In this document: in pieces, positions 1 to 39,173 of the stretch
Layout of the letters: each line of letters starts with the position of its first letter
Position numbering within the stretch: the first letter of the stretch is position 1
The notes under the pieces: generated by a model
Told to the model about the DNA's origin: nothing
Database searches by the model: none
Seen by the model: only the letters and a program-made list of their open reading frames with translations
IMG/VR virus record: IMGVR_UViG_2563366802_000014
Origin: a virus
Lineage: Duplodnaviria > Heunggongvirae > Uroviricota > Caudoviricetes
DNA: 39,173 nucleotides
Reading direction: 5' to 3' (one strand)
Program-made: the position numbers and the translations under genes

Positions 1-516
1 ATGAAATTTAAAAAATGTCTTCTGCCTGTAGCAATGTTAGCGTCATTCACTCTGGCAGGATGCCAGTCAAATGCTGACGATCATGCCGCCGATGTTTATC
101 AAACCGATCAACTGAATACCAAACAAGAAACTAAAACCGTTAATATTATTTCCATTCTTCCCGCAAAAGTTGCCGTAGACAACTCCCAAAATAAACGGAA
201 CGCACAAGCCTTCGGCGCGCTTATTGGCGCAGTCGCTGGCGGTGTTATCGGCCACAACGTCGGGTCTGGCAGCAATTCCGGAACGACGGCAGGTGCAGTT
301 GGCGGCGGAGCTGTAGGCGCGGCAGCGGGTTCTATGGTGAATGATAAAACCTTAGTGGAAGGTGTTTCTTTAACCTATAAGGAAGGCACCAAAGTGTATA
401 CCTCTACCCAGGTGGGTAAAGAGTGCCAGTTTACGACAGGTTTAGCCGTTGTTATTACCACGACGTATAACGAAACGCGTATTCAGCCAAATACCAAATG
501 TCCTGAAAAGAGCTAA
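1..516 (+). CDS. Host outer-membrane lipoprotein, glycine-zipper type (possibly YfgH-like)
   Basis: ORF from track; N-terminal signal peptide with lipobox LAGC; Gly/Ala-rich GxxxG-type segment (GALIGAVAGGVIGHNVG); resemblance to E. coli YfgH is from memory and unverified. Confidence 0.7.
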   Translation: MKFKKCLLPVAMLASFTLAGCQSNADDHAADVYQTDQLNTKQETKTVNIISILPAKVAVDNSQNKRNAQAFGALIGAVAGGVIGHNVGSGSNSGTTAGAVGGGAVGAAAGSMVNDKTLVEGVSLTYKEGTKVYTSTQVGKECQFTTGLAVVITTTYNETRIQPNTKCPEKS

Positions 517-531
517 TAATCAGGAGGAGTC

Positions 532-1071
532 ATGAAGAAAGTTTTTCTTTGCGCCATCTTAGCCTCCTTAAGCTATCCGGCTATCGCCTCATCATTGCAG
601 GATCAACTCTCTGCTGTCGCAGAAGCGGAACAGCAAGGTAAAAATGAAGAGCAAAGGCAGCATGACGAATGGGTCGCGGAGCGCAACAGGGAAATCCAGC
701 AAGAGAAGCAACGTCGCGCAAATGCCCAGGCCGCCGCTAACAAAAGAGCGGCAACGGCAGCGGCAAATAAGAAAGCTCGTCAGGATAAACTGGACGCCGA
801 AGCCTCTGCGGACAAAAAACGCGATCAAAGTTATGAAGATGAGCTACGCAGCTTAGAGATTCAGAAACAAAAACTGGCGCTGGCGAAAGAAGAAGCCCGC
901 GTTAAGCGAGAAAACGAATTTATCGATCAGGAACTGAAGCACAAAGCTGCGCAAACCGATGTGGTGCAATCTGAAGCTGACGCCAACAGAAATATGACTG
1001 AAGGCGGTCGCGATCTGATGAAAAGCGTGGGCAAAGCAGAAGAGAACAAATCGGACAGCTGGTTTAATTAA
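532..1071 (+). CDS. Host secreted coiled-coil protein (possibly YfgI-like)
   Basis: ORF from track; signal peptide (AIASS); highly charged Q/E/K/R-rich coiled-coil-like body; RBS AGGAGG about 8 nt upstream; identity with YfgI is from memory and unverified. Confidence 0.65.
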   Translation: MKKVFLCAILASLSYPAIASSLQDQLSAVAEAEQQGKNEEQRQHDEWVAERNREIQQEKQRRANAQAAANKRAATAAANKKARQDKLDAEASADKKRDQSYEDELRSLEIQKQKLALAKEEARVKRENEFIDQELKHKAAQTDVVQSEADANRNMTEGGRDLMKSVGKAEENKSDSWFN

Positions 1072-1110
1072 TCGATGTTAGTAACTTCAATCCTATAATT
1101 CTTGAAGATA

Positions 1111-1143
1111 AAAAACCCTCTGTAGTAACAGAGGGTTTTGTTC
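1111..1143. terminator. Rho-independent terminator, apparently bidirectional, at host-prophage boundary
   Basis: Stem CCCTCTG / CAGAGGG (1116-1122 / 1129-1135) with 6-nt loop, A-run upstream and T-run downstream. Confidence 0.6.
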
Positions 1144-1288
1144 ATTCATAGTGCAGGGTCAAATCATTCCCACTCAATTATTTACGGATACCATAACCAA
1201 TTGAGTGATAACACTTTTCCAAATCTCAATTTTCCTCGTACCGTTTTATATACCGTCACAGGAAATCAGTACCATGAAAAATGCTATG

Positions 1289-1771
1289 CTATCTGGTCAG
1301 GGTGTCATACTGTTTTTCGCAGACTCTTCCGGCTGCGGCTGCCCGGTCAGCATACTCTGCCAGTTGTCTGTTTCTCTCGAGAGATTTGCTGAGCACGTCG
1401 GCAAGCAAAACTCCGGTGTCTGCGGCTGACGTCCCAGCGCCGACAATGGCGTTATACTGCCTGAGCTGCTCACGGATGGCAAAGAGTTGTTGCTGCAACC
1501 TGCCAGCGCGAGCGGCAGCATCAAGAGCATCATTGCGCGCCTGGTCGATCCTCTGCTGAGCTTCACGTTCATTGGTCGCTTTCTCCTGTTCGTAGTGCTG
1601 ACGAACTCTCTCATCTTCAGCTTTGCGGTCTTCCTTCGCCTGCGCATACCCGGCATCGTACTGGCGACTGCCGTGTATATTCCAGGCAACCACTCCGACG
1701 ATGAACAGAGCAGCAAGCATCAACACAATAAGCATCTGTTTCCAATATGCTTTTACGAATGCCCAGATCAT
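1289..1771 (-). CDS. Spanin inner-membrane subunit (Rz-like i-spanin)
   Basis: N-terminal transmembrane helix (LIVLMLAALFIVGVVAW) then charged coiled-coil body; directly follows endolysin with ATGA start/stop overlap; contains a nested lipoprotein ORF. Confidence 0.75.
   Translation of the reverse strand: MIWAFVKAYWKQMLIVLMLAALFIVGVVAWNIHGSRQYDAGYAQAKEDRKAEDERVRQHYEQEKATNEREAQQRIDQARNDALDAAARAGRLQQQLFAIREQLRQYNAIVGAGTSAADTGVLLADVLSKSLERNRQLAEYADRAAAAGRVCEKQYDTLTR
1297..1533 (-). CDS. Spanin outer-membrane subunit (Rz1-like o-spanin), nested in the i-spanin gene in another frame
   Basis: Internal Met start in the 1297..1716 ORF gives MMLLMLPLALAGC with lipobox LAGC followed by a Pro-rich short body; nested architecture typical of Rz/Rz1. 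Confidence 0.6.
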   Translation of the reverse strand: MMLLMLPLALAGCSNNSLPSVSSSGSITPLSALGRQPQTPEFCLPTCSANLSRETDNWQSMLTGQPQPEESAKNSMTP

Positions 1772-2397
1772 ATAGCCAGCACCTTACTGGCAGTGACGTA
1801 CCGCGCGCGCCGGTCGTCGATGCCGTTCCGGCCACCATTGATAATCAGAGTTACACGTGCAATATCGCCGGTATACTTCATGCATCCTTTGCTGGCAAAG
1901 AACCACGCCGCGCTACGAGCCGCGTATTCGTCCTGCGCCAGCAGTTCAGGACTCTCCAGCAGGTCAACCTTAAGACCGTTTCCACAGTCACGATAGTTAT
2001 TCAAACCGGTAATCTGGATAAGTCCGCGACCACGGTAATTCCAGCCATCACCAGAGGCATTGTTACCCATGCGTTTGCTGTACACCAGATTTGCGATCGC
2101 GCGCTGGCGCTCAAGTGGCAATGGTGGCTCACCAGCACGGCGGCCCAGTGCGTTAGCCTGTCCCTGGGTGAGACGCCCAGCCCGAACGAAGTTAGCCAGT
2201 CCGGTGACGCTGTAGTTGAAATTTTCCTGCAACCGGTTGAAGCCACCAGACTCATGCCCGACCTGAGCAATAAACATTGCCTGATCTTCGGGTTTGCTGA
2301 TACCAAACTCTTTCATCGCAGAAGTTATATGCGAGAACCAGCGAGCGGCCAGCGCCTCGCTAATACCAGCAGCTCGCTGGAATTGTTTAATCTCCAT
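1768..2397 (-). CDS. Endolysin, glycoside hydrolase family 19 (chitinase-like lysozyme)
   Basis: Motifs QVGHESGGF and NYRGRGLIQITG typical of GH19 phage endolysins; start reassigned to internal ATG at 2397 (MEIKQF) with RBS GAGGT upstream; the track ORF extends to 2628. Confidence 0.85.
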   Translation of the reverse strand: MEIKQFQRAAGISEALAARWFSHITSAMKEFGISKPEDQAMFIAQVGHESGGFNRLQENFNYSVTGLANFVRAGRLTQGQANALGRRAGEPPLPLERQRAIANLVYSKRMGNNASGDGWNYRGRGLIQITGLNNYRDCGNGLKVDLLESPELLAQDEYAARSAAWFFASKGCMKYTGDIARVTLIINGGRNGIDDRRARYVTASKVLAI

Positions 2398-2695
2398 GTT
2401 TAGACCTCGATATTTTGAAAATATGAACAACGTTACCGCGTGTTTTAATAACCGCGGCAAGCATGACAGCGTTGATAATGACCTCAGATAAATCCACAGC
2501 CATTGGCGTGCGTAACCAGATTGCATAGACGACACGAACAGGAATACTTGCCGCAGCAACAATAAGGAAATAAGCAAGCCACCCTCCCCATCTTCGATGT
2601 TGAGAGCCGTTACGCCGGAATGTGACAACGCGAATTGCTATGCCAGTACAAATAACTGCATTGGTGATAAGCAAAAAAAACTCATGCGTTACCAT
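2387..2695 (-). CDS. Small membrane protein, holin or antiholin candidate
   Basis: 102 aa with 2-3 predicted hydrophobic helices; immediately upstream of and overlapping the endolysin start. Confidence 0.5.
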   Translation of the reverse strand: MVTHEFFLLITNAVICTGIAIRVVTFRRNGSQHRRWGGWLAYFLIVAAASIPVRVVYAIWLRTPMAVDLSEVIINAVMLAAVIKTRGNVVHIFKISRSKHGD

Positions 2696-3086
2696 CGTCT
2701 TTTCTCCCCGGAATTAACTCGCGTGGATTATCGGAACGGTGATAGAGCCAGATGCCAATACGCACGGCGACAATTGCTGACACGAATGCGCCTGCAGAAA
2801 AAACAATCCCTTTTTCAAAAGAGTCCTGCGTGATGGTAGGGATCAGGCTGGCTATGCCGATAAGAATTGATGCTGCTGGTTTGTAAAAGAGAAGGCCGCA
2901 AAGAAAGCTGATCATCGACAGGAGCACCCGGCGACGGATGGGGTACTCTACTGCAGAGGTAACAAAAATTACCGCCCCAGCCAAAGCCCCTAAAGCAACC
3001 TCCGGAGGGACACCTGCAATAACCGCAGCAAGAGAACTAACACTAAGCCACTGATTTGAAGTTTCATTGGTTAGTTGGAATGACAT
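2682..3086 (-). CDS. Membrane protein, putative holin
   Basis: 134 aa with about 4 hydrophobic segments and charged C-terminus; first gene of the lysis cassette by position. Confidence 0.5.
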   Translation of the reverse strand: MSFQLTNETSNQWLSVSSLAAVIAGVPPEVALGALAGAVIFVTSAVEYPIRRRVLLSMISFLCGLLFYKPAASILIGIASLIPTITQDSFEKGIVFSAGAFVSAIVAVRIGIWLYHRSDNPRELIPGRKDDGNA

Positions 3087-3158
3087 AACGAAACCCGTTT
3101 ATTTGCAAACACCCTGCTTCAGGAAAAGTATACCGCGCAACAACACACCATTTACGGT

Positions 3159-5621
3159 TCAATTCCCTGTTAATTGCAAAACTTGCTCTTCCAGCTTTTT
3201 AACCCTGCGTCTCATCATCGCAGATTCCAGAATCAGAGCCTCTTCATAACGGATACCGTAACATTCACCAGCCTCGACGGCTTCGCGTACCAGAACCTTT
3301 GTCTGTATAAGTGGGTAAACTCCTGCAGAATGCTCTTCTTCCGTCACATCCCTGTATTCTGCCGGGGTCTCATTCCACTTGTCATAACAGATAAATGCCA
3401 GTCGTGACACATCTATGCCTTCATTCTGAAATACACTGATAACATGCTGCGCAACTGCACCAAAGTGCCATCTTGCTCCGTCTTTACCTTTCACTTCGAT
3501 CCTGTCAAGGTACTGGTATGAAACCCATTCCACTCTTTCCCATGCGTCCAGTATTTTCTCATCAATAACCTCTGGAGCAGTCTTGAAACGCGCATCGGAC
3601 AGCACCGTAAACGCTGACTGGGTAAATCCCCCCGACCATGCACGACCAGCCAACCCAAGAGAATAAGTATTCGTTGTCGATGGTGTCATGGCTGAATCAG
3701 AAAACTGTATATATTCTGAATTTCCAGTAGATATTCGAATATTTCCATTTATTAGCGACATAGTGCCTTTAGTATTATCACTATTGAATAATTTCAATTG
3801 CGAACTTATACCGCCTCCCACAGCCAGAGATACATCGCCTTCAGCAAGCATTCTGAATTTATCTGCAGAAACAAGCGTCTGGTTAGCAAGGTTAAAATAT
3901 TTAACCCACCATTCAAAACGCCCTGACATAGTCCCAACGTACTGACCAAGCGCAGGGACGTGAACAACATTGCTATTTGTAGTGCCGTCTATACTGGAAA
4001 TACCAGTCACCGCTGATGCAGAACTCAGAATATTATTTCTGTCACCCGGATGTTTAATTTCAACAAAGTTCCTGATACACCCTTCCTCGAAGGTAACCAC
4101 GCCGGAAGAACTATACATGGGGAATATTGACGCATAATTACTGCGTGCAGCATCTAAGAAACGAATGGTTGTAGATGTCTGCAGATCTCCTGATTCATTT
4201 TTCCCATCACACCCAGTCATTAGAATATTACTGGCAATATTATTATTTCCCTGAACGGTGACGCCGTGCGCCTGCTTTGCGTCCGATTCAGAGTAATCAA
4301 CCAGCACATCCGAAATCAGGTTACCAGTCCCCTTGCCAACAACTACTGCGGCGTATTTTGGGTTGTTAGCCATTACACTGCTAATGATATTATTCGTTGG
4401 GGCAGTTTCCGTCTCAGTTCCATTGTAAACAACGTGCTGACACTCTTCACCAATAACATTGCTGACAATGTTATATTTTGCTGCTGTTTTAAGTTCCACT
4501 GCACCAAACTGAGGATAATTTCTGGCTATCACACCATCAATTAGCGTATTTTGCGATGAATCAAAAAGCACACAACCTGCTTTTTTATTATTTGCGAACC
4601 CTAAATACTCTCCTCTTATATCTCTAACAATGTAACCTGACGGAATACCATTATTCGGATAAGCGATCAAGCTAAATCCTGTTCCTCGCGTATTTGTAAA
4701 TCTGATATTTTTAACCGATACATCATGGCCACCTGAAAATGACACCTGGTGTCCCTGCACACTATCATCTGATTTATTTCCCATAATTGTTAGCGTACTA
4801 AGCATGCCACCATCGGGCATGTTAAAAACCAGATGATTACCATCTCTGTCATACTGTTTTATCGTTCCCCCACCTGTTCCGTACAAGCCACAACGTGAAA
4901 GAGAAACTAAAGATGTATTGAATACCCCTTCCGGAACAAAAACACTGCTAAACGAATGTAATGATTTTGTAAAAGCATCCTTGTTATCATTTAAGATTCC
5001 ATTTTGAGCTCCAAAATCCTTAATGCTGACACCATCACGCATCTTATCCTGGAACGTTCTGTATACCGCTCCAGAACCATACTGAATAAACCAACCAAAA
5101 CCACCAATAACTCCGGCGATTGCAGCATCGACATAATTACGCATTGAGCGATTATTTACAGCGTCCTGCTCAAGTGATGGATCGGCAAGGTTAGATATTC
5201 TGTTTTGCTTTGCATCGTAATATTTTGCAAGCAAAGATGGTTTCATCAATGCACGTCTGAACCACCCAAAACATCGCTGGATCAGCATCGTCAGGTAGTC
5301 AAATGCATCCTCATGAACTTCGGGGAAAAATTTTCCCTGATTGCGAAGATCAGTCTCCTGCACCACATCAAGCACACGCTCTATCGTGATTCGCCAGCCA
5401 GCAGCAAGCGGCGACGGAAGAACCACTGCACCGCCACTATAAGTTCCCGCCCCTGTTACCGTATAACCAGCATCCAGCACTAGTTTTGTAACGTTACCGT
5501 TAAGGTCAGACACCTGAACAACCAGGTCGGATTTTTTGAAAATACGGAAGGTATACGGAAATGATGTCGTAACGCCGTTACCTGTGTATTCGTTGTGGTC
5601 AACTTCGGTTGAGACCGTCAT
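3159..5621 (-). CDS. Tailspike / tail fiber, probable polysaccharide depolymerase with C-terminal S74-type intramolecular chaperone domain
   Basis: 820 aa; N-terminal particle-binding-like segment; central Gly/Asn-rich repeats suggestive of beta-helix; C-terminal motif LSDARFKTAPE matching the S-D-x-R-x-K autoproteolytic chaperone signature; RBS GGAG upstream. Confidence 0.75.
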   Translation of the reverse strand: MTVSTEVDHNEYTGNGVTTSFPYTFRIFKKSDLVVQVSDLNGNVTKLVLDAGYTVTGAGTYSGGAVVLPSPLAAGWRITIERVLDVVQETDLRNQGKFFPEVHEDAFDYLTMLIQRCFGWFRRALMKPSLLAKYYDAKQNRISNLADPSLEQDAVNNRSMRNYVDAAIAGVIGGFGWFIQYGSGAVYRTFQDKMRDGVSIKDFGAQNGILNDNKDAFTKSLHSFSSVFVPEGVFNTSLVSLSRCGLYGTGGGTIKQYDRDGNHLVFNMPDGGMLSTLTIMGNKSDDSVQGHQVSFSGGHDVSVKNIRFTNTRGTGFSLIAYPNNGIPSGYIVRDIRGEYLGFANNKKAGCVLFDSSQNTLIDGVIARNYPQFGAVELKTAAKYNIVSNVIGEECQHVVYNGTETETAPTNNIISSVMANNPKYAAVVVGKGTGNLISDVLVDYSESDAKQAHGVTVQGNNNIASNILMTGCDGKNESGDLQTSTTIRFLDAARSNYASIFPMYSSSGVVTFEEGCIRNFVEIKHPGDRNNILSSASAVTGISSIDGTTNSNVVHVPALGQYVGTMSGRFEWWVKYFNLANQTLVSADKFRMLAEGDVSLAVGGGISSQLKLFNSDNTKGTMSLINGNIRISTGNSEYIQFSDSAMTPSTTNTYSLGLAGRAWSGGFTQSAFTVLSDARFKTAPEVIDEKILDAWERVEWVSYQYLDRIEVKGKDGARWHFGAVAQHVISVFQNEGIDVSRLAFICYDKWNETPAEYRDVTEEEHSAGVYPLIQTKVLVREAVEAGECYGIRYEEALILESAMMRRRVKKLEEQVLQLTGN

Positions 5622-5725
5622 GTTAAATCTCCAGATAGTCGCAGCACCCGTTGCGCCGCATATCTGGTTATTCTATTACCCAAAAAACCATATATGGATA
5701 GAAAGACTGTGAATATGAATAGATA

Positions 5726-5740
5726 TTACCTTTCAGGTAA
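5726..5740. promoter_or_regulatory. Operator-like palindrome TTACCtttcaGGTAA
   Basis: Perfect TTACC-N5-GGTAA inverted repeat about 40 bp upstream of the LexA box. Confidence 0.6.
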
Positions 5741-5777
5741 TTTTCAAAACGTGCTGGATAGCAAACAAATTATTTGC

Positions 5778-5797
5778 TACTGTATAAATATACAGTT
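5778..5797. promoter_or_regulatory. LexA (SOS) box TACTGTATAAATATACAGTT
   Basis: CTGT-N8-ACAG core at 5780-5795 with AT-rich spacer, close match to the enterobacterial LexA consensus, about 20 bp upstream of the 5818 start codon. Confidence 0.8.
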
Positions 5798-5817
5798 ATT
5801 GCATGGAGAAGATTAAG

Positions 5818-6075
5818 ATGCAGCAGTATCACTATCCACTGGAAGAGGGATTTACCGAAAGGATTCACACGCCGGGAGGCGTCAGGTCACTGGTGGAGGG
5901 ATCGCACTTGATGAAATTACTCCGGGATCTCGATAAGGATGGATTTAATGTCGATGGCCCACTTGCCGAACTGACTGCACTGATTAACTACGTCACCAGC
6001 TCACAGATGTCTATGCGGGATCTGCAAACACATCTCGACTATTGTGCCGAACAATTACGAAAACAAACCAGATAA
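5818..6075 (+). CDS. Small antirepressor-domain protein, SOS-controlled candidate antirepressor
   Basis: 85 aa from ATG 5818 (RBS GGAG 9 nt upstream; alternative start 5803); clearly similar to the C-terminal part of the adjacent 231-aa Bro-N protein (shared pattern LLxxL..DG..V.G..AELT ... RD.QTH..Y); preceded by LexA box. Confidence 0.6.
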   Translation: MQQYHYPLEEGFTERIHTPGGVRSLVEGSHLMKLLRDLDKDGFNVDGPLAELTALINYVTSSQMSMRDLQTHLDYCAEQLRKQTR

Positions 6076-6106
6076 GGTTTGTAATTACCAAGTGGAGTGC
6101 TTATAT

Positions 6107-6121
6107 TTACCTTTGCGGTAA
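6107..6121. promoter_or_regulatory. Operator-like palindrome TTACCtttgcGGTAA
   Basis: Perfect copy of the motif, lying in the loop between 7-bp inverted repeats GGAGTGC / GCACTCC. Confidence 0.55.
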
Positions 6122-6212
6122 ATTTACATCGCACTCCTCTTGTGCCATAGTAATCGGGCACTGGCAAAATCCAGTGCCGGGATTGGCGTCCCGGATTACT
6201 AAAAGGCGCATT

Positions 6213-6233
6213 CACCGCGCAAGCGGTTTTTTT
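6213..6233 (+). terminator. Rho-independent terminator after the small antirepressor-domain gene
   Basis: CCGC-GCAA-GCGG hairpin followed by seven T; preceded by a compact multi-hairpin element at 6150-6199. Confidence 0.5.
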
Positions 6234-6390
6234 ATGCGTATAGCACGGCCACATTCGTATTATGGTGGGCTGTGTGGGGGCACCGAAAGGTGCGCCGGGT
6301 CCTTTTAGCCGGTTACGCCAACCCTGCACAGTTCACCACCAACCGATTGGCGTCGGTAGTGGTGATTAACCAGACTAAAAGGTAACCACT

Positions 6391-7086
6391 ATGACAGCTA
6401 CAAAAAGCACGTCCATTTTTTCTTTCGAATCTCAAGCCGATATACGGGTAATCGTCATTAATGGTGAGCCATGGTTTATCGCTTCAGATGTTTGTCGGGC
6501 TATAGGCATAGCAAACCATCGAGATGCTGTTCGAAAACTTGATGATGATGAGAAGGGCGTCGCTTCAACCGACACCCCTGGCGGTGAGCAAGAATCGATC
6601 ATTATCTCCGAGTCAGGCCTCTACACACTGATCCTCCGCTGCCGCGATGCGGTGACACCAGGCACTATCCCCTACCGCTTTCGCAAATGGGTTACAGGTG
6701 AGGTTCTTCCTCAGATCCGCCGCACCGGAAGTTACATTAAAAACTCGCTCCCGCAGGAAGAACGCATAAAGATGGTTGCCGACCAGGTAGCCAACGCCAC
6801 GGCGTCAGCAGTAATGCAGGCGATGAAGATAGAGAACAAAACCTACAGCGCCCCGCTGAAGCCCGGCTACCGCAGCCTGATTCACTCGCCGTCTGGTGTT
6901 CTCGGCCTGACGGAAAACTCACTGCTGATGAATCTGCTGAACCAGTTACAGGAAGACGGGCACGACGTATCGGGCGCGGCGGCGGAGCTGACCACCATGT
7001 TTTGCTACATCGTTGGTGTGAGCAAGTGCCTGCGTGATATCCAGACGCACGCGGAGTACATCAACGACAAGGCTGGGTTCTTCTGA
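6391..7086 (+). CDS. Antirepressor, Bro-N domain protein
   Basis: N-terminal segment FSFESQADIRVIVINGEPWFIASDVCRAIG matches the Bro-N / antirepressor domain; C-terminal domain paralogous to the 85-aa protein. Confidence 0.75.
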   Translation: MTATKSTSIFSFESQADIRVIVINGEPWFIASDVCRAIGIANHRDAVRKLDDDEKGVASTDTPGGEQESIIISESGLYTLILRCRDAVTPGTIPYRFRKWVTGEVLPQIRRTGSYIKNSLPQEERIKMVADQVANATASAVMQAMKIENKTYSAPLKPGYRSLIHSPSGVLGLTENSLLMNLLNQLQEDGHDVSGAAAELTTMFCYIVGVSKCLRDIQTHAEYINDKAGFF

Positions 7087-7153
7087 CGGGCGGCGGCACA
7101 GGGACGTGCCTTTAAAATAATCATTGGCGATGTGATGTAGATTCGCGTAATAT

Positions 7154-7168
7154 TACCTTACGGGTAAA
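7154..7168. promoter_or_regulatory. Operator-like palindrome TTACCttacgGGTAA
   Basis: Perfect copy about 20 bp upstream of a -10-like TATATT and the RBS GAGGTG of the 7206 gene. Confidence 0.6.
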
Positions 7169-7205
7169 CCCCGTTTAATGGCGTTTCTATATTATGAGGT
7201 GATGT

Positions 7206-7841
7206 ATGCCACAACAACTGCTGAATCCGGCAAAGGTTACTGAAGTTTTCGCTCATCTGAACGAAACTCCAGACAACCGCGCCCTGTATTCAGAGTTAGT
7301 GAACGGCAACGATGTCACATCTGATGTCAAAGGCGTTTCTCTGGCTCCTGGATACCGCGTTGTCCGTGTAGACGATCGTAAGAAAGGCGAGATTCCACAG
7401 GCGCACTTCGAACTGGCATTGATAAATGACCTCACCGAAGAGGTAGTGTATTACAATCGTGTCATTATCCAACCTGACAGCTATCTTAACTGCCGACCTG
7501 TCACGCAGATATTGGTATGGAGAACCCAGAAGCCTAAGCATCGTGCTGTGCTTCATGATTTCGCCGGCATCATCTTCATGAACTACCTCTTGGAACGGTA
7601 CGATATCATCGTGTCAGATCGCAACCAGACTCATGAAGGCATGTCGTTCTGGCAGGCTCGCATGTATGACGCACTGGAACTTGGCCTCCACCTCTATGGT
7701 TACGACATGATGACATGCGAGCTGATAGAGATGAATAACGAGGAAGAGCTTGAGAAAGGTGAAACCTGGTTGTGGGGTGATGCGGAAAACTTCCAAAACA
7801 GATTGGCCATAATTTCAAAGCATAAGCTGCCAATAAAATAG
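7206..7841 (+). CDS. Hypothetical protein (211 aa), accessory gene with own operator and terminator
   Basis: ORF from track; strong RBS GAGGTG; acidic soluble protein with no motif I recognise. Confidence 0.6.
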   Translation: MPQQLLNPAKVTEVFAHLNETPDNRALYSELVNGNDVTSDVKGVSLAPGYRVVRVDDRKKGEIPQAHFELALINDLTEEVVYYNRVIIQPDSYLNCRPVTQILVWRTQKPKHRAVLHDFAGIIFMNYLLERYDIIVSDRNQTHEGMSFWQARMYDALELGLHLYGYDMMTCELIEMNNEEELEKGETWLWGDAENFQNRLAIISKHKLPIK

Positions 7842-7847
7842 TTCTTT

Positions 7848-7872
7848 AAGCCCGCGCCGCGGGCTTTTTTGT
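7848..7872 (+). terminator. Rho-independent terminator
   Basis: GC-rich hairpin GCCCGCG..CGCGGGC followed by six T, just after the stop codon of the 7206..7841 gene. Confidence 0.7.
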
Positions 7873-7908
7873 GTCTGCGGATTCCCGCCCTGGCGGCGGT
7901 GGCATTCG

Positions 7909-7934
7909 TTAAAAACAAGGCCGCGAAAGCGGCC
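7909..7934 (-). terminator. Rho-independent terminator (minus strand)
   Basis: Hairpin GGCCGC-GAAA-GCGGCC with GNRA-type loop, followed on the minus strand by TTGTTTTTAA; convergent with the plus-strand terminator. Confidence 0.65.
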
Positions 7935-7935
7935 T

Positions 7936-7947
7936 GTGACATGTCAC
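7936..7947. repeat. 12-bp perfect palindrome GTGACATGTCAC (copy 1 of 3)
   Basis: Overlaps the TGA stop codon of the 98-aa membrane protein gene and abuts the terminator. Confidence 0.8.
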
Positions 7948-8240
7948 GTTCCTTTTCTGAATGATAGCCATTCGAAAAATGATGACATTCCACCGCAGAC
8001 AATAGCAAAGATGATCCCACCAAAGAAGAGAAGGCCAGCCTGCCACCACTCCCACCGCCATACATCCACAGCGCCAACCATACCAACAATCGCTCCAACA
8101 AATGGAATATAGCTCACGATGAAAGCAATGGGGGCTGCAATTATCCAGTGCAATCCCCACCATGATTCAAGCCCAGCCATAATTGCTGCCAACTGAAAAA
8201 GACCAACGACGATATAAACAATGAATCCTATAGCTTGCAT
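7944..8240 (-). CDS. Small integral membrane protein (98 aa)
   Basis: ORF from track; 3-4 hydrophobic helices rich in G/A/I/W; RBS AGGTGA upstream; follows the internal virion protein genes. Confidence 0.6.
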   Translation of the reverse strand: MQAIGFIVYIVVGLFQLAAIMAGLESWWGLHWIIAAPIAFIVSYIPFVGAIVGMVGAVDVWRWEWWQAGLLFFGGIIFAIVCGGMSSFFEWLSFRKGT

Positions 8241-8252
8241 GTAGTCACCTAT

Positions 8253-8426
8253 TTACCCAGTAAAAATCAGAGGCCTCCCCTCAATAAGGCTTGCAACAAG
8301 AACTACTCCCTGCACAACAAAGATGAACCAGCAAATAGCTTGAGTCTGAGGGTTAAGAAAATATTTGTAGCGGTCAATAAATAACAGCCCACCAGAAATT
8401 ATCACACTCAAAATAATTAAAAACAC
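8253..8426 (-). CDS. Very small hydrophobic protein (57 aa, GTG start), tentative
   Basis: Hand-translated minus-strand ORF below the 60-aa track cutoff; RBS AAGGAAG 4 nt upstream of GTG; stop 12 nt before the next start. Confidence 0.35.
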   Translation of the reverse strand: MFLIILSVIISGGLLFIDRYKYFLNPQTQAICWFIFVVQGVVLVASLIEGRPLIFTG

Positions 8427-8435
8427 AACACTTCC

Positions 8436-10910
8436 TTATTGCGGAGTGACATCCTGAGGTCGCCACCAGTATGTCTGGTTAAACTCTTTCTTCGAACGTT
8501 GCTCCATTTTACGCAAATAGCCTGGTGAAAAATACTCCTGCATCTGGTTAAAGATCATGTGATCAAGAGCTGCCTTCAAGTACCAGAGATTCGCACCTGG
8601 CATCAGCCCTTTCCCAAGTTTCACCAGATCACCACCAGTCTGCTCGTTCTTCCCTTCCACAGCATTTAATGGTATGCCCTGAGCTATCTTCACTACGTCA
8701 TCAATCAGGCCAGCTACCGGGCCAAGCATCGACGCCAGCGCGCCGCTTCCGTACCTAGTGTGATCTGACAATAAAAAGTCACCGTAAAGGCCAAGACCAC
8801 CACCTTTCAGTAGAGCACCAAGCCAAAATTTAGCAGCATCTTCTCCTGTCATCTCGCGAGGATTACGACCAGACGCAAGGTCGTTAAGTTGCTGCGACAA
8901 AGCGCCAAGAATGGTCGTACTGGCAATAAACGTCGCAATATATGCCGCACGCCCACCAGCAGACGGCATACCCATAGCGCGTGACCAGTGACGCATAACC
9001 ACCGAGATAGGGAACGATTTAAACAGGAAAACACTTCTCGTTAATTCACCTTTCCATGTTCCACGCTGAATACCAGAACCGGTTATCAGTTGCTCACGTG
9101 CTCCCGGTGTAATAACAGCCATATCAACTTCTTCAGTTACGGCACCGAGCAGTTTACGCATTGCCTCAAATTTCACGCGTTCAGGCTCACCAAGATGTTT
9201 AACTGCTGAATCAGGGATACGCATAATGCTTTCCGGTGTCAGCATCGTATTATTACCGTTCCCCCAGTCCTCCTGTTGCGCCAGCTTCCATACGCTCCAG
9301 TCTGTGTCAGTAATCCCTTTGCTTTTCAGGATACGAAAATCAGAGTCATCGAGGCTACGAAGGTCTGGTGTCCGTGACACTACTTCTCCCAGGCTTCCCA
9401 TCATGGTTACGCCATAGGCGCGCTTGTGCGCATCTGACCATGCTGTAAGCCCACTGGCACGCATTACCGCCGTTGCTGCCCAACGAGACACTGACGGCCC
9501 CATATTATCCATCGCCCAGCGGTTAACGCTGCCAAGTAGAGATTCCATTGCCAGACCAGCGCGGCGCGCCCGCGCAAGTTCTGTACGGTTCGTTGGGTCC
9601 ATAGCTTCAAGCTGGTTGCGGAATAACTGGTTCATTGGAAGGTTGGTCACCTTCGCAGACAGATACATGGTTCCAAGATCAGAGAACGATGATAGCAACG
9701 CGGATCCGAGTCTGCTGGCAACCAGCCAGTTGCGGATATTGTCAGACCATCGCGCGATGTGCGGATTCGCTACAGGCTGTGTCTTTCCGGAAATAAAGTT
9801 GTACAGATTCTCTGTGTTGTTCGCCAGCCGCTCGACTTTACCGGTTTTACTCGGGTTAGCTGTTGCCGTTTCTGCCTTAACCTGATCAAGAAGGGAGCGG
9901 AAAACATGATCGGGGTTTGGACCATATGTTTCCACCAGAGCAATATCTTTACTGATACCTTCCAGGTGACCGACCATGATTTCCCATAGAGAGCGATCGC
10001 CATAAAGTTGTTGATATTGGAGATAGGAATCAGCATCTTTGAAATGTATCTGTCGTGATGCATTACCACGGTTAGCACGTGCGCCGGAAATTCGCATTCC
10101 GGTATCAGTAAGCTTATTCAGCCCACCAGTAGCGATCGTGTTATAAGCCTCTCCAAGAAATGCAGACAACTCGGCACCGTTCATCAGTTGTCCATCGGCT
10201 CGGGTATAATATTTGCGATCCAGCTTACCTATAACATCGTTAACCCACTTATCCTTTGATACCGCCCCAACCTTTTCCATAGAATGATGTTGAGGGATCC
10301 CCCAGTTTTCGAGATAGCCAATGTCCCCACCAGCATCATTAAACCGGCGGCGCAGCAGCTCTGTAACTTCTCTCCACGCCTTAGCACCTTTTCTTGCTTT
10401 AGCATTGCCAGTATTTTGCCCCCGCATTTCATATACCAGGTCACGTACGCCCGCTTCATCTTCAAACAGACCAAAAAAGCGAGGATCAACTGCTTCGAAT
10501 GCCTCCTGCAATTGACTCAATGCATAATCACGGGTGGCTTTTGTTCTGGATTCAACAGAGAGGAAATTAGATTTACCGTCTGCATTAAAAGCTATAGTAC
10601 GGTTAAGAGCGCCAAGTTTCCCATCAGCCCCTTGATAGCTATTGATAAATTTATCCAATCTCTGACGCGCGGCTATAGTGAGAGCCACACGACGTTTCTT
10701 TAATGCCGCTTCTCGCTGTAATTCTTCAGATGCCAATTGTGCTGCTCGATATAGCCGCTCTGATTCGGAAAGTTGTCGCCACGACATCGGGTCATCACGA
10801 GCAATGGAGCGCATATTTCGATAAATGCGGTCTTCAATGTTCTGTATTTCTCGCGCCGTTAACATGCGCTGCGCCGCCTGCTGAACCGCCTGTATACATT
10901 CCTGTCTCAT
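8436..10910 (-). CDS. Large internal virion / ejection protein (824 aa)
   Basis: Large ORF in the run of virion genes between the tail-tube-like genes and the tailspike; role inferred from size and position only. Confidence 0.55.
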   Translation of the reverse strand: MRQECIQAVQQAAQRMLTAREIQNIEDRIYRNMRSIARDDPMSWRQLSESERLYRAAQLASEELQREAALKKRRVALTIAARQRLDKFINSYQGADGKLGALNRTIAFNADGKSNFLSVESRTKATRDYALSQLQEAFEAVDPRFFGLFEDEAGVRDLVYEMRGQNTGNAKARKGAKAWREVTELLRRRFNDAGGDIGYLENWGIPQHHSMEKVGAVSKDKWVNDVIGKLDRKYYTRADGQLMNGAELSAFLGEAYNTIATGGLNKLTDTGMRISGARANRGNASRQIHFKDADSYLQYQQLYGDRSLWEIMVGHLEGISKDIALVETYGPNPDHVFRSLLDQVKAETATANPSKTGKVERLANNTENLYNFISGKTQPVANPHIARWSDNIRNWLVASRLGSALLSSFSDLGTMYLSAKVTNLPMNQLFRNQLEAMDPTNRTELARARRAGLAMESLLGSVNRWAMDNMGPSVSRWAATAVMRASGLTAWSDAHKRAYGVTMMGSLGEVVSRTPDLRSLDDSDFRILKSKGITDTDWSVWKLAQQEDWGNGNNTMLTPESIMRIPDSAVKHLGEPERVKFEAMRKLLGAVTEEVDMAVITPGAREQLITGSGIQRGTWKGELTRSVFLFKSFPISVVMRHWSRAMGMPSAGGRAAYIATFIASTTILGALSQQLNDLASGRNPREMTGEDAAKFWLGALLKGGGLGLYGDFLLSDHTRYGSGALASMLGPVAGLIDDVVKIAQGIPLNAVEGKNEQTGGDLVKLGKGLMPGANLWYLKAALDHMIFNQMQEYFSPGYLRKMEQRSKKEFNQTYWWRPQDVTPQ

Positions 10911-10915
10911 TTAAT

Positions 10916-12718
10916 TTAACCTCTCAAGAAACACGCCACAGCGACATCAAACAGGCTGGAATCCTGTATTGCCTGCTCACTTTCCCTGTTCGCTTCATCC
11001 AGTACTTCACGCGCACTGCGCGATTGTGGATTACCATCATCATCCAGCACGGTGATTATCATGTCAGGTGATTCAAGCAGCGAGTCTTCAGCTATACGCA
11101 GATCAATATCTCCTGCCGGATCTGCCATCATTTTTTGTTCTGTCTGTTGCAATATCTTACCGGGCTCAAAAGGAGCTACTTCGTCTGGCGTCCTGACCTC
11201 TGCTGTTTTATAGAATGAAACAGCCTGAGCATTAAGTTCACTTTCTGCCTGCTGTCGTCGTGCCAGTTCTGCTCGAGCTTCAAAAAACTGACCGCCAGGC
11301 TCATGCGGTGCCAACGCGTTACGGGAAAATTCCAGGCGCTCTTGTGCCTGCCGGATTCGTTGGTCAATATCGCGAAGTCTGACCTGTTTATCTGATCGAG
11401 CACGAGACAAAGCTTTACCGCTACCGGTTGGCTCTTCTGCAAGAATTTGTGCGCGCTGTTCAGTGAGATTTTCAATAATTCGTTGGCTATTAGCGATTTC
11501 AGACTGGTAAACCTGTCTATCGCCACGCGGCAAAAGCTGCGCGGCCTGTTCTTCAAGCAACCGATTTTCTATAGCGCGCGCCGTTACTCCATCATCTACA
11601 GATGACAGAGCCTCATTAACTGCCTGAGACAGCAGACTCTTGCGCCCAGGAATTTCACTGAAAGATGCAGACTCAACAATGCTGGCAACGTCTACAGGTC
11701 TCCCCTGGCTAACATCAGACATAGCTTTTCGCAGAGCCTGAATGTGAGAATTGCGCGAAAGCACGTTGATCGGCACGCCGGGCGCAATATCAATTTCAGC
11801 ATGATGAGCGGCATTCGCCGCCAGTGCAGCATCAACATCAACTGGTGAAAAATTTGGTGCGCTTGTAGACTCGCCGCGAGAGTTCATAAATCTGCCGACA
11901 CCACCAAACGCCACCCCAAGAACAGCATCAATAGCAATTGCCTGTCGATCCAACACATCATACTGGTTAGCCATTTCGCTATAGCCACCATCACGAAGCG
12001 TTTTTGCAGTAAGCCCACGCTGTGCCATACCGAACGCAATATTTGTACCTGCGGCATAGGCAATATCTGGCGTTGCACGCACTGCTGTTGCTGCGGCGCG
12101 TCGCACTGAACTTTCACCCGTCCGCGCAAGCTGGGCCGCCACACCTTCCGCCAGCGCACCACCAGCACGTAACCCGAGGCTCATAGGGATCAGTGTTCCG
12201 GCACCAGCAGTAATACCCTGCACTAATCCCGCTTCCTGCGCCGTCCTGAAATCAACACCCTGTGCTGTCAGCCGTTCAAACTCAGAAAAACCCTGTAGAG
12301 AAGTTACCGCCGCAGCACCTCCGACCGGACCACCGAGCGTTGTACCGACAACAGCCTGCCCTCCCATATCGAACAACCCATAAAGGACCTGCCCGGCGGT
12401 TCCGGTTGTCGCGGCATCAGGCGTCAGCCGCTTAACCTGCTGCTCTGCTAGTTTTCTCTGCTCAGCAATGTATGAAACTGAAGTGTCATTAAGCGAGGTG
12501 TTTTCGTTAACAAACTGAGCAATCGGGGATACGATTTTATCCATCCCTGCCCATAGCAACTGATCTGGCTTTGCCACCAGCCCGGAGTACAAACCAGACA
12601 ATGCCGCTCCTACAGCATTGTCGAAAAAACCAACATTGCTGTTAAAGCCAGCTGGATTTGATGCTGCTTCGTCAAGCTGCTGATTCTGGCTTACTGGATT
12701 AAGGCCAAAGTAACTCAT
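10916..12718 (-). CDS. Internal virion / ejection protein (600 aa)
   Basis: Gly/Ala-rich large ORF translationally coupled to its neighbours; role inferred from position. Confidence 0.5.
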   Translation of the reverse strand: MSYFGLNPVSQNQQLDEAASNPAGFNSNVGFFDNAVGAALSGLYSGLVAKPDQLLWAGMDKIVSPIAQFVNENTSLNDTSVSYIAEQRKLAEQQVKRLTPDAATTGTAGQVLYGLFDMGGQAVVGTTLGGPVGGAAAVTSLQGFSEFERLTAQGVDFRTAQEAGLVQGITAGAGTLIPMSLGLRAGGALAEGVAAQLARTGESSVRRAAATAVRATPDIAYAAGTNIAFGMAQRGLTAKTLRDGGYSEMANQYDVLDRQAIAIDAVLGVAFGGVGRFMNSRGESTSAPNFSPVDVDAALAANAAHHAEIDIAPGVPINVLSRNSHIQALRKAMSDVSQGRPVDVASIVESASFSEIPGRKSLLSQAVNEALSSVDDGVTARAIENRLLEEQAAQLLPRGDRQVYQSEIANSQRIIENLTEQRAQILAEEPTGSGKALSRARSDKQVRLRDIDQRIRQAQERLEFSRNALAPHEPGGQFFEARAELARRQQAESELNAQAVSFYKTAEVRTPDEVAPFEPGKILQQTEQKMMADPAGDIDLRIAEDSLLESPDMIITVLDDDGNPQSRSAREVLDEANRESEQAIQDSSLFDVAVACFLRG

Positions 12719-15228
12719 TGCGGAATATCTCCGGAGAATCTCTGACGTTTCTGTGTCAGATTAAGAACAACGGGAGAACCATCATCTTTCAGCAGATAAC
12801 CAGTACCAAGTTTCACCAGGTACTGACTATCGCCGTAACTTTGCAAACCATACTGACCAGGCGGTGTTTTTATCCCGGAGCCGACAACTTGTTCATTCCA
12901 AGCCTGATTAACCTGCTTATCGAATTGCTCTGCAGACATTCCCCACGGCAAAAGGACATTCCCCATTCCGTTATAGTCATGCACGCCACCTGTAGCTACG
13001 TTAACAGCCTGTTTCCAGACATCATTGTCAATTTCGCCTGATACCACGCCTTTTTTCGCCATCACACCAGCGTAATAGTCCTTTGCGATCTCGTATGCCA
13101 TTGATGCCCCCTGAGCATCACCAGCAAATGCATCCTTCACCATGTCAGAAAACTCAAGGCGAAGATCAGCATCTTTAGGCATCGGAATACCTTTCGCATC
13201 ATCAGTACCTTTACGAGCCGCCGCGCCAGCAAGAATTGTCTGCGCAGCGGTTTCAGGAGACACGGAAACATCCGGATTAAACCAGTTTTTTTCTGCCAAA
13301 ATACCACCAGGCTTGTCCATCAGTATCCCGGCAACGGCAGCAGATGGAGCGTTGGCACTGATCTGCTGTAGTGCTGACATATACACCTGCCCACCACCAG
13401 TGCTCTGCCTGATGGTATCGAGATATGCTGCCTGTTGGGAAACTGGAGCATCACGAAAGAAAACACCGATCTGATTGGCCTCGTCTTTGGAAAAGAACGT
13501 CAGTGGAGTGCCATATGACTTAGCAAGGTCACTGACCTGAGCAGCACGCAAGGCAACGCTCTGTCCAAAGTTATCCTTATTGCTCATGTCGATAGGCTTT
13601 GCCTGTCCGGCGGCAAGAGAGAACTGTACAGGATCAGCCTGTCTCTGCTTTATCACCTGACTTGCAGCCGACACAACGTTGTCATAAAGAGCGGCTCGTG
13701 CCGCATAACCCTCCCCTGTCTCACCAGTATCCGGGCGTAATTGCTCAACATATGCTGTAATGCTGCTTGTCGGCATGTTGCGGAAAGAGCCTATATACTG
13801 TCCGGCGATTTGCGTATTTCTGAACTCGGTATATCGCAGGTTTCCTTCTCTGACTCCATAAGCTGCAATAAAATCAGCCTCACCAGGTGGGTTAGGAAAT
13901 TCAACGCCACGCATATACGCAGCTGTCGCATCGCGAACTTGGCTGTCAATCATCGTTTTATATTCAGCCTGCTGCTGCCGACGCAGTTGATCCGCCTGTC
14001 GCATAAAACTTGCCTGCGCCTCAGGAGATGCCGCATCGAATGCTGCATTACCGGTATAGCGTTTGGTGTTGGTTGGAATTGTTGATAAACCAAGTGCTGC
14101 ACTGACACCAGCAGTTAACTGCTGATCACTGTATGGCTGGCTACCGTTCTCATGATGGATAATGGCTGCACAAAGCGCCTTCAGGGTATCAGGATTAGAT
14201 GCATCGAGAGGCTCATCAGCAGAAACGCCAAGTTGTTCGCACACTGCTTTGATATACGACATAGTGTCATTTTTATCAGTAGGCGGTGCCCAGCGATTAA
14301 TTATCTCGCTGACGGTATCAATACCCTGTCTCTGATACGACATCAGGTTCCGCCCTAATGCACGAATCCCGTGTTCAGGTGTTTCGAATTTAGCAAATCG
14401 ACCATCATCACCGGTCTGGCCTACCCACGGATTGGTTTTGCTGTATTCGAGATTTCCTGGGTTATTGTTGCGTATGCCACGGGCACGCTCGGAAGAATCA
14501 CTATCTGCTACAGCACGGCGAGCTCCAGCAGCAGTATCACTTAACTCGCCATTACTTTGGATGAATGCGGTCGCATTGTTTGCCGACCACTGGGACAATG
14601 CTGCATCAGCAACCTTCTCTTTAAACTCGATTTTCTTGGCCTGGATTTGCTCGTCGCTCCAGCCATGCGCAATGCCGTAATCCTCAATTTGCTGGAAAGT
14701 TTGCTTATTAGCCAATACGTATGCGGCGTTGTCGCCATACAATGCTGCGGCATTTTTACCATTGTTCAGCAGCGTAGCCTGAAACTGGCCTTCTTCGTAG
14801 GCATTTATTTGCCCTATCTCGTGCCGCCCGGCCTGCGTAGTGAACTGAATGCGCTGCTGCTGCGCCTGCTGCATGAAAGCATTACGAGCCTGTTCATCCG
14901 GCAGCGACATAGCCAGTTGCTCGACCTTGGCATCAAACTGCTGCGTATACTCCTGACCTTTTCCAATAGCATTTTTCCCTTTCAGGTTAAGCAAACCTGT
15001 TTCAGGGTTATTCAGCAGATCGCTGCTTATCTGGCTTAAGCTAAGAGAAGCATCCTGAGCCATAGCAACATTCGCACGCTGTTTTGCCTGCGCAATAATA
15101 CCTGCATATTGCTCTGCAACATCGCCAAGTACATCACCGACATTTGGTGTCTGAAACGATGAGAATCCCTGCGTCGAAATCCCTCTGCTCTGAACCTGAC
15201 GGCCCGATGTTGTTGGTACAACTGGCAT
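12715..15228 (-). CDS. Large internal virion / ejection protein (837 aa)
   Basis: Large ORF in the virion gene run; contains the segment GIRNNNPGNLEYSKTNPWVGQ of unknown significance. Confidence 0.5.
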   Translation of the reverse strand: MPVVPTTSGRQVQSRGISTQGFSSFQTPNVGDVLGDVAEQYAGIIAQAKQRANVAMAQDASLSLSQISSDLLNNPETGLLNLKGKNAIGKGQEYTQQFDAKVEQLAMSLPDEQARNAFMQQAQQQRIQFTTQAGRHEIGQINAYEEGQFQATLLNNGKNAAALYGDNAAYVLANKQTFQQIEDYGIAHGWSDEQIQAKKIEFKEKVADAALSQWSANNATAFIQSNGELSDTAAGARRAVADSDSSERARGIRNNNPGNLEYSKTNPWVGQTGDDGRFAKFETPEHGIRALGRNLMSYQRQGIDTVSEIINRWAPPTDKNDTMSYIKAVCEQLGVSADEPLDASNPDTLKALCAAIIHHENGSQPYSDQQLTAGVSAALGLSTIPTNTKRYTGNAAFDAASPEAQASFMRQADQLRRQQQAEYKTMIDSQVRDATAAYMRGVEFPNPPGEADFIAAYGVREGNLRYTEFRNTQIAGQYIGSFRNMPTSSITAYVEQLRPDTGETGEGYAARAALYDNVVSAASQVIKQRQADPVQFSLAAGQAKPIDMSNKDNFGQSVALRAAQVSDLAKSYGTPLTFFSKDEANQIGVFFRDAPVSQQAAYLDTIRQSTGGGQVYMSALQQISANAPSAAVAGILMDKPGGILAEKNWFNPDVSVSPETAAQTILAGAAARKGTDDAKGIPMPKDADLRLEFSDMVKDAFAGDAQGASMAYEIAKDYYAGVMAKKGVVSGEIDNDVWKQAVNVATGGVHDYNGMGNVLLPWGMSAEQFDKQVNQAWNEQVVGSGIKTPPGQYGLQSYGDSQYLVKLGTGYLLKDDGSPVVLNLTQKRQRFSGDIPQ

Positions 15229-15240
15229 CTTATTATCCCC

Positions 15241-15780
15241 TTATCGACCGGTTGGAGTGCCAACAGCAGCAGAAATCGGCGCAGCCTTCTGAGAGAATGG
15301 GCTCCACGTTCCTCCGCCCATCTGGTATGCACCGTATGCTTTTAGTGGTGCCGTTAACAAAGTGCTGGTCATCGATGATTTAGCAGCCGACTGAGCAGCA
15401 GCCCCCTGTGCCTGAGCATTCATTCCCTGAACCTGATACCCATATGCCTCACGCTGAGCATTATTCACTGTCGTTAACGCATCAAGAGTGCCGAACTGAG
15501 CATTATCCGCAAAAACGTCAAGAGCTGTTCCGCTACTTAATTCCGCACCGGTAGCCCCCATAGTGGCCGCCGCAGTGCCTGAGCGTTGACGCATTTCACG
15601 ACGACGCTGATCCGCTTCAATATTCCCACGATTGATTGAATCCTGTGCCTGAGCTTCAGCAATTTCAGCATTCCGATCAGCTATGGCTGACTGGTATTTT
15701 GCCTGCTTGCTCTGGCTGTACATTGACGCGGCTGTGGATGCCACTGTGACGGCAACCAAAGCGATGGCTGGGTTACACAT
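15241..15780 (-). CDS. Internal virion protein, membrane-associated (179 aa)
   Basis: N-terminal hydrophobic segment then Ala/Gln/Gly-rich body; position comparable to small internal core proteins of podoviruses. Confidence 0.45.
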   Translation of the reverse strand: MCNPAIALVAVTVASTAASMYSQSKQAKYQSAIADRNAEIAEAQAQDSINRGNIEADQRRREMRQRSGTAAATMGATGAELSSGTALDVFADNAQFGTLDALTTVNNAQREAYGYQVQGMNAQAQGAAAQSAAKSSMTSTLLTAPLKAYGAYQMGGGTWSPFSQKAAPISAAVGTPTGR

Positions 15781-16244
15781 TATTTTCTCTCCATGTGAAA
15801 TCTGTGGAAATAAAGACCAAGAGCTCCATAAGGCGCGGCTTCTTCAAGCCTGAATCCAAGCCAGTGCAGCCATGCTTTGGCAACATGGTTTCGCTCGTCG
15901 ACGTAGTTTTCCAGGCGCGGATAAACTGCCAGCATCTGCTGCAATACAGGGCGGCAGTGGCGCAGAAATGTCTTCTGATATTTTTCAATACGGCTGGTTC
16001 CTACCAGCCAGGGCGTACCATTGCCACCGATCATTGACGCCGGAGATACACCAAACATGGTTACCAGTTCTCCGTTCGCGAACCCTGACCAGGCCATAGT
16101 CGCAGTGCGAAGACCAACAAGCAGCGCATCTTCGGTAGTCATCAGCGATACCGCATACAGTTCGTCAATATCAGCCTGACGAACATCCGGCAAAATCATC
16201 TGAAGATGCTCTTCGGTGGCGGGAATAATTCGAACATCGATCAT
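15780..16244 (-). CDS. Virion-associated protein (154 aa)
   Basis: ORF coupled between the tail-tube-B-like and internal protein genes; role from position only. Confidence 0.4.
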   Translation of the reverse strand: MIDVRIIPATEEHLQMILPDVRQADIDELYAVSLMTTEDALLVGLRTATMAWSGFANGELVTMFGVSPASMIGGNGTPWLVGTSRIEKYQKTFLRHCRPVLQQMLAVYPRLENYVDERNHVAKAWLHWLGFRLEEAAPYGALGLYFHRFHMERK

Positions 16245-18715
16245 CAGAACCCCCCAACAGTAAGGCGAGGAATAACGGCAAGAACAGACAGCGGCAACGG
16301 GTCAAGCTGACGGATTCTTACACGTCCGTTTTTGCCCCAGTTACTGTCCAGTTTCACTTCTACTTTTCCGGTAGCGTCATCAACAGGATCATCGTAGAAC
16401 TCGAATTCACGCTGTGGATATTCGTACCATTTACCGCCGGGCGTAGTCGCCCAGATGCCGCGACTGGCATTCACAACCAGAGTAACTGACGGGATCGCCT
16501 GTTTTTTGTCCAGCAGCGTTTCCTGTCCGTTAATGTTGATATCCAGTGTTTCGAATTCAGCAGTTATTGGCAGGCCGATGTGCACAACAGCCCCCGGTGA
16601 TTCCAGCGTGACGGCACCTCCGGAAACCACTTTTTGTGGTTCCACGTTCGCATCAGAGAGGATGTTTACGGTCTGGCCTTCAAGATGAGACAAGCCGCCA
16701 AATGTCCGGCGCGCCATCTGCCAGTTCGTGGTGGCCGCATTCCTGAGGGATGGCGGGACGTTCCTGTTGGCACGAACAACTACAGCGGTATTGCTTGTTA
16801 CAGAAATAATGTCGCAACGTAATTCTTTTGACACTTCATCGCCAGTACCAGGATCAGTTACGGTATAAGGGAACTGTAGTTGCGCACCGACATCACTACT
16901 GGTGAAGTACGCACCACCAGAAACACTGATTGTATATTCCGCGCTGTAATCCCATTCACCAGAACCACCAGTGATGGTCATCGTTCTGTCAGACGTATTT
17001 CTTCCATCATAGCTAAGGCCAGAATCAACAAAGAAAGCATCTTCATCGCTGGTAAATAAACGGCTGGACAGTCTCTCGATGTATCTCACTGTTTGCCCGT
17101 TAACGATTCGGTTAACGACGAAATACACCGCATCTTCATTTCCTTCGCTGATACTGCATGTGCTTTCATATTTTCCGGTACTGGACTGTGGTGCCCATGC
17201 AAAAACCTGTTGATCACGCAAATAGGTCATCACCAGTAATTTACCGTCATCACGAATGCAGAAGGCGCTGGAGTAAGGGACAATAGAGAAGCACCAGTCA
17301 ACAATGCTGTGCTTCTGAAAAAGATGATTAGCAAGGATGGTCAGGTCGTTCCCCTGATAGCCGTCAACATCGAATGAGTAGGCCAGATCACGGACAACGC
17401 TGCCTTTCTCCTGGACGAACAGAGCAATATTCGCCACAGCAATTGGTGGGACGTTGCTTGAGCCATTTGATCCCTGAGAGCTGAATGCAAATGATGATGG
17501 GGTTAACACTTTGTTCTGGTCGCCGGTGATGACGTACTCACCTCCGGAAGTCAGTGCCACCAGCGAACCGACATCAATCAGGTGGCGGATCTCATTAACC
17601 TGACGCCCGGCATAGGTGTAGATAATTCTGTCGTCATCCTGCGTAGGATTGCTTTTGCCAAAATCCTTATAATCCCCGGTACGGCTGGCCCAGATAGTCT
17701 GAGGGAACGCAGTCGATGCGGCGAAGTAAAGACGTTGTTGATAATAAACAACAGTGCCAGGATAACCATTAACACTGTTCCAGGCATATTTAGCCCATTT
17801 ATAGCTGGCATTATCCTCGCCAACGACCTGCGAAGGGATATAGGAAATCACCTCGGCAGTTGCAGTAGTGCCATTTACAGCAGTTATACGGGCAATGCCA
17901 AAACCACTGTGCAGATACTCCCACTCAATGCCAGTATCATCATCACCGGAGCCGCCCCAGCCATCCCATGATGTGCCTTCTGTATGCGAAGGGCGCAAAG
18001 TGCCTGTTTTGCCTGCTGTAACGGCGCGATAGTAGTTACTGTCTGCACGGCGAATATCGCCAATCGACGTACTCTTACTGGTTTCCCATACCGGTACTGA
18101 ATCCACTGCTGGCTGTTCCAGATAGAACAATTTGCCTACCTGCTCCGCGCCAAAAATAGAGGCGCTTGCCGTTAACGTAATTGTCCCGGTGCTGGCGCTG
18201 GCATAAACCGTCACTGACTCGTCAATATTGATATCTTCAAATGGCCCGTTCTTCGTTACCACATCAACCAGTTGCCAGTTGTCATGCGCATAGCGGCGCA
18301 ACTCTTTCGGCGGGTATGCCGGATGAACCAGCGTAAGCACGTCTGCGCTTTGCGTGAATTTAATTCTGAACAGATCGGCTTCAGTATATGGCGTGGCAAT
18401 TTCATAAATAACATTGCTGCTGTTCAGCACCAACGCACCATCTTTGATAACGCGCATGTACTGGTGTCCGAACTCCAGAGCATAGGTCTGAACCGTCGAG
18501 AACTGGAACGGGATCAGGCGGCATTTCCGATTTGGGTATTTGGCGGCACCAACAAAACGCGTACCAGGTCGATTCTCAACGCCGCCATACTGCCGCACGA
18601 TAAAGTTATCGCACTTGCGCAATGCCACCTGGTACTTCGCCATGTCGATACGACCATACAACGATGGTCCAATCTCACCACCGGCAAAGCTGGGCTGGAT
18701 CCAACTGATAGCCAT
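16244..18715 (-). CDS. Tail tubular protein B-like (nozzle) protein (823 aa)
   Basis: Size and position after a roughly 200-aa adaptor-like gene, as in T7-type gp11/gp12 pairs; weak N-terminal resemblance; function inferred. Confidence 0.5.
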   Translation of the reverse strand: MAISWIQPSFAGGEIGPSLYGRIDMAKYQVALRKCDNFIVRQYGGVENRPGTRFVGAAKYPNRKCRLIPFQFSTVQTYALEFGHQYMRVIKDGALVLNSSNVIYEIATPYTEADLFRIKFTQSADVLTLVHPAYPPKELRRYAHDNWQLVDVVTKNGPFEDINIDESVTVYASASTGTITLTASASIFGAEQVGKLFYLEQPAVDSVPVWETSKSTSIGDIRRADSNYYRAVTAGKTGTLRPSHTEGTSWDGWGGSGDDDTGIEWEYLHSGFGIARITAVNGTTATAEVISYIPSQVVGEDNASYKWAKYAWNSVNGYPGTVVYYQQRLYFAASTAFPQTIWASRTGDYKDFGKSNPTQDDDRIIYTYAGRQVNEIRHLIDVGSLVALTSGGEYVITGDQNKVLTPSSFAFSSQGSNGSSNVPPIAVANIALFVQEKGSVVRDLAYSFDVDGYQGNDLTILANHLFQKHSIVDWCFSIVPYSSAFCIRDDGKLLVMTYLRDQQVFAWAPQSSTGKYESTCSISEGNEDAVYFVVNRIVNGQTVRYIERLSSRLFTSDEDAFFVDSGLSYDGRNTSDRTMTITGGSGEWDYSAEYTISVSGGAYFTSSDVGAQLQFPYTVTDPGTGDEVSKELRCDIISVTSNTAVVVRANRNVPPSLRNAATTNWQMARRTFGGLSHLEGQTVNILSDANVEPQKVVSGGAVTLESPGAVVHIGLPITAEFETLDININGQETLLDKKQAIPSVTLVVNASRGIWATTPGGKWYEYPQREFEFYDDPVDDATGKVEVKLDSNWGKNGRVRIRQLDPLPLSVLAVIPRLTVGGF

Positions 18716-19320
18716 CAGGACAACCTCGCAATGGTAAACTCGTCAACCGGTGGCTGTGGTTCCTGTGATTCATTCTGGCTATGCGAACCAGCACTAAGAA
18801 TCACGCGATTGTACATATTGAGAGCAAATGTACCGAGATCCGCATTCCCAGTCAGCGCCATGTTAATAGCTGCCGCAAGACGCCAGGCCAACGCCTCCAT
18901 AAAAATGGCATCAAACATGTTCACATCTGAAACGCGAGAGACATACTTGAGCCATGCCTGAGGCTGGTCTGTGTAGATCAACTTTCCTGTTCCGTTGGTG
19001 TCTGCACCAACTTCGTACTGAACGCGCATTGCTGCTGTTGGATTGCGTACACCAGGAAGCATAATTTCACTAATGCGCAGACAATCGGACGGGTACTGAT
19101 ACGCATATTCCCAGTCAGGCGGTGGATTGCTCGTATCTGCAAGCGCCACGCGTTTGGTAGCAAAGTTCCAGTCAAAATCAGAAAGCACAGCATCACGGCA
19201 GGCCTCAAAGTGCAGCGAACATTCCCCCGCTTCCTTGCTGGCTTCCGTCAGGCTGTTAATGCTGCGGCTATTGCCAATATTGGACAGCGCACGATTGCAG
19301 ATCTCTACTACAGAGGCCAT
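18715..19320 (-). CDS. Tail tubular protein A-like / adaptor protein (201 aa)
   Basis: Size and position upstream of the 823-aa gene; inferred by gene order. Confidence 0.45.
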   Translation of the reverse strand: MASVVEICNRALSNIGNSRSINSLTEASKEAGECSLHFEACRDAVLSDFDWNFATKRVALADTSNPPPDWEYAYQYPSDCLRISEIMLPGVRNPTAAMRVQYEVGADTNGTGKLIYTDQPQAWLKYVSRVSDVNMFDAIFMEALAWRLAAAINMALTGNADLGTFALNMYNRVILSAGSHSQNESQEPQPPVDEFTIARLS

Positions 19321-19643
19321 TACTCACCCCCATTGCCGTACAGGGTTTCAGCCGCTGATTTTTCTACATCCCCGGAAACAGGAGCGATCGCCATATCAGT
19401 GATCTGCAGATCGGCGCTGCGATTAACACCATCGTCAGTTTCTCTGGCAGACAGGCCTCGAATAACAGCCTTTGCAGTTATCATCACTTCTGTTCCGACG
19501 CCCTGAGGTTGCGCCTTCAGCTTATTCAATGTGTCGTTATTAAGAGTGATGCACAGCCCCCACGGGTATTCATCGCGAGTTCTGGTTTCTCCGCTCTCAT
19601 CCTGGTAGCTGTCAGTGCCGGTTTTGAGGTTTACGAGTTCCAT
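19320..19643 (-). CDS. Hypothetical virion protein (107 aa)
   Basis: Start reassigned to ATG 19643 with RBS AGGAG 5 nt upstream; possible small capsid-associated protein by position. Confidence 0.5.
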   Translation of the reverse strand: MELVNLKTGTDSYQDESGETRTRDEYPWGLCITLNNDTLNKLKAQPQGVGTEVMITAKAVIRGLSARETDDGVNRSADLQITDMAIAPVSGDVEKSAAETLYGNGGE

Positions 19644-19693
19644 ATACACTCCTGCAATAAAGGGGCCGAAGCCCCTTGTCTGATCCGCGAGGC

Positions 19694-20038
19694 TTACACG
19701 CCCAGTTCTTTACGCTTATCTGCGATCTTCTCGCGGAGCGTTTCGGCTTTGGCGTTATGGTGTGGCTTCTCGTTAAAGAGCAATTCGTACTCTTCACGGA
19801 GCTTATCCAGTTCACCATCATCTGACACATCGTTGATGATTTTGGTGCTGGTTGCTGCCATTGACACCTTTCCTGCAACTTTTGCTTTTGCCTGTCTGGC
19901 TGCATCGTTCACAGGTTCCAGTGCGCTACCAGGCTCACCTTCGTATTCGATTTCTGCCCCCTCCGGCCACAGAGTGTTATGGATATGAGAGAGGCGCAGA
20001 ACGCGGTATCTTGGTTTCTCACCTGACATCGATATCAC
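19694..20038 (-). CDS. Hypothetical head-module protein (114 aa)
   Basis: ORF from track within the head gene run; followed by a hairpin at 19661-19676. Confidence 0.5.
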   Translation of the reverse strand: MISMSGEKPRYRVLRLSHIHNTLWPEGAEIEYEGEPGSALEPVNDAARQAKAKVAGKVSMAATSTKIINDVSDDGELDKLREEYELLFNEKPHHNAKAETLREKIADKRKELGV

Positions 20039-20039
20039 C

Positions 20040-20477
20040 TTAACCAGTTACTTTTGAGCGGATCGGGTACGGCGTATTGGCATCAACATCCAGACTGATA
20101 CCCGCAGTGAATTTGCCGGCCGTTAGTGGGCCAGTTGCGACGGAGTAGTTAACACGCAGATATCGCTGAACACCGGCAGGCACCTTTGCAGAAACAACTC
20201 GTTTACCTGCTGCCAGGGCGGTCTTTGCCAGTGCGCCACTATCATAAATAGTGGTCCATGAGCTGTTATTCTCACTCGTCTGCAACTGGATGTTTACAGT
20301 TGCCTCACCACTTGCCGTGGCGGCTTCGTTAACCAGCACCCAAAACTCAAGCGGGTAACCCACACCGATATCGCGACGGTTTCCATCAATTGGACCGAGA
20401 TCGATTACGTCAGTAGAAGCCGCGGTATTCGTAACCGCCTGAGCTTCGGAGAACATCAACAGTTTGTCGGTGATCAT
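20040..20477 (-). CDS. Putative capsid decoration / cement protein (145 aa)
   Basis: Small gene directly downstream of the major capsid gene; role inferred from position. Confidence 0.4.
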   Translation of the reverse strand: MITDKLLMFSEAQAVTNTAASTDVIDLGPIDGNRRDIGVGYPLEFWVLVNEAATASGEATVNIQLQTSENNSSWTTIYDSGALAKTALAAGKRVVSAKVPAGVQRYLRVNYSVATGPLTAGKFTAGISLDVDANTPYPIRSKVTG

Positions 20478-20528
20478 CTTCTTTCTCCATTAGTGGGTCT
20501 GTTACGACCCACAGGTTAATAACAGGCG

Positions 20529-21521
20529 TTACACCACGCGGGCTTCTGTTTCCAGAAGCGCATCAGTTTCACGGATTGGTACACCACGGAATGAAGTCCA
20601 CCACTCGCCTTCTGTCTCTTTTACGCTGATCGCCAGAGATGTTTTCTCCAGAGATTGCAGATCAAGAGCCTGGCCTACAGTGCGGTTCATGTAGAACACC
20701 GGGCGACCCATGCCACGATTTGGAATGCGATGCAGTGCTTTAACCATCAACTTCGCAATATTTGCGGCAGAGGAAGGTTCTGAAAGATTGCTGACATCGA
20801 TGTTTGCAATGCGAACAACATAACGCCAGTCACGCAGAGCAAGTCCGTTGTCCCATTTGTAATGGGTACGGTAGCCTTCGTACTTGCCGCCATTCGCATC
20901 TTCCAGTGTCACCTGGCCTTTATCTTCCATCTGGATGCCAGCCTTCTGCCCTTTCGGGAAGATGCCATGCACGGTGTTTTCGCCCCACACCACTAACCAG
21001 ATTGAGGTGTTATCTGTACCCGTGCCACCAGCATCAATGATGTTCTGAGCATTACCCGCAGACAGGCTGGAATAGCGGGAGGACAGTCCCATAAACTGCT
21101 GAGGGTTAACGCTGGAATCACCATAAAACAGTGTCTGCGCCATCTGCTGATTCATCGCTTCAATAAATGCGCGGTCTTCAGACAGGCGGAATTCGGCGGT
21201 ATTACCGTTCAGATCAGCCAGTGACTTATCGACTTCAGCATAGGTTTCCAGCATGCCAACGGAATCGGTTACCTGCACTGTGGTTGATTTGCTTGGCTGT
21301 ACGCCATAGTTCAGCAAACGCCAGGTAGCTGAAGGTAAACCAGAACGAATGGTGGTTCGGTGTCCGGTAGGAAGGTTCCCTTCGACAAAAGGCATATCCT
21401 GAAGGATCGGGTTAGTTTGACCGAGAAGCTCGATAATCTTATCGACTTTCCCGTTTGGATCGACGCGCTTACCCCAGTCAGCCAGCGTTAGCGCAGTTAA
21501 GCCTTTAACAGCCATTGTCAT
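20529..21521 (-). CDS. Major capsid protein
   Basis: 330-aa ORF directly downstream of the scaffold gene in portal-scaffold-capsid order; followed by a stem-loop at 20493-20512. Confidence 0.7.
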   Translation of the reverse strand: MTMAVKGLTALTLADWGKRVDPNGKVDKIIELLGQTNPILQDMPFVEGNLPTGHRTTIRSGLPSATWRLLNYGVQPSKSTTVQVTDSVGMLETYAEVDKSLADLNGNTAEFRLSEDRAFIEAMNQQMAQTLFYGDSSVNPQQFMGLSSRYSSLSAGNAQNIIDAGGTGTDNTSIWLVVWGENTVHGIFPKGQKAGIQMEDKGQVTLEDANGGKYEGYRTHYKWDNGLALRDWRYVVRIANIDVSNLSEPSSAANIAKLMVKALHRIPNRGMGRPVFYMNRTVGQALDLQSLEKTSLAISVKETEGEWWTSFRGVPIRETDALLETEARVV

Positions 21522-21529
21522 TTCCTCTC

Positions 21530-22225
21530 TTATTTGCCATAGAGCACTTCGGCCGCACTACGCTGGCCTTCATTACCACCGGTGACCATGCCATCTTCAG
21601 ACATCGCCTTTCCGATTTTCACGAACGTTTTGACCAGATCAGGGTGATTACCCAGCCCGGTGGTGTTCAGATATTCTTTGAGTTCAGGTGTCCCGAACTG
21701 GTCAAGCGCACGCTGTGCGGCGCTAAGGTTAGAAATCAACTTGTCGCCACCGATTTCTTTGTCAGCTTTTACATCCGCAGCCCACTGCTCGGTTGTTTTC
21801 TGCCAGGCTTCTGCCTGGCGCTGCTGAACACCTGCCAGAATCTTCGGATAAGCATCAACCAGCTTTTGCGCTTGCTCGTTGGTCAGGTTAAGTTCTCGCG
21901 CCACCGGCTCGAATTCCTTCAACGCTTCTGTATCCAGTTCTACGCCTTCGGCAGCCTGAAACTCGTACTTCTCAGGCGCACCCTCTGGTTTATCGCCGTC
22001 CTTTTTTTCATCCTGCTTATCGTTTTCAGGCTTTTTGTCATCAGCAGGTTTATCGCCATCAGCAACAGGTTGTGGCTTATCACCTTCCTGTTGTGATGGA
22101 TCACCAACTGGAGCAGGGTTATCACCTGCAGGCGCTGACGGTTCTGACGCAGCCGGAGCTGCTCCACCATCGACTGGTTGCTCATTGCAAAGACGGCGAT
22201 ACAGCAAACGCTCAAATAAACTCAT
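21530..22225 (-). CDS. Scaffolding protein
   Basis: Acidic, Pro/Asp/Lys-rich low-complexity N-terminus with helical C-terminus, lying between portal and capsid genes; start set at ATG 22225 with RBS AGGAG. Confidence 0.65.
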   Translation of the reverse strand: MSLFERLLYRRLCNEQPVDGGAAPAASEPSAPAGDNPAPVGDPSQQEGDKPQPVADGDKPADDKKPENDKQDEKKDGDKPEGAPEKYEFQAAEGVELDTEALKEFEPVARELNLTNEQAQKLVDAYPKILAGVQQRQAEAWQKTTEQWAADVKADKEIGGDKLISNLSAAQRALDQFGTPELKEYLNTTGLGNHPDLVKTFVKIGKAMSEDGMVTGGNEGQRSAAEVLYGK

Positions 22226-22227
22226 GA

Positions 22228-22524
22228 TCACTCCTGTTCACTGGCCTCTTTGGCCATCTTCAAATACTGTTCAGGGCAATGCGCCATAACGCGCTGAAAC
22301 AGTTCCAGCGCCAGATTGCGTTGCCCCTCATTAAATGCCATTGCCATAGCGTCCATCGGTGAGATAGCGGAAAACACACGGCCTTTCTCCAGCACCGACC
22401 AGACAACGCGACGCCCCTGTTCGCTGCTCATGACAAAGCGAATGTCATCAATTTCACGCTGCGCCATGTCACGTTGCTTACGGGCGTTTTCTTCTTTCAG
22501 TTGATCGTCTTCGTAATCTGTCAT
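22228..22524 (-). CDS. Hypothetical head-module protein (98 aa)
   Basis: ORF from track between portal and scaffold genes, translationally coupled. Confidence 0.5.
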   Translation of the reverse strand: MTDYEDDQLKEENARKQRDMAQREIDDIRFVMSSEQGRRVVWSVLEKGRVFSAISPMDAMAMAFNEGQRNLALELFQRVMAHCPEQYLKMAKEASEQE

Positions 22525-24200
22525 TGTGATTGCCCACCCTGACCACTAACTGCATTCGCCATAGCTGACAAAACACTCGGATCCGAAGTTTTAGCTTCGC
22601 TTAGCGTCTTGGCACCCTGTGCCGCCGCCATCCCCATCGCCATCATTTGTTGCTGCTGTTGCTGCTGTGCCCGTTGCTGGCGAGCATGCTCAACCTGTTC
22701 CTGCGGAACAATGACGGTTGGAGACACTCCGGACATATCAGCGAATGCATCGATCGCCTGATCAACGTTGAGTTTGTCGAGAGCTTCTGGTTTCGCTTGC
22801 GCAAGTTGACCAATGAAGTTAACCGTGGACGCCAGACTGGACAGGCCGATAGACTTCTGCGCCTGAGCCATGACGGAAATGTATTCGACCTTCAGGGGCA
22901 TGCCTTCCATCGCGTCAGGCGGTGGCGGCAGCATGTTTTTACGCACCATCATAGAGAAAGCGCGGTCAATGAGAGGATTAAGACATTCGTCGTTCAGACG
23001 CTCCAGAACCGGCCCCAACATCAGAAGTTTTTCTTCTTTCATTTCGATCACCGCTTCAACAGGCATCGAGCGGGTATTGATGTTCTGCAACATCATGAAC
23101 AGATCGACAAAGTAGGCGCTGTTAATGATTTGGCGAGTGTCCTGAATGTCTGCCACCAGATCTGCTGTACTGGGGTTAACCAGATAAGCAGGCCTGAAAC
23201 CATCCTGACCAGTAATCTGATCGATATACGTGATGTCGCCAGGAAGAAGGGAGGCGCGCTGATTCTTGAGGGAAGTCGGAGCAACCATCGGCGGATTGGT
23301 GGCTTTATCAATCAACTGCGACTTGCGCTTCTGGAGAAGCTGCAATGCCTTAACAGGTCCAAGCGCCAGCATACCCGGGCATGATGATCCATAAACATCT
23401 TCGCCGTTAACTTCCCAGCGCGGAGCCATAATTGGAAACTCATCGAATCCGGACTCACGCAACAACTTGTCGTTATCGCCGCCAACCTCGTAATAAACCG
23501 ATTTGAATGGCTTGTTCTTGCTATCCAGCTTCGATGTATCGCGGTCAATGTTCGGGTAAACCGAATGCATCACTTCGATCCACTTCTCGTAGGTGCCGCT
23601 TTCCCACATGCTTTTTACGGATTCGCTGACGTTATTTAGCCCGAACTCCTGAACAAGCTGACGAACAGTCATAGAGAACTTGCGAAAACAGGTGTCAACA
23701 CTGCCACGAGGTGAGTTAGCCAGGTAGTAACTGCCTATCGGGAATGGCATTGTGCGAATGATGTCCTCGTCATCCTCCAGCACTGCCATTGCACCAGTGC
23801 TGTATGTGCCGAGGCTTCCGTATAACTGCGGAAGAGACTGGTAGAGATTCGACTTATTGAACATATCGTTCATGCGGTTCTGCACCGCCTCAAGCCACAA
23901 CTTAACAGGGCCATAATCCATCATTTCAGGATCTGGCGTAGCCAGGCGAAACCACGGACGCGCGGGGCTTGTGATGCCTGACATCATGCCGCTGGCGAGA
24001 GTGCGCGCCGCCATAGTCCCGGTCGAATCAATAATGCGTGTATTGCGTCGATCGTTACGGTTGACCTCTGAAGTCAGAAAGCGGGAACCACGCGGGTTGA
24101 TGTAATCACTCAACTCGCGCCAGTGCGGCTCGAACGACTGACGCTCGCTTTCAAGTTGTGCGAACTGTTTGTTCAATCGCTCTTTAGTTGTTTCCGCCAT
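22521..24200 (-). CDS. Portal protein
   Basis: 559-aa ORF downstream of the terminase genes; Gln-rich C-terminal tail; function by position and size. Confidence 0.7.
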   Translation of the reverse strand: MAETTKERLNKQFAQLESERQSFEPHWRELSDYINPRGSRFLTSEVNRNDRRNTRIIDSTGTMAARTLASGMMSGITSPARPWFRLATPDPEMMDYGPVKLWLEAVQNRMNDMFNKSNLYQSLPQLYGSLGTYSTGAMAVLEDDEDIIRTMPFPIGSYYLANSPRGSVDTCFRKFSMTVRQLVQEFGLNNVSESVKSMWESGTYEKWIEVMHSVYPNIDRDTSKLDSKNKPFKSVYYEVGGDNDKLLRESGFDEFPIMAPRWEVNGEDVYGSSCPGMLALGPVKALQLLQKRKSQLIDKATNPPMVAPTSLKNQRASLLPGDITYIDQITGQDGFRPAYLVNPSTADLVADIQDTRQIINSAYFVDLFMMLQNINTRSMPVEAVIEMKEEKLLMLGPVLERLNDECLNPLIDRAFSMMVRKNMLPPPPDAMEGMPLKVEYISVMAQAQKSIGLSSLASTVNFIGQLAQAKPEALDKLNVDQAIDAFADMSGVSPTVIVPQEQVEHARQQRAQQQQQQQMMAMGMAAAQGAKTLSEAKTSDPSVLSAMANAVSGQGGQSQ

Positions 24201-24214
24201 TTCAATGACTCCGG

Positions 24215-24421
24215 TTACTGACCAAGCAGCGTTTTACCGCTGGTATTAGCGGTTGATGTGTCGCCCTGAGAACCAGTAAGCAGCGTAGAACTACGACCAG
24301 CAGCAGCGCGACGGCGACGTGTTTCTTCGTCGCGGGCATCAACAACGGCGGCATCCTGCTCCTGTGGTGCTGCCTGAACTTCTGGTGTTGCAGGCACTGA
24401 TGGTGAGCTACCCATGCACAT
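24215..24421 (-). CDS. Small hypothetical protein (68 aa)
   Basis: Ala/Arg/Glu-rich ORF with RBS GGAG 8 nt upstream, ending 15 nt before the portal start. Confidence 0.35.
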   Translation of the reverse strand: MCMGSSPSVPATPEVQAAPQEQDAAVVDARDEETRRRRAAAGRSSTLLTGSQGDTSTANTSGKTLLGQ

Positions 24422-24511
24422 ATCAATGACTCCGTACGCAATTAAATTATTACCAATTTAACCACATATGATTTATTTATCGTAGGTAGTTGACATTTAA
24501 CGCACGAATTA

Positions 24512-24526
24512 TTACCTTTAAGGTAA
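24512..24526. promoter_or_regulatory. Operator-like palindrome TTACCtttaaGGTAA next to a TTGACA -35-like hexamer
   Basis: Perfect copy; TTGACA at 24490-24495 on the plus strand. Confidence 0.55.
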
Positions 24527-24848
24527 CCAAAGAGCTCATTCCGGTTACTAACCTGACTGGCTTGTCGTTAAATTGAACAGGTGGAGTGAGCTTTTATTTT
24601 GAGCAGTACGGCGTATGGCACATGCGACGATAGCGGTCTGGATACGTTTAAGGGGCACCCTCCCTTGCTCGGGCAAACGAACCAGGTAGCCGGAATGTGC
24701 AAGTCGAGCGGTTTTATTCCGCGCACGGGGATACACCATCCCGGCGATTCGGTGTGACGCCTCGGAAGAGGCGAGGGTACAACGATGAGAGCATTTATGG
24801 AGCCGCGACAAAGTGTGGCGCCTTAACAGGCTAAGTGCTCTCAGCGTT

Positions 24849-24925
24849 GTGGCATTAGCTCAGTCGGACAGAGCAACCGCCTTCTAAGCGGTTGGTCGCA
24901 GGTTCGAATCCTGCATGCCACGCCA
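24849..24925 (+). tRNA. tRNA-Arg (anticodon UCU)
   Basis: Hand-folded cloverleaf: 7-bp acceptor stem GTGGCAT/ATGCCAC, D-arm GCTC..GAGC, anticodon stem ACCGC/GCGGT with loop CTTCTAA (anticodon TCT), T-arm GCAGG-TTCGAAT-CCTGC, discriminator G and encoded CCA. Confidence 0.85.
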
Positions 24926-24968
24926 GAATCACGCCTAAGGACCGTGATGCCAGAAGTTCCAGGTGCTT

Positions 24969-25010
24969 GGCGGTGATGGTTTCCCTTGAAGGACTATCAC
25001 CGCCCTTTTT
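24969..25010 (+). terminator. Rho-independent terminator downstream of the tRNA
   Basis: 9-bp stem GGCGGTGAT / ATCACCGCC followed by CTTTTT; the loop is long (18 nt). Confidence 0.5.
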
Positions 25011-25123
25011 ACAGCAGGACGCCATTGCGATGACTTCATGCTGTAAACCCGTACAGCCACGGAAGGCATAACTCATTGCTTCCAGTTCGCCCGGTTCGCC
25101 GGGCATTTTTTTAAGGTGAGATT

Positions 25124-25480
25124 ATGAACGACCAGCAAATCGAAAAAGAAATCGTTGAGAAAGGCAAAACCGCTCCGCGAGTTACGCCTCAATATATCGA
25201 AAGCATCATTCTTGAAGAGCATTTCTTTACTGCTTATGACGGCATTCGTGCTGCCAATATGGGCGTTGGCGATTCATGGACAGCGCATAAATCTACAGAC
25301 CTCCTGACTTTCTGCGTACTGGTGCTGAAGAATGGCTTCACCGTCACCGGAGAAAGCGCCTGTGCAAGCACGGAAAACTTTGATGCAGAAATTGGTCGGA
25401 AGATTGCCCGGCAGAATGCTGTAAACAAAATCTGGATGCTCGAAGGTTACTTGCTGAAGCAGAAGCTAAGCGAGCAATAA
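25124..25480 (+). CDS. Hypothetical phage protein (118 aa), oriented against the flanking packaging genes
   Basis: ORF from track with RBS AAGGTGAG; tentatively resembles a small phage protein family of the Gp49 type, from memory only. Confidence 0.55.
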   Translation: MNDQQIEKEIVEKGKTAPRVTPQYIESIILEEHFFTAYDGIRAANMGVGDSWTAHKSTDLLTFCVLVLKNGFTVTGESACASTENFDAEIGRKIARQNAVNKIWMLEGYLLKQKLSEQ

Positions 25481-25484
25481 CACC

Positions 25485-25496
25485 GTGACATGTCAC
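25485..25496. repeat. 12-bp perfect palindrome GTGACATGTCAC (copy 2 of 3)
   Basis: Begins 5 nt after the TAA stop of the 25124..25480 gene and 4 nt before the terminator. Confidence 0.8.
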
Positions 25497-25500
25497 AAAC

Positions 25501-25528
25501 AGCCAGCCTATGAGCTGGCTTTGTTTTA
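25501..25528 (+). terminator. Rho-independent terminator
   Basis: Stem AGCCAGC / GCTGGCT with 6-nt loop followed by TTGTTTTA. Confidence 0.7.
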
Positions 25529-25570
25529 TCCTCACCAGAGGATATCAACGACATTATCCCCACCAGCGGA

Positions 25571-27046
25571 TTAAGCATAAGGGTCATAATCCGTTATGGC
25601 CCTTCCCTGCTGGCTTTGCTGTCCTGGTATATTTATGCGTTTCGAGACCGGGAAAGCAAACGTCAGCAATAGCGCATCGCCTTTCCCCGGCGAACGCCCA
25701 AGTCGCTCCTTGATATCTTCCTTCGGTTCGATAACGATTTTACCGTCCACGCGAACTTTGTACTCTGCCGTCGACAGGTCGTCCGCTGTTTCCTGGTCAT
25801 CCAGCATGCCGCCGAGCCTCAGCCATGTCTTGCATGAGTTGAACATCTCCCCACGCTTGTTGAGCATCTGCGGGTCAGTAGACGCGCCACCGAACGGAAC
25901 AAGTTGCCATGTACGACCCCAGCCGTCACCGATTGACTTCAGACCAGTTCCGTAACCGAAGTCGATGAACACTGCGTCAGCCTGGTACTGGTCTTCAAAG
26001 TCAGCGATACGCTTCGCCATAATCAGATCGTCAGTGGTCTTGTTGCCGGTCCACAGCACCTTACTATGCAGCCCCTGCCGCAGGTATATCACAGCATCAT
26101 CAACACCGGAGTATGCCGGGTCAACGCCGATTATCACCGGAGCATGTGCCACCTGCGCAGCGGTTATCACCCGTTTCATTGCCTCGTCAGTAAGTCCGGT
26201 AGGGATAAACTGCAATTCAGATGCATCAGGGAATATGCCGCGCACACGGATTTTAACGAAGTCACTGTCTTCCCCGTAGTCATCAACCCATTTCTGCAAC
26301 TGCTGTTTGTTGGTGCCTTCCACCGTCCGGCTGTCAATCTGCGCAGTTTTCCAGCGGTGTTTATACTTGCGGAAACATTCACGGAATCGCCCGGTATTAC
26401 GCGTCGGGTTTCCGAACGCCACCCAAATAATCTCAGTGTCTTCGTCCGTAAGCGCACCCTCGGCAACTTCCCACACCAGATCCGCAATGTTCGACGCTTC
26501 ATCGAATACCACGATAATGCGTTTGCGCTCGTTGTGTAGTCCTGCGAATGCCTCAGTGTTGTGCTCAGACCAGGGGATTGCGTCAGCTCGCCACCGCTTG
26601 TCGTGTCCAGGATCATTGCTGTACATCGCGGTAGCGGTGCAGGTGAACCAGTCTTTCGTGATAGCAAGGTTCGACCACTTGATAATTTCAGGCCAGGTCT
26701 TCGTTCGTAGTTGGTTGTCGGTGTTGGCGGTCACCACGACCTTACAATCCTCGCAAGTGGACATGCCCCAGTTGATCAGCATTGAGATGAATGCGGATTT
26801 ACCAATACCGTGACCAGAAGCACGTGCCAGCATAAGCGGCTGATATCGCGTCTCTGGATTCTGCAGGTGATCACGTATCTCTCGGAACGCATCGGCCTGC
26901 CACTGACGTGGACCGGTGGCATGTGCCAGTTCAGTACCCTCTTCCCCCCACGGGAACGCATAGAGGGCATAGCCAAGCGGATCGTGAGTGAACCCTGCAA
27001 TATCCTCGATTAACTGCTCTTCAGGAGATAACGCTGTATCTGTCAC
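25571..27046 (-). CDS. Terminase large subunit
   Basis: 491 aa; N-terminal ATPase-like region with a candidate Walker A (GHGIGKS); overlaps the small subunit gene end; precedes portal. Confidence 0.85.
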   Translation of the reverse strand: MTDTALSPEEQLIEDIAGFTHDPLGYALYAFPWGEEGTELAHATGPRQWQADAFREIRDHLQNPETRYQPLMLARASGHGIGKSAFISMLINWGMSTCEDCKVVVTANTDNQLRTKTWPEIIKWSNLAITKDWFTCTATAMYSNDPGHDKRWRADAIPWSEHNTEAFAGLHNERKRIIVVFDEASNIADLVWEVAEGALTDEDTEIIWVAFGNPTRNTGRFRECFRKYKHRWKTAQIDSRTVEGTNKQQLQKWVDDYGEDSDFVKIRVRGIFPDASELQFIPTGLTDEAMKRVITAAQVAHAPVIIGVDPAYSGVDDAVIYLRQGLHSKVLWTGNKTTDDLIMAKRIADFEDQYQADAVFIDFGYGTGLKSIGDGWGRTWQLVPFGGASTDPQMLNKRGEMFNSCKTWLRLGGMLDDQETADDLSTAEYKVRVDGKIVIEPKEDIKERLGRSPGKGDALLLTFAFPVSKRINIPGQQSQQGRAITDYDPYA

Positions 27047-27639
27047 TGATTGCCATCCTGACGTTCTTTCAGTCTCTTCCTGGCTGCCGCTATGCGATCA
27101 GCAATTGTCACATTCACATTAACATCCAGGCGTTCTTTGAATGCGTTGACGTCGACGTGCTTACCAATCAGTTCGAGGTTCTTCACCTTGTCAGGCCATT
27201 TAATTTTTTTGAGGATTGTCTCTATCGAATCCTCGTTCATGTTCATGATGGTCGATGACAGATCAAAGCCGCTAAGCGTAGTGCGCCAGATTTTCGGCCA
27301 CTCTCGGATTGGCTTAAGGCTCCCATCGTCGTTGAGGATGTCGATCACGTCCATCTGGTCGATCTCCACCAGACGCATGAGAACGTAATCAGCACTGACG
27401 CGCATTCGTTTGTTGCGCTCCTCCATCAGCTCGGCAATCCGTTTTTGAATGCGTTCATCGCGCATCATGACACTGGCTTTAACTGCTGCTGTATTTGGGG
27501 AGAATCCTGCGTTAATCGCTGCCTGAGTCTGGTTTTCAGGCGTTTTGATGTATGACTGGCAATAAGCCTCCTGCATTGCTGTTAGTGGCTTAAATTGCGT
27601 TGATTTGCGTTTATAGGTTTTAGGTTCAGCAGGCATCAT
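27043..27639 (-). CDS. Terminase small subunit
   Basis: Resembles small terminase proteins and is translationally coupled to the large subunit; start reassigned to ATG 27639 (MMPAEPKTYKRK) rather than the track start 27717. Confidence 0.75.
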   Translation of the reverse strand: MMPAEPKTYKRKSTQFKPLTAMQEAYCQSYIKTPENQTQAAINAGFSPNTAAVKASVMMRDERIQKRIAELMEERNKRMRVSADYVLMRLVEIDQMDVIDILNDDGSLKPIREWPKIWRTTLSGFDLSSTIMNMNEDSIETILKKIKWPDKVKNLELIGKHVDVNAFKERLDVNVNVTIADRIAAARKRLKERQDGNQ

Positions 27640-27671
27640 AACCACCGTGGTAATAGTTACCGTTGTGGTAA
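27639..27671. promoter_or_regulatory. Two adjacent operator-like sites at the terminase small subunit start
   Basis: TaACCaccgtGGTAA (27639-27653, one mismatch) and perfect TTACCgttgtGGTAA (27657-27671), overlapping the start codon and 5' leader. Confidence 0.55.
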
Positions 27672-27681
27672 TAGTACCATG

Positions 27682-27708
27682 CAAAATAAAGCCGCCATAG
27701 TTGGCGGC
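27682..27708 (-). terminator. Rho-independent terminator between the 113-aa gene and the packaging genes
   Basis: Minus-strand hairpin GCCGCC-aactat-GGCGGC followed by TTTATTTTG. Confidence 0.65.
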
Positions 27709-27749
27709 AGTATTCAAAACACATCAAATTCATCATGCATAATCTACTC

Positions 27750-27761
27750 GTGACATGTCAC
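27750..27761. repeat. 12-bp perfect palindrome GTGACATGTCAC (copy 3 of 3)
   Basis: Overlaps the TGA stop codon of the 113-aa gene, about 40 nt upstream of the terminator. Confidence 0.8.
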
Positions 27762-28099
27762 ACTATTAATTTCGTTTCATGCCAGCCTTTAGTCACCCAG
27801 CATTGCGAGTCACCATTACACGGGCATGAATTCACAGGAACTCTCTCGCCGCACTTACCGCAACGTTTTCTGCTGATCGATTTTATACGCCCGCGCACGC
27901 GTGCATCATCCTGGCGGATCAGTAACGCTATATACTCACCAAATTCGTAAGGCGCACGCCCGGGGCGACGCGTGGCACAGTTACGCTCCAGCATTTCAAT
28001 TTCCTGAGCATCAAGCACAATCTCCAGCTTACGTACACCGGATTCAGCTTGTCTGGCTCTCTGAGCGGCTTTGCGCTCTGCTGCTGATTTAGCCATCAA
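27758..28099 (-). CDS. Small basic protein with C-terminal Cys-rich zinc-ribbon-like motif (113 aa), candidate late-gene regulator
   Basis: ORF from track; C-terminus CGKCG...CPCNGDSQC; last gene before the terminator and packaging genes; role is speculative. Confidence 0.45.
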   Translation of the reverse strand: MMAKSAAERKAAQRARQAESGVRKLEIVLDAQEIEMLERNCATRRPGRAPYEFGEYIALLIRQDDARVRGRIKSISRKRCGKCGERVPVNSCPCNGDSQCWVTKGWHETKLIV

Positions 28100-28123
28100 T
28101 ATTCACCTTTATTGCGAACATAC

Positions 28124-28345
28124 TTAGCTGTGTGTTGCCGATGTGCGGAGATTCTCTTCTATCAATTCCACGCATTCTGACCGACGAACAAATAATTCGT
28201 CTCCGTTATGAATTACGACATAGCCGTAAGCGGTTTTACGCATCACATCGAACTCATCCCATACGGAAATACCGCACTCTGCTAACGAGCAATCCAAATA
28301 ATCTTCCGGATGCTTGTCGGTGTTATTAATGATGCGAATCCTCAA
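28124..28345 (-). CDS. Hypothetical protein (73 aa)
   Basis: ORF from track in the nin-like early-right region. Confidence 0.45.
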   Translation of the reverse strand: MRIRIINNTDKHPEDYLDCSLAECGISVWDEFDVMRKTAYGYVVIHNGDELFVRRSECVELIEENLRTSATHS

Positions 28346-28375
28346 ATCTTTTCACCTTTAAGGATAAGTTGCAGG

Positions 28376-29116
28376 TTAGCCACGGTTAACCTCCTGCGGC
28401 GGTTCCGGTAGCGGCATCCAGTGAGTTGCTTGCTCAATACCATTACCCGGCTTAATCGTTGCATCTCCTCTCCGAAAGGTGCTTCCGGTATAGCGTGCGG
28501 AGCATATTAGCGGTTCAACCAGAGAGCTATCGAAATTCACCGAAATAAGCACGTTCTGGCCCTTTTCAGGCATTCGATCACTACAGCTTATCCAACTATC
28601 CGGAGTTCCCGGAGAGTTGCCATTTACATCGAAGTTTGGCTCTGCGTCCTGAACCAAGAGGATGTAACCATTCTTGGCTGTATCAAGTTCTAACGCCTCG
28701 GTGACGGTGCCGAAATAGCGATTACCTAAATCAGCATCACAAGTGCTTATATCAATGGAAACTTCCATGCCTTCGATTAATTCTGGCAAGTTGTAAGTTT
28801 GGCTTACAGGTTGGCTACCCTGAAGCATGGCGGCGCGGTGACACCAGATAATCCAGCCAAGCGCCATATCCCATGCCATGTATTCTCTATCGCCATTTTT
28901 TGCCCTACGGCGATCTACAGATTCCCCGAAACGCTTCTCCATAAATAATTCATAGGCTGCTCGTTCATCCGATACTGCTGCCAGTGATGCCTGTGCAATT
29001 TTTAATGCGGTAAGCATGTTGTTTTGATCTTCATCGAGTCCGAACGGTATTTCATCCCGTGCTGACTCAATGCTGGTAATCGTGTTCTGTAACCATTCTT
29101 TGGTAAGAGTATTCAT
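28376..29116 (-). CDS. Phage protein with C-terminal DUF551-like domain (246 aa)
   Basis: C-terminal motif THWMPLPEPP typical of DUF551 proteins of lambdoid nin regions (from memory). Confidence 0.55.
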   Translation of the reverse strand: MNTLTKEWLQNTITSIESARDEIPFGLDEDQNNMLTALKIAQASLAAVSDERAAYELFMEKRFGESVDRRRAKNGDREYMAWDMALGWIIWCHRAAMLQGSQPVSQTYNLPELIEGMEVSIDISTCDADLGNRYFGTVTEALELDTAKNGYILLVQDAEPNFDVNGNSPGTPDSWISCSDRMPEKGQNVLISVNFDSSLVEPLICSARYTGSTFRRGDATIKPGNGIEQATHWMPLPEPPQEVNRG

Positions 29117-29118
29117 AA

Positions 29119-29331
29119 CTATTTCACCTTAATCTCAACATTTCGCAGCTTTAGCTCTACTGGCAAGTCTGACTTTCCTGTTAATGCTAATGCGAGATTT
29201 TCAGGAGTAATGAGAGCAGTTATTGTTTTCCCCATCGCCAGACGAATAATCATTCGTATCTCGCGATCGTCACATGCTCCCGGTCGAACAATTGATATTT
29301 GTCCGTTCATCTCACTCTCCTTTGATGCCAA
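29119..29331 (-). CDS. Hypothetical protein (70 aa)
   Basis: ORF from track, overlapping its upstream neighbour by 20 nt. Confidence 0.4.
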   Translation of the reverse strand: MASKESEMNGQISIVRPGACDDREIRMIIRLAMGKTITALITPENLALALTGKSDLPVELKLRNVEIKVK

Positions 29332-29977
29332 TGTTTACAGCCTGACAAGCCTCTTTGAGCACCCAGTCAACAGCGTCTTTCCATGCTCCGGTTTCGACTG
29401 GCGGATTCTCACGTTTTACCTGCTCATAGAAGCGCACAGCTTTAACCAGTCCTTCCGGCACTACTGGCGATGGCTGTTTAGCTTCTAAATCAGCAATTCT
29501 GTCAACCACGGCATCGACAGCATCTGAAAAGCCGAACCAGTTGCTCCACTCCGGCCTGTTACCGGTTGCTGCAAAGTACATATCAGCTAAAGCAGACTCA
29601 GCATGGTCACGCTCGTTAATGAGTTGCTCTTCGCTTTTCTCCAGTTCAGCAATACGCTTACTCCCATCAGAGATAACGCCTTCGTAATACTCACGCTGCT
29701 CGTTGAGTTTTGATTTTGCTGCCTCCAGTTCGTCCAGTAGTGCAATCACATCAGGGTCACTGTCATCAACTACTGTTACGCGTGATTTTTCATAATGCTC
29801 GTCGGCAAGTGTGCGACCAATTTTGAAATCTCCATCACCACCATAACCGGAGCAGGCATAAGTGACATGTGCTCCAGATATACGCTGTATTGACATTTCC
29901 TCGCCACAAACAGAGCATTCAGGTACTGGCTTAGGTGAATAACGTTCCCGTAGCGCCTGATAATCAATCTCGCTCAC
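29312..29977 (-). CDS. Hypothetical early protein, possibly Ead/Ea22-like (221 aa)
   Basis: ORF from track; acidic, coiled-coil-rich; family assignment is tentative. Confidence 0.45.
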   Translation of the reverse strand: MSEIDYQALRERYSPKPVPECSVCGEEMSIQRISGAHVTYACSGYGGDGDFKIGRTLADEHYEKSRVTVVDDSDPDVIALLDELEAAKSKLNEQREYYEGVISDGSKRIAELEKSEEQLINERDHAESALADMYFAATGNRPEWSNWFGFSDAVDAVVDRIADLEAKQPSPVVPEGLVKAVRFYEQVKRENPPVETGAWKDAVDWVLKEACQAVNIGIKGE

Positions 29978-30414
29978 TGGTTGCCTCCTTTGCGAAGCTG
30001 TTCAGCAATACTTACGCATATCTCTGCGCCTCTAATCAGCCCCGGAACGTTCTTGTTTGGCCCAACTTCACCATCGACAAAATCAATCATCGCGTTACGA
30101 GCCATATCCACACCCTGCGCCCGCACTTCAGCAAGGGAGGCGTCGGTGGCTGGGGTTTCTGGCATACAGTCAGCAGCGTCGAAATACTCTTCACTTTTGT
30201 CATCCCAAATCCAGCAATCATCTTTGATGAACTTGTTCAGCCCCGCATTCTCCGCTGCCAGCGCATTAGCACGCACCAGTTGCACTTCCAGTTGCGTTGC
30301 CAAATCGCTGATCAGCTTTGCCACACTGCGCATATCAACGGCACCACATTCTGCTTTCAGTTCCGAAGCCATCTCATGCCCGGCGGCAACTAACCCTTTG
30401 ATATTACTTTCCAT
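29974..30414 (-). CDS. Hypothetical early protein (146 aa)
   Basis: ORF from track, translationally coupled to its downstream neighbour. Confidence 0.45.
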   Translation of the reverse strand: MESNIKGLVAAGHEMASELKAECGAVDMRSVAKLISDLATQLEVQLVRANALAAENAGLNKFIKDDCWIWDDKSEEYFDAADCMPETPATDASLAEVRAQGVDMARNAMIDFVDGEVGPNKNVPGLIRGAEICVSIAEQLRKGGNQ

Positions 30415-30475
30415 CTTTACCCTCGCTTATCCACATAACTTATTGATTACACTGATAACTAAAAAGATCGTCGAT

Positions 30476-30820
30476 TCAGAACTCTTCGATGTTCCAGCCA
30501 CCACCTGCTTTCTTTGGTTTAACCGTTACCCCGATGATTCGGAACGGATACTGATCTGCGGCGACTTTGGTTTTCACCCTGGCGTCGTCGGTCCAGAAAC
30601 CTTTCACTTCGTGCAGTTCCATCTCGCCGGTGGCGAGCATCACAGCAAAATCGGGCGTATAGAACGTGTTGTCAGCTAACCGTAGCTTGATACCCTCGAA
30701 TCGATACCAGGCGATTTCCCCTGCACGTTTACGAAGCTCAAGGTGCTGGCAATACGCAGATTCTGTTTTGTTCATCTGGCCTGTTTTGAGTCGACCAAGA
30801 GCCTGTATCTGTTTTCTCAT
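30476..30820 (-). CDS. Small PD-(D/E)XK-like nuclease-fold protein (114 aa), possible junction-resolving or replication-associated nuclease
   Basis: Motif TPDF...GEMELHEVKG consistent with a D...E.K nuclease core; own promoter region flanked by two operator sites. Confidence 0.45.
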   Translation of the reverse strand: MRKQIQALGRLKTGQMNKTESAYCQHLELRKRAGEIAWYRFEGIKLRLADNTFYTPDFAVMLATGEMELHEVKGFWTDDARVKTKVAADQYPFRIIGVTVKPKKAGGGWNIEEF

Positions 30821-30823
30821 GAT

Positions 30824-30900
30824 TTACCCCTGAGGTAATTAAAAACCACATAAGACACGAAATCAATAGATCTTAGAACATTTTATTACCTAGCAGGTAA
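30824..30900. promoter_or_regulatory. Promoter region flanked by two perfect operator-like sites
   Basis: TTACCcctgaGGTAA (30824-30838) overlapping the RBS of the 30820 gene and TTACCtagcaGGTAA (30886-30900); minus-strand TTGATT, 17 bp, TTTAAT promoter-like hexamers between them. Confidence 0.55.
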
Positions 30901-30937
30901 TTATCAAGACGTAAAAAAATGCGCTATCGCGCTGGTA

Positions 30938-31738
30938 TTACTTGATAAATCCTGCCGCCTTTCCCCGCCTGTATTCCTCCATCAGCCACTGCGCCGGTGT
31001 TATTCCCCCCAGGGTAGCGGCGTTAGGCATACACCCGAAACTTCGCCCTGGTGGATGGTAAACGTCTCTCCCTGTGTCCGGAGGCGTACTCATGGGTTCT
31101 GGCTTTGCCTGTATGCTGATCACCGGATCGGGTATCTGCTGTCCGGAAGCCACCTTTTTCGCCCAATCATCGAGCAGCCTGCGCGCGTGTTTCTCAACCT
31201 CAATCTCGCTAAGCTGGCGCTGATACATTGCACGGCGGGTATCACATACGACCCAGTACATAACCGGATGTCGCCACGGGAATCTTTCGGGACCACCAGG
31301 ATATAAACTTTTTTCCTTGCTGTACCGGTGAAACTCCGCCATCACATCGTCAATGGTGACGCCAAGAACCATCTTGCTGTCTTTACACCACTTGATGAAT
31401 TGCCCTGGCGACGGCCAGAACGGAGACTCACTGGCGCGGGCGTGGCGCATACCAGCAGAAACCTGTTCACGGGTTCGGATCCCCCCTTCGGCAAACGCAG
31501 CAATCCACTGCTGTTTTGCAGCGACTTCCTGCTCTGGCGTCTTCAGGTTGGTTACCACTGCCGCCGGAAACAGTTGTTTCAGCTGTTTGAAAAGGGCATC
31601 AACAAGCCTCTCTGCTGACATGTTCACCACGTTGTCATTGTTGGTGTACTGATGCTCATAACCTGACATGCGAGAAAGGGCTTCTCCGTCACGGTTTTGT
31701 ATCGCGGTAAAAACGTTGTTCACAAGAAATCCTCCCAT
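30938..31738 (-). CDS. Replication protein P-like (helicase loader)
   Basis: Segment LFPAAVVTNLKTPEQEVAAKQQWIAAFAEGGIRTREQVSAGMRHARASESPFWPSPGQFIKWC aligns by eye with phage lambda P. Confidence 0.75.
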   Translation of the reverse strand: MGGFLVNNVFTAIQNRDGEALSRMSGYEHQYTNNDNVVNMSAERLVDALFKQLKQLFPAAVVTNLKTPEQEVAAKQQWIAAFAEGGIRTREQVSAGMRHARASESPFWPSPGQFIKWCKDSKMVLGVTIDDVMAEFHRYSKEKSLYPGGPERFPWRHPVMYWVVCDTRRAMYQRQLSEIEVEKHARRLLDDWAKKVASGQQIPDPVISIQAKPEPMSTPPDTGRDVYHPPGRSFGCMPNAATLGGITPAQWLMEEYRRGKAAGFIK

Positions 31739-32535
31739 GCTTCAGGGCTGTTCCAGTGCGGAACGTTGTTATCAGGTAATGTTGATTGCTTCTGTCTGCT
31801 AATCTGCAGCCGCCTTGCCAGCTTCTGCTCCCACTGTGCCTGATGGTATGCCTTACCCTCAGCCATCCAGTAAATTCTGAACTCTGCAAGTTCCTGTGCC
31901 GTTGGCAGACTGTCCAGGTAGATCCCCTGCAATGAGCTTTTCCGAAGAAAGTCATCTGATGGCTGCCATTGTTCATGCATGACAAATTTGCCTAATTGCC
32001 CTGGCCCACCAGGAGGAACAAAGTTATTCATCACGGCGTTGTTTGCGCCGGGGTCATGAGGCACAGAATCCCCGCTTTTTGTCCTGCTCTCCCTCTCTTG
32101 GTTAAATGACTGGTTATATGACTGGTTCTGGATCCCGTTTTTGGGATCATTCAACATCCCGTTTTTGGGATCATTCAACATCCCGTTTTTGGGTATATTC
32201 CCGTTTTCGGTAACATTACCGTTTTCGGGTTCATAACCCCCTTCCCGGTTGCCTTTAATGTTCCCGTTTTTGGTTATATTAAGAGAGAAAACCCGCACTC
32301 TTTTCGTCGCTCCCTTTCTCTCTCCGGTATCTGAAATAAGCCCCATTTTCATGAGCGATATAAGCCCGGCCTGCACGGTTTTTTTATTCAGGCAAGTGTC
32401 TTTAACGAGGCGTTCTATGCTGGGGTAGCAGAGGTTATATTCATCGGCTCTGTCAGCCATCGAGAGCAGTATGAGCTTTAATGACGAGCTACCTGGATCT
32501 GTCTCCCAGGCCCAATCTGTTGCATGTCTGCTCAT
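31720..32535 (-). CDS. Replication initiator, O-like, with embedded origin iterons
   Basis: Position between Cro-like and P-like genes; internal direct DNA repeats encoding PKNGMLNDPKNG; N-terminal DNA-binding-like region. Confidence 0.65.
   Translation of the reverse strand: MSRHATDWAWETDPGSSSLKLILLSMADRADEYNLCYPSIERLVKDTCLNKKTVQAGLISLMKMGLISDTGERKGATKRVRVFSLNITKNGNIKGNREGGYEPENGNVTENGNIPKNGMLNDPKNGMLNDPKNGIQNQSYNQSFNQERESRTKSGDSVPHDPGANNAVMNNFVPPGGPGQLGKFVMHEQWQPSDDFLRKSSLQGIYLDSLPTAQELAEFRIYWMAEGKAYHQAQWEQKLARRLQISRQKQSTLPDNNVPHWNSPEAWEDFL
32095..32290. repeat. Origin-like iteron array inside the O-like gene
   Basis: Tandem repeats ATCCCGTTTTTGGGATCATTCAAC (two to three full copies), further CCCGTTTT(C/T)GG variants, and TGACTGGTT duplicated upstream. 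Confidence 0.7.
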
Positions 32536-32550
32536 GATTAATCTCCGCTA

Positions 32551-32751
32551 TCAGCTTGAATGTTGTGGGGAGGAATTAATCATGATCTGCTTAATCTCTG
32601 CCCTGATACGACGGTTTGATTCCATGGTGCACTCAACACAGTGTCCGTTGTAAACCCAGCGTTCACTGTCATGTCCGTGCTTACATGTTTTTCCGGTGTA
32701 GTAGCGTTTAAGTCCGCGCTTTGCGGCATCAATACGTGTAATGATTTCCAT
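32551..32751 (-). CDS. Small Cys/His-rich protein (66 aa), possible zinc-binding regulator
   Basis: Start reassigned to ATG 32751 (MEIITRID); motif CKHGHDSERWVYNGHCVEC; sits where cII-like genes occur in lambdoid maps. Confidence 0.45.
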   Translation of the reverse strand: MEIITRIDAAKRGLKRYYTGKTCKHGHDSERWVYNGHCVECTMESNRRIRAEIKQIMINSSPQHSS

Positions 32752-32831
32752 GGTAAGCCCTGTTATTAGTATTGGGATTACGGTCATTTTGTGCTGACAC
32801 AAAAAAAAGATCAACCAGATTTGGTTTTTTA

Positions 32832-32846
32832 TTACCTTTGAGGTAC
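32832..32846. promoter_or_regulatory. Operator-like site TTACCtttgaGGTAc downstream of the Cro-like gene
   Basis: One mismatch to the motif; adjacent hairpin AGACCGCC..GGCGGTCT. Confidence 0.4.
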
Positions 32847-32901
32847 GAATAGATATGAAAAGACCGCCGGATGGCGGTCTACAGAGGGTTGTAGCTGGAT
32901 A

Positions 32902-33132
32902 TCATGAGTAGAAGAAGTATGCCAGTTCTGCTTTTGAGCGCAGCCATTGTCTTGTTTTACAGGCTTTAAAAAGCCCATTCATCAATACTTTACCTGGCAT
33001 TTTGCGCTTACCTGTTAAGTGAGTCTGGATATAGTGACTCGTCGTTCCGGCTTCCTGTGCGAAGGCTTCACGCTCATCCGGAGTAAGTGCAAGCCAGTGC
33101 TTTTTGAAATCGAAATGTCCGTTATCGCTCAT
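32902..33132 (-). CDS. Cro-like small HTH regulator
   Basis: 76 aa, divergent from the repressor gene across an operator-bearing intergenic region; HTH-like segment AFAQEAGTTSHYIQTHLTGKRK. Confidence 0.55.
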   Translation of the reverse strand: MSDNGHFDFKKHWLALTPDEREAFAQEAGTTSHYIQTHLTGKRKMPGKVLMNGLFKACKTRQWLRSKAELAYFFYS

Positions 33133-33168
33133 AGCTATTGCCTGATATTTATTTCAGATAATAAATAT

Positions 33169-33231
33169 TCACCCATAAGGTAACAAAAATCAAGGATAGT
33201 TACCTATGAGGTGCATTTACCTGTTGGGTAA
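33169..33231. promoter_or_regulatory. Divergent promoter region with three operator-like sites (OR-like)
   Basis: TcACCcataaGGTAA (33169-33183), TTACCtatgaGGTgc (33200-33214) and perfect TTACCtgttgGGTAA (33217-33231) between the Cro-like and repressor genes. Confidence 0.65.
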
Positions 33232-33286
33232 TATTGCTTTAAATTGAATCATCTACTGATTCATATATGAGGCGATTTTTCAGAAA

Positions 33287-33871
33287 ATGAAAAGTATCCA
33301 GGACGTCCGCAGGCAAAATCTCAACGACTTGATCGACCGTGAATTCAATGGTGTTCAGACGCGGATGGCAGAAAAACTTGGAACTCAGGCAAATCTGGTA
33401 AACCGCTGGGCTCTTGGCAAGAAGGTTATCGGCGACCAGGTTGCGCGAAAAATTGAAGCTGCCGCCAATAAACCCCGTAACTGGCTTGATATCGATCGCT
33501 CGCTTTCTCAGGAAGGTTTTCAGCCTGTCGGCCCAAGCGATATTGGTCAGCTGGCAGCTCACAACCTGGAACGCTGGATGAGTGAAAGCCGCGACCTTTC
33601 AACTCAGGGAAAACTTCACCGCGCATCCGGCGTCGCCCAGGTGACAATAAGCCGCCTGTTAAACAATGAGGTCAGCGTTTCCATTTCCACCCTGGAGAAT
33701 GTTGCATCTGCATTCGGGCGTCACGGATATGAACTACTGATTCATCCGCATGACCCTGCAACTATCAACTATGACCGCTCGCGCTACGCATTGTTACCTG
33801 AAACAGAGAAGGCAAAGATCGAAAGTTACATTGAATTTGTCATCAACCAGAACGAAAAAAACAAACAATAA
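33287..33871 (+). CDS. Prophage repressor candidate, tandem-HTH protein without recognisable autocleavage domain
   Basis: N-terminal HTH (QTRMAEKLGTQANLVNRWALGKK) and a second HTH-like segment (ASGVAQVTISRLLNNEVSVSISTLENVASAFG); no Ala-Gly / Ser-Lys peptidase signature seen; divergent from Cro-like gene. Confidence 0.6.
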   Translation: MKSIQDVRRQNLNDLIDREFNGVQTRMAEKLGTQANLVNRWALGKKVIGDQVARKIEAAANKPRNWLDIDRSLSQEGFQPVGPSDIGQLAAHNLERWMSESRDLSTQGKLHRASGVAQVTISRLLNNEVSVSISTLENVASAFGRHGYELLIHPHDPATINYDRSRYALLPETEKAKIESYIEFVINQNEKNKQ

Positions 33872-33891
33872 AATCATATTTTTCAGTAAGT

Positions 33892-33916
33892 AAGCCGCCT
33901 TCTGGCGGCTTTTTTA
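33892..33916 (+). terminator. Rho-independent terminator after the repressor gene
   Basis: Stem AAGCCGCC / GGCGGCTT with loop TTCT followed by a T-run. Confidence 0.7.
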
Positions 33917-33928
33917 TTGCCTATTTGA

Positions 33929-34005
33929 TTACCTAACGGGTAATTTTTTTAACTCATATCTATTGACATCAAACCAGATACGCATAATTATTACCTCAAC
34001 GGTAA
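33929..34005 (+). promoter_or_regulatory. Early-left promoter (PL-like) flanked by two perfect operator-like sites
   Basis: TTACCtaacgGGTAA (33929-33943), TTGACA at 33963-33968, AT-rich -10 region around 33983-33991, TTACCtcaacGGTAA (33991-34005). Confidence 0.6.
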
Positions 34006-34024
34006 CAGACCGAGGTAACAAGTT

Positions 34025-34177
34025 ATGCAGTGGAAAATCATCAACGGTTGGTACTGCGTTACTGCATGCGGATTCATGAGCTGGAAGTTCCGCACCTTAC
34101 AGGAAGGCATTAAGTGGGCTTTCGTCAGCAAAGAAGCTCGCGATGTGGCCAACGATAACGAGATATGGGAGGGCTGA
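34025..34177 (+). CDS. Small ORF (50 aa), first gene of the early-left operon, tentative
   Basis: Hand-translated; RBS GAGGT 9 nt upstream of ATG 34025; below the track cutoff. Confidence 0.3.
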   Translation: MQWKIINGWYCVTACGFMSWKFRTLQEGIKWAFVSKEARDVANDNEIWEG

Positions 34178-34179
34178 TA

Positions 34180-34479
34180 ATGAACGTTAATCAGCAGAAA
34201 AATCTTCAAAAAATCATGCTGGCATTCGACAAGGACTACCGCCTGTCAGAACAGCTATATGACCGACAAGTTGAACTGATTGAGAGTATCCGGCTTCATC
34301 AACTGGCATCAACTTTCGACGTTGTAACAGTTAAAGGCGTTCGCCAGGAAGTACTGGAGGCCGCTAAAGACAGTCCAGAGTTCGAAGAACTGATGGATTC
34401 CTACCGGCGCGAGGCAATGGCAATTATCGCCCGCTGGGATCTGGCTGATCAGCTTGATGGGCAGAGGGACGCGGCATGA
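34180..34479 (+). CDS. Hypothetical early protein (99 aa)
   Basis: ATG 34180 preceded by RBS GGGAGGG; the track ORF starts at 34165. Confidence 0.5.
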   Translation: MNVNQQKNLQKIMLAFDKDYRLSEQLYDRQVELIESIRLHQLASTFDVVTVKGVRQEVLEAAKDSPEFEELMDSYRREAMAIIARWDLADQLDGQRDAA

Positions 34480-34682
34480 AACCAACACTCCTCTCATTGC
34501 TGCGAGGTGGAAAACACAGCATCCGAGATATGGCAAAGATTCTTGGTATCTCAAGATCGAAGGTTTCTTGGTTCATCGCTGAGCTTGAACGTCGCAAATG
34601 GGTAGAGGTAACCAGGAGCGCAATATATTTCCACGATGGAACCAGATCCAACAAGCAGAACGAATACAAGGTTAAGTTATGA
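34476..34682 (+). CDS. Small winged-helix / HTH DNA-binding protein (68 aa)
   Basis: HTH-like segment SIRDMAKILGISRSKVSWFIAELERRKWV; translationally coupled on both sides. Confidence 0.5.
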   Translation: MKPTLLSLLRGGKHSIRDMAKILGISRSKVSWFIAELERRKWVEVTRSAIYFHDGTRSNKQNEYKVKL

Positions 34683-35500
34683 ATACTGGCATCTATTTCG
34701 ACATCAGCAATGAGGACTACCACGCCGGTGACGGCGTGAGTAAGTCGCAACTAGACATGGTTGCCAAGAATCCGGCGCTTCTTAAATGGGTTCAGGCAGC
34801 ACCAGAAGACGAAGAGAAAAAGTCTGCACTGGATATGGGAACCGCATTGCACTGTCTGCTTCTGGAGCCTGGAGAGTTCGACAAACGCTTCATTGTTTCA
34901 CCGAAATTCGATCGTCGGACGAAACAAGGTAAAGCTGACGAAGAGGCATTTCTTCGTGATGTGGCGGATATGGGGATTACGGTACTTGATGCCGAGCAGT
35001 GGCGGAAACTGGAGCTGATGCGTGATAGCGCAATGGCTCACCCGGCGGCACGCTGGATGCTGGAAGCACCTGGTTACTGCGAAGCATCAATGTACTGGAA
35101 CGATGAAGATACTGGTGAGTTGTGCCGCATTCGTCCAGACAAATGGCTGAACGAGCACAACGTGATCGTCGACGTGAAAAAGGTTGCAGATATGGACCGT
35201 TTTGCACGCCACATCGAGGAATTCCGCTACCACGTGCAGGACGCAATGTACCGCGAAGGCGCAATGAGGGTTACTGGTCAGCCGCATGGTTTTTTCTTTC
35301 TTGCCGTGAGCGAAAGCATTGATTGTGGTCGGTATCCGGTACGCGTGTTCGAGCTGGATGCGCCGGATGTCGATGCCGGGCACGCTCTGTTCCGCCGGGA
35401 TCTGAATACCTATCACGAATGCCGCATCAATGATGAATGGGGCGGCGTGGAAATTATTAAACGCCCTGACTGGGCACGTAAACAGGATATGTACGTATGA
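34679..35500 (+). CDS. Recombination exonuclease, RecE C-terminal-domain-like (PD-(D/E)XK)
   Basis: Motifs GIYFDISNEDYHAG, YHVQDAMY and DCGRYPV match my recollection of the RecE nuclease domain. Confidence 0.7.
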   Translation: MNTGIYFDISNEDYHAGDGVSKSQLDMVAKNPALLKWVQAAPEDEEKKSALDMGTALHCLLLEPGEFDKRFIVSPKFDRRTKQGKADEEAFLRDVADMGITVLDAEQWRKLELMRDSAMAHPAARWMLEAPGYCEASMYWNDEDTGELCRIRPDKWLNEHNVIVDVKKVADMDRFARHIEEFRYHVQDAMYREGAMRVTGQPHGFFFLAVSESIDCGRYPVRVFELDAPDVDAGHALFRRDLNTYHECRINDEWGGVEIIKRPDWARKQDMYV

Positions 35501-36378
35501 GCAATGATATCGCAATCACATCACAACCAGGCGCAACTGTAGGTACTGCTGCGGCAATCTTCAGCCCGGAGGGCATGAATCAACTGGTGCGTTTCGCGGA
35601 GTTGATGTCACAAAGCAAAGCGACTGTACCGAAACATCTTGAAGGCAAACCTGCCGATTGTCTGGCGGTGACCATGCAGGCGGCACAGTGGGGAATGAAC
35701 CCTTTCGCCGTGGCGCAGAAAACGCATGTGGTAAACGGAACGTTAGGCTACGAAGCACAGTTGGTAAATGCGGTCGTATCCTCTTCCAGCCTGCTAGCGA
35801 CACGCCTGAATTATCGCTGGAGCGGTGACTGGTCGAATGTTAACGGCAAAACAGATAAATCACCGAATCTGACGGTAACTGTGTCAGCAGTTCTTAAAGG
35901 AGAAGCAGAACCCCGTGAGCTTACCATCAGTATGGCGCAAGCCGGAGTGCGTAACTCTCCATTGTGGGAACAGGATCCGCGCCAGCAACTTGCCTATCTT
36001 TGCACGAAACGATGGGCTCGCCTGCACGCTCCTGATGTACTTCTTGGTGTTTACACCCCTGACGAATTACAGGAAACGGCACCGCGCGTTGAGCGAGACA
36101 TTACTCCGCAAACAACTACTGCTGCGGGAATGAACAGTCTGATCAACGCTAAACCAGTGAAAAAGCCTGATGAGCAAACGCGTAAAGCGGATAGCCGTGA
36201 TCCAGAAGAAATGCTGATGGCCTTTACCAGCGCAGCGATGAATTACAGCACTGTCTCCGAACTGGATAAGGCTTACAAATACATTGCACAAAAACTTTCA
36301 GATGATGACGAACTGCTGGCAAAAGCCACCGACGTTTACAGCGTTCGTCGGGAAGAATTAAACGAAACATCTATGTAA
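35497..36378 (+). CDS. Single-strand annealing protein, Red-beta (Bet)-like
   Basis: By-eye similarity to lambda Bet (GMNPF, PLWEQDPRQQLAYLCTKRWARL, ERDITP); coupled to the exonuclease gene. Confidence 0.65.
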   Translation: MSNDIAITSQPGATVGTAAAIFSPEGMNQLVRFAELMSQSKATVPKHLEGKPADCLAVTMQAAQWGMNPFAVAQKTHVVNGTLGYEAQLVNAVVSSSSLLATRLNYRWSGDWSNVNGKTDKSPNLTVTVSAVLKGEAEPRELTISMAQAGVRNSPLWEQDPRQQLAYLCTKRWARLHAPDVLLGVYTPDELQETAPRVERDITPQTTTAAGMNSLINAKPVKKPDEQTRKADSRDPEEMLMAFTSAAMNYSTVSELDKAYKYIAQKLSDDDELLAKATDVYSVRREELNETSM

Positions 36379-36427
36379 CCACCACCGCGGCGCCACGCGC
36401 GCCGCACTGCAACCAAGAGAGGTATTT

Positions 36428-36676
36428 ATGAAAGGTGCATTAGGTAAGAAGGAACTCCTGGCGGTGGTGCCACTGTCATGGAGCACTATCGACCGTATGG
36501 AGCGCGCAGGTGAATTTCCTAAACGCTGGTATATCACTGACAAACGCTGCGCATGGAACCGTGACGAAGTTGAGCGTTGGCTTGATGAACGTCAGGCAGC
36601 AAGCCCGGCAGAGTTCCAGGGTAAAAAACCTCCTGTTCAGCAACGTGTATATCGTCCCGTGAGCAACGCTGCATGA
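36428..36676 (+). CDS. AlpA-like DNA-binding protein, possible excisionase or regulator
   Basis: Segment LSWSTIDRMERAGEFPKRWYITDKRCAWNRDEVERWL resembles the AlpA/Xis-type HTH family. Confidence 0.6.
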   Translation: MKGALGKKELLAVVPLSWSTIDRMERAGEFPKRWYITDKRCAWNRDEVERWLDERQAASPAEFQGKKPPVQQRVYRPVSNAA

Positions 36677-36833
36677 GTGCGCTGCTAAGGCACTGGATCA
36701 AATGGTCAGGATGGTACTTATTCCTGGCCTCTGTTTCAGCATGGCTTTATCTGCTGGCATTAATTTTCAGAGAGGGTTGGATTAAGTGAGAAAGTTAAGC
36801 CGACTTGAAAAATATCACATGAATAAGGTTTCA

Positions 36834-37085
36834 ATGCGCAGTCCGTCAAAGATTGTCGCCGTTACTCCTGCGGCGATAGAGATCGAAAAACGCGCGATTG
36901 AAAGAGAGAAAAAAGGGCAGTTCCGCATTGCCGCTCACCTTTGGCTTCAGTGTATGGATGTTGCTTCTGGTGATGTTGAGCGTGCAAGGATCGCGGTTCG
37001 CAGGGACCAATGTATCACAAAAGGTAACGGCCTTCGCCGTGGAGACTATAGCGGTATAGGATGTTGCGGGGTGGTTTGTGACTAA
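36834..37085 (+). CDS. PerC-like small transcriptional regulator, tentative
   Basis: Start set at ATG 36834 with RBS AAGGT (track start is GTG 36786); segment FRIAAHLWLQCMDVASGDVERARIAVRRDQC resembles PerC-type proteins from memory. Confidence 0.4.
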   Translation: MRSPSKIVAVTPAAIEIEKRAIEREKKGQFRIAAHLWLQCMDVASGDVERARIAVRRDQCITKGNGLRRGDYSGIGCCGVVCD

Positions 37086-37728
37086 GAAATACACACTAAT
37101 CTATGCAGATCCACCCTGGGTATACCGGGACAAAGCCGCAGATGGTAATCGCGGTGCCAGTTTTAAATATCCGGTTATGAGTGTGATGGATATCTGCCGC
37201 CTTCCTGTGTGGGATTTGGCCGATGAAAACTGTCTGTTGGCCATGTGGTGGGTGCCAACACAACCACTCGAAGCGCTAAAAGTTGTTGAAGCCTGGGGAT
37301 TCCGTCTGATGACCATGAAGGGCTTCACGTGGATAAAATGTGGTAGTCGACAACCAGATAAACTGGTTATGGGTATGGGGCACATGACTCGCGCCAATAG
37401 TGAAGATTGCCTGTTTGCGGTAAAGGGAAAACTACCTACGCGCATTAATGCAGGGATCGTTCAGTCATTTACCGCACCGCGGCTTGAGCATTCAAGAAAA
37501 CCAGATATCGTTCGTGAAAAACTTGTGCAATTGTTAGGCGATGTTTCTCGCATTGAACTGTTCGCCAGACAGACGTCTCATGGCTTCGATGTTTGGGGTA
37601 ATCAGTGCGAAGACCCGGCAGTGCAACTACACCCTGGATACGCGTTGGATATTGCCGGATTAACAAATGCATTCAGCAATGCTCCGCTGTCACCAACAGA
37701 CAACCAGGGGCGGGAGCGTGCAGCATGA
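37078..37728 (+). CDS. MT-A70 family DNA N6-adenine methyltransferase
   Basis: Hallmark DPPW motif in IYADPPWVY near the N-terminus; GTG start overlapping the previous stop. Confidence 0.8.
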   Translation: MTKKYTLIYADPPWVYRDKAADGNRGASFKYPVMSVMDICRLPVWDLADENCLLAMWWVPTQPLEALKVVEAWGFRLMTMKGFTWIKCGSRQPDKLVMGMGHMTRANSEDCLFAVKGKLPTRINAGIVQSFTAPRLEHSRKPDIVREKLVQLLGDVSRIELFARQTSHGFDVWGNQCEDPAVQLHPGYALDIAGLTNAFSNAPLSPTDNQGRERAA

Positions 37729-37919
37729 ACAGGGCATCACCAGCAGATTTAAGGAAATGCCTTGAAACTGCAAACATGCTTGCACACAGCGGGATCAGGT
37801 TTGTTCCAATTCCCGCTGTCACTGATGCTGAATTTGCAACGCTGTCAGCAATATTCGCAGACAAAATTGAATCACTGGCAGCAGAAGCCGAGATGGAAGA
37901 AAATCAGCAGAACTATTAA
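37725..37919 (+). CDS. Small hypothetical protein (64 aa)
   Basis: ATG 37725 overlaps the methyltransferase stop (ATGA); the longer track ORF from 37605 is probably not the real start. Confidence 0.45.
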   Translation: MNRASPADLRKCLETANMLAHSGIRFVPIPAVTDAEFATLSAIFADKIESLAAEAEMEENQQNY

Positions 37920-37922
37920 ACG

Positions 37923-39173
37923 TTATTCTCCCGCCATCCACTTCTCAAACTTCGACGGGGAGAACGGAATCAGATCCGTATGCTCCCCGTCAATCCAGGA
38001 ATCAATCATATCTGCCCACTGCTGCAACATGTAGGCGCGCTGTCTGGCGTATTCCGCTTTGTTATATACGGCGCGCACACCTTTCTGCTCATGTGCCAGA
38101 GCCTTTTCAATCCAGTCTGAAGGATAACCAGCCTCATGCAACAACGTACTGGCTGTACGGCGCATATCGTGTACGGTGAAGTCCTGAATATGCTCACCAT
38201 CTTCATTTATTATTTTCACCGTTCTGTCGATCAGTGAGTTCAACGCGGCATTAGATAATGGCTTCCGGAAATTGTAACGACCAGGAACCAGGTATTCACT
38301 TCCACCAGCGCACATCTGCAACCCAACCAATATATCCTGTGCTTGTTTAGGCAGGTAAATAACGTGCGCCCGGCTTCCCTTCATGCGGTCTGAAGGAATT
38401 GTCCATGTCCATTTTTTAAAATCTATTTCATCCCACGTTGCATTGGTGAATTCGCCTTTACGAACCATAGTGATAAGCACCAGCTTTAAAGCCATTTTCA
38501 TAGTGCCCATAGCACCAATGGCATCCAGCGTGCGGAAGAACAGACCAATTTCTTCTGGTGTCAGTGTTCGCTCTCGTGGTTTAAATATGGCGATAGACGA
38601 AGGTTTAATGTCAGCCGCAGGATTAAACAAACCATGACCACGGTCATTGGCATGACGGTATACGCTGCTGATGATCTCCCTGGCCTGCACTGCTGTTGCC
38701 AGGCCGCCGCGTTCGACAATCCGGTCACACAAATCACGAACCATCGATGTGGTAATTTCAGTCATCATTTTGTTGCCAAGAACCGGAAGTATGTCACGGT
38801 CGATCACCGCCTGCTTCATTGCGCGGGTACTGTCAGCCAGGATGACATGTTTCATATAACTGTCGGTATGTACCGCAAACGTCTCGGCACCACGAATCTT
38901 TTTGATACCGTCACGTTTAGCCGCAGCCGGTGACTGGCCTGCTTTAAGCAGCTTCTTTGCAGCAATCAGTTCTTCTCGCGCTTCTGCCAGGCTGATACCG
39001 TCACGCCCATACTGCCCGATTACCAGTGTTTCGCGGCGACCGTTGATACGGTAGTCATAGCGAAACGAGACCGTGCCTGACGTAAGCACAGCTACATACA
39101 GCCCGTCACGATCGGAGACCTTGTACAGTTTGTCCTGCGGCTTGAGGTTTTTTAATTTTGTATCGGTAAGCAC
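37923..39173 (-). CDS. int: Tyrosine integrase (P4-type); N-terminus at or just beyond the window edge
   Basis: C-terminal catalytic region HDMRRTASTLLHEAGYPSDWIEKALAH and a downstream Tyr in VYNKAEY; N-terminal arm-binding-like segment; ORF runs to the window end with GTG at the edge, so the true start may lie outside. Confidence 0.85.
   Translation of the reverse strand: MLTDTKLKNLKPQDKLYKVSDRDGLYVAVLTSGTVSFRYDYRINGRRETLVIGQYGRDGISLAEAREELIAAKKLLKAGQSPAAAKRDGIKKIRGAETFAVHTDSYMKHVILADSTRAMKQAVIDRDILPVLGNKMMTEITTSMVRDLCDRIVERGGLATAVQAREIISSVYRHANDRGHGLFNPAADIKPSSIAIFKPRERTLTPEEIGLFFRTLDAIGAMGTMKMALKLVLITMVRKGEFTNATWDEIDFKKWTWTIPSDRMKGSRAHVIYLPKQAQDILVGLQMCAGGSEYLVPGRYNFRKPLSNAALNSLIDRTVKIINEDGEHIQDFTVHDMRRTASTLLHEAGYPSDWIEKALAHEQKGVRAVYNKAEYARQRAYMLQQWADMIDSWIDGEHTDLIPFSPSKFEKWMAGE

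Follow-up and report, generated by a model that had tools for sequence, protein, structure and literature searches.

What a lone gene does between the structural genes of a temperate phage, and when it is made, is the question raised by one short segment of the window analysed here, a 39,173-nucleotide stretch of DNA from a tailed virus (Caudoviricetes; IMG/VR record IMGVR_UViG_2563366802_000014). The gene encodes a 211-aa protein and, as the initial annotation had noticed, is read against its surroundings: it lies on the plus strand and opposes the tailspike gene (3159..5621) and the virion genes (8436..10910 and beyond), all on the minus strand. That annotation took the segment for part of a P22-type phage and proposed a function expressed in the lysogen, such as superinfection exclusion, abortive infection or defence, or else a further antirepressor. 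The comparisons described here point elsewhere, to a single-gene cargo cassette (7098-7891) in a repressor-controlled slot of an epsilon15/phiV10-type temperate podovirus, whose product would be a GNAT-fold effector of induction or of the early phase. As a whole, this explanation stands, in our judgement, at an even chance.

A single-gene cassette in a variable slot

At 97% identity, the window matches three epsilon15-like Uetakevirus phages (phiV10, HEMP4 and phiv142-3), and the assignment to the P22 type must be given up. The accessory island is functionally analogous to immI. Its boundaries emerge from blastn comparison with phiV10, in which homology ends at 7097 and restarts at 7892, with GGCGGCGG-like microhomology at both ends of the insert. 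In phiv142-3, common sequence extends to 7168, taking in the promoter and the operator, and returns at 7874 with other ORFs in between. The slot that the cassette fills, with the ejection/virion genes on one side and the tailspike on the other, varies in content: it is occupied by one 29-codon ORF in phiV10 and by three other small ORFs in phiv142-3. No DNA-level match to the 211-aa gene was found in 50,697 phage records, phiV10 and epsilon15 included, and the gene is present in 13 of 5,426 E. coli genomes.

The 211-aa gene is genuine and, much as the initial annotation had described it, forms a self-contained accessory unit, here in a prophage of the epsilon15/phiV10 type (Table 1). The ORF list agrees on its extent and strand, and a dN/dS of 0.025 against a 96%-identical homologue marks it as a true coding gene under purifying selection. 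The strong ribosome-binding site is borne out by a GAGG placed 6 nt before the ATG, in a Shine-Dalgarno site also kept in the E. coli copies. Equally sound is the strong terminator, a hairpin (7848-7866) with an 8-bp stem of six GC pairs and a predicted dG of -13.4 kcal/mol, followed by a T-run; in the Dickeya copy, the stem is kept via compensatory changes (AAGCCCAC/GTGGGCTT). Upstream, the 119-bp gap at 7087-7205 contains no ORF. The hairpin behind the stop codon of the preceding ant gene is weak (-8.5 kcal/mol, z -1.0), has no T-run and is absent from the terminator-scan list, so transcription may read through from ant into the 211-aa gene.

Table 1. Positions in the window of the cassette, its control elements and the genes of the repressor circuit
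Feature	Position	Strand	Basis
Predicted Rep operator 5′ of the small antirepressor gene	5726..5740		motif search
Perfect LexA box CTGTATAAATATACAG, separated by 7 nt from the start of the small ant gene downstream	5780..5795		motif search
Small antirepressor, 90 aa, SPC32H Ant homologue	5803..6075	+	phmmer vs PDB 5D50_E, E 6e-47
Predicted Rep operator at the Bro-N/Ant gene promoter (TTGTAA-17-TATATT, 6079-6107)	6107..6121		scan and motif search
Bro-N protein with C-terminal SPC32H-type Ant domain (residues 150-226)	6391..7086	+	Pfam, PDB
Weak hairpin GGCAC-N6-GTGCC behind the stop codon of ant	7095..7110	+	folding
Cargo insert absent from phiV10, ~794 bp (promoter/operator, gene, terminator)	7098..7891		blastn
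Promoter-like site TTGGCG-18 nt-TAATAT	7124..7153	+	read by eye, 8/12 match
Predicted operator of the prophage repressor Rep, TTACCTTACGGGTAA	7153..7167		motif count, epsilon15 annotation
Shine-Dalgarno site GAGGTGAT	7196..7203	+	sequence
CDS, 211 aa; PHROG 1349 member, predicted divergent GNAT-like fold	7206..7841	+	ORF list
Rho-independent terminator, AAGCCCGC-GCC-GCGGGCTT then T-run	7848..7872	+	terminator scan, folding
Convergent terminator closing the virion-gene operon	7918..7935	-	common to phiV10; outside the cargo
Prophage repressor Rep	33287..33871	+	PDB 5D50_A (SPC32H Rep), PHROG/Pfam HTH matches

Candidate promoter and repressor operator

The -10-like TATATT (7188-7193) to which transcription had been ascribed ends only 2 nt before the Shine-Dalgarno site, and the Dickeya cassette has TACATC in its place. 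It cannot serve the ribosome-binding site, since the transcript, beginning some 7 nt further on, would miss it. A better candidate is a weak sigma-70-like promoter further upstream, with a -35 TTGGCG at 7124-7129 and a -10 TAATAT at 7148-7153, directly abutting the palindrome at 7153-7167. This site falls below the cut-off of a sigma-70 consensus scan of 7087-7205, which from 9/12 upwards returned none. The geometry of the element (-35, 17 nt, -10, TACC) recurs at a PL-like promoter (TTGACA, operator 33991) and at the ant promoter, the latter found by scan, and again 5′ of the homologues in Dickeya, phage LLS and the contexts L058, L049 and L033. It persists 5′ of homologues with identities of only 30-89%.

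The palindrome is one copy of a motif that recurs far more often than chance would allow. Allowing at most one mismatch, TTACC-N5-GGTAA occurs 14 times in the window against 0.52 expected, a count that none of 100 shuffles reached, and the same motif is annotated as ‘protein_bind repressor’ in the epsilon15 GenBank record. Its copies precede both antirepressor genes and flank the gene of an SPC32H-Rep homologue, forming pairs around it in OR/OL-like positions (33169/33217 and 33929/33991). That homologue matches SPC32H Rep in the PDB over its full length (5D50_A, residues 1-190, E 4e-42) and has homology to two HTH regions in PHROG and Pfam. SPC32H Rep has been described as a tetramer on palindromic sites that is dismantled by Ant (PMC9638917), and the repressor and antirepressor roles have been demonstrated in a Uetakevirus by overexpression (PMC9782041). 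The sequence comparisons thus identify the palindrome as a putative operator of the prophage repressor, centred on the transcription start predicted from the -10 hexamer. The operator-like site of the initial annotation is thus a real palindrome and matches the operator of the master repressor.

The operator also follows the gene into other genomes. It is kept 5′ of the Dickeya homologue although synonymous divergence is saturated, and in about one third of distinct homologue contexts it lies (with at most one mismatch) within 200 nt upstream, as against 2.4% of background 200-nt windows. Phage LLS has a perfect operator 5′ of its homologue and no partner sites elsewhere in the genome, and expression there may be constitutive, judging by this arrangement. 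Photorhabdus copies have a TTATC-N5-GATAA variant upstream, which is not enriched elsewhere in those loci. Other roles for the palindrome were considered. A TTACC/GGTAA RNA hairpin lies outside the predicted minimum-energy fold, with unremarkable z-scores, and a DNA operator fits better because the 14 copies are distributed at promoters. For this phage, a site for a host factor or for autoregulation was set aside on the evidence of phiV10, which has the same 14 sites without the 211-aa gene.

With a Rep operator at its start, the 211-aa gene is predicted to belong to the Rep regulon, silent in the lysogen and expressed alongside the antirepressors. Both genes upstream of it match known antirepressors, the small one along its LexA-boxed reading frame (Table 1) and the larger through Pfam Bro-N (E 2e-21) and 5D50_E (E 1e-13). 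The 211-aa protein shows no Ant or Bro-N similarity in Pfam or PHROG, which speaks against the proposed further antirepressor, and no LexA box precedes its gene. The window therefore contains full-length Rep and Ant homologues of the SPC32H/epsilon15 switch together with a gene that bears the same operator, lacks the LexA box of the small ant and has not been described as part of that switch.

A predicted, divergent GNAT-like fold

The protein (24.6 kDa) is, as first described, acidic and soluble, with a pI of 5.27, a GRAVY of -0.39 and no membrane segment (highest 19-residue Kyte-Doolittle mean 1.07). That it belongs to no recognisable family is true of Pfam (no family at E up to 1), NCBIfam (no match) and PADLOC-DB 2.0 (no defence family at E up to 1), but not of PHROG, where it is a full-length member of PHROG 1349 (E 3e-78), a family annotated as of unknown function. 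Grouped at 90% identity, the family counts 99 clusters, and at 50% it has 937 representatives; every one of these proteins consists of a single domain and is about 200 aa long. Among 126 diverse members, Pfam detected no GNAT family at E up to 0.1; with the 10 longest members added, it returned only a likely gene-call fusion (DUF5397) and a sub-threshold Phd/YefM match. Two family profiles searched against PDB sequences brought up nothing meaningful, and no homology to structural or replication proteins was found. Our literature search on PHROG 1349, and on GNAT proteins of prophages in defence or anti-defence, retrieved no characterised member.

Family members are found only in cargo positions of temperate phages or as orphan genes, and form a single-gene unit in every context examined. 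A Pseudomonas member lies where a P2-like prophage ends, beside its portal gene, that of the lambdoid phage LLS follows Rz behind the lysis cassette, and further members lie inside tail operons or beside integrases. In 13 of 35 loci, including contexts other than Uetakevirus, an Ant/Arc-type switch gene stands next to the family member, while a Dickeya prophage, whose copy is 89% identical in amino acids and saturated at synonymous sites, has the homologue in the slot without any Bro-N ant gene. Orphan chromosomal copies without a nearby phage switch occur in Photorhabdus and Enterobacter, and orphans are abundant in natural-product producers (Photorhabdus, Xenorhabdus, Erwinia, Serratia and Pseudomonas).

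An AF2 model of the 211-aa protein (pLDDT 85, pTM 0.82) has the core mixed alpha/beta arrangement of the GNAT, or acyl-CoA N-acyltransferase, fold, of which the protein appears to be a divergent example. TM-scores to solved GNATs reach only 0.3-0.44. The best match is the C-terminal acetyl-CoA-binding domain of Rv1916/ICL2; the nearest solved structures further include NatD/Naa40, HAT1, KKT23 and AAC(2′)-Ia, with AAC(3), meta-AAC0020, MccE, ArsN/PAT and EctA also among the structural neighbours; in BFVD, the neighbours are uncharacterised phage proteins and NAT_SF proteins. The model differs from the GNAT superfamily in an N-terminal two-helix extension and an extra C-terminal helix-strand, and the sequence has no HMM-level similarity to any Pfam GNAT family. 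Between beta4 and alpha3, the motif A pyrophosphate loop (Q/R-x-x-G-x-G/A) is absent, and the loop after strand 98-106 reads WR-TQKPK-HR, without a glycine. Residues invariant in the family (W105, R106, H112, D138, Q141, T142, G145, F148 and W149) would line the beta4-alpha3/beta5-alpha4 cleft, a placement made by secondary-structure order only.

AcrVA5 and Rac are phage-encoded GNAT-fold effectors with unusual donors or targets, and with Mom of phage Mu they share what the 211-aa protein appears to be, a small stand-alone phage protein on a GNAT scaffold in phage-host conflict. Mom carries out a Gly-tRNA-dependent adenine modification of DNA (PMC13219725). The likeness to Mom would extend to timing, the 211-aa protein being made in lytic development and otherwise kept tightly off. 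A direct relationship to Mom was rejected (hhalign probability 0.3%; BLASTP E 0.04 over 21 residues), a Mom homologue standing at rank 28 of the BFVD list with a TM-score of 0.33. Nor was any kinship found with a virion protein of the phage itself, a homologue of epsilon15 gp13, which the epsilon15 record calls GNAT-like.

Timing and possible function

Classical morons, in the sense of Hendrix and colleagues, are expressed from a repressed prophage. With such genes, for example those of the P22 immI region, the cassette shares a single gene set between conserved genes, a promoter-like site and terminator of its own, and patchy presence. It differs in that its promoter carries the operator of the prophage repressor and in that promoter and operator travel with the gene between phages. 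This contrast bears on the function first proposed, a moron for defence, exclusion or abortive infection whose product, made in the lysogen, blocks superinfecting phages. The cassette's own promoter-like site and terminator and its orientation opposed to the late genes agree with it, as do the positions of family members at known cargo and defence hot-spots (P2-like portal, post-lysis in LLS, tail operons, integrases) and the possibility that the LLS copy, with its solitary operator, is constitutive. Yet the Rep operator sits on the predicted start here just as it does at ant and the early promoters, no PADLOC model matches, and no nuclease, NTPase, TIR, Sir2 or other effector domain is present, while the missing membrane segment makes exclusion of the SieA or Cor type unlikely. 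Lysogen-expressed protection is accordingly improbable.

The structure raises a different doubt, namely whether the protein is an enzyme at all. As its best structural match, the C-terminal domain of ICL2, senses acetyl-CoA without being catalytic, the 211-aa protein may not be an enzyme either. It could instead be a non-catalytic GNAT-like scaffold that senses acyl-CoA or binds proteins and acts as a regulator at induction, helping to commit the switch or modulating host physiology through a partner such as Rep, LexA/RecA or a host enzyme. The loss of the canonical catalytic/CoA loop signature suits such a regulator, as do the frequent Ant/Arc-type neighbours and the Dickeya prophage in which the gene holds the slot without a Bro-N ant; however, the adjacency to ant may merely mirror a common accessory region, the protein resembles neither Ant nor the Bro-N or KilAC domain, and the orphan copies of Photorhabdus and Enterobacter speak against a phage-specific partner. 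We consider a scaffold of this kind rather unlikely. Conversion by a small-molecule acetyltransferase, of the type that confers aminoglycoside, microcin or phosphinothricin resistance or detoxification, is very unlikely. It draws on the resistance enzymes among the structural neighbours and on the orphans of natural-product producers, but those matches score no better than protein acetyltransferases, NCBIfam shows no sequence similarity to resistance families, and a conversion gene would be of no use if, as predicted, the lysogen keeps it repressed. Lysogeny by the related Uetakevirus ZX5 left antibiotic sensitivity unchanged (PMC9782041), which is weak evidence here because the similarity of ZX5 to the window starts again only at ~7874, past the 211-aa gene. 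The faintest prospect is a GNAT toxin of a toxin-antitoxin module (TacAT, AtaRT or KacAT) that acetylates aminoacyl-tRNA: no antitoxin ORF accompanies the gene, whether in the non-coding gap upstream or in the other single-gene contexts, the protein is longer than TacT/AtaT-like toxins and lacks the canonical CoA motif, and toxins match it no better than generic GNATs do.

On the preferred explanation, a repressor-wired effector, the operator makes it probable that the gene is activated when the prophage is induced or a cell infected, and not while the lysogen rests. In the lysogen, an SPC32H-type Rep would sit on the operator and keep the gene off, like the antirepressor genes and early promoters. 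DNA damage would lead to synthesis of the LexA-boxed small Ant and removal of Rep from DNA, whereupon the 211-aa gene would fire together with the remaining Rep regulon; it would also fire on entry into a naive cell, before Rep builds up. The mechanism we infer as most likely is that the protein binds an acyl donor in its cleft, either acyl-CoA or an activated acyl group of another kind such as Mom uses, and that early in the lytic phase it modifies or binds a target belonging to the host or to a competitor. Its role would then be host take-over or counter-defence, not protection of the lysogen. Counting against this explanation, family members elsewhere occupy classic moron positions, where lysogen expression is common.

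A bolder version, which we hold to be doubtful though worth stating, would make PHROG 1349 a new class of phage GNAT-fold effectors that have lost the canonical CoA loop. Fired with the antirepressor on induction or infection, such a protein would modify a host or rival protein, tRNA or DNA as a counter-defence or commitment factor. The gene would be portable among unrelated temperate phages with its Rep-operated promoter, and incoming copies could be silenced in trans by resident epsilon15-type prophages.

At present, the 211-aa gene product is a well-documented hypothetical protein and not a demonstrated new mechanism. The analysis nonetheless assigns a predicted fold and a regulatory logic to a widespread unannotated gene, which forms more than 900 clusters (50% identity) in prophages of Enterobacterales and Pseudomonas. 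It also suggests that the prophage repressor can control cargo occupying a ‘moron’ position, which reverses the usual expectation of timing; for cargo wired in this way, suitable assays are induction or infection phenotypes rather than protection of the lysogen. Should the protein prove to be an acyltransferase that acts on a defined target, it would represent a new phage effector family, and cargo exchange in epsilon15-like phages would be explained if recombination generally used the operator-linked promoter as its joint.

A mobile cargo gene in an epsilon15/phiV10-type phage

The window is a complete or nearly complete temperate podovirus of the epsilon15/phiV10 type (Uetakevirus). Positions 5600-13000 are 97% identical to phiV10, HEMP4 and phiv142-3, and the order of tailspike, small ORF, Bro-N protein and large internal virion proteins is that of the phiV10 and epsilon15 records. 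The initial annotation had correctly delimited the ORF of interest (7206..7841, + strand, 211 aa) and rightly described it as transcribed against the virion genes, with which it is convergent, and as encoding an acidic, soluble protein (pI 5.27, membrane segment absent). The gene is under strong purifying selection, since dN/dS against a 96%-identical copy is 0.025 and a Dickeya copy, against which synonymous sites are saturated, still encodes a protein of 89% identity.

The gene is a mobile single-gene cargo cassette in a variable slot. Homology to phiV10 ends at 7097 and restarts at 7892; in the same slot, phiV10 carries a single 29-codon ORF and phiv142-3 three other small ORFs. The latter phage matches the window up to 7168, promoter-like site and palindrome (TTACC-N5-GGTAA) included, and diverges beyond, which makes the palindrome the joint where different cargos attach. 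At both ends of the segment missing from phiV10 lies a GGCGGCGG-like microhomology (7089-7097 and 7880-7891), which would fit an illegitimate recombination event at the right-hand joint. No record of the phage collection matched the cassette at the DNA level; among 5,426 complete E. coli genomes, 13 have a copy with 97-98% identity, which lies in the same prophage context and is annotated 'hypothetical protein'. Most of these copies have a long upstream form, with two copies of the palindrome around ~97 bp (7880-8054 in the IAI39 locus, L001; also loci L015, L016, L018-L021 and L026). Within the intervening segment, a strong SD (GGAGGAG) precedes a mini-ORF of 10 codons (MRKFDEYEGV), which may be a leader peptide or another cargo's remnant. 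In the window and in loci L022 and L023 the palindrome is single and hybrid, which looks like the outcome of a deletion between the two repeats.

Facing the cassette at the 3′ end of the virion operon are two small hydrophobic ORFs of 98 and 57 aa (7944-8240 and 8253-8426, - strand). In phiV10 this region (7944-8426) is different and encodes a membrane protein of 46 aa; the window's 98-aa product belongs to PHROG 3075 (no assigned function), with a faint holin-like Pfam match.

Homologues likewise occupy cargo positions of temperate elements, always as single-gene units devoid of a conserved partner. Antirepressor (Ant) or Arc-like switch genes adjoin the family member in 13 of 35 loci. Other members lie between major tail and tape-measure genes, after minor tail genes, beside integrases, at the end of P2-like Pseudomonas prophages adjoining the portal gene, in a P1-like element, and after the spanin genes of the lambdoid phage LLS; Photorhabdus and Enterobacter have orphan chromosomal copies.

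Predicted operator control of the cassette

The "operator-like site" of the initial annotation is real, and it proves to be the operator of the prophage repressor Rep. With at most one mismatch, TTACC-N5-GGTAA occurs 14 times in the window against 0.52 expected, and as often in phiV10, though that phage is without the 211-aa gene. The epsilon15 GenBank record marks ATTACC-N5-GGTAAT in seven places as 'protein_bind: repressor, lysogeny'. Besides the pairs near the repressor gene and the recombination operon, single sites precede several other operons and each gene of the island. This pattern suggests that one repressor directly represses most promoters of the phage. The operator heads nearly every transcription unit of the window, well beyond the surroundings of the repressor gene.

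Features of the cassette and of the Rep operator network in the window
Feature	Position	Strand	Remark
SD GAGGTGAT	7196-7203	+	ahead of 211-aa gene
Intrinsic terminator with T-run	7848-7866	+	dG -13.4 kcal/mol
Virion operon terminator	7935-7918	-	converges on 211-aa gene
Rep operator	5726-5740		upstream of small Ant ORF 5803-6075
Perfect LexA box CTGTATAAATATACAG	5780-5795		upstream of 5803-6075
Rep operators, all 14	5494, 5726, 6107, 7153, 24512, 27639, 27657, 30824, 30886, 32832, 33169, 33217, 33929, 33991
Island operators	5726, 6107, 7153		one before each island gene
Operator pair with degenerate third (~33195)	33169/33217		between cro-like gene and repressor gene 33287-33871
Operator pair	33929/33991		ahead of recombination operon; second directly 3′ of perfect TTGACA -35

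Over its full length the repressor is homologous to SPC32H Rep (PDB 5D50_A, E 4e-42), and the 90-aa product of 5803-6075 is a close homologue of the SPC32H antirepressor, whose structure is solved (5D50_E, E 6e-47). Published accounts describe SPC32H Rep as a tetramer on palindromic sites that is disassembled by Ant (PMC9638917). In a related Uetakevirus, overexpression experiments showed the lytic-lysogenic choice to be governed by the repressor and antirepressor (PMC9782041). With its LexA box and Rep operator, the segment 5726-6075 would trigger induction in the SOS response under dual control by LexA and Rep. The protein of 6391-7086 fuses Bro-N (residues 17-107) to a C-terminal SPC32H-type Ant domain (residues 150-226). 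The phage therefore has a pair of Ant-domain paralogues, and each has a separate Rep operator in front of it.

The sole plausible -10 of the 211-aa gene, TAATAT (7148-7153), lies 18 nt past TTGGCG and abuts the operator, placing the latter over the predicted start site, an arrangement shared with the ant and PL-like promoters. From this geometry and the homologies above, the gene is predicted to belong to the Rep regulon and to be off in the lysogen. At a distance of 2 nt from the SD, the previously proposed TATATT (7188-7193) lies too close to serve that RBS, and it is not conserved in Dickeya. No LexA box of its own was found at the gene, which would be switched on at induction or upon infection of a naive cell, alongside the antirepressors.

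The operator accompanies the gene elsewhere. Upstream of homologues of 30-89% identity recurs a layout of a TTGCAx-like -35, 16-17 nt, a TAxxAT-like -10 and TACC-N5-GGTAA, found in Bro-N-less Dickeya prophages, other podovirus-like contigs, one siphovirus-like contig and LLS. About one-third of distinct contexts have an operator with at most one mismatch in the 200 nt upstream, versus 2.4% of background 200-nt windows. The 42.9-kb LLS genome has a single exact copy of the motif, located 87 nt before its family member. The most parsimonious explanation is an origin of the cassette in epsilon15-like phages and its spread along with the Rep-operated promoter. In LLS (locus L065), the perfect operator (42053-42067) and a TTGGCT-17-TACTAT promoter precede gene 57, the family member; this operator is either a leftover or a means by which a resident epsilon15-like prophage could repress the gene in trans. 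In Photorhabdus copies the motif takes a symmetric variant form, TTATC-N5-GATAA, with no enrichment elsewhere in the Photorhabdus loci. A second palindrome, TTCAAC-N5-GTTGAA, follows just downstream of the operator in Dickeya-type and divergent podovirus copies (L024, L025, L058 and L049), and as TTGAAC-N5-GTTCAA lies upstream in Photorhabdus copies (L008, L034 and L035).

A divergent GNAT-like fold and its possible roles

The earlier description of a protein with no recognisable family holds for Pfam, NCBIfam and PADLOC, where it has zero matches, but not for PHROG 1349, a family without assigned function that it matches over its full length. The family comprises 99 clusters at 90% identity, in Escherichia, Salmonella, Dickeya, Serratia, Klebsiella, Erwinia, Yersinia, Photorhabdus, Xenorhabdus and Pseudomonas. 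Its 937 representatives at 50% identity are nearly all single-domain proteins of ~200 aa, among which no informative domain fusion was found; nor did the literature searched hold a characterised member.

Structure prediction, a check the initial annotation had proposed, points to a divergent GNAT-like fold. The AlphaFold2 model (31 sequences) is confident (pLDDT 85, pTM 0.82), and its structural neighbours are Rv1916 and the ICL2 C-terminal acetyl-CoA-binding domain (scores 9.9 and 9.4), NatD (8.6), HAT1 (8.5) and AAC(2′)-Ia (7.4). Foldseek agrees with a probability of ~1.0, but with TM-scores of just 0.3-0.44; in a viral structure library, uncharacterised phage proteins come first and NAT_SF proteins next. 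The canonical Q/R-x-x-G-x-G/A loop is absent. Going by secondary-structure order, the family-invariant residues (W105, R106, H112, D138, Q141, T142, G145, F148 and W149) would map to the β4-α3 and β5-α4 loops, the GNAT cofactor and active-site cleft. Sequence and profile comparison rejected kinship to Mu Mom. The homologue of epsilon15 gp13 that the phage itself encodes (15780-16244, - strand), an internal virion protein that the epsilon15 record calls GNAT-like by HHpred, is also no relative (hhalign probability 0.1%).

The protein may present an acyl-donor-binding cleft and act on a host or competitor target during early lytic development. Mom, a GNAT that uses Gly-tRNA to modify DNA (PMC13219725), shows that phage GNAT scaffolds take unexpected donors and targets, and the missing CoA motif is hence no argument against enzymatic function. 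The lysogen-expressed defence or exclusion role proposed initially from genomic context is disfavoured, both by the repressor operator on the promoter region and by the lack of a match to any defence model. The main alternatives are a non-catalytic acyl-CoA-sensing or binding role and the modification of a small molecule; a GNAT toxin is unlikely.

The anatomy of the cassette is now better understood than before. The protein is a new variant of a known fold that is unrecognisable by sequence, and the cassette is a known kind of element with unusual regulatory wiring, a repressor operator on a cargo gene.

Follow-up and report, generated by a model that had tools for sequence, protein, structure and literature searches.

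Described systems of similar design

Several described protein-site systems share features with the arrangement considered here. Small dimeric ribbon-helix-helix (RHH) proteins, such as P22 Arc, Mnt, CopG, ParG and the omega protein of pSM19035, pair with short symmetric operators near their own genes. A replicon carries several such sites, and omega recognises units of 7 bp. The stoperators of Cluster A mycobacteriophages are short, asymmetric sites for the immunity repressor that lie at gene boundaries and are thought to act on elongating polymerase. In the Q/qut system of lambda, the regulator gene is followed by a DNA site, a terminator and the late genes. LacI bound at O3, an operator at the end of its own coding sequence, is described as a transcriptional roadblock that regulates LacI synthesis (PMC3711431), and RNA polymerase halted ahead of a stop codon is reported to undergo transcript release, with trans-translation (PMC13584721). 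The dispersed matS sites of the RHH-containing protein MatP have, in E. coli, the 13-bp consensus GTGACATTGTCAC, as given in PMC8669397.

The DNA studied here (the window, 39,173 nt) is an epsilon15/phiV10-like prophage in which a 12-bp palindrome recurs. As in the RHH repressor-operator pairs, a short symmetric site lies near the gene of a small, presumably dimeric protein for which the RHH fold is predicted, and there are several sites per replicon; the centres of the palindrome half-sites are 7 bp apart. Unlike those pairs, the site is found at the gene's stop codon and not at its promoter, further copies lie at the 3' ends of operons, and the predicted protein is extended by a conserved basic helix at the N-terminus and by a Cys-rich Zn ribbon at the C-terminus. 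The palindrome is like the stoperators in that it would provide short protein-binding sites scattered at gene boundaries, but a stoperator role in the window fits the 14 repressor-type TTACC-N5-GGTAA sites and not the palindrome. The palindrome was also considered as an operator of the prophage repressor and rejected, since the operators annotated in epsilon15 and the 14 sites of the window have the consensus ATTACC-N5-GGTAAT.

The repeated palindrome and its context

Exactly three copies of GTGACATGTCAC occur in the window, at 7936-7947, 25485-25496 and 27750-27761. The length-based expectation for a 12-mer is 39173/4^12 = 0.0023 copies, the 12-mer was absent from all 100 dinucleotide-preserving shuffles of the window, and the window has no further copy at one mismatch or less. 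A reading of the sequence alone (below, the sequence-only reading) had reported three perfect copies against about 0.002 expected, and the exact search and the shuffles agree with it. The features of the region are the following.

7918..7935, minus strand: terminator T3, intrinsic; ends the structural operon and touches copy 3
7936..7947, no strand: palindrome copy 3; overlaps the TGA stop of the 98-aa gene and abuts T3
7944..8240, minus strand: gene for a 98-aa membrane protein (phrog_3075); final structural-operon gene, stop inside copy 3
25124..25480, plus strand: gene for a 118-aa Phage_gp49_66 protein (PF13876); opposite orientation, ends 4 nt before copy 2
25485..25496, no strand: palindrome copy 2; between the converging terL unit (minus) and 118-aa gp49_66-family gene (plus)
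25501..25520, no strand: terminator T2, bidirectional; between terL and the 118-aa gene, 4 nt from copy 2
27639..27671, minus strand: two prophage-repressor operators (TTACC-N5-GGTAA type); overlap TTGCAT-17-GGTAAC, the putative, conserved terS promoter
27691..27708, minus strand: terminator T1, intrinsic; ends the early-right operon, 41 nt from copy 1
27750..27761, no strand: palindrome copy 1; at the 3' end of the early-right operon, sharing bases with the TGA stop of the gp49-family gene
27758..28099, minus strand: gene for a predicted 112/113-aa RHH and Zn-ribbon protein (epsilon15 gp49, phiV10 p55, N15 gp46 family; phrog_536)

The 113-aa gene likely starts at the ATG at 28096, and the true start of terS is probably the ATG at 27636. 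The palindrome contains the stop codons of the 98-aa and 113-aa minus-strand ORFs, and the 118-aa plus-strand ORF ends 4 nt ahead of the copy at 25485; each copy is 0-5 nt from a stop codon and adjoins an intrinsic terminator. Each copy stands at the 3' end of one of three transcription units that run in the same direction (early-right, terS-terL and structural operon), and the sequences flanking the copies are unrelated to each other. The sequence-only reading had described the element as discrete and non-random, placed at the 3' ends of genes near terminators and possibly marking module junctions, and this description held, with the same junctions occupied in relatives.

Terminator-like hairpins with T-runs stand beside all three copies. 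The earlier claim of a terminator close to every copy is correct in each case, with distances that range from touching (T3) through 4 nt (T2) to 41 nt (T1). The hairpin, loop and U-tract of T1 are strongly conserved, and the U-tract overlaps the -35 element of the putative terS promoter. The T2 hairpin on the plus strand can also be read as a minus-strand terminator for terL. The palindrome itself does not have the form of an intrinsic terminator, as its stem is only 4-5 bp and it lacks a T-run; the terminators are distinct hairpins beside it.

Conservation in related phages

The 12-mer is found at the same three positions in relatives from E. coli, Salmonella, Enterobacter and Klebsiella, in which the flanks and neighbouring genes differ; the sequenced relatives that keep all three positions number six and come from four host genera. 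Copy 1 is present in epsilon15, SPN1S, Tyrion, BUCT711 and phiv142-3, is present with one mismatch in phiV10, and occurs in 79 of 80 IMG/VR loci (75 exact, four with one mismatch). Copy 2 is exact at the homologous position in phiV10, epsilon15, SPN1S and Tyrion, and in phiv142-3 it reads GTGACACGTCAC, altered in the centre only. Copy 3 is kept in six relatives despite a differing last gene. The sequence-only reading had made its case depend on homologous positions in related phages, and the element was found there. The palindrome is most likely the target of some DNA-binding protein, a reading that had been offered before as one possibility.

The copy at 27750 had further been likened to a Q/qut-type layout, because it sits within a possible TTAATA-17-TAGATT promoter. 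It would then be a loading site from which a modified RNA polymerase passes the terminator into the packaging genes. The order regulator gene, site, short spacer, terminator, terS does resemble Q-PR'-tR', a -10-like CATGAT follows the proposed promoter, and the C-terminal Cys motif of the 113-aa protein aligns weakly with the RNA-polymerase-binding zinc fingers of TraR and YbiI (E = 0.07-0.14). The TTAATA-17-TAGATT sequence is present on the minus strand, but it occurs only in the window/phiV10 subtype and is missing in epsilon15, SPN1S, Tyrion and C. braakii, which retain the palindrome and the terminator. The upstream protein has a predicted RHH fold, with no Q-family domain found in Pfam or NCBIfam. 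Moreover, terS has a putative promoter of its own, a conserved sigma70-like TTGCRT-17-GGTAAY downstream of T1 and just ahead of terS that is overlapped by the repressor operators; the site homologous to these operators is annotated as repressor binding in epsilon15. Because this promoter-like element lies between the terminator and terS, expression of the packaging genes may be independent of read-through. At two of the three copies, which stand at operon ends, reading through would do harm, N15 carries the module together with a separate Q gene, and the site tracks the stop codon of its gene regardless of what lies downstream. The resemblance to lambda is one of gene order, and we regard late control of the Q/qut type as very unlikely.

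The 113-aa protein family

The predicted model of the 113-aa Cys-rich protein has a beta-alpha-alpha arrangement, which is that of an RHH DNA-binding fold, followed by a Zn ribbon. None of the named RHH families matches this protein family at its curated threshold. A basic helix (RKxAQRxR) is conserved at the N-terminus, and the family Cys pattern is C79-x2-C82...C99, while the position of the fourth Cys varies. The DksA/TraR C4 zinc finger (CxxC-x17-CxxC) was considered for this region and rejected; the PDB profile matches are only marginal (YbiI, E = 0.07; TraR, E = 0.13). PF01258 was not among the 25 families listed of the 31 matched by 43 family members. Family members differ in their RHH beta-strand residues, but the DNA half-site is constant, so recognition may rest on the N-terminal basic helix. 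The sequence-only reading had called the two minus-strand genes that end in the palindrome unrelated; their stop-codon overlaps stand, but the 113-aa gene probably encodes the binding partner of the site.

The family members with a named host are all from Enterobacterales, Vibrionales or Alteromonadales, which are roughly the orders having MatP. This distribution is one argument for a host factor, chiefly MatP, as the protein that binds the sites, in which case the phage DNA would be handled like the Ter region, for example through MukBEF unloading or positioning. The other is the site itself, which has half-sites identical to those of matS (GTGAC/GTCAC) and equals GTGACATTGTCAC minus one central base, on the consensus given in PMC8669397. 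MatP-matS also shares with the phage system the dispersed sites and an RHH-containing protein with an extended helix. However, the spacer is 2 bp in all of more than 200 copies and never 3 bp, giving a 12-bp site rather than the 13-bp GTGAC-RNY-GTCAC; the motif follows the stop codons of a single family of phage genes, which would not be expected of a host-factor site; and both the gene and the motif are missing from lambda and P2. Xenorhabdus prophages retain GTGAC half-sites, whereas the matS of the related Photorhabdus thracensis is reported as GTTAC-N3-GTAAC (PMC8669397). The protein proposed here is the product of a phage gene and not of a host gene, it has no four-helix bundle, and homology between the 113-aa protein and MatP was not detected (hhalign probability 0.3%). 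Host MatP is a very improbable occupant of these sites.

Linkage of gene and site in divergent phages

The sequence GTGACATGTCAC belongs to a broader motif, GTGAC-NN-GTCAC, in which the two 5-bp half-sites are fixed and the 2-bp spacer between them is free. This motif accompanies homologues of the 113-aa protein with as little as about 30% identity, which occur in N15-like, P2-like, Mu-like and lambdoid phages. N15 gene 46 (34% identity) terminates in GTGACTGGTCAC; the number of copies in N15 is exactly three, one of them inside repA; the copy at the end of gene 46 directly precedes gene 47. The motif is at the gene end in 49 of 49 N15-like IMG/VR loci. In 75 loci from about 65 Enterobacterales species, 60 motifs were found in 456 kb against 0.44 expected, and 46 of these loci have the motif at the gene end. 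When seven other loci were added, 52 had a copy near the gene end, and in 47 of those the first base of the motif is at -4 to +4 nt relative to the in-frame stop. The same placement is seen in homologues of 27-35% identity from Vibrio and metagenomes, and the loci include P22-like, lambdoid and Mu-like types. Part of the stop-codon overlap could be passive, since the motif supplies a TGA in one frame per strand.

Additional copies in unrelated phages are also at gene 3' ends or convergent junctions, as in locus L239, where a motif pair follows a Bro-N gene. Terminator-like hairpins occur within 60 nt of 46% of 87 sites, compared with 13% of random positions. About 30% of family members have no motif within the 6-kb stretch analysed, and lambda and P2 lack both gene and motif.

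The motif centres seen include AT, CT, AC, GT, AG, TG, CG and others, and the half-sites are invariant, as expected of a symmetric dimer on duplex DNA. The same observation bears on whether the palindrome acts once transcribed into RNA, as a small hairpin that affects 3'-end formation, processing, stability, or translation termination or coupling. A hairpin of 4-5 bp can fold next to each terminator, the element is always at gene 3' ends with the stop codon included, and in some phages the ribosome-binding site of the next gene directly follows it. Selection on a structural RNA would have the opposite result, though, from a stem that is invariant in all lineages, with no compensatory changes, and a "loop" that varies. 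The stem is also very weak, the non-palindromic centres in N15 are inconsistently oriented with respect to transcription, some copies lie inside ORFs, and no Rfam family matches. An RNA-level element is highly improbable.

Proposed function

From the gene-site linkage we infer that the palindrome is the operator of the 113-aa protein, which we consider probable. This pairing rests on co-occurrence, and three points count against it: the family members with no motif in the 6-kb stretch analysed, the variable RHH beta-strand residues beside a constant half-site, and the stop-codon overlap that may in part be passive. An elongation roadblock or boundary is the most likely action of the bound protein but, taken singly, is less likely than not; the explanation as a whole stands, in our judgement, at about even chances.

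The 113-aa protein would be produced from the end of the early-right operon and, as a dimer or dimer pair, would occupy the three sites. Bound there, it would stop RNA polymerase at or just before the stop codon, and a block at this point would curb the output of the protein itself while sparing the upstream genes of the operon. The bound sites and the terminators together would seal the boundaries of transcription units, including two convergent junctions. LacI-O3 is a close parallel, with the operator placed where the coding sequence of its own regulator ends (as in 47 of the 52 loci) and gene-specific feedback by roadblock (described in PMC3711431; proposed here). It differs from the phage system in that the folds are unrelated, and in the phages a whole protein family keeps the arrangement, which also recurs at other gene ends. 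Against a roadblock, a tight block at the end of N15 gene 46 or at the repA copy would silence useful genes, the motif of copy 2 lies past the terminator in the late direction, and a block looks redundant with intrinsic terminators already at all three sites.

The same phage protein could instead bridge or loop DNA, or activate nearby promoters, without blocking elongation. Oligomers formed through the long helix and the Zn domain would tie the three dispersed sites together, much as has been proposed for MatP-matS bridging or as for omega- and ParG-type RHH proteins acting at several loci, and epsilon15-like and N15-like phages alike have exactly three dispersed sites per genome. For activation, a copy in N15 lies 24 nt upstream of a TTGACG-18-TAGAGT promoter, and a copy in BUCT711-type phages lies 6 nt upstream of a promoter with a LexA box. 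The distance from site to promoter varies, however: the site centre is at about -48 or about -66, or lies over 75 nt upstream beyond an intervening terminator. It is the stop codon, not a promoter, that is the constant feature. Bridging or activation appears unlikely.

Implications

The gene-plus-site pair is, judging from the sequences, common to many unrelated temperate phages. The 113-aa family and GTGAC-NN-GTCAC could constitute an undescribed shared phage module in which stop-codon operators would recruit the RHH and Zn-ribbon factor to act on polymerase during elongation and so serve as protein-programmed terminators or boundaries, a suggestion that we regard as possible but doubtful. 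At gene ends, such a module would give gene-specific feedback in polycistronic operons by way of stop-less transcripts, and it would extend through podo-, sipho-, myo- and Mu-like temperate phages of enteric, Vibrio and Alteromonas-type bacteria. As a further twist, the matS-like half-sites may reflect an interplay with host MatP/MukBEF, and their near-identity to matS raises the question of cross-talk with the organisation of the host chromosome.

The analysis provides a candidate partner and role for a family annotated only as "hypothetical" or "transcriptional regulator", which the model phages epsilon15 and N15 carry and which recurs, in prophages that number in the hundreds, in E. coli, Salmonella, Klebsiella, Yersinia, Xenorhabdus and Vibrio. 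If the proposal is correct, a stop-codon operator would allow compact control of a single gene within a long operon, and the copies at other operon ends would insulate neighbouring transcription units. This bears on how temperate phages separate early, late and antirepressor units, and on phage engineering; derivatives of phiV10 and SPN1S serve as reporter phages.

A palindrome at three gene ends

We found the 12-mer GTGACATGTCAC, one version of GTGAC-NN-GTCAC, at exactly three places in the window, and no further copies with one mismatch or fewer. It was absent from all 100 dinucleotide-preserving shuffles of the window. The copies and the hairpins beside them are as follows.

Palindromes and adjacent terminator-like hairpins
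27750-27761: copy 1, containing the TGA stop of the 113-aa ORF 27758..28099 (minus strand)
27708 to 27691, minus strand: terminator-like hairpin and T-run beside copy 1
25485-25496: copy 2, starting 4 nt past the end of ORF 25124..25480 (plus strand)
25501-25520, plus strand, usable on the minus strand too: terminator-like hairpin and T-run beside copy 2
7936-7947: copy 3, containing the TGA stop of the 98-aa ORF 7944..8240 (minus strand)
7935 to 7918, minus strand: terminator-like hairpin and T-run beside copy 3

The sequence-only reading had described three copies at gene ends beside terminators, and this account is accurate: the copies, stop codons and hairpins were all found again. The distance from copy to stop codon is 0-5 nt in all three cases. 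Searches of Rfam and PADLOC returned nothing at the three palindromes or for the neighbouring proteins.

Transcription units of the window phage

The window phage is an epsilon15/phiV10-like temperate podophage (Uetakevirus), with 94-98% identity to phiV10 and phiv142-3 across most of its length and with its late genes on the minus strand. The sequence TTACC-N5-GGTAA occurs 14 times, against 0.5 expected by chance, and these sites match those annotated as repressor-binding in the epsilon15 record. They lie ahead of terS (27639, 27657), the gp3/portal operon (24512) and the tailspike gene (5726), as well as in the immunity region and ahead of the antirepressor operon, and each late unit seems to be directly under prophage repressor control. 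We rejected the palindrome as an operator of the prophage repressor, because the operators of epsilon15 and the 14 window sites have the TTACC-N5-GGTAA sequence instead.

Other features of the window
5494, 5726, 6107, 7153, 24512, 27639, 27657, 30824, 30886, 32832, 33169, 33217, 33929, 33991: TTACC-N5-GGTAA sites
6158-6233, plus strand: isrK (Rfam, 77.9 bits)
6258-6343, plus strand: C4 antisense RNA (77.7 bits)
6391..7086: Bro-N antirepressor gene, with isrK and C4 just upstream
24849-24925, plus strand: tRNA-Arg(TCT), between terL and the portal operon
24855..25106: 83-aa ORF (phrog_4647) overlapping the tRNA on the opposite strand; one or other call may be spurious
1-1161: no homology to phiV10 or phiv142-3; two plus-strand genes; either host flank or prophage-end cargo
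1..516, plus strand: gene for a glycine-zipper/TraT-like protein, possibly cut by the window edge
532..1071, plus strand: gene for a DUF5384 protein
39173: end of the window, exactly at the integrase start

The region 6158-7086 is an RNA-controlled antirepressor operon of the P1 immI / N15 immA type, converging on copy 3.

In nine aligned phages and prophages we found a conserved promoter-like sequence, TTGCRT-17-GGTAAY, that overlaps the operator and lies directly after the copy 1 terminator, about 20 nt before the terS ATG at 27636. The mechanically called terS ORF (TTG 27717, minus strand) crosses that terminator and the operators; alignment with relatives indicates that the real start is ATG 27636 (minus strand). 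Conservation of the terminator hairpin is unusually high and extends to its loop, and the U-tract and the -35 element of the terS promoter overlap. The 113-aa gene and terS are in different frames, and a fusion of the two by read-through was therefore rejected. Because the conserved promoter and operators lie between the terminator and terS, the minus strand appears to be divided into separate repressor-controlled units, namely early-right (ending with the 113-aa gene), terS-terL, and gp3 to the 98-aa gene, and it is precisely these three that have the palindromes at their 3' ends. The sequence-only reading had placed copy 1 within a possible promoter ahead of the packaging genes and likened the arrangement to a Q/qut-type layout. 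That comparison fails: the proposed promoter is not conserved in relatives, the 113-aa protein is not Q-like, and terS has its own conserved promoter-like sequence.

Conservation among epsilon15-like relatives

Epsilon15, SPN1S, Tyrion (from Enterobacter) and phiV10 have the same 12-mer at all three homologous positions, apart from one mismatch in the phiV10 copy at the junction of the record. All three positions are kept in phiv142-3, with the middle copy altered in its centre alone (GTGACACGTCAC), and BUCT711 (from Klebsiella) keeps two positions and has an extra copy within a structural gene. Among IMG/VR contigs carrying the 113-aa gene, 79 of 80 have the motif at its stop codon (75 exact, four with one mismatch), and the remaining locus is the phiV10 record, cut within the motif. 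Absence from homologous positions in related phages had been named earlier as evidence against the element; the element is present there in six relatives and in these 79 loci.

The surroundings of the palindrome are far from constant. Its flanks diverge among relatives, and other genes take the place of its neighbours: the structural operon ends with a gene for 98, 64 or 46 aa depending on the phage, and the convergent gene after terL also differs. The homologous copies are 0-8 nt from a stop codon, with the one exception of the epsilon15 middle copy, which is 27 nt from each of the two flanking stops. The constant feature of the sites is thus the stop codon and not a promoter. A genome end or pac site was also rejected, as the phiV10 and Tyrion records begin or end within the motif simply through their authors' choice to cut them past the stop of the last gene, and N15, a cos phage, has copies far from cos.

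The Rz spanin gene of SPN1S (L006) has a one-mismatch copy, GTGACATGTCAT at 26722, overlapping its stop codon, where the lysis unit ends; this copy has no equivalent in the window. In several relatives (BUCT711, L008 in our set, about 380-431; L159, L165, L172-L174) a strong promoter that contains a perfect LexA box (CTGT-N8-ACAG) and probably serves an antirepressor comes after the gene homologous to the 113-aa gene. The palindrome is 6 nt upstream of the -35 element of this promoter in BUCT711 and L159.

The 113-aa protein

The 113-aa protein belongs to phrog_536, the family of epsilon15 gp49, phiV10 p55 and N15 gp46, and had no sequence match in Pfam, NCBIfam or the PDB. A search of 1.8 billion cluster representatives recovered 150 clusters at E ≤0.001, and in an alignment of 43 diverse members Arg 8, Arg 13, Cys 79, Cys 82 and Cys 99 are invariant. 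AlphaFold2 models the protein with confidence (pLDDT 90.9): residues 5-19 form a basic helix, which an extended stretch separates from helices 30-42 and 52-74, and a Cys-rich knuckle and a short C-terminal helix complete the structure. Matches to a TraR/DksA finger were marginal only, and this assignment was rejected. We found nothing in the literature on the function of epsilon15 gp49 or N15 gp46. A possible report of expression in a lysogen was discarded, as the "gp46" in the lysogen proteome of a Klebsiella telomere phage is a cB-like repressor by that paper's numbering (PMC12042878); the true homologue in that phage is at NAR688 40826-41149.

Gene and palindrome paired in distant phages

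N15 gene 46, whose product is 34% identical to the 113-aa protein, ends "...gcGTGACTGGTCAC". N15 (L090) has exactly three GTGAC-NN-GTCAC copies (28550, 33237, 39269): one at the gene 46 stop, one within repA about 620 nt from its start, and a third 24 nt upstream of a promoter-like TTGACG-18-TAGAGT that precedes the antirepressor locus. The motif is at the gene end in all 49 N15-like contigs; in 44 it recurs 4-7 kb upstream, in the place of the repA copy. Among members with 27-60% identity, the motif is at or overlaps the stop in P0121, P0203 (Vibrio), P0246 and P0210, follows it by a few nt in L151 and P0204, and lies 3 nt before the gene's own start codon in P0187. Both the gene and the motif are absent from lambda and P2.

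With a four-sequence alignment as query and one genome per species, a scan of the Enterobacterales gave 75 loci from about 65 species. These contain 60 motifs in 456 kb, compared with 0.44 expected, and 46 of the 75 have one at the gene end. When matches were extended to the in-frame stop in these loci and seven others (82 in total), 52 had a copy near the gene end; the motif lies within -4 to +4 nt of the stop in 47 of the 52, with the TGA inside it in 32 and its start 4 nt past the stop in 13 more. About 30% of family members lack the motif in the stretch fetched, and a de novo search revealed no recurring alternative palindrome beside them. In Pantoea/Erwinia-type prophages (L098 10357-10400; L176, L183, L188, L194, L195, L199, L205, L221, L223) a small conserved hairpin, CCTG(T/A)TGCAGC(A/G)GG, occurs about 10-14 nt past the palindrome, before a short gene that neighbours the integrase.

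Across the copies compared, the GTGAC and GTCAC half-sites are invariant and the central dinucleotide is free. A role at the RNA level would have to accommodate an invariant "stem" with a variable "loop", a weak fold, and no Rfam match at the sites, and we give it very little credence. The motif is best explained as the putative operator of the 113-aa protein, because a symmetric site with fixed half-sites and spacing is linked over long evolutionary distances to the gene for a dimeric DNA-binding fold.

Binding by host MatP is another protein-based reading. The motif equals the E. coli consensus matS, GTGACATTGTCAC (PMC8669397), less one central base, and the named hosts of the family are all Enterobacterales, Vibrionales or Alteromonadales. 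Against this, the spacer is 2 bp in every copy, the motif tracks the stop codon of a phage gene, and hhalign detected no homology between the 113-aa protein and MatP, so that we regard MatP binding as quite improbable. The GTGAC half-sites are kept in Xenorhabdus prophages; the scan recovered no Photorhabdus loci for comparison with host matS.

In other family members the motif is elsewhere in the phage: in a lambdoid phage two copies follow a Bro-N gene, a Mu-like prophage has copies too, and in a Yersinia P2-like prophage (L099) a Zn-ribbon gene is preceded by a pair 33 bp apart (14423 and 14456, one exact and one with a mismatch). A cos-like GC-rich sequence is about 170-200 bp away from the L099 pair, and a 284-aa gene whose product starts with CxxC lies about 70 nt downstream of the pair. 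It is possible that the 113-aa protein loops or bridges DNA, or activates promoters, from the palindromes, as suggested by its MatP-like architecture, by paired sites 23 and 33 bp apart, and by the sites that closely precede promoters in N15 and in phages of the BUCT711 type.

A possible roadblock at the stop codon

Ribbon-helix-helix regulators with short symmetric operators are already known. We did not find the 12-mer in the searchable literature, and we know of no described operator that lies within the stop codon of its own regulator, recurs at other operon ends and is common to many phage types.

The bound protein could act as a roadblock that the leading edge of RNA polymerase reaches before the active site has passed the stop codon. 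Lac repressor at O3 blocks transcription of lacI and thereby regulates itself (PMC3711431), and polymerase blocked ahead of a stop codon leads to transcript release and trans-translation (PMC13584721). Terminators are already present at all three window sites, one N15 copy is inside repA and another has gene 47 directly after it, and some family members lack the motif as noted; with these points against it we hold the roadblock only tentatively, as a mechanism that may well prove wrong. If it operates, it would provide feedback on the 113-aa gene alone, the last in a long early operon. Bound protein would also close off three units at their ends; two of these units face convergent transcription, from the 118-aa gene at copy 2 and from the antirepressor operon with its isrK and C4-like RNAs at copy 3.

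What the first reader, a model, noticed from the sequence alone, without database searches (positions are those of the whole stretch)
7944..8426. Two tandem small membrane protein genes after the ejection-protein genes
A hand-translated 57-aa hydrophobic ORF (8253-8426, GTG start with RBS AAGGAAG) is followed after 12 nt by the 98-aa multi-helix membrane protein gene. Their position between the internal virion proteins and the accessory island is where P22-type phages carry superinfection exclusion genes, but they could also be virion membrane-channel components.
Basis: inference. Interest (0 to 1): 0.45.

Follow-up and report, generated by a model that had tools for sequence, protein, structure and literature searches.

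The report
Two small membrane-protein cargo genes
Two real, conserved genes for tiny inner-membrane proteins sit at the very end of this temperate phage's virion-gene operon, in a slot that related phages fill with other envelope proteins; they look like accessory cargo, possibly blocking DNA entry by rival phages, but nothing tested here shows what they do.

Summary
On the minus strand of this epsilon15/phiV10-like (Uetakevirus) phage, a 57-aa ORF (8253-8426, GTG, SD AAGGAAG) and a 98-aa ORF (7944-8240) follow the 824-aa internal virion protein gp17 with 9-nt and 12-nt spacers. An intrinsic terminator lies 9 nt after the second stop.

Both are real genes:
- They are conserved across Enterobacterales.
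- dN/dS is 0.2-0.28 (p57) and 0.02-0.06 (p98).
- The predicted folds are a 2-helix hairpin (p57) and a 3-TM protein (p98, AF2 pLDDT 95.5).

They occupy a swappable slot. Phages with 99% identical gp17 carry a 46-aa peptide or a lipoprotein there instead. Near-identical p98 also sits behind gp17 types only about 25% identical. Two gp17-bearing relatives outside the genus lack the slot.

The p98 domain family has 748 representatives and no Pfam model. It also occurs outside phages, so a virion role is unlikely.

Neither protein resembles P22 SieA, holins or known defence proteins. Unlike sieA, they have no promoter of their own and appear to be late-operon cistrons.

Best reading: accessory inner-membrane cargo. 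An injection block is the leading but unproven mechanism.

The parts
8436..10910 (-). gp17-like internal virion (ejection) protein, 824 aa. It is an IVP-D / T7 gp16-family homologue and the last large gene of the late operon, immediately upstream of the pair.
   Evidence: ORF. phrog_684 at E = 0. tblastn finds 99.4% identity to ZX5, 98.9% to O157 typing phage 10 (a phiV10-type cassette carrier), and about 28% to an epsilon15 isolate. IVP-D assignment of epsilon15 gp17 comes from PMC4819975.
8431..8437 (-). Shine-Dalgarno AAGGAAG for p57. It overlaps the gp17 stop codon, with 4 nt to the GTG.
   Evidence: Read directly. In BUCT711 it is replaced by AAGGGGG, with a TTG start.
8253..8426 (-). p57: a 57-aa two-helix membrane hairpin. 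The basic loop DRYKYF is predicted cytoplasmic, so both termini are predicted periplasmic.
   Evidence: 13 clusters, 22 invariant columns. Hydropathy. dN/dS 0.19-0.28. AF2 helices 2-19 and 26-49, pLDDT 78. No Pfam, PHROG, NCBIfam or PADLOC hit.
8245..8250 (-). Shine-Dalgarno-like AGGTGA for p98, inside the 12-nt spacer.
   Evidence: Read directly. It is conserved in BUCT711.
7944..8240 (-). p98: a 98-aa integral membrane protein, phrog_3075. It has three spans (about 2-28, 32-60 kinked at Pro46, and 65-88), Trp-rich interfacial loops and a basic C-terminal tail. Predicted topology is N-out / C-in.
   Evidence: invariant G13, Q16, A19, G29, P46, G49, G53, G56, A57, W63.... (748 representatives at E <= 1e-3).. 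(pLDDT 95.5). (dN/dS 0.02-0.06).
7911..7935 (-). Intrinsic terminator closing the late operon: AGGCCGC-TTTC-GCGGCCT followed by TGTTTTT. It starts 9 nt after the p98 stop.
   Evidence: RNA fold of the 46-nt stretch 7905-7950, which holds this hairpin, is -16.5 kcal/mol, z = -2.8. The equivalent terminator is annotated in phiV10 and this flank is conserved in relatives.
7848..7866 (+). Convergent terminator of the opposite-strand island (Bro-N antirepressor 6391-7086; 211-aa phrog_1349 gene 7206-7841). It marks the boundary of the slot.

Best explanation
p57 and p98 are genuine non-structural accessory genes. They encode small inner-membrane proteins and form the last two cistrons of the late (virion) operon, in a recombinationally swappable cargo slot directly after the IVP-D-type ejection protein gene.

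Shown here:
- Both are real, constrained genes.
- Both are predicted membrane proteins.
- They are transcriptionally appended to gp17 and end at a terminator.
- The slot is exchangeable independently of gp17.

Inferred:
- They act in the cytoplasmic membrane of the infected or lysogenic cell, not in the virion.
- The most likely specific activity is interference with genome entry by incoming short-tailed phages at the inner membrane. That is a SieA- or Imm-like injection block, reached by an unrelated protein.
- Because p98 is highly conserved while the gp17 partner varies, the target would more plausibly be a conserved host inner-membrane component, or a conserved feature of the ejectosome, than the phage's own gp17 sequence.
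- Expression would come mainly from late transcription, plus any read-through or an unrecognised internal promoter in the lysogen.
For: Real genes.

Membrane proteins.

Operon anatomy: 9-nt and 12-nt spacers with SD sequences, and a terminator 9 nt after the p98 stop. On the minus strand of 5600-11000 the scan's only match lies inside p98, so none could serve p57. There is no consistent promoter upstream of homologues in L003, L006 or L009.

Swappable slot:
- ZX5 gp17 is 99.4% identical but is followed by a frameshift-split 2-TM gene plus a lipoprotein.
- phiV10 and its relative O157 typing phage 10 (gp17 98.9% identical) carry only a 46-aa 2-TM peptide.
- p98 at 89-100% identity follows gp17 types only 23-29% identical to the window's.
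- The position between gp17 and p98 holds p57, a 54-aa 2-TM protein, a 103-aa 2-TM protein, 102/123/175-aa signal-peptide proteins, or nothing. All of these are envelope-targeted.
- Conserved flanks (gp17 3' end and terminator) bracket the variable part.

Distribution:
- Two gp17-bearing phages outside the genus, BcepC6B and VP2, go straight from IVP-D to the tail fibre.
- All seven phage records with p98 are Escherichia or Klebsiella phages. The three read here are Uetakevirus, and BUCT711 carries an integrase.
- The cassette sits as a prophage in 205 of 5426 complete E. coli genomes.

Not virion-specific: family members occur in integrative elements with DUF805 and DUF6804 genes, and in a chromosomal ndk-purN neighbourhood.

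[quoted passage not shown] It blocks injection, and escape mutations map to the ejection proteins gp16 and gp20 (PMC10883804).
Against: - There is no functional data of any kind.
- There is no promoter of its own, whereas known prophage exclusion genes (P22 sieA; HK97 gene 15, from my own knowledge) have one. A purely late-expressed exclusion protein gives less obvious benefit.
- There is no similarity to SieA, to any PADLOC defence model, or to any annotated PHROG.
- p98 evolves slowly. Its dN of 0.03-0.06 is about half that of gp17 in most of the loci compared. It also has non-phage relatives. Both fit a housekeeping-type membrane function at least as well as an arms-race function.
- The consensus promoter scan is crude and cannot exclude an internal promoter.
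Confidence: 0.35

Rival explanations
1. Host-physiology cargo unrelated to phage exclusion. p98, with or without p57, is a general small inner-membrane protein picked up from bacteria. It alters membrane physiology of the carrier cell, for example stress tolerance, transport or envelope homeostasis, as its non-phage relatives presumably do.
For: - The p98 domain family has 748 representatives at 50% clustering. Many are stand-alone proteins of about 100 aa. Some are fused to DUF805, RDD or MORN regions.
- In Mesorhizobium and related contigs it forms a cluster of p98-like, DUF805 and DUF6804 genes beside an integrase or resolvase.
- In another lineage it lies between ndk and purN/purM.
- In Buttiauxella it follows umuDC.
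- Very strong purifying selection.
Against: - In enterobacterial phages the gene is always glued to the end of the late operon with no visible promoter. That is odd for a lysogen-benefit gene.
- The alternative occupants of the slot (lipoprotein, secreted proteins, TM peptides) look like a phage-envelope interaction locus.
- No function is known for any relative, so this reading explains little.
Confidence: 0.25
2. Lytic-cycle membrane function. As late proteins they would act in the producing cell. Possible roles are tuning lysis timing (holin or antiholin modulators), protecting the inner membrane from the membrane-active ejection proteins made at the same time, or preventing progeny from injecting into the dying cell.
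For: - Late-operon position with translational-coupling-like spacers and a shared terminator.
- A small hydrophobic gene follows the gp17 homologue in every Uetakevirus record examined and in one unclassified Pseudomonas phage: phiV10, SPN1S, an epsilon15 isolate, BUCT711, a frameshift-split copy in ZX5, and Shamal.
- Weak sub-threshold Pfam match to holin family Hol44 (E = 0.027, 15.2 bits against a cut-off of 29.2).
Against: - A complete lysis cassette lies elsewhere in the window: two holin-family genes, an endolysin and an Rz-like spanin.
- The occupants of the slot are non-homologous and of different classes. The slot is empty in BcepC6B and VP2, so no essential lytic role is tied to gp17.
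- The Hol44 match is far below threshold and appears in only 1 of 37 family members.
Confidence: 0.2
3. Virion or ejectosome components: small hydrophobic subunits packaged with gp15-gp17 that help form the trans-envelope channel.
For: They lie immediately after the three large internal virion protein genes, in the same operon.
Against: - Phages with 98.9-99.4% identical gp17 lack both genes.
- p98 pairs with gp17 types 23-29% identical.
- Family members exist in non-phage contexts.
- About three quarters of each protein is membrane-spanning helix, which is hard to reconcile with a soluble capsid-internal protein. That last point is inference.
Confidence: 0.05
4. One or both ORFs are not genes, only chance hydrophobic reading frames in an AT-rich spacer.
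For: - p57 is short, starts with GTG and has low GC (38.5%).
- It has no family hit.
- It is left unannotated in several phage records and in a RefSeq genome.
Against: - p57 keeps a length of 56-58 aa and 22 invariant columns across E. coli, Citrobacter, Klebsiella, Salmonella and Enterobacter.
- Its dN/dS is 0.19-0.28 at dS up to 0.75.
- Its SD and start are maintained with different codons in BUCT711.
- For p98 the evidence is overwhelming.
Confidence: 0.02

Closest known systems
P22 SieA (superinfection exclusion protein A, Lederbergvirus)
   Same: It is a small integral inner-membrane protein with 3 predicted TM helices. It is encoded next to the last ejection-protein gene and near an antirepressor island, between that gene and the tailspike gene. 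It is not present in all relatives. It blocks DNA entry, and escape mutations map to the ejection proteins (PMC10883804).
   Different: - SieA is 162-164 aa and has a cytoplasmic FxRYPxEAxxFNK motif.
- It is transcribed from its own promoter on the opposite strand to gene 16.
- p57 and p98 are shorter and co-directional with gp17, and the scan found no promoter that could serve p57.
- They show no sequence or profile similarity to SieA.
- SieA types diverge to below 30% identity, whereas p98 is strongly conserved.
phiV10 p21 / SPN1S_0020 / epsilon15 post-gp17 ORF (small 2-TM 'putative integral membrane proteins' of Uetakevirus)
   Same: They occupy the same position directly after the gp17 gene and before the same terminator. 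They share the two-helix hairpin architecture of p57 and have equally unknown function.
   Different: They are not detectably homologous to p57 (hhalign probability 0.4%). Those phages have no p98.
HK97 gp15 moron and T4 Imm (inner-membrane injection blockers)
   Same: They are small phage-encoded inner-membrane proteins that stop genome entry. HK97 gene 15 is an insertion inside a late structural operon. This rests on my own knowledge of Cumby et al. 2012 and Lu and Henning 1989; the titles are cited in PMC11436027.
   Different: - HK97 gene 15 has its own promoter and terminator and is expressed from the prophage. T4 imm is an early gene of a virulent phage.
- p57 and p98 gave no annotated PHROG hit at E <= 0.1.
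- Neither sequence was compared directly here.
phrog_3075, and the wider unnamed membrane-domain family found
   Same: p98 is a full-length member (E = 1.6e-54, 1-98 of 98). It shares the YIPxxGxxxGxxGAxxxWxW core with 748 representatives.
   Different: The family has no assigned function, no Pfam model and no structural neighbour, so membership says nothing about mechanism.

Membership tests
P22 SieA family | Sequence homology to SieA types A-C, including the cytoplasmic motif FxRYPxEAxxFNK | tested here: not met
   BLASTP of p98 against P22 SieA gave E = 20. hhalign of the p98 family profile against SieA gave probability 0.3%. The motif is absent from both sequences.
P22 SieA family | Own promoter and prophage expression, with the gene convergent to the ejection-protein operon | tested here: not met
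   sieA is on the opposite strand to gene 16 with an annotated promoter. p57 and p98 are co-directional with gp17 with 9-nt and 12-nt spacers, and no minus-strand sigma-70-like site lies upstream of p57. Expression itself cannot be tested with these tools.
P22 SieA family | Integral inner-membrane protein encoded between the last ejection-protein gene and the tailspike gene | tested here: met
   Predicted TM helices. Gene order is gp17, p57, p98, Bro-N island, tailspike. The membrane localisation is a prediction only.
P22 SieA family | Blocks DNA injection of related phages | not testable with these tools
   Needs plating, K+ efflux and DNA-entry assays.
Moron (HK97 gp15 type: autonomous promoter-gene-terminator insert in a late operon) | Present or absent between otherwise near-identical flanking genes | tested here: met
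   gp17 is 98.9-99.4% identical in typing phage 10 and ZX5, which carry different inserts. The flanks are conserved.
Moron (HK97 gp15 type: autonomous promoter-gene-terminator insert in a late operon) | Own promoter upstream and terminator downstream | tested here: inconclusive
   A terminator is present. The consensus scan found no promoter that could serve p57 in the window, and only weak, differently placed 9-of-12 matches upstream of homologues. The scan is crude and TSS data are lacking.
Moron (HK97 gp15 type: autonomous promoter-gene-terminator insert in a late operon) | Base composition different from neighbouring genes | tested here: inconclusive
   GC is 38.5% for p57 and 46.1% for p98, against 49.4% for gp17. 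GC3 is 0.38 and 0.43 against 0.45. The genes are short and biased by hydrophobic codons.
Holins (Pfam PF16079 Phage_holin_5_2 / Hol44) | Score above the Pfam gathering threshold | tested here: not met
   15.2 bits against a cut-off of 29.2, E = 0.027, and only 1 of 37 family members matches. The window has its own holin, endolysin and spanin cassette.
phrog_3075 | Full-length profile match | tested here: met
   E = 1.6e-54, residues 1-98 on profile positions 1-98 of 98.
Known anti-phage defence proteins (PADLOC-DB v2) | Match to any defence-system model | tested here: not met
   No hit at E <= 1 for p57 or p98.
Virion structural / ejection proteins of the epsilon15 group | Co-inheritance with the structural module, and presence in all phages sharing it | tested here: not met
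   Absent from phiV10, SPN1S, ZX5, BcepC6B and VP2, all of which have homologous gp17. p98 is decoupled from gp17 type.

The most novel reading that the evidence does not exclude
p98 is the founding member of a new, widespread family of inner-membrane proteins that block the trans-envelope DNA channel built by T7 gp16 / epsilon15 gp17-type (IVP-D) ejection proteins, with p57 and the other 2-TM peptides acting as partners or alternatives. It would do this by occupying a conserved host inner-membrane component. The slot after the IVP-D gene in temperate podophages would then be a dedicated, rapidly exchanging exclusion locus, and the non-phage relatives (clustered with DUF805 and DUF6804) would be chromosomal or ICE-borne versions of the same defence.
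Probability: 0.2. Interest if true: 0.6.

Novelty: new variant of a known kind. Interest (0 to 1): 0.33.

Why it matters
If these proteins block genome entry, they would define a new exclusion family aimed at epsilon15/T7-type ejectosomes. The inner-membrane steps of those ejectosomes are poorly understood. The proteins would also offer a genetic handle, through escape mutants, on which ejection protein or host factor forms the inner-membrane channel.

About 4% of complete E. coli genomes carry the cassette, so it could influence the susceptibility of clinical strains to therapeutic podophages.

Whatever the function, the analysis delineates three things:
- an uncharacterised, structurally confident membrane-domain family with no Pfam model;
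- a hypervariable envelope-protein slot that current phage annotations mostly miss;
- several occupants of that slot that are unannotated in GenBank records.

If the genes are simply late-expressed cargo of unknown use, the finding is ordinary.

Tried and rejected
Family searches:
- Pfam, NCBIfam and PADLOC scans of both proteins gave nothing usable. The only hit was a sub-threshold Hol44 match.
- Foldseek of the high-confidence p98 model against PDB and BFVD gave no match with E < 2. The top K+-channel-pore hits have TM-scores of 0.25-0.40 and are not meaningful. The afdb50 library was unavailable.
- A profile search against PDB sequences gave nothing below E = 0.5.
- A Pfam scan of 34 longer family members, looking for informative fused domains, found only DUF805 (3), RDD (1) and MORN (1).
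- DUF4112 appeared weakly (5e-4) in 3 of 37 members and was not pursued.
- hhalign of p57 against the phiV10 46-aa peptide gave no homology.

Context searches:
- The search for related loci with the diverse alignment A5 failed because no conserved stretch was available.
- With A3 on GTDB genomes it gave only 6 loci.
- The IMG/VR scan returned mostly near-identical relatives.

Literature:
- The phiv142-3 qRT-PCR paper does not report orf12 and its supplement has no data on it.
- The ZX5 paper says nothing on this locus.
- Cumby et al. 2012 is not held.

RNA: an Rfam scan of 7000-9500 found no RNA family.

Considered and rejected:
- A holin function, because a complete lysis cassette lies elsewhere.
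- An O-antigen polymerase inhibitor like D3 Iap or epsilon15 gp22. p98 is near-invariant across hosts with different O-antigens and tailspikes, which does not fit a hypervariable Wzy target. This is inference.

Full report
**What the window is.** Megablast and annotated relatives place the window in the genus Uetakevirus, the temperate epsilon15/phiV10-like podophages of Enterobacterales. Its closest relatives are Escherichia phages HEMP4, phiv142-3 and YDC107_2. An integrase gene lies at 37923-39173. On the minus strand the late operon runs through three large internal virion protein genes: 12715-15228, 10916-12718 and 8436-10910. The last is a homologue of epsilon15 gp17. Hardies et al. place epsilon15 gp17 in the extended T7 gp16 / IVP-D family of ejection proteins (PMC4819975).

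**Check of the observation.** Both ORFs exist exactly as described.
- The gp17 stop (TAA, 8438-8436) overlaps AAGGAAG (8437-8431). The p57 GTG follows at 8426.
- The p57 stop (8255-8253) is followed by a 12-nt spacer containing AGGTGA, then the p98 ATG at 8240.
- Nine nucleotides after the p98 stop lies a GC-rich hairpin with a T-tract at 7935-7911. The 46-nt stretch that holds it folds at -16.5 kcal/mol, z = -2.8. This corresponds to the terminator annotated in phiV10.
- The consensus scan reported no minus-strand sigma-70-like site upstream of p57 up to 11000. Its single minus-strand match (7988-7961) lies inside p98.
- No consistent promoter was found upstream of homologues in Cronobacter, Salmonella or Klebsiella prophages.

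The two genes therefore read as the last cistrons of the late operon.

**Are they genes?** Yes.
- p98 matches phrog_3075 end to end at E = 1.6e-54. It has 52 homologue clusters at 48-99% identity in Escherichia, Klebsiella, Cronobacter, Dickeya, Kosakonia, Yersinia and Salmonella.
- p57 has 13 clusters at 67-98% identity, all 56-58 aa, with 22 invariant columns. In BUCT711 it keeps its frame with a TTG start and a changed SD.
- Nei-Gojobori estimates against the window copy give dN/dS of 0.19-0.28 for p57. For p98 they give 0.02-0.06 among the enterobacterial phage copies (0.17 for the Cronobacter copy in L005), at dS 0.75-2.4.
- In the same loci gp17 has dN of 0.05-0.10 with saturated dS, and p98 has dN of 0.03-0.06 in most. 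p98 is thus about as constrained as a core virion protein.
- No Rfam family lies in the region.

**Protein anatomy.**
- For p57, hydropathy and AF2 give a helical hairpin (helices 2-19 and 26-49, pLDDT 78) with a basic loop DRYKYF.
- For p98, AF2 on a 37-sequence alignment gives pLDDT 95.5 with helices 2-28, 32-44, 46-60 and 65-97.
- Hydropathy shows three hydrophobic stretches in p98, so I read helices 2 and 3 as one span kinked at the invariant Pro46.
- The consistently basic C-terminal tails in the family suggest an N-out / C-in topology, with Trp-rich loops at both interfaces. This topology is inferred, not measured.

**Similarity to known families.** None was found.
- Pfam gave only a sub-threshold Hol44 hit. 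NCBIfam gave nothing. PADLOC gave nothing.
- PDB sequences, PDB folds and viral predicted folds gave nothing significant.
- P22 SieA gave nothing by BLASTP or profile comparison.

**The slot is exchangeable.** This is the most informative result.
- Phage ZX5 has a gp17 99.4% identical to the window's. After it come a frameshift-split 2-TM gene and a 126-138-aa lipoprotein.
- phiV10 and its relative O157 typing phage 10 (gp17 98.9% identical) carry only a 46-aa 2-TM peptide. SPN1S has the same arrangement.
- An epsilon15 isolate has an unannotated 2-TM ORF overlapping the gp17 end.
- Only the gp17 3' end and the terminator region are conserved between these genomes and the window.
- Conversely, among 101 fetched loci, p98 at 89-100% identity lies behind gp17 proteins only 23-29% identical to the window's.
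- The position between gp17 and p98 holds p57 (about 67 loci), or a 54-aa 2-TM protein, a 103-aa 2-TM protein, signal-peptide proteins of 102, 123 or 175 aa, or nothing.
- Every alternative occupant is envelope-targeted.
- Two gp17-bearing phages outside the genus, BcepC6B and VP2, go straight from the IVP-D gene to the tail fibre gene.

**The p98 domain is not phage-specific.** A profile search of 1.84 billion representatives found 748 members at E <= 1e-3 and 325 at E <= 1e-10.
- Most are stand-alone proteins of about 100 aa.
- Some are fused to further membrane regions, including DUF805, RDD and MORN.
- In Mesorhizobium-type integrative elements the gene forms a cluster with DUF805 and DUF6804 genes beside an integrase or resolvase.
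- Elsewhere it lies between ndk and purN/purM, after umuDC, or after an unrelated large phage protein in Microvirga.

**Interpretation.** These facts argue strongly against a virion or ejectosome subunit, and against a gp17-specific partner. The genes behave as accessory inner-membrane cargo in a hypervariable slot at the distal end of the late operon.

The known kind of system this most resembles is the phage-encoded injection blocker, and P22 SieA is the nearest positional analogue. It is an inner-membrane protein encoded next to the last ejection-protein gene. It blocks injection, and escape mutations map to gp16 and gp20 (PMC10883804).

The analogy is incomplete:
- sieA is convergent to gene 16 and has its own promoter.
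- SieA types diverge to below 30% identity.
- p57 and p98 have no promoter of their own detectable by a consensus scan.
- p98 is highly conserved and has non-phage relatives.

I therefore give the exclusion mechanism only about 0.35. The rivals are a general membrane-physiology cargo function (0.25), a lytic-cycle membrane role (0.2), a virion role (0.05) and non-genes (0.02). A holin role is unlikely because the window has its own two holin-family genes, an endolysin and a spanin.

**Novelty and verdict.** The genes themselves are already in databases as 'hypothetical protein' or phrog_3075. The cassette is present in 205 of 5426 complete E. coli genomes. In one RefSeq genome PGAP calls p98 but not p57.

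What is new here:
- delineation of the swappable envelope-protein slot after the IVP-D gene;
- the size and non-phage reach of the p98 family;
- a confident fold with no structural neighbour;
- the demonstration that the SieA analogy is positional only.

Function remains undetermined in silico. Interest is moderate to low unless the exclusion hypothesis is borne out.

Noticed in passing
L013 133-549 (-) and 561-763 (-) (phage vB_EcoP_ZX5): In ZX5 the slot after a 99.4%-identical gp17 holds a lipoprotein gene (lipobox LLVGC, 126-138 aa). It also holds two overlapping ORFs that together look like a frameshift-split homologue of the 54-aa 2-TM gene seen intact in L077 (5800-5964). This is either a pseudogene or a sequencing error.
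   Followed up: partly
L014 6703-6960 (+) (epsilon15 isolate VB_ST_E15); L105 4981-5412 (+) (Pseudomonas phage Shamal): Unannotated hydrophobic ORFs lie directly after, or overlapping, the end of the gp17 homologue. The epsilon15 one is about 64 aa with 2 TM helices. The Shamal one is about 115 aa with several TM helices. GenBank annotations miss them.
   Followed up: partly
L107 7001-8024; L108 4646-5669; L110 1747-2719; L109 1998-2970: In alphaproteobacterial integrative elements the p98-family gene sits in a conserved small-membrane-protein cluster beside an integrase or resolvase gene. In L107, L108 and L110 the cluster is p98-like, DUF805, DUF6804. In L109 no DUF805 gene is called. Single-chain fusions of the p98 domain with DUF805 also exist (P0083, P0084, P0088, P0101). 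No function is known for any of the three.
   Followed up: partly
L009 5684-5992; L085 5684-5992; L064 5621-5992; L095 5461-5988: In Klebsiella-type relatives the position of p57 is taken by secreted proteins of 102-175 aa with signal peptides. The 102-aa and 123-aa forms are related to each other. All are uncharacterised.
   Followed up: no
window 5803-7866 (+): An opposite-strand island lies between the late-operon terminator and the tailspike gene. It holds a 90-aa phrog_450 protein, a Bro-N antirepressor-like protein (6391-7086) and a 211-aa phrog_1349 protein of unknown function (7206-7841). It ends at its own terminator (7848-7866), convergent with the p98 terminator. It resembles the P22 immI region in position.
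   Followed up: partly
window 3086-3159, compared with L002 897-1913 (phiV10 oac): phiV10 carries an O-acetyltransferase gene between its tail fibre gene and the lysis genes. The window has only 72 nt between its tailspike gene (3159-5621) and the first holin-family gene (2682-3086). I did not scan the rest of the window for O-antigen-modifying genes.
   Followed up: no
L001 6071-6427 (phiv142-3 Orf12); L113 1545-1841: Annotation is inconsistent. phiv142-3 annotates the p98 homologue as 118 aa with an upstream start that runs into p57. Most phage records, and the RefSeq genome examined, do not annotate p57 at all.
   Followed up: partly
L006-L008 (Salmonella prophage): A p98 homologue (94 aa, 54% identity) follows an 833-aa gp17 homologue (26% identity) in a differently organised prophage. 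The p98 homologue is followed directly by Bro-N, small-terminase and T7-like large-terminase genes, and a faint T7 gp14 hit lies upstream. The association with the IVP-D gene therefore extends beyond Uetakevirus.
   Followed up: partly

Follow-up and report, generated by a model that had tools for sequence, protein, structure and literature searches.

The virion genes of a phiV10-like Escherichia coli prophage follow the epsilon15-type podovirus layout

The 39,173-nucleotide stretch of DNA analysed here (the window) is, with very little doubt, a phiV10-like prophage integrated in E. coli at the guaA-proximal att site. It belongs to Uetakevirus, the genus of the epsilon15-like temperate podophages, and positions 8436-27639 are its late morphogenesis operon set, encoded on the minus strand. 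No observation contradicted this identification. DNA identity of the window to phiV10, ZX5, phiv142-3, PAS61 and HEMP4 was ~97%. The layout of the 19.2-kb virion-gene region is not a chance pattern, as 94-97% of this region aligns with phiV10, ZX5, phiv142-3 and PAS61 at 97-98% identity, and the match to epsilon15 DNA is at 76%. A tblastn map was collinear with phiV10 across all of its structural genes, at identities of 95-100% with the exception of the 179-aa p17 homologue (64%), and the map to epsilon15 was collinear gene by gene with protein identities of 28-94%. As coverage multiplied by identity was <95% against any single phage record, the prophage would represent a different species by the usual criterion. 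The left end of the window comprises host genes followed by the att core, with the attL side falling beyond the window:

1..1161, plus strand: chromosomal DNA of the host rather than of the phage, carrying yfgH and yfgI (so annotated in strain ECSC054)
1162..1178, minus strand: att core ATTGAGTGGGAATGATT, which is attR of the prophage; matched exactly and once only (chance expectation, 0)

The host flank was matched in 5,422 of 5,426 complete E. coli genomes, and the core has been published as attP of phiV10, epsilon15 and ZX5 (PMC9782041).

The original prediction of an epsilon15-type podovirus layout with T7-like gene order had been drawn from protein sizes and is now backed by homology. All of the open reading frames that it listed are present on the minus strand at the sizes given, although it did not mention the two small internal-protein genes (154 and 179 aa; 15241-16244) or three small head-accessory genes (19320-20477). 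The late region and its upstream regulator contain the following features:

27758..28099, minus strand: 113-aa late-region transcriptional regulator (PHROG 536; 78% identical to epsilon15 gp49)
27043-27639, minus strand: TerS, 198 aa from the ATG at 27639 (a longer 224-aa call extends to 27717)
25571-27046, minus strand: TerL, 491 aa (Pfam Terminase_2, 1.4e-29; PHROG 2 TerL)
24849..24925, plus strand: tRNA-Arg, anticodon TCT (ARAGORN; Rfam tRNA, 73 bits)
22228..24421, minus strand: portal and its small neighbouring ORFs of 98 and 68 aa
22521-24200, minus strand: portal, 559 aa (Pfam Head-tail_con, 1.6e-187; Carin-1 portal PDB 8ck0, 9.6e-179)
21530-22231, minus strand: 233-aa scaffold-like protein
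19320..21521, minus strand: capsid shell sub-module, major capsid protein and three head-accessory proteins (145, 111 and 107 aa)
20529-21521, minus strand: major capsid protein, 330 aa (Pfam PF20911 epsilon15 GP7, 2e-149)
18715-19320, minus strand: adaptor, 201 aa, T7 gp11 equivalent (PDB 8ck1_E 'connector', Carin-1, 2e-26)
16244-18715, minus strand: nozzle, 823 aa, T7 gp12 equivalent (PDB 8ck1_A 'tail nozzle', Carin-1, 1.5e-217)
15241..16244, minus strand: a pair of small proteins assigned to PHROGs 308 and 418 ('internal virion protein'), one of 179 aa in the T7 gp14 family and one of 154 aa at the gp13 position
12715..15228, minus strand: 837-aa internal protein, lytic transglycosylase domain at aa 249-398 (PDB 9vvp Gp29 N-terminal domain, 3.8e-38; 7q47, 2.7e-17)
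10916..12718, minus strand: 600-aa virion protein, epsilon15 gp16 slot (97% identical to phiV10 p19)
8436..10910, minus strand: 824-aa virion/internal protein, epsilon15 gp17 slot, all-helical

The TerS start codon coincides exactly with the end coordinate of the region originally described, and reading and scanning of the sequence between TerS and the 113-aa regulator indicated a promoter-like site, a terminator hairpin (27691-27708) and two operator palindromes. The 233-aa protein lies between portal and capsid, like T7 gp9, and is acidic (pI 4.6), with a disordered N-terminus rich in P, D, E and K, a C-terminus that reads as mostly helical, and a single His and a single Cys. It carries the label 'protease' in most database records, but family searches (including Pfam) gave no protease family match; from its position and composition we infer a scaffold. 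The major capsid protein is closer to that of Bordetella phage BPP-1 (PDB 3j4u, 9.5e-129) than to that of epsilon15 (3j40, 2e-85), and identity of the capsid shell genes to epsilon15 gp7-gp10 is no more than 35-43%. The adaptor and nozzle also match those of Legionella phage LME-1 (PDB 9efk). Among the internal proteins, the match to Pfam PF24072 T7_gp14 was above threshold (8.2e-8, 32.8 bits vs a cutoff of 27), while that to T7_Gp13 was weak (0.089), and the 837-aa protein falls in PHROGs annotated 'head protein' and 'tail injection transglycosylase'. PDB and Pfam searches with the 600-aa protein returned no match and detected no homologue of known function. The sole high-probability Foldseek match of the 824-aa model was a T7 core chain of gp16 size, making this protein a candidate T7 gp16-like ejection protein.

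The nearest structurally solved relatives are podoviruses (Carin-1, LME-1, BPP-1 and epsilon15) rather than siphoviruses or myoviruses. Marine phage Carin-1, LME-1, BPP-1 and Xanthomonas phage PhiXacm4-11 have homologous portal, adaptor, nozzle and capsid and the same internal-protein slot layout, but differ in their hosts, receptor-binding domains and early regions. The LME-1 paper describes a tail complex that is closely T7-like, with parts nearest those of Carin-1 and the genes common with T7 in the same order. The same slots in PhiXacm4-11 hold a gp14-like protein, a 730-aa transglycosylase protein and a third core protein that is a single 2,300-aa polypeptide, in agreement with fused 600+824 forms found here: elsewhere, the N-terminal portion of the 600-aa protein is joined to the 824-aa family within proteins of 1,700-2,900 aa.

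Comparison with T7 (Autographiviridae) revealed the same order of portal, scaffold, capsid, adaptor (gp11), nozzle (gp12), gp13 and gp14, followed by large internal proteins, a tail fibre or spike and then holin and spanins, with shared portal and gp14 Pfam families and a transglycosylase domain within an internal protein. Pairwise sequence similarity to T7 was undetectable for most proteins of the phiV10-like prophage. In contrast to T7, the prophage lacks a phage RNA polymerase and T7-type replication genes, has a temperate lifestyle and carries its terminase ahead of the portal, not at the end of the genome; the protein in its gp15 slot bears the transglycosylase, and two proteins (600 + 824 aa) share the gp16 slot. 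The virion genes would provide, in order, a terminase, a T7-type portal, a scaffold-like protein, an HK97-fold capsid with decoration/staple proteins, and the adaptor and nozzle, followed by proteins resembling gp13 and gp14 and by three large ones that would be packaged in the head. The last three are presumably ejected, when they may digest peptidoglycan (via the transglycosylase domain of the 837-aa protein) and lengthen the short tail across the envelope.

Downstream of this region, a ~2.5-kb, mostly opposite-strand block (5803-8240) separates the virion genes from the tailspike and lysis cassette:

7206-7841, plus strand: 211-aa ORF (PHROG 1349, unknown function)
6391-7086, plus strand: Bro-N antirepressor (Pfam Bro-N, 2e-21)
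6258-6343, plus strand: C4 antisense RNA (Rfam RF01695, 77.7 bits, full length)
6158-6233, plus strand: isrK-like sRNA (Rfam RF01394, 77.9 bits, full length)
5803-6075, plus strand: p24-like ORF
5803..7841, plus strand: the opposite-strand regulatory/moron block containing these five features
3159..5621, minus strand: tailspike, 820 aa (PDB 2x3h K5 lyase, 1e-185; 9vvr, 2e-226; 3gw6, 6e-20)
1289..3086, minus strand: lysis cassette, 80-97% identical to phiV10 p27-p30a
2682-3086, minus strand: holin-like membrane protein, 134 aa
2387-2695, minus strand: holin
1768-2397, minus strand: GH19 endolysin (Pfam Glyco_hydro_19)
1289-1771, minus strand: Rz, with embedded Rz1 (1300-1572)

Lysis genes do follow the tailspike rather than precede the terminase, as had been proposed, but both tailspike and lysis cassette lie outside 8436-27639. 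The tailspike consists of an epsilon15-type N-terminal adaptor-binding part (aa 1-~180), a K5 (heparosan) lyase and a C-terminal chaperone-like domain; its N-terminus is 68-70% identical to phiV10 p25 and epsilon15 gp20, and its N-terminal domain is homologous to that of Carin-1 Dpo31. The tailspike is of the K5-capsule-lyase type. Pfam matches in the lysis cassette were Phage_holin_8, Phage_holin_3_7 and Glyco_hydro_19. In the late gene order, a K5-capsule-degrading tailspike and a holin/endolysin/spanin cassette thus placed come after the mostly opposite-strand regulatory insert.

The rest of the prophage contains the regulatory, replication and recombination genes:

37923-39173, minus strand: tyrosine integrase, part of the left arm
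34679..39173: left arm, RecE-like nuclease, RecT, AlpA-type excisionase/regulator and MT-A70 methyltransferase (Pfam; 96-100% identical to phiV10)
32902..33871, both strands: immunity switch, cro-like gene, intergenic operators and HTH repressor (Pfam HTH_3; PHROG 35)
33287-33871, plus strand: HTH repressor, 194 aa
32902-33132, minus strand: cro-like gene
30938..32535, minus strand: replication module
31720-32535, minus strand: HTH_36 + DnaT-domain initiator (Pfam DnaT, 1e-15; HTH_36, 2e-10)
30938-31738, minus strand: lambda-P-family helicase loader (Pfam Phage_lambda_P, 1.5e-56)

The repressor and cro-like protein are 100% identical to phiV10 p40 and p41. The palindrome TTACC-N5-GGTAA has 10 perfect matches against 0.02 expected, and the operator palindrome occurs at ~13 sites genome-wide, including 33169, 33217, 33929 and 33991 in the immunity region and sites ahead of the operons for TerS, portal and tailspike. 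In phiV10 and epsilon15 the palindromes occupy equivalent positions, and the epsilon15 RefSeq record marks them as repressor sites; the 194-aa repressor is predicted to bind them. In the lysogen, repressor on these sites, in the immunity region and at several late and accessory operons, would block expression, with a second control layer in which the Bro-N antirepressor would be governed by the C4/isrK antisense RNAs, a module of P1/Gifsy type. The initiator gene contains an iteron-like array (32132-32284; six repeat copies, 18-24 bp spacing), and replication would use this initiator together with the lambda-P-type helicase loader.

The description of this regulation as lambdoid holds in part. 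As in lambda, the HTH repressor and cro-like genes are divergent and have a cluster of palindromic operators, an iteron array inside the initiator gene is followed by a P-family loader, and there is a RecE/RecT-xis-int arm. Unlike in lambda, the initiator is of DnaT/HTH_36 type (not lambda O), searches for N and Q families detected none, operators are spread genome-wide, C4/isrK RNAs control the antirepressor and lysis genes are not between late regulator and terminase.

The closest relatives in Uetakevirus are phiV10, vB_EcoP_ZX5, phiv142-3, vB_EcoP_PAS61, HEMP4, O157 typing phages 9 and 10 and TL-2011b, which are ~97% identical in DNA to the window's parts over 64-97% of these. They have the gene order, att core and integrase of the prophage, its repressor, cro and P proteins without any difference, its isrK/C4/Bro-N module and its operator palindrome positions. 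The prophage differs from this group in the receptor-binding part of the tailspike (K5 lyase rather than an O157-specific domain), the lack of an O-acetyltransferase (oac) gene between tailspike and lysis genes, accessory genes at 7206-8240 and 28124-29977, separate RecE and RecT (annotated as one fusion in the group), and p17 and p03 homologues only 64-70% identical to those of phiV10. Epsilon15, the genus type member, shares the operator palindrome and the general order of the map, which runs from terminase and portal through capsid, adaptor, nozzle, internal proteins, tailspike and lysis genes to att/int and then the early arms (TerL, 94% identical to gp2; nozzle, 88%; integrase, 87%). In contrast, identity is 28-32% for the 600- and 824-aa proteins and 42% for the repressor, the capsid of the phiV10-like lineage is nearer that of BPP-1, and epsilon15 lacks the isrK/C4/Bro-N module and has O-antigen conversion genes and another replication initiator context.

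A defective or cryptic remnant, in which the virion-gene block is kept but no particles are made, is unlikely. The element is known here only in integrated form, with attL beyond the window, and several E. coli genomes have variants with rearranged accessory regions. However, all essential genes are intact ORFs with lengths as in plaque-forming phiV10, ZX5 and PAS61, identities are mostly 95-100% (the p17 homologue being the lowest structural value), and the window, with RecE and RecT as separate intact genes, presented no frameshifts or IS elements. Still less probable, and already largely refuted, is a novel chimera of recent origin, with podovirus virion genes inserted into the regulatory and replication backbone of a lambdoid phage. 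The lambda-P-family protein, accessory genes of Ead/Ea22, DUF551 and DUF1064 type, and ~1.4 kb (roughly 28350-29720) with 90-97% identity to Stx-converting and other lambdoid phages are in its favour, but lambdoid exchange is confined to accessory 'ea/nin-type' genes. Gene order across the whole genome, in both arms, follows that of phiV10 and epsilon15; identity to phiV10 is 100% for repressor, cro and P and 97% for the initiator, with no lambdoid DNA-level match; and lysis position, dispersed operators and late regulator are all typical of Uetakevirus. The term 'mosaic' applies in a deep evolutionary sense only, to the fixed architecture of a known genus rather than to a new hybrid. A P22-like identity (the other temperate enterobacterial podovirus type with lambdoid control) has a negligible probability: the temperate podovirus character, the enzymatic tailspike and the antirepressor module directly upstream of the tailspike gene, which we take to be the position of immI in P22, are outweighed by lysis genes that do not precede the terminase, the absence of P22-like records among the DNA matches listed and, refuting it, a portal of the T7-type Head-tail_con family rather than the P22 portal family, an epsilon15 GP7/BPP-1-type capsid and a T7/Carin-1-type adaptor and nozzle.

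The virion-gene block of this phiV10-like prophage is that of an ordinary, previously described epsilon15/phiV10-type temperate short-tailed phage, and its organisation is one already known for Uetakevirus.

The window represents a known genus and is typical of it, with an architecture already described for epsilon15, phiV10 and ZX5; for the first two, PMC9782041 cites Kropinski et al. 2007 and FEMS Microbiol Lett 2009 (its ref. 58), respectively. In a megablast search of 50,697 phage records, the virion-gene block (8436–27639) was at least 80% covered by ten records, the best eight of which were E. coli phages at 97–98% identity (including vB_EcoP_ZX5, the O157 typing phages 9 and 10, phiV10, phiv142-3, PAS61 and HEMP4), followed by Enterobacter phage Tyrion (82%) and Salmonella phage epsilon15 (76%). 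A nucleotide search with the rest of the window gave the same pattern of phage matches, and many sequenced E. coli genomes carry near-identical prophages.

Features of the prophage and its host flank.
1–1161: host chromosome (yfgH, yfgI)
1162–1178: 17-bp att core ATTGAGTGGGAATGATT, exact match, adjoining yfgI/yfgH
1289–3086: lysis cassette
3159–5621, minus: tailspike, 820 aa, with an epsilon15-type N-terminal domain, a K5 lyase domain and a C-terminal chaperone-like domain
6158–6343, plus: isrK-like sRNA and C4 antisense RNA, both full length
8436–27639, minus: virion-gene block
32132–32284: iteron-like repeats inside the initiator gene
39173: start of the integrase gene, the last base of the window

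RefSeq places both phiV10 and epsilon15 in the genus Uetakevirus, for which the ICTV genus threshold is nucleotide identity of at least about 70% genome-wide to recognised members; identity to phiV10 was 97–98% over 78–97% of the queried segments. Gene order is also that of the genus (terminase, portal, capsid, adaptor/nozzle, internal proteins, tailspike, lysis, att-int, early arms), with tblastn and blastp maps of the whole window collinear with both phiV10 and epsilon15. All annotated phiV10 proteins mapped onto the window in strictly collinear order by tblastn, and the structural genes were 95–100% identical, with the exception of the 179-aa homologue of phiV10 p17 (64%). Homology and collinearity thus bear out the original prediction of an epsilon15- or T7-type virion module, all of whose sizes and positions agreed with our ORF check. 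Species are usually delimited at 95% identity or more along the entire genome, and the window falls outside the species Uetakevirus phiV10: phiV10 covers 78% of 1–25000 and 64% of 25001–39173, at about 97% identity, and differs in the tailspike and accessory regions. A tRNA-Arg(TCT) gene (24849–24925, plus strand) overlaps the 3′ end of an ORF homologous to phiV10 p04 (24855–25106, minus strand); this p04-like hypothetical CDS may be spurious, and the many Synechococcus phage matches in the region megablast may be due to the tRNA.

The host flank was found in 5,422 of 5,426 complete E. coli genomes. Integration in Uetakevirus uses the same att core at the 3′ end of guaA, and this 17-bp core has been published for phiV10, epsilon15 and ZX5 (PMC9782041). 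Because it combines a host flank, the att core and an integrase end, the window represents a prophage in its integrated state, running from attR to int, rather than a free phage genome; the guaA side is outside the window, and the attL/guaA junction lies just past base 39173.

Within the virion block, the 559-aa portal belongs to Pfam Head-tail_con (1.6e-187) and the 330-aa capsid protein to PF20911, the epsilon15 GP7 family (2e-149). The proteins of 201 and 823 aa, described originally as tail-tube-like, had been sized correctly, but are better identified as adaptor and nozzle: they match, respectively, the "connector" (2e-26) and "tail nozzle" (1.5e-217) chains of the Carin-1 cryo-EM structure 8CK1 and, more distantly, the corresponding two proteins of Legionella phage LME-1 (9EFK). 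Podovirus morphology is accordingly predicted by homology to solved podovirus portal-tail complexes. P22-like phages have portal, coat and tail proteins of the gp1, gp5 and gp4/gp10/gp26 types, whereas the prophage has Head-tail_con, a GP7/BPP-1 capsid, and an adaptor and nozzle.

LME-1's portal-tail complex closely resembles the tail complex of T7, its parts being nearest to those of Carin-1, and the genes that LME-1 has in common with T7 keep the T7 order (PMC12407071). The T7 order is gp8 (portal), gp9 (scaffold), gp10 (capsid), gp11, gp12, gp13, gp14, gp15, gp16, gp17 (fibre), holin and spanins. That of the prophage is portal, a 98-aa ORF, a 233-aa protein, capsid and three small head proteins; then adaptor, nozzle and proteins of 154, 179, 837, 600 and 824 aa; and finally, beyond an inserted block, the tailspike, a pair of holin-type proteins, a GH19 endolysin and Rz/Rz1. 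The virion order from gp8 to gp17 is therefore matched, with Pfam families in common for the portal and gp14, while the adaptor and nozzle equivalence is reached via Carin-1 and LME-1. No significant match between window and T7 proteins came from pairwise phmmer or from hhalign with shallow profiles of three sequences; the best-ranked T7 protein was the positional counterpart only for the portal (gp8), the 154-aa protein (gp13) and the 179-aa protein (gp14), at low probability, and the 837-, 600- and 824-aa proteins had no T7 counterpart by these methods. T7-like phages (Autographiviridae) encode a single-subunit RNA polymerase, whereas the prophage has no match to an RNA polymerase family; each of its ORFs longer than 490 aa has been identified as a terminase, portal, nozzle, internal-protein or tailspike gene.

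Two annotations deserve comment. The small terminase subunit (TerS) may start at an in-frame ATG at 27639, where the block was originally taken to end, giving 198 aa as in epsilon15 gp1, or at a TTG at 27717, the start used for phiV10, giving 224 aa. The longer version crosses two operator palindromes as well as a hairpin resembling a terminator, and we consider the ATG more plausible. The 233-aa protein between portal and capsid is named "protease" or "endoprotease" in most records, a label whose source is a note of similarity in the epsilon15 entry; searches of Pfam, NCBIfam and the PDB returned no protease family. It is acidic (pI 4.6), has one His and one Cys, is rich in Pro, Asp, Glu and Lys over its first 90 residues and appears by eye to be largely helical in its C-terminal part. 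Its position is that of T7 gp9, and only residues ~80–233 are conserved across BPP-1, Carin-1, Pseudomonas AF and Pelagibacter podophages, in which some annotators call the homologues "capsid assembly protein". On position and composition, scaffold, as originally proposed, is a better guess than protease, and we infer it on that footing.

Among the internal virion proteins, the 179-aa protein matches the T7 gp14 family (8.2e-8; 32.8 bits against a Pfam cutoff of 27) and the 154-aa protein gives a weak Pfam match to gp13; from these profile hits we read them as probable gp14 and gp13, respectively. In the 837-aa protein, residues 249–398 form a lytic transglycosylase domain; its matches are the endolysin 7Q47 and, in PDB 9VVP, the N-terminal domain of Gp29, a protein of 1,295 aa. 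The 600- and 824-aa proteins yielded no credible PDB sequence match, the latter also as a 30-sequence profile, and the weak PETase matches in these searches (E ~0.1–1) were regarded as noise. A homologue search with the 600-aa protein returned only 99–100% identical E. coli copies, and the family of the 824-aa protein comprises 5,127 clusters at 50% identity. The AlphaFold2 model of the 824-aa protein (44-sequence alignment) is all-helical and confident (pLDDT 85, pTM 0.86), and its only high-probability Foldseek match in the PDB was a chain of 1,223 residues in 9JYY, the mature T7 core, with probability 0.97 and E 4.5e-3 but TM-scores of 0.23 and 0.17; from its length, that chain can only be gp16.

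In other phages, single proteins of 1,700–2,900 aa combine the entire 824-aa protein with the N-terminal portion of the 600-aa one; one of these fusions has an ART-PolyVal ADP-ribosyltransferase domain, and other relatives carry insertions of 220–320 aa near residue 575 of the 824-aa protein. These relatives of the proteins encoded at 8436–12718 resemble "polyvalent" injected proteins. The fusions fit the layout in a preprint on PhiXacm4-11: there, a gp14-like protein, a transglycosylase protein of 730 aa and a protein of 2,300 aa fill the same three slots. Position, the fusions and the single fold hit suggest that the 837-aa protein occupies the gp15 slot, with a transglycosylase, and that the 600- and 824-aa proteins together form a split gp16 slot, although the gp15/gp16 equivalence is only suggestive. 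The ejection proteins given for "Epsilon 15" in Table 1 of PMC8954989 (gp11 229 aa, gp12 499 aa, gp13 708 aa) disagree with the epsilon15 genome record (gp11 201, gp12 825, gp13 154 aa); this row, which probably refers to another phage, was not relied on for that reason.

Identity to epsilon15 swings sharply along the virion block.

Amino acid identity of prophage proteins to epsilon15.
TerL: 94%
Portal: 81%
233-aa protein: 75%
Capsid: 43%
Three head-accessory proteins: 35–43%
Adaptor: 84%
Nozzle: 88%
837-aa protein: 59%
600-aa protein: 32%
824-aa protein: 28%
Lysis proteins: 82–90%

The segment at 19320–21521 is at 35–43%, with flanking genes at 75–88%, and the capsid is nearer to that of Bordetella phage BPP-1 (9.5e-129) than to epsilon15 gp7 (2e-85), in agreement with similarity notes in the phiV10 record. 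This capsid-shell sub-module appears, by comparison of protein sequences, to have been exchanged within the genus.

The tailspike and lysis cassette are real and follow in the predicted order, with lysis after the tailspike rather than before the terminase, but both lie outside 8436–27639, the region to which they had been assigned. The tailspike contains a K5 (heparosan) capsule lyase domain (PDB 2x3h, 1e-185; 9vvr, 2e-226), and the lyase-encoding part is present at ≥99% identity in 68 of 5,426 complete E. coli genomes. Its length of 820 aa is also that of ElmA, the K5 lyase encoded on the E. coli chromosome. One review lists ElmA as prophage-borne (PMC3594737). In phiV10 (oac) and epsilon15 (gp21, gp22), the gap between tailspike and lysis genes holds O-antigen serotype-conversion genes, whereas in the prophage it is 72 bp (3087–3158) and lacks them, which fits a capsule-specific rather than an O-antigen-specific phage. 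Further accessory ORFs without a phiV10 counterpart lie at 7206–8426, namely a 211-aa ORF (orf211, 7206–7841 region; PHROG 1349) and two small multi-pass membrane ORFs on the minus strand (98 aa, 7944–8240; 57 aa, 8253–8426). PADLOC found nothing among the accessory ORFs, including orf211, beyond the methyltransferase.

The description of the regulatory and replication genes as lambdoid holds in part. In its favour are a 194-aa HTH repressor with a divergent 76-aa cro-like gene, a helicase loader of the lambda-P family (1.5e-56), and an arm with RecE/RecT, excisionase and integrase. The RecE-like (273 aa) and RecT (293 aa) proteins are encoded by separate overlapping ORFs at 34679–36378, as in epsilon15, whereas a single 586-aa RecE-RecT fusion is annotated in phiV10. 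The initiator has HTH_36 and DnaT domains rather than Phage_rep_O, the lambda O family, and between the stretches that encode these domains its gene has six or more iteron-like repeats, (A/T)TCCCGTTTT(T/C)GG, spaced 18–24 bp apart, a layout that recalls the origin within the lambda O gene. A profile search of the early-region ORFs found no match to the N or Q families in Pfam, PHROG or NCBIfam. The 113-aa late regulator upstream of TerS belongs to PHROG 536, without a Pfam family, and the 118 bp between them hold a promoter-like site, a terminator hairpin and two operators; in lambdoid phages the lysis cassette lies between late regulator and terminase.

The operators also depart from the lambdoid pattern. 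The palindrome TTACC-N5-GGTAA occurs in 10 perfect copies against 0.02 expected, and in 14 copies with up to one mismatch against 0.5 expected.

Positions of the palindrome.
5726, 6107, 7153, 24512, 27639, 27657, 30824, 30886, 32832, 33169, 33217, 33929, 33991

The copies are intergenic genome-wide, in clusters flanking the repressor gene and upstream of the late operons, and they precede TerS, the portal operon, the tailspike, Bro-N (an antirepressor gene), orf211 and DUF1064; lambdoid operators, in contrast, are confined to OL/OR. The same palindrome stands at equivalent places in phiV10 and epsilon15, and the epsilon15 RefSeq record marks the copies as repressor-binding. Binding by another protein was considered, since the phiV10 and epsilon15 repressors are only 42% identical; their N-terminal HTH region, including NLVNRW, is conserved, so that predicted binding by the repressor presents no conflict.

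A second, putative layer of control likewise counts against a lambda-like scheme. C4 is an Rfam family of antisense RNA controlling the P1/P7 antirepressor, and the prophage C4 RNA (77.7 bits, 6258–6343) lies 48 nt upstream of the Bro-N ORF in the same orientation, the isrK/C4 pair standing directly upstream of this gene. This is the P1/P7 immI-type layout, and C4 may thus control the Bro-N antirepressor. The pair is also found in phiV10 (20278–20463), unannotated as RNAs in RefSeq, and epsilon15 lacks both. In Gifsy-1, IsrK activates a read-through mRNA transcribed from the isrK locus, with production of the antiterminator AntQ as an indirect consequence (PMC4825925). Also on the side against, the prophage shares only ~1.4 kb of DNA with lambdoid or Stx phages, carrying DUF551 and Ead/Ea22 accessory genes.

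A joint reading of these observations is offered tentatively, and we would lean against it if pressed: that the repressor directly silences late and accessory operons through ~13 sites, following the logic of P1 C1 and mycobacteriophage "stoperators" rather than a lambda-type cascade, and that the ejection protein of the gp16 slot works as a modular "polyvalent" carrier, here divided into proteins of 600 and 824 aa, whose insertion hot-spot near residue 575 may let relatives deliver effectors such as the ADP-ribosyltransferase. Both parts fit the data, and the first was already hinted at by the epsilon15 RefSeq annotation. As a discovery the window matters little; its value is that the identification is settled and the "lambdoid" label refined. 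Curators of Uetakevirus genomes could make use of several annotation details: a tailspike with a K5 lyase, C4/isrK RNAs that lack annotation, the probable start of TerS, the choice between scaffold and "protease" labels and the split protein of the gp16 slot.

Follow-up and report, generated by a model that had tools for sequence, protein, structure and literature searches.

The plus-strand unit described here is best explained as an early, repressor-controlled RNA cassette assembled from exchangeable modules. The stretch ahead of its tRNA-Arg(UCU), which an earlier note on this DNA had treated as a noncoding leader, contains a predicted folded, pseudoknotted RNA of five helices. On comparative grounds, this core is a widespread structured RNA family without a model in Rfam 15. 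The window (the whole 39,173-nucleotide stretch of DNA that was analysed) is a prophage of the phiV10/epsilon15-like type, and the core recurs in about one third of complete Escherichia coli genomes.

The unit lies between the large terminase gene, with which it is convergent, and a 68-aa gene that adjoins the portal gene (Table 1). It had been placed between terminase and portal; this is correct on the terminase side, but the 68-aa gene intervenes before the portal. The order runs from TTGACA and an operator palindrome through a noncoding stretch, tRNA-Arg(UCU), two terminators and a 118-aa PF13876 gene to a third terminator, and each feature first recognized in 24422-25530 is present at or near its original position. 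The 118-aa gene does end in a palindrome and a terminator, as proposed, but the single terminator described ahead of it is actually two, T1 and T2. An oppositely oriented insert at this place had been called unusual. Instead, the same arrangement is the norm in epsilon15-like phages of E. coli, Salmonella, Klebsiella and Enterobacter, and when related prophages were compared at the terminase-portal junction the core recurred at the same place in 51 epsilon15-like loci. Because the operator recurs where the small terminase gene begins (27639-27671) as well as at 24446-24526, the sequence suggests that the terminase and portal genes form separate operons, not a single interrupted one. The cassette has all the traits of a phage moron: its own promoter and terminators, a place between two conserved genes (here terminase and portal) and a variable cargo gene. 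Unlike a moron, it has a promoter apparently under the phage's own repressor and about 600 nt of conserved structured RNA ahead of the cargo gene.

Table 1 Features of the unit and its neighbours (positions in the window)
Feature	Position	Strand	Basis or remark
Portal gene	22521-24200	-	
68-aa gene	24215-24421	-	precedes portal
Divergent control region, 68-aa gene / RNA unit	24425-24528		alignment A1
Putative -35 hexamer TTGACA	24490-24495	+	sequence; kept in 6/6 aligned epsilon15-like sequences
Putative operator, perfect palindrome TTACCTTTAAGGTAA	24512-24526		overlaps -10/+1 region of putative promoter
Variable 5' leader	24527-24605	+	alignment A1, folding
Conserved RNA core, ~170 nt	24606-24777	+	RNAalifold, pair counts
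Core helix P1	24609-24617 / 24621-24629	+	
Core helix P2	24634-24640 / 24683-24692	+	
Invariant 19-mer GGUAGCCGGAAUGUGCAAG in core	24685-24703	+	
Core helix P3	24703-24705 / 24743-24745	+	
Core helix P4	24728-24731 / 24739-24742	+	
Core pseudoknot	24734-24737 / 24751-24754	+	
Core helix P5	24760-24764 / 24772-24776	+	
P6 hairpin, hypervariable apex	24778-24851	+	16 pairs, 6 with both-side changes
tRNA-Arg(UCU), encoded CCA	24849-24925	+	ARAGORN; Rfam RF00005, 73.3 bits (cut-off 29)
Conserved hairpin AUCACG-CCUAAGGAC-CGUGAU, slot to T1	24928-24948	+	epsilon15-like loci
Terminator T1, 14-bp stem (-22 kcal/mol) then CUUUUUAC	24969-25011 (called at 24969-25004)	+	
Conserved module M2, T1-T2 spacer	25012-25088	+	precedes cargo gene, whichever gene it is
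Terminator T2, GCCCGGUUCGCCGGGC then AUUUUUUU	25089-25112 (called at 25089-25104)	+	abuts ribosome-binding site of cargo gene
Cargo gene, 118 aa, Phage_gp49_66 (PF13876)	25124-25480	+	Pfam 116.9 bits (cut-off 27), E = 5.8e-34
Palindrome GTGACATGTCAC (25485-25496) and terminator T3 (25501-25520)	25485-25529	+	gap between cargo gene and convergent large terminase
Large terminase gene	25571-27046	-	convergent with unit

The control region is almost invariant in epsilon15-like phages of four genera (alignment A1). Two of the window's four copies of ATTATTACC, where 0.2 are expected, lie in it, at 24446 and 24508. The pattern TTACC-N5-GGTAA occurs at 14 sites in the window, ten of them perfect, where 0.5 are expected (0/100 shuffles), and a second TTGACA with the palindrome in the same layout is found at 33961-34005. 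Based on these sites and this second copy, the palindrome appears to be a genuine operator belonging to a scattered regulon. A repressor site is annotated at the operator's position in the epsilon15 record. The reading of 24490-24526 as promoter and operator therefore holds, with hexamer and palindrome present and the operator overrepresented, although the best -10 element for the hexamer is a weak TACCTT (24513-24518, spacing 17 nt) and a consensus promoter scan of the window made no call for this promoter.

The variable 5' leader that follows differs in length among relatives, with about 30 nt in SPN1S at the short end and about 210 nt at the long end. In the core behind it, 99.5% of cells pair in a 20-sequence alignment, versus 30-45% in slid controls, and both-side changes occur at 16 pairs, versus 5.9 ± 1.6 after shuffling (0/500). 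Among 107 distinct cores about 97.5% of cells are paired, with many compensatory changes; the pseudoknot pair 24734-24754 is always complementary, as C-G in 81 cores and as A-U in the other 26, and invariant unpaired nucleotides are numerous. The core is read from the plus strand because near-invariant U-G pairs (24614-24624 in 106/107 cores, 24637-24689 in 103/107) would become C-A mismatches on the other strand. Folding z-scores, which are alike on both strands (-3.5 and -3.8), were dropped as a strand criterion in favour of these pairs. Searches with nhmmer found a single core copy per locus; one genome match (L021, Oscillospiraceae) was set aside as a 19-mer similarity arising by chance only. 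Covariance models of Rfam 15 were run on the window at gathering thresholds and on the locus at E ≤ 10: the tRNA was the one match at this locus, and no family (riboswitches, T-box, ribozymes, RNase P, tmRNA, ROOL, GOLLD, C4 and STnc100 among them) matched 24530-24848. The P7 and cdtI cores likewise gave no match at E ≤ 1.

The earlier proposal of a separate noncoding RNA or processed precursor in the leader was thus right, and understated, since it is part of a widespread structured RNA family. That it codes for a small protein in homologues is very improbable indeed. Overlapping open reading frames of 45 and 52 aa (plus strand) and 87 aa (minus strand) are present and a few phage records annotate hypothetical proteins there, but PGAP annotates no CDS at the leader, the conservation follows a pattern of base-paired helices, G-U pairs included, and variation in the length of the hairpin apex breaks any reading frame. 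The leader is accordingly noncoding, as first described, and strongly structured and conserved. A test based on the first downstream open reading frame was left out because spurious antisense frames in structured RNA confounded it.

Immediately 3' of the core stands the P6 hairpin, whose three outermost base pairs include the first three bases of the tRNA. A boxA or NusB/E box in its 3' strand (UGCUCUUU) was considered and rejected: the segment is base-paired, and one relative (L036) keeps the pairing with a different sequence. The slot 3' of P6 is closed by GUUGUGG/CCACAAC and holds tRNA-Arg(UCU) here and, in most relatives, a variable domain (D2) that is tRNA-like in places. The claim of a D2 closing helix rests on reading the sequences, because an automatic search that admitted G-U pairs returned some spurious partners. 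The tRNA proposed from hand folding is confirmed by ARAGORN, which calls tRNA-Arg(tct), and by the Rfam tRNA model (Table 1); RefSeq annotates tRNA-Arg in near-identical prophages. Read from the sequence, the predicted tRNA has A20 in the D-loop AGUCGGACAGA and a 3' end ...AUGCCAC-G-CCA. A canonical tRNA occupies the slot in only 35 of 157 relatives (tRNA-Arg(UCU) in 33/157), which makes it dispensable to the module; tRNA-Met(CAU) stands 5' of the core in six loci, and 116/157 loci have no canonical tRNA. On this distribution the tRNA is an optional passenger of the module.

These counts bear on the simplest account of the leader, namely that it is a mere long 5' tRNA precursor and that the tRNA serves only the rare AGA codon in late genes. 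The tRNA is genuine and AGA is enriched in the window: it makes up 11% of Arg codons, and its rate of 6.9 per 1000 codons is roughly threefold that of E. coli on average. However, no AGA occurs in the major capsid, portal and large terminase genes. The codon is concentrated in a tailspike-like frame (3159-5621, 13 codons), in four large frames at 8436-18715 (26 codons) and in some early genes, and its rate is 5.4 per 1000 in the late block versus 8.5 elsewhere. The argument from codon use for a role in late protein synthesis is thus only partly supported. The leader, moreover, is conserved far beyond a spacer, covaries, contains an invariant 19-mer and persists where the canonical tRNA is missing. 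The precursor account is largely refuted and we consider it most improbable.

Downstream of the slot, T2 abuts the ribosome-binding site of the cargo gene, so expression from the upstream promoter needs read-through. Within 700 nt 3' of the core, an intrinsic terminator on the same strand is present in 42/42 epsilon15-like and 57/72 lambdoid loci, and 31 of the 42 have two or more. Between core and T1 lies a tRNA or D2 domain, 77 to about 200 nt in length; two loci (L027 and L030) carry xis and int beyond T1. A leader peptide in M2 (ORF MTSCCKP...) was rejected, as indels shift the frame among relatives. The cargo gene also matches PHROG 322 (unknown function), is named 'Gp49 family protein' by PGAP, and is found at this locus in only 14 of the 51 epsilon15-like loci.

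Outside those loci the core occurs in two other settings. In 85 lambdoid loci it directly follows the repressor gene, behind a PL-like promoter, and in P1 and P7 it is part of the repressor-controlled ban operon. It was found in 1819 of 5426 complete E. coli genomes, often in several copies. Its carriers include P1, P7, phiV10, cdtI, Stx2c-converting phages and 2H10 and, in the data examined, are Enterobacteriaceae phages only. In every annotated example it lies in the 5' leader of same-strand protein genes, which share no common theme (ban, yfdP/yfdQ, xis and int, variable cargo genes). In cdtI the core lies about 48 nt behind a strong promoter (11/12 consensus matches) that looks like PL/OL, since the operator overlapping it has three more copies between cI and cro; the gap from cro to the following gene is just 31 nt. 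The records of cdtI, 1720a-02 and Stx2a_1447 annotate no N gene behind PL. The P7 record annotates C1 operators ahead of the operon, and here promoter and core are 2.4 kb apart; a promoter-proximal terminator (L038 1758-1780) precedes the core, and there is none between core and ban. Phage epsilon15 is viable despite a deletion of the core, the tRNA and half of T1. The element is absent from the yfdO-yfdP gap of the E. coli K-12 prophage CPS-53.

The core is unannotated in all records examined, the vB_EcoP_ZX5 paper makes no statement on the region of the unit, and no mention of the 19-mer was found in the literature searched. Two published RNAs were considered as its identity and rejected: svsR, a 77-nt RNA at the cI 3' end, is a different element (PMC12803456), and the Pas sRNAs described near capsid and tail genes are different RNAs (bioRxiv 10.64898/2026.05.13.724894).

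We favour, with a probability of only about 0.35, the reading that the core is a cis-acting leader that helps RNA polymerase pass downstream terminators, a functional analogue (not a homologue) of HK022 put. Prophage derepression would switch the unit's promoter on. RNase P would cut 5' of G24849, freeing an RNA of about 320 nt, core plus P6, and the tRNA, which may aid the reading of the phage's AGA-rich genes. The core, attached to or bound on the transcribing polymerase, would drive read-through of the downstream intrinsic terminators, and the repressor-controlled promoter would be the sole source of expression for this unit's cargo gene and for the early-left genes in lambdoid phages that lack N. 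In lambda and HK022 the PL-proximal position that the core takes behind the repressor gene is held by nutL, with N, or by putL. The distance between core and T1 fits processive action, not a classical riboswitch platform. Casjens and colleagues have noted that N-less relatives of phage 2H10 may use a put-like RNA (PMC12315714).

Several observations count against cis antitermination. With one core per locus, the lambdoid phages have no second copy for the rightward (PR) operon. The P7 core lies behind a terminator and has none between it and ban, and epsilon15 does without core, tRNA and half of T1. In epsilon15-like phages, a polymerase that ignores terminators would either have to halt at T3, which looks ordinary, or transcribe into the large terminase gene in antisense. 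The sequence of T1 is partly conserved along with the module, which would suit a terminator that forms the 3' end of the RNA itself, and nhmmer found no sequence similarity between the core and the put RNAs in the HK022 genome.

Nearly as likely, and thus still a tentative reading, is that the core acts in trans as a stable noncoding RNA and belongs, as one unit, to an array of stable phage RNAs. Here tRNA-processing enzymes would release the core (RNase P at the adjacent tRNA or tRNA-like unit), T1 would be the 3' end of the transcript, the core would bind a host factor or serve a tRNA-related function, and downstream genes would be reached by leaky read-through only. In every setting a tRNA or variable domain flanks the core on one side: the tRNA is 3' in the 35 loci and tRNA-Met(CAU) 5' in the six mentioned above, and the other inspected loci have a D2 with an acceptor-like closing stem and, in some, a T-arm. 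The P7 ban leader is an array in which P6-like hairpins recur between tRNAs and tRNA-like units, among them a tRNA-Sec-like unit (46.6 bits) and an STnc100-like sRNA (43 bits). T1 moves together with the module, the position in P1 and P7 is unfit for antitermination, and the pseudoknot and the many invariant unpaired nucleotides suggest a specific partner. ROOL and GOLLD, which are large phage RNAs, and the stable RNAs of phage T4 likewise adjoin tRNA genes. On the other hand, no partner or target is known, the core is a constant leader before variable cargo genes, in all annotated examples on their strand, and an efficient T1 in lambdoid phages would cut off xis, int and the early-left genes.

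The compact fold, with its pseudoknot and invariant 19-mer, would also suit a sensor, riboswitch-like or tRNA-sensing, in which a small ligand or host RNA sets terminator read-through or translation. Loop contacts are possible between CAAG and the conserved YCCUUG (P2 apex) and between AUGUGC and GCACAU (P1 top); GUUGUG can pair with ACAAC (P6 5' strand) or with CCACAAC (D2 3' strand), a possible switch; and terminators lie downstream. We nevertheless regard a sensor as unlikely. Unrelated tRNA or D2 sequence fills the 77 to about 200 nt between core and T1, no helix links the core's two ends to an expression platform, the genes that follow have nothing in common (ban, yfdP/yfdQ, xis and int, variable cargo), and even at E ≤ 10 Rfam yields no riboswitch or T-box match. 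Neither an aptamer coupled to an expression platform nor a coherent gene set, the usual marks of a riboswitch, was found. There is a similarly small chance that the core is a processing element, a self-cleaving ribozyme or an RNase-directing platform that parts tRNA or tRNA-like units from mRNA. It always lies at the boundary between such a unit and an mRNA, its invariant junction nucleotides and pseudoknot resemble catalytic RNAs, and the epsilon15 record carries a predicted RNase III site in the region of the unit; yet no ribozyme family in Rfam matches, and about 170 nt is large for a self-cleaver.

We also compared the core with RNA systems already described. Like putL and putR of HK022, it would be the first structured RNA from the early-left promoter of a lambdoid phage without an annotated N behind; intrinsic terminators follow it, its carriers share no phage protein, and it could act at a distance. 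The put RNAs are about 70 nt with two stem-loops, lie in the early transcripts from both PL and PR ahead of terminators that are read through, and act in cis on RNA polymerase via the beta' zinc-binding domain. The core, in contrast, is of about 170 nt with five helices and a pseudoknot, is single per phage, on the PL side only with none at PR, occurs also in epsilon15-like podoviruses and the P1 ban operon, and has no sequence similarity (best nhmmer E = 1.8 over 16 nt, whole HK022 genome). With the T4 species 1 and 2 RNAs, ROOL and GOLLD it shares being phage-borne, beside tRNA genes, highly structured and probably released by tRNA-processing enzymes. It differs in its much smaller size, in giving no Rfam match to ROOL or GOLLD, and in being confined to Enterobacteriaceae phages (in the data examined) and always placed in a leader ahead of protein genes. 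The P1 C4 and P4 CI antisense RNAs (RF01695) have regulatory roles in temperate phages and are cut out of a leader transcript by RNase P. The core, too, is a temperate-phage RNA in a leader with proposed RNase P maturation, but it fails the C4 model and no complementary target sites were found. Elsewhere in the window, at 6258-6343, Rfam identifies a true C4 RNA. The likeness to STnc100/PasD concerns the slot and not the core: the STnc100-like unit of P7 (cut-off 47 bits) lies in a P6-flanked slot, which suggests that slots carry sRNAs as well as tRNAs, and no STnc100 match was found in the window.

One in three complete E. coli genomes, and model phages too, thus carry a structured RNA without annotation or an Rfam model. 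P1 and phiV10-type lysogens are inducible and genetically tractable, and so the core is easy to test. How early-left genes are expressed in N-less lambdoid phages is an open point, raised again in 2025 (PMC12315714); an antiterminator would explain it, and would be a second RNA able to reprogram RNA polymerase. It is possible, if doubtful, that the core is a second independent RNA class, after HK022 put, that modifies RNA polymerase for processive antitermination, stands in for N at the early-left promoter of many lambdoid prophages (Stx2c- and some Stx2a-converting phages among them) and drives cassettes of tRNA, tRNA-like and accessory genes in epsilon15-like and P1-like phages. A trans-acting RNA would instead be an abundant early phage product aimed at some host target. 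Under either reading, tRNA-Arg, tRNA-like domains or sRNA-like units occupy the slot bounded by P6; this suggests that small RNAs are exchanged between phages as cassettes, a point relevant to phage counter-defence and to Stx prophage regulation.

A blastn search with 24422-24850 matched other epsilon15-like phages of Salmonella, Klebsiella and Enterobacter and, unexpectedly, the 3′ 240 nt of the query also matched unannotated lambdoid-phage DNA at ~82% identity (cdtI, mEp460, 2H10, Ayreon, 1720a-02, and Stx2c- and Stx2a-converting phages among them). The earlier note had suggested that the leader before the tRNA may be a noncoding RNA, and this is borne out for 24606-24777, a member of a conserved, covarying, structured RNA family. 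This single-copy part, hereafter the core, comprises helices P1-P5 and a pseudoknot and is 144-176 nt long in relatives; only one locus, on an IMG/VR contig, has two full-length cores. Its invariant 19-mer GGTAGCCGGAATGTGCAAG (24685-24703) pulls out 23 true loci from one-genome-per-species contigs, in Kosakonia, Citrobacter, Klebsiella, Enterobacter, Kluyvera, Buttiauxella, Erwinia, Phytobacter and others, and a second motif occurs in at least 120 viral contigs.

For 20 sequences RNAalifold gave a structure of 44 pairs, with compensatory changes seen in 15, and the pseudoknot CACC/GGUG was then added to it. Under the combined structure 99.5% of cells are paired, against just 30-45% in control structures slid by 1-3 columns, and both sides change in 16 pairs, compared with 5.9 ± 1.6 in shuffles (0/500). 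Among 107 distinct cores, positions 24734 and 24754 of the pseudoknot pair in every one, as C-G (81) or A-U (26); the commonest states are G-C (70) and A-U (36) at 24613-24625, C-G (58) and U-A (48) at 24639-24684, and C-G (60) and G-C (36) at 24763-24773. Because U-G pairs are near-invariant, the folded species is the plus-strand RNA. Two segments of 24685-24703 have complements elsewhere in the core: AUGUGC, which is invariant and single-stranded, matches GCACAU, likewise invariant, at the P1 top (24618-24623), and CAAG matches YCCUUG, conserved in the apex of P2 (24655-24665); UUCCCUUG is present in the T1 loop too. Judged by complementarity, these segments may form tertiary contacts or a switch, and they lie beyond the covariation test because neither varies.

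The surrounding stretch (24200-25600) shares 97% identity with Escherichia phage phiV10 and other Uetakevirus (epsilon15-like) phages, and 98-99% with prophages of many E. coli chromosomes. Every element described in the earlier note was found in the window, and its interpretation was supported in part. ARAGORN places the tRNA-Arg(UCU) at 24849-24925, where it has an Rfam score of 73.3 bits and a RefSeq annotation in near-identical prophages, and the small gene belongs to PF13876 (Phage_gp49_66), a family of unknown function. The proposed promoter and operator were both read in the sequence, as TTGACA at 24490-24495 and the palindrome TTACCTTTAAGGTAA at 24512-24526; the -10 hexamer of this putative promoter is weak, and a consensus promoter scan did not call it. 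Plus-strand terminators are present as claimed, but two rather than one precede the 118-aa gene. The order 3′ of the tRNA slot, in the window and the inspected epsilon15-like loci, is a conserved hairpin, terminator T1, a conserved spacer (M2), terminator T2 and a cargo gene; of the 51 epsilon15-like loci, just 14 have gp49_66 as the cargo. M2 contains a short ORF (25034-25069, MTSCCKPVQPRKA) with a possible ribosome-binding site; in several relatives it is in frame with the cargo gene across T2, and in others indels shift the frame.

Features of the unit and its surroundings in the window
Feature	Position	Strand	Remark
Portal	22521-24200	-	PF12236
68-aa gp3-like gene	24215-24421	-	
Unit under study (promoter to T3)	between 68-aa gene and large terminase	+	
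P6 hairpin	24778-24851	+	hypervariable apex, conserved 3′ end GUUGUGG
Hairpin	24928-24948	+	conserved, slot side of T1
T1	24969-25004	+	terminator, before 118-aa gene
T2	25089-25104	+	terminator, abuts ribosome-binding site of cargo gene
T3	25501-25520	+	terminator, 3′ of 118-aa gene
Large terminase	25571-27046	-	
Small terminase	27043-27717	-	
TTACC-N5-GGTAA sites (examples)	5726, 6107, 7153, 24512, 27657, 30824, 30886, 33217, 33929, 33991		

The core occurs in three settings, epsilon15-like, lambdoid and P1-like, all of them early repressor-controlled operons. The epsilon15-like loci (51) are arranged as in the window. The lambdoid setting takes in 85 loci and most of those classed as "other", with a repressor gene followed by the core on the same strand. 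In cdtI, cI is ended by a terminator and followed by a promoter that matches the consensus at 11 of 12 positions; this promoter looks like PL/OL, since the operator over it (ATGTACCCTTGAGATACATA) recurs in three more copies between cI and cro. The core begins ~48 nt 3′ of the promoter and is followed by D2 (a variable, in places tRNA-like domain), T1, a long-stem module and early-left genes, which in lambdoid phages are yfdP/yfdQ/yfdR-like or, in L027 and L030, xis and int. Phage vB_SmeS_BUCT708, labelled Stenotrophomonas, carries an enterobacterial-type core (L040, 2942-3090) beside a CI/Cro switch, and its host label may need review. The P1-like phage-plasmids with a core are P7, P1, D6, SJ46 and RCS47. 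In P7, whose record annotates the operon's C1 operators, the core is flanked by tRNA-Ile/Met(CAU) and ban; it comes last in the 2.4-kb leader of the ban operon, an array of P6-like hairpins (L038, 1600-4270), directly before ban. Interleaved with the hairpins are tRNA-Asn, tRNA-Thr, a tRNA-Sec-like unit (46.6 bits) and an STnc100-like unit (43 bits), both below the cut-off of 47, and a cdtI-type D2. Among complete E. coli genomes, 1819 of 5426 carry the core, in up to four copies, and 546 of the places are plasmid-borne.

A second helix starts with GUUGUGG at the 3′ end of P6 and is closed by (CA)CCACAAC, 60-260 nt further downstream. The slot so enclosed holds D2, which ends with a T-arm-like hairpin in some loci (L022 and L014, for example), or a real tRNA-Arg in the window, phiV10, SPN1S and one Klebsiella phage; the acceptor stem of this tRNA, GUGGCAU/AUGCCAC, shares GUGG with P6. 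Across 157 full-length cores, tRNA-Arg(UCU) fills the slot in 33 and a tRNA-Ile-like unit in 2, a tRNA-Met(CAU) stands directly 5′ of the core in 6, and 116 have no canonical tRNA. The tRNA is an optional passenger of the module. The P6 apex of SPN1S and 1720a-02 contains two T-arm-like hairpins, CTGGTTCAATTCCAG and GTCCGTTCGATTCGGAC, and P6 is therefore a second insertion slot. AGA accounts for 6.9 per 1000 codons in the window (11% of Arg codons), about three times the E. coli average. AGA codons are concentrated in the tailspike-like ORF (13), in four large ORFs at 8436-18715 (26) and in some early genes; the capsid, portal and large terminase genes have none. The idea that the tRNA supports late protein synthesis is upheld only in part, but a supplementary role in AGA decoding is plausible.

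The palindrome TTACC-N5-GGTAA has 14 sites in the window (5494-34005) against 0.5 expected. One (6107) is just 5′ of an isrK/C4 immunity module, others (27639-27671) are at the start of the small terminase gene, and a pair (33929-34005) adjoins another TTGACA. The motif thus looks like the operator of a dispersed repressor regulon, much as C1 operators are scattered through P1. Its presence at the small terminase start and before the gp3/portal genes points to separate operons there, each under repressor control. A 194-aa transcriptional regulator (33287-33871, PHROG 8) adjoins the pair and is likely the repressor that binds the motif. The isrK (6158-6233, 77.9 bits) and C4 antisense RNA (6258-6343, 77.7 bits) lie side by side and, with operator 6107, form a P1-type immI module, here in an epsilon15-like prophage.

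Our leading reading, at a probability of roughly 0.35, is that the core is a cis-acting processive antitermination element. It holds the place behind PL whose usual occupants are nutL/N (lambda) or putL (HK022), and no N gene is annotated behind the core-bearing PL-like promoter in the lambdoid records checked. Terminators lie downstream in 42 of 42 epsilon15-like and 57 of 72 lambdoid loci, and T2 blocks the cargo gene unless read through, both of which argue for this reading. So does the independent suggestion of a put-like RNA for N-less relatives of 2H10 by Casjens and colleagues (PMC12315714). With a tRNA or D2 inserted between core and T1, a classical riboswitch platform is excluded but action at a distance is not; we consider it improbable that the core is a sensor RNA, and likewise that it is a processing ribozyme or platform. 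Against cis antitermination, the PR operon is without a copy of the core, the P1/P7 core is far from the promoter with no terminator before ban, and a terminator-proof polymerase would enter the large terminase gene antisense. Phage epsilon15 is, moreover, viable without the core: a deletion between two TTCCCTTGATGCT copies, in the P2 apex and the T1 loop, took core, tRNA and half of T1, leaving only the first 48 nt of the core (L004, 2811-2990). T1 also accompanies the module, as an end belonging to the RNA itself would. Nearly as likely as cis antitermination, though still tentative, is a stable trans-acting RNA freed by tRNA processing. Under either reading, the unit promoter would come on upon prophage derepression, and RNase P would cleave just ahead of G24849, a site with the favoured U at position -1, parting a ~320-nt core-plus-P6 RNA from the tRNA.

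Of known systems, HK022 put is nearest to the core in position and context, and a homology test against it was negative. The T4 stable RNAs, ROOL and GOLLD sit beside phage tRNAs, as the core does, and none was matched by it in an Rfam search. We rejected C4, to which the core has no match and whose true copy is elsewhere in the window, and svsR and Pas, which are different RNAs. No Rfam 15 family matches the core of the window, P7 or cdtI, the NCBI PGAP pipeline annotates nothing over it, and no annotated feature underlies the core match in the 40 records listed. Public records already annotate the tRNA, the gp49_66 gene and the layout of the cassette. Within the reach of these tools, no description was found of the RNA family, of its pseudoknotted fold, of the three settings or of the cassette slot. 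The main yield is thus an abundant, unannotated structured phage RNA whose function is open to direct test.

Follow-up and report, generated by a model that had tools for sequence, protein, structure and literature searches.

How are the packaging genes of this phage switched on, and what keeps them silent in the lysogen, if the gene for the small terminase subunit starts only some 40 bp behind a transcription terminator? The stretch of DNA analysed (39,173 nucleotides, referred to below as the window) belongs to a phiV10/epsilon15-like temperate podophage of the genus Uetakevirus whose late genes are encoded on the minus strand. The interval considered here is the junction of the early-right (replication) operon and the packaging operon. 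The region shares 98% identity with PAS61, TL-2011b and O157 typing phages 9 and 10; over positions 27400-28100 the identity is 95-98% to the Escherichia phages PAS61, O157 typing phages 9/10, TL-2011b, ZX5 and phiV10, while Salmonella phage epsilon15 is a more distant relative. The early-right genes encode a replication initiator, a helicase loader, a Holliday junction resolvase, several proteins of unknown function, a DUF551 protein and a 112-aa protein. In TL-2011b the homologous genes around the junction are annotated as 'transcriptional regulator' (112 aa), 'terminase small subunit' and 'terminase large subunit'. An earlier reading, made from the sequence only, held that the space behind the terminator is too short for a promoter and that late transcription probably reads through the terminator by antitermination. 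The elements concerned are the following (coordinates refer to the window):

27758-28096, minus strand: gene of the 112-aa protein, last of the early-right operon, homologue of epsilon15 gp49 and N15 gp46 (phrog_536)
27750-27761: palindrome GTGACATGTCAC (site A), overlapping the TGA stop (27760-27758) of the 112-aa gene
27683-27708, minus strand: predicted intrinsic terminator of the early-right operon (stem 27708-27691, U tract 27690-27683)
27679-27671, minus strand: candidate extended -10 promoter element TGgTACTAT, deduced from sequence (TG 27679-27678, hexamer 27676-27671)
27671-27657, read on the minus strand: predicted operator O1, TTACCACAACGGTAA, an exact match to the operator core
27653-27639, read on the minus strand: predicted operator O2, TTACCACGGTGGTTA, with one mismatch
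27043-27636, minus strand: terS, terminase small subunit, 197 aa from the second ATG (Pfam Terminase_2, E 1e-29)

We arrive at a different answer, which we regard as reasonably probable: the junction combines three separable modules, namely an early terminator, an extended -10 packaging promoter controlled by the prophage repressor, and a palindrome that goes with the neighbouring gene. The early operon would end with the 112-aa gene, whose stop codon lies inside the palindrome, probably the DNA site of the protein itself, and early transcription would be stopped by the intrinsic terminator (27708-27683). A sigma-70 promoter of the extended -10 type (27679-27671), with no usable -35 hexamer, would restart transcription near 27664; the leader would then measure about 25 nt and contain the Shine-Dalgarno sequence GGTGG ahead of the terS start at 27636. 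Two tandem operators, 18 bp apart, overlap this candidate promoter and would be bound by the Rep homologue of the phage; given their position, the packaging genes would be shut off directly at this promoter in the lysogen, and they would be released once Rep is inactivated (a candidate antirepressor gene is present at 6391-7086). In that case it is the prophage repressor itself, and no Q-type cascade, that directly keeps the packaging genes silent in this phage group.

The sequence features listed in the sequence-only reading are all real, and part of its interpretation is supported by our results. The stop codon of the upstream gene (TGA, 27760-27758) indeed lies inside GTGACATGTCAC (27761-27750), though the gene encodes 112 aa from an ATG at 28096 instead of the proposed 113 aa from a TTG at 28099: the homologues are 112 aa long and the TL-2011b annotation agrees. 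The rho-independent terminator was recovered by a terminator scan as the hairpin GCCGCCA-ACUA-UGGCGGC (stem of 7 bp with six G-C pairs, loop of 4 nt), followed by UUUAUUUU. Its folding energy is -13.8 kcal/mol (z-score -3.77), and none of 200 shuffled sequences was equally stable. Hairpins of differing sequence are found at the same position in epsilon15, PAT1 and in Rahnella, Pantoea and Citrobacter loci, and the terminator is missing only in relatives with a gene inserted there. The minimum-energy fold also shows a long-range pairing on either side of the terminator, which was disregarded since epsilon15 lacks the spacer needed for it. A search with Rfam at gathering thresholds gave no known RNA family in the interval (the hits elsewhere are isrK, C4 and tRNA). 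The true start of terS is probably the second ATG at 27636, which gives MPAEPK as in epsilon15, has GGTGG 5 nt upstream and agrees with the annotation of TL-2011b. At the other end, the U tract of the hairpin that follows terL is poor on the late strand, so the candidate terS promoter could serve the downstream head genes too.

Between terminator and terS, two exact 11-nt copies of ACTATTACCAC form direct repeats (27675-27665 and 27657-27647 on the minus strand, 18 bp apart), with no further copies in the window. These repeats are better read as a by-product of two tandem inverted-repeat operators of the form TTACC-N5-GGTAA. Allowing at most one mismatch, this form is matched 14 times in the window, where 0.52 matches are expected, a count reached by none of 100 shuffles; in epsilon15 there are 15 matches against 0.77 expected. 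The sites occupy intergenic gaps before transcription units in both the early and the late regions. The full form, (A)TTACC-N5-GGTAA(T), is matched exactly by O1 and with one mismatch by O2, as is also the case in epsilon15. Other operators lie in the same register on recognisable promoters (TTGACA-17-AATTAT running into TACC at 33991, GATAAT running into TACC at 30886). Tandem operators 17-18 bp apart occur in the immunity region of epsilon15 as well, and Rahnella-type relatives have a single operator. O2 covers the Shine-Dalgarno sequence GGTGG (27646-27642) and ends on the A of the first terS ATG. The two operator-like sites noticed earlier can thus be recognised as copies of a genome-wide motif that also flanks the repressor gene. 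Their proposed control over entry into the packaging genes is retained as far as the operators are concerned, but not as control of translation: most likely they repress transcription at the DNA level.

The genes of the presumed repressor and antirepressor are encoded elsewhere in the window:

33287-33871, plus strand: prophage repressor gene, homologue of SPC32H Rep (match to PDB 5D50, E 4e-42)
6391-7086: candidate antirepressor (Ant) gene (phrog_130)

Operator clusters are found on both sides of the repressor gene (sites at 33169, 33217, 33929 and 33991). With a Rep homologue and a candidate Ant the phage resembles the Rep/Ant switch of SPC32H (PDB 5D50, 5D4Z), with the difference that the operator consensus for the present phage was derived from sequence statistics and from the annotation of epsilon15. 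SPC32H Rep binds paired palindromic sites as a tetramer (PMC9638917), in keeping with the 18-bp distance between the two operators. O1 and O2 are predicted operators of the prophage repressor, and we infer from the computed statistics that Rep would bind them. Binding by Rep has reportedly been shown by experiment in SPC32H only.

The candidate promoter element TGgTACTAT lies directly upstream of O1 and shares the first base of this operator. With a predicted transcription start at about 27664, O1 would span roughly -7 to +8, and O2 would cover the leader and the ribosome-binding site. We surveyed all terS-homologue loci that were retrieved (94 loci with 39 distinct upstream variants): TGnTAnnAT is fused to the operator in 38 of the 39 variants, and in the remaining one it is kept beside a one-mismatch operator. 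When nine terS-upstream regions of distinct phages are aligned, GC-r-TG-n-TA-nn-AT running into TACC-N5-GGTAA is invariant, and the positions between TG, TA, AT, the operator arms and the upstream GC vary. Relatives that are 99-100% identical differ only at the n positions (TGG/TGT/TGA; TACTAT/TATTAT/TAGTAT), which is the pattern expected of a -10 element. Part of the conservation may reflect repressor binding, since the final AT of the -10 is at the same time the operator flank (A-TTACC).

Relatives with a rearranged junction point in the same direction. Klebsiella phage ST11-OXA245phi3.2 and Enterobacter phage BUCT554 (loci L114 and L116) carry an insertion between the 112-aa gene and terS, a umuD-like gene with a LexA-box promoter of its own; they are without a terminator before terS, yet TGnTAnnAT and the operator are retained. 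ST512-KPC3phi13.3 (L115) has the palindrome first, followed by the inserted gene, the terminator, the promoter/operator and terS. The gene order in these three relatives indicates that terminator, promoter and operator move together with terS, and that the palindrome stays with the 112-aa gene. These comparative data contradict the premise that some 40 bp cannot hold a promoter, and the argument for antitermination that was built on it is consequently not supported; read-through may still contribute as a further input.

No -35 hexamer is recognisable (the best candidates at 16-18 nt spacing match TTGACA at one of six positions), and a simple consensus promoter scan makes no call at 27679-27671. 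Promoters of the extended -10 class do not require a -35 hexamer; the candidate may nonetheless be weak or need an activator. We rejected the palindrome as a classical activator site for the terS promoter, since in different relatives it lies anywhere between about 60 and about 440 bp away from the -10. Promoter activity and start site are what we infer from the computed elements and their conservation; the literature searched yielded no transcript data for the region, and the ZX5 and PhiV10 papers contain neither transcript nor operator data for it.

A large part of this layout is present in epsilon15 (GenBank AY150271.2), where the gp49 stop inside GTGACATGTCAC is followed by a terminator, the repressor site TTACCAAAACGGTAA, a second site with one mismatch (30-44, the equivalent of O2) and terS. 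The epsilon15 record lists 'protein_bind: repressor' at 12-27 just upstream of terS, a rho-independent terminator stem-loop at 39646-39672 after gp49, and more repressor sites in the immunity region and ahead of gp3 and the tailspike gene. Given these annotations, the operator part is real but already known for the type phage, and the junction is one more ordinary example of a control layout that the epsilon15 record describes. That record annotates neither the palindrome nor the second operator nor a promoter. Another difference is the spacer between palindrome and terminator, which measures 22 nt in epsilon15 against 41 nt here, is unrelated in sequence, and reaches about 70 nt in Rahnella prophages. 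What is unreported is the palindrome, matS-like and present in three copies, together with its link to a family of ribbon-helix-helix/zinc proteins.

The palindrome GTGACATGTCAC is present in exactly three copies in the window (7936, 25485 and 27750). It is the sole 12-bp perfect palindrome that repeats there, and three copies were reached in none of 300 Markov simulations. Besides site A at the junction, the copies are:

25485-25496: palindrome site B, between the terL stop (25571) and the convergent gene 25124-25480 (plus strand; N4-gp49/Sf6-gp66 family)
7936-7947: palindrome site C, overlapping the TGA of a 98-aa membrane ORF (8240-7944, minus strand)

The hairpin beside site B makes a good terminator on the plus strand only, and site C is directly followed by the terminator AGGCCGCTTTCGCGGCCTTGTTTTT. 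Epsilon15 and BUCT554 have three copies each at the same places (gp49 stop, after terL, gp18-like stop): the equivalents of site B are at 2142 in epsilon15 and 5660 in BUCT554, those of site C at 19517 (gp18 stop) and 27924, and at its gp49-like stop BUCT554 has the variant GTGACCTGTCAC, with one mismatch. In this genus all three palindromes lie 1-41 nt from terminator hairpins, each beside a terminator that separates differently regulated or convergent units. For these terminator-adjoining sites an insulating or termination-modulating role would fit better than antitermination; the palindromes of N15 and ZF40 lie in contexts other than terminator-flanked unit boundaries.

Outside the genus, the palindrome follows the gene. 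In 21 diverged prophage loci, found via the 112-aa protein, 17 palindrome matches with at most one mismatch occur in 110 kb (about 0.24 expected), and 14 of these, in 14 of the 21 loci, lie 0-81 nt after the last codon of the gene. The offset from the stop varies, and the palindrome is also present where the downstream gene is not terS. The palindrome is thus a separate element that belongs to the 112-aa gene and not to the packaging genes. Exactly three GTGAC-NN-GTCAC sites, one of them at the gene end, are present in each of two phages that share the protein, the Pectobacterium myovirus ZF40 and the linear-plasmid phage N15. The centre is AT in the epsilon15 and ZF40 types and TG in N15-type phages (the form GTGACTGGTCAC), where the sites are at conserved positions, including one inside repA. 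Only the 2-bp centre was found: centres of 0, 1, 3, 4, 5 or 6 bp gave no match in five genomes. A scan of viral contigs for the 14-bp palindrome form gave at least 120 loci; among the matches listed, a family member is present in the retrieved stretch of 32, and its gene ends within 13 nt of the palindrome in 20. Terminator-like hairpins within 45 nt were seen in 21 of 129 distinct palindrome contexts among the matches listed, against 64 of 2400 random positions (2.7%), an enrichment of about 6-fold. We consider it quite likely that the palindrome is the cognate DNA site of the 112-aa protein; the literature searched contains no mention of this palindrome sequence in a phage context.

The 112-aa protein belongs to a family of about 210 clusters at 50% identity, all of 105-135 aa, in which the ZF40 protein is 67% and the N15 protein about 35% identical to it. 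The 'gp46' of a telomere-phage proteomics paper could not be tied to this family. Modelling with AlphaFold2 and a 68-sequence alignment (pLDDT 93.3) predicts, at high confidence, a ribbon-helix-helix N-terminal half, and a Cys-rich zinc-knuckle C-terminal half is predicted as well; this run supersedes an earlier one with a shallow alignment, which reached a pLDDT of 64.5 and had no meaningful Foldseek match. Foldseek with the pLDDT 93.3 model gave no match at E <= 1e-3 (best TTHA0139, probability 0.82), and sequence searches of Pfam and PDB with a single sequence or a shallow profile returned no match. For the C-terminal half there are marginal profile matches to YbiI and TraR (E 0.015-0.018; hhalign probability 72%), in which residues 49-111 of the family profile align with nearly all of TraR: a long helix, CxxCG..(I/L)P...G...C and a C-terminal helix. 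TraR and YbiI belong to a family of RNA-polymerase-binding zinc-finger proteins. One family member matches the PHROG 'DksA-like zinc-finger protein', and Pfam zf-dskA_traR is not among the matches listed for the family. The likeness to TraR/DksA, marginal in score, is accompanied by two differences: the fourth Cys is placed otherwise, and the ribbon-helix-helix domain is attached to that end of the helix which in TraR enters the polymerase.

With these data the antitermination proposal can be weighed in its lambda Q-like form, in which the 112-aa protein at the palindrome makes the polymerase resistant to termination, late transcription reads through the terminator and the operators serve as a second block. 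We regard it as improbable. The arrangement does recall lambda Q/PR'/tR', since the 112-aa gene sits as Q does in lambdoid phages (last early gene, then terminator, then late genes), but here there is neither a Q homologue nor a conserved promoter or pause element before the terminator, and the conserved candidate promoter comes after it. No Q- or N-family antiterminator is found among the early-right genes, there is no Pfam Phage_antiter_Q match, and the fold predicted for the 112-aa protein is ribbon-helix-helix rather than Q-like, even though the weak resemblance of its C-terminal half to TraR and YbiI would suit a protein acting in this manner. The closeness of the palindromes to terminators, both in this genus and as enrichment among the matches listed from viral contigs, could also be taken in favour of the proposal; however, the spacing between palindrome and terminator ranges from 22 to about 70 nt, and read-through at sites B and C would give only antisense RNA into convergent genes.

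A possible promoter was noted in the sequence-only reading between palindrome and terminator, but this 9/12 consensus match (GTGACA-18-CATGAT) is not conserved in relatives, the '-10' at GTGACA-17/18 being absent in loci L094 and L103. A PR'-like promoter with the palindrome half GTGACA as -35 was likewise rejected, as its -10 and spacing are not conserved in L094, L102 and L103. The missing -35 of the candidate promoter after the terminator speaks for the proposal, and read-through from upstream is possible in the relatives without a terminator; against this, a LexA-controlled gene stands between palindrome and terS in several relatives, and the extended -10 is conserved downstream of the terminator. 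Finally, N15 and ZF40 share the protein-site pair, yet have a Q-like protein of their own.

A second alternative takes the operators mainly as roadblocks, comparable to the 'stoperators' of mycobacteriophages, with terS transcribed from upstream once the repressor is gone. Prophage repressors with many sites include C1 of P1 and gp71 of mycobacteriophage L5, with its stoperators. The phage studied here resembles these systems in that one repressor would silence many units directly, late genes included, through more than ten dispersed sites; it differs in that the sites are symmetric and lie on promoters, and are not asymmetric, orientation-dependent sites inside operons. It is in keeping with roadblocks that O2 lies in the leader and not on the promoter, that operators are scattered over intergenic gaps in early and late regions, and that ST11-OXA245phi3.2 and BUCT554, having no terminator, would need a block against the upstream LexA-controlled promoter. 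The idea nonetheless leaves the conservation of TGnTAnnAT, with variation only at its n positions, without a reason, and with the strong terminator that most variants have, too few transcripts would reach terS. Hence we judge it unlikely that the operators act mainly in this way, although roadblocks can coexist with the repressor-controlled extended -10 promoter.

That the ACTATTACCAC repeats are pac-type recognition sites of the small terminase at the start of its own gene is hardly credible: they are tandem and adjoin terS, and the phiV10 and epsilon15 database records were opened in this region, but the inverted-repeat core occurs genome-wide (14 times, at promoters and on both sides of the repressor gene), which led us to reject a pac site, Rahnella-type relatives have a single operator, and the records start at a gene boundary (phiV10 after a stop codon, epsilon15 after the terminator), which looks like the annotator's choice.

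Besides the repressor-controlled promoter, the locus offers a pairing of protein and site. A family labelled only 'transcriptional regulator', without Pfam or PDB assignment, now has a precise candidate DNA site, and the fixed three-site layout together with the confident ribbon-helix-helix model makes the function of the family directly testable. The closest known site is matS of E. coli, the 13-bp GTGACRNYGTCAC bound by MatP (PMC6907758). The arms of the palindrome equal those of matS, with a centre that is one base shorter: three bases (R-N-Y) in matS against two (AT, or TG in the N15 type) in the phages, and the 13-bp matS form with its 3-bp centre has no matches in five genomes. The two proteins would further share a ribbon-helix-helix DNA-binding fold, as predicted for the 112-aa protein, which differs from MatP by its extra zinc knuckle, by being encoded by a phage and by having three sites per phage genome. 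Homology to MatP is not detected (hhalign probability 0.1; no Pfam MatP match). MatP organises the terminus of the chromosome by bridging its sites. One could therefore imagine the 112-aa protein as a MatP-like ribbon-helix-helix domain fused to a TraR/DksA-like zinc finger, which binds the three matS-like sites and either controls termination or insulates adjacent operons by acting on passing RNA polymerase, or else bridges the sites and so organises the phage DNA; as a whole, we rate this combination as a long shot. If true, the 112-aa protein would be a DNA-tethered member of a family otherwise known as free polymerase-binding factors only. The matching arms also raise the question whether phages copy, or interfere with, the MatP/matS system of their hosts.

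Extra genes stand immediately after the palindrome in several relatives, which makes the junction a favoured insertion point. The inserted small gene, umuD-like or of unknown type, lies behind a putative LexA-box promoter (TTGACT-17-TACTGT with CTGT-N8-ACAG), which is found approximately 10-90 nt past the palindrome in five related loci (L087, L088, and the phages ST11-OXA245phi3.2, L114, ST512-KPC3phi13.3, L115, and BUCT554, L116).

The palindrome also occurs in other surroundings. In N15 (L113) one GTGACTGGTCAC site, at 33237, falls within repA, some 620 nt past the start of the gene; the N15 relatives (L238-L241, at about 4100-4600) keep the site at this place in repA. The 14-bp form, TGTGACATGTCACA, was retrieved from at least 120 IMG/VR loci (L118-L237), and several further conserved contexts can be distinguished among the matches listed: in one it falls within apparent coding sequence common to at least some 15 contigs, in another it separates a start codon from AT-rich, promoter-like DNA. 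For most TGTGACATGTCACA-bearing stretches from these contexts, again among the matches listed, no homologue of the 112-aa protein was seen within the fetched DNA.

Within the window, palindrome C (7936-7947) contains the TGA of a second ORF, whose register there matches that of the 112-aa gene's stop in palindrome A (27750-27761):

7944-8240, minus strand: 98-aa hydrophobic ORF (phrog_3075; weak holin-like Pfam match)

Palindrome B (25485-25496) belongs to a unit of opposite orientation embedded in the late region (24490-25520, plus strand), where it follows the last gene listed here:

within 24490-25520, plus strand: predicted TTGACA promoter, overlapped by a repressor operator (24512-24526)
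24849-24925, plus strand: tRNA-Arg(TCT)
25124-25480, plus strand: N4-gp49/Sf6-gp66-family gene

The terminator of this unit is a good one on the plus strand.

The operator layout at terS is found again ahead of the resolvase gene, within the early-right operon. There the upstream operator is joined directly to GATAAT, and its downstream partner lies over the ribosome-binding site:

30824-30838 and 30886-30900: repressor operator pair, 62 bp apart

The motif scan of the window placed another repressor operator at 6107, in one locus with the following features:

6158-6233, plus strand: isrK Hfq-binding RNA (Rfam, 77.9 bits)
6258-6343, plus strand: C4 antisense RNA (Rfam, 77.7 bits)
6391-7086, plus strand: candidate antirepressor (Ant) gene, directly downstream of both RNAs

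Together these features look like a P1/P7-style antirepressor module under small-RNA control, with isrK and C4 preceding Ant.
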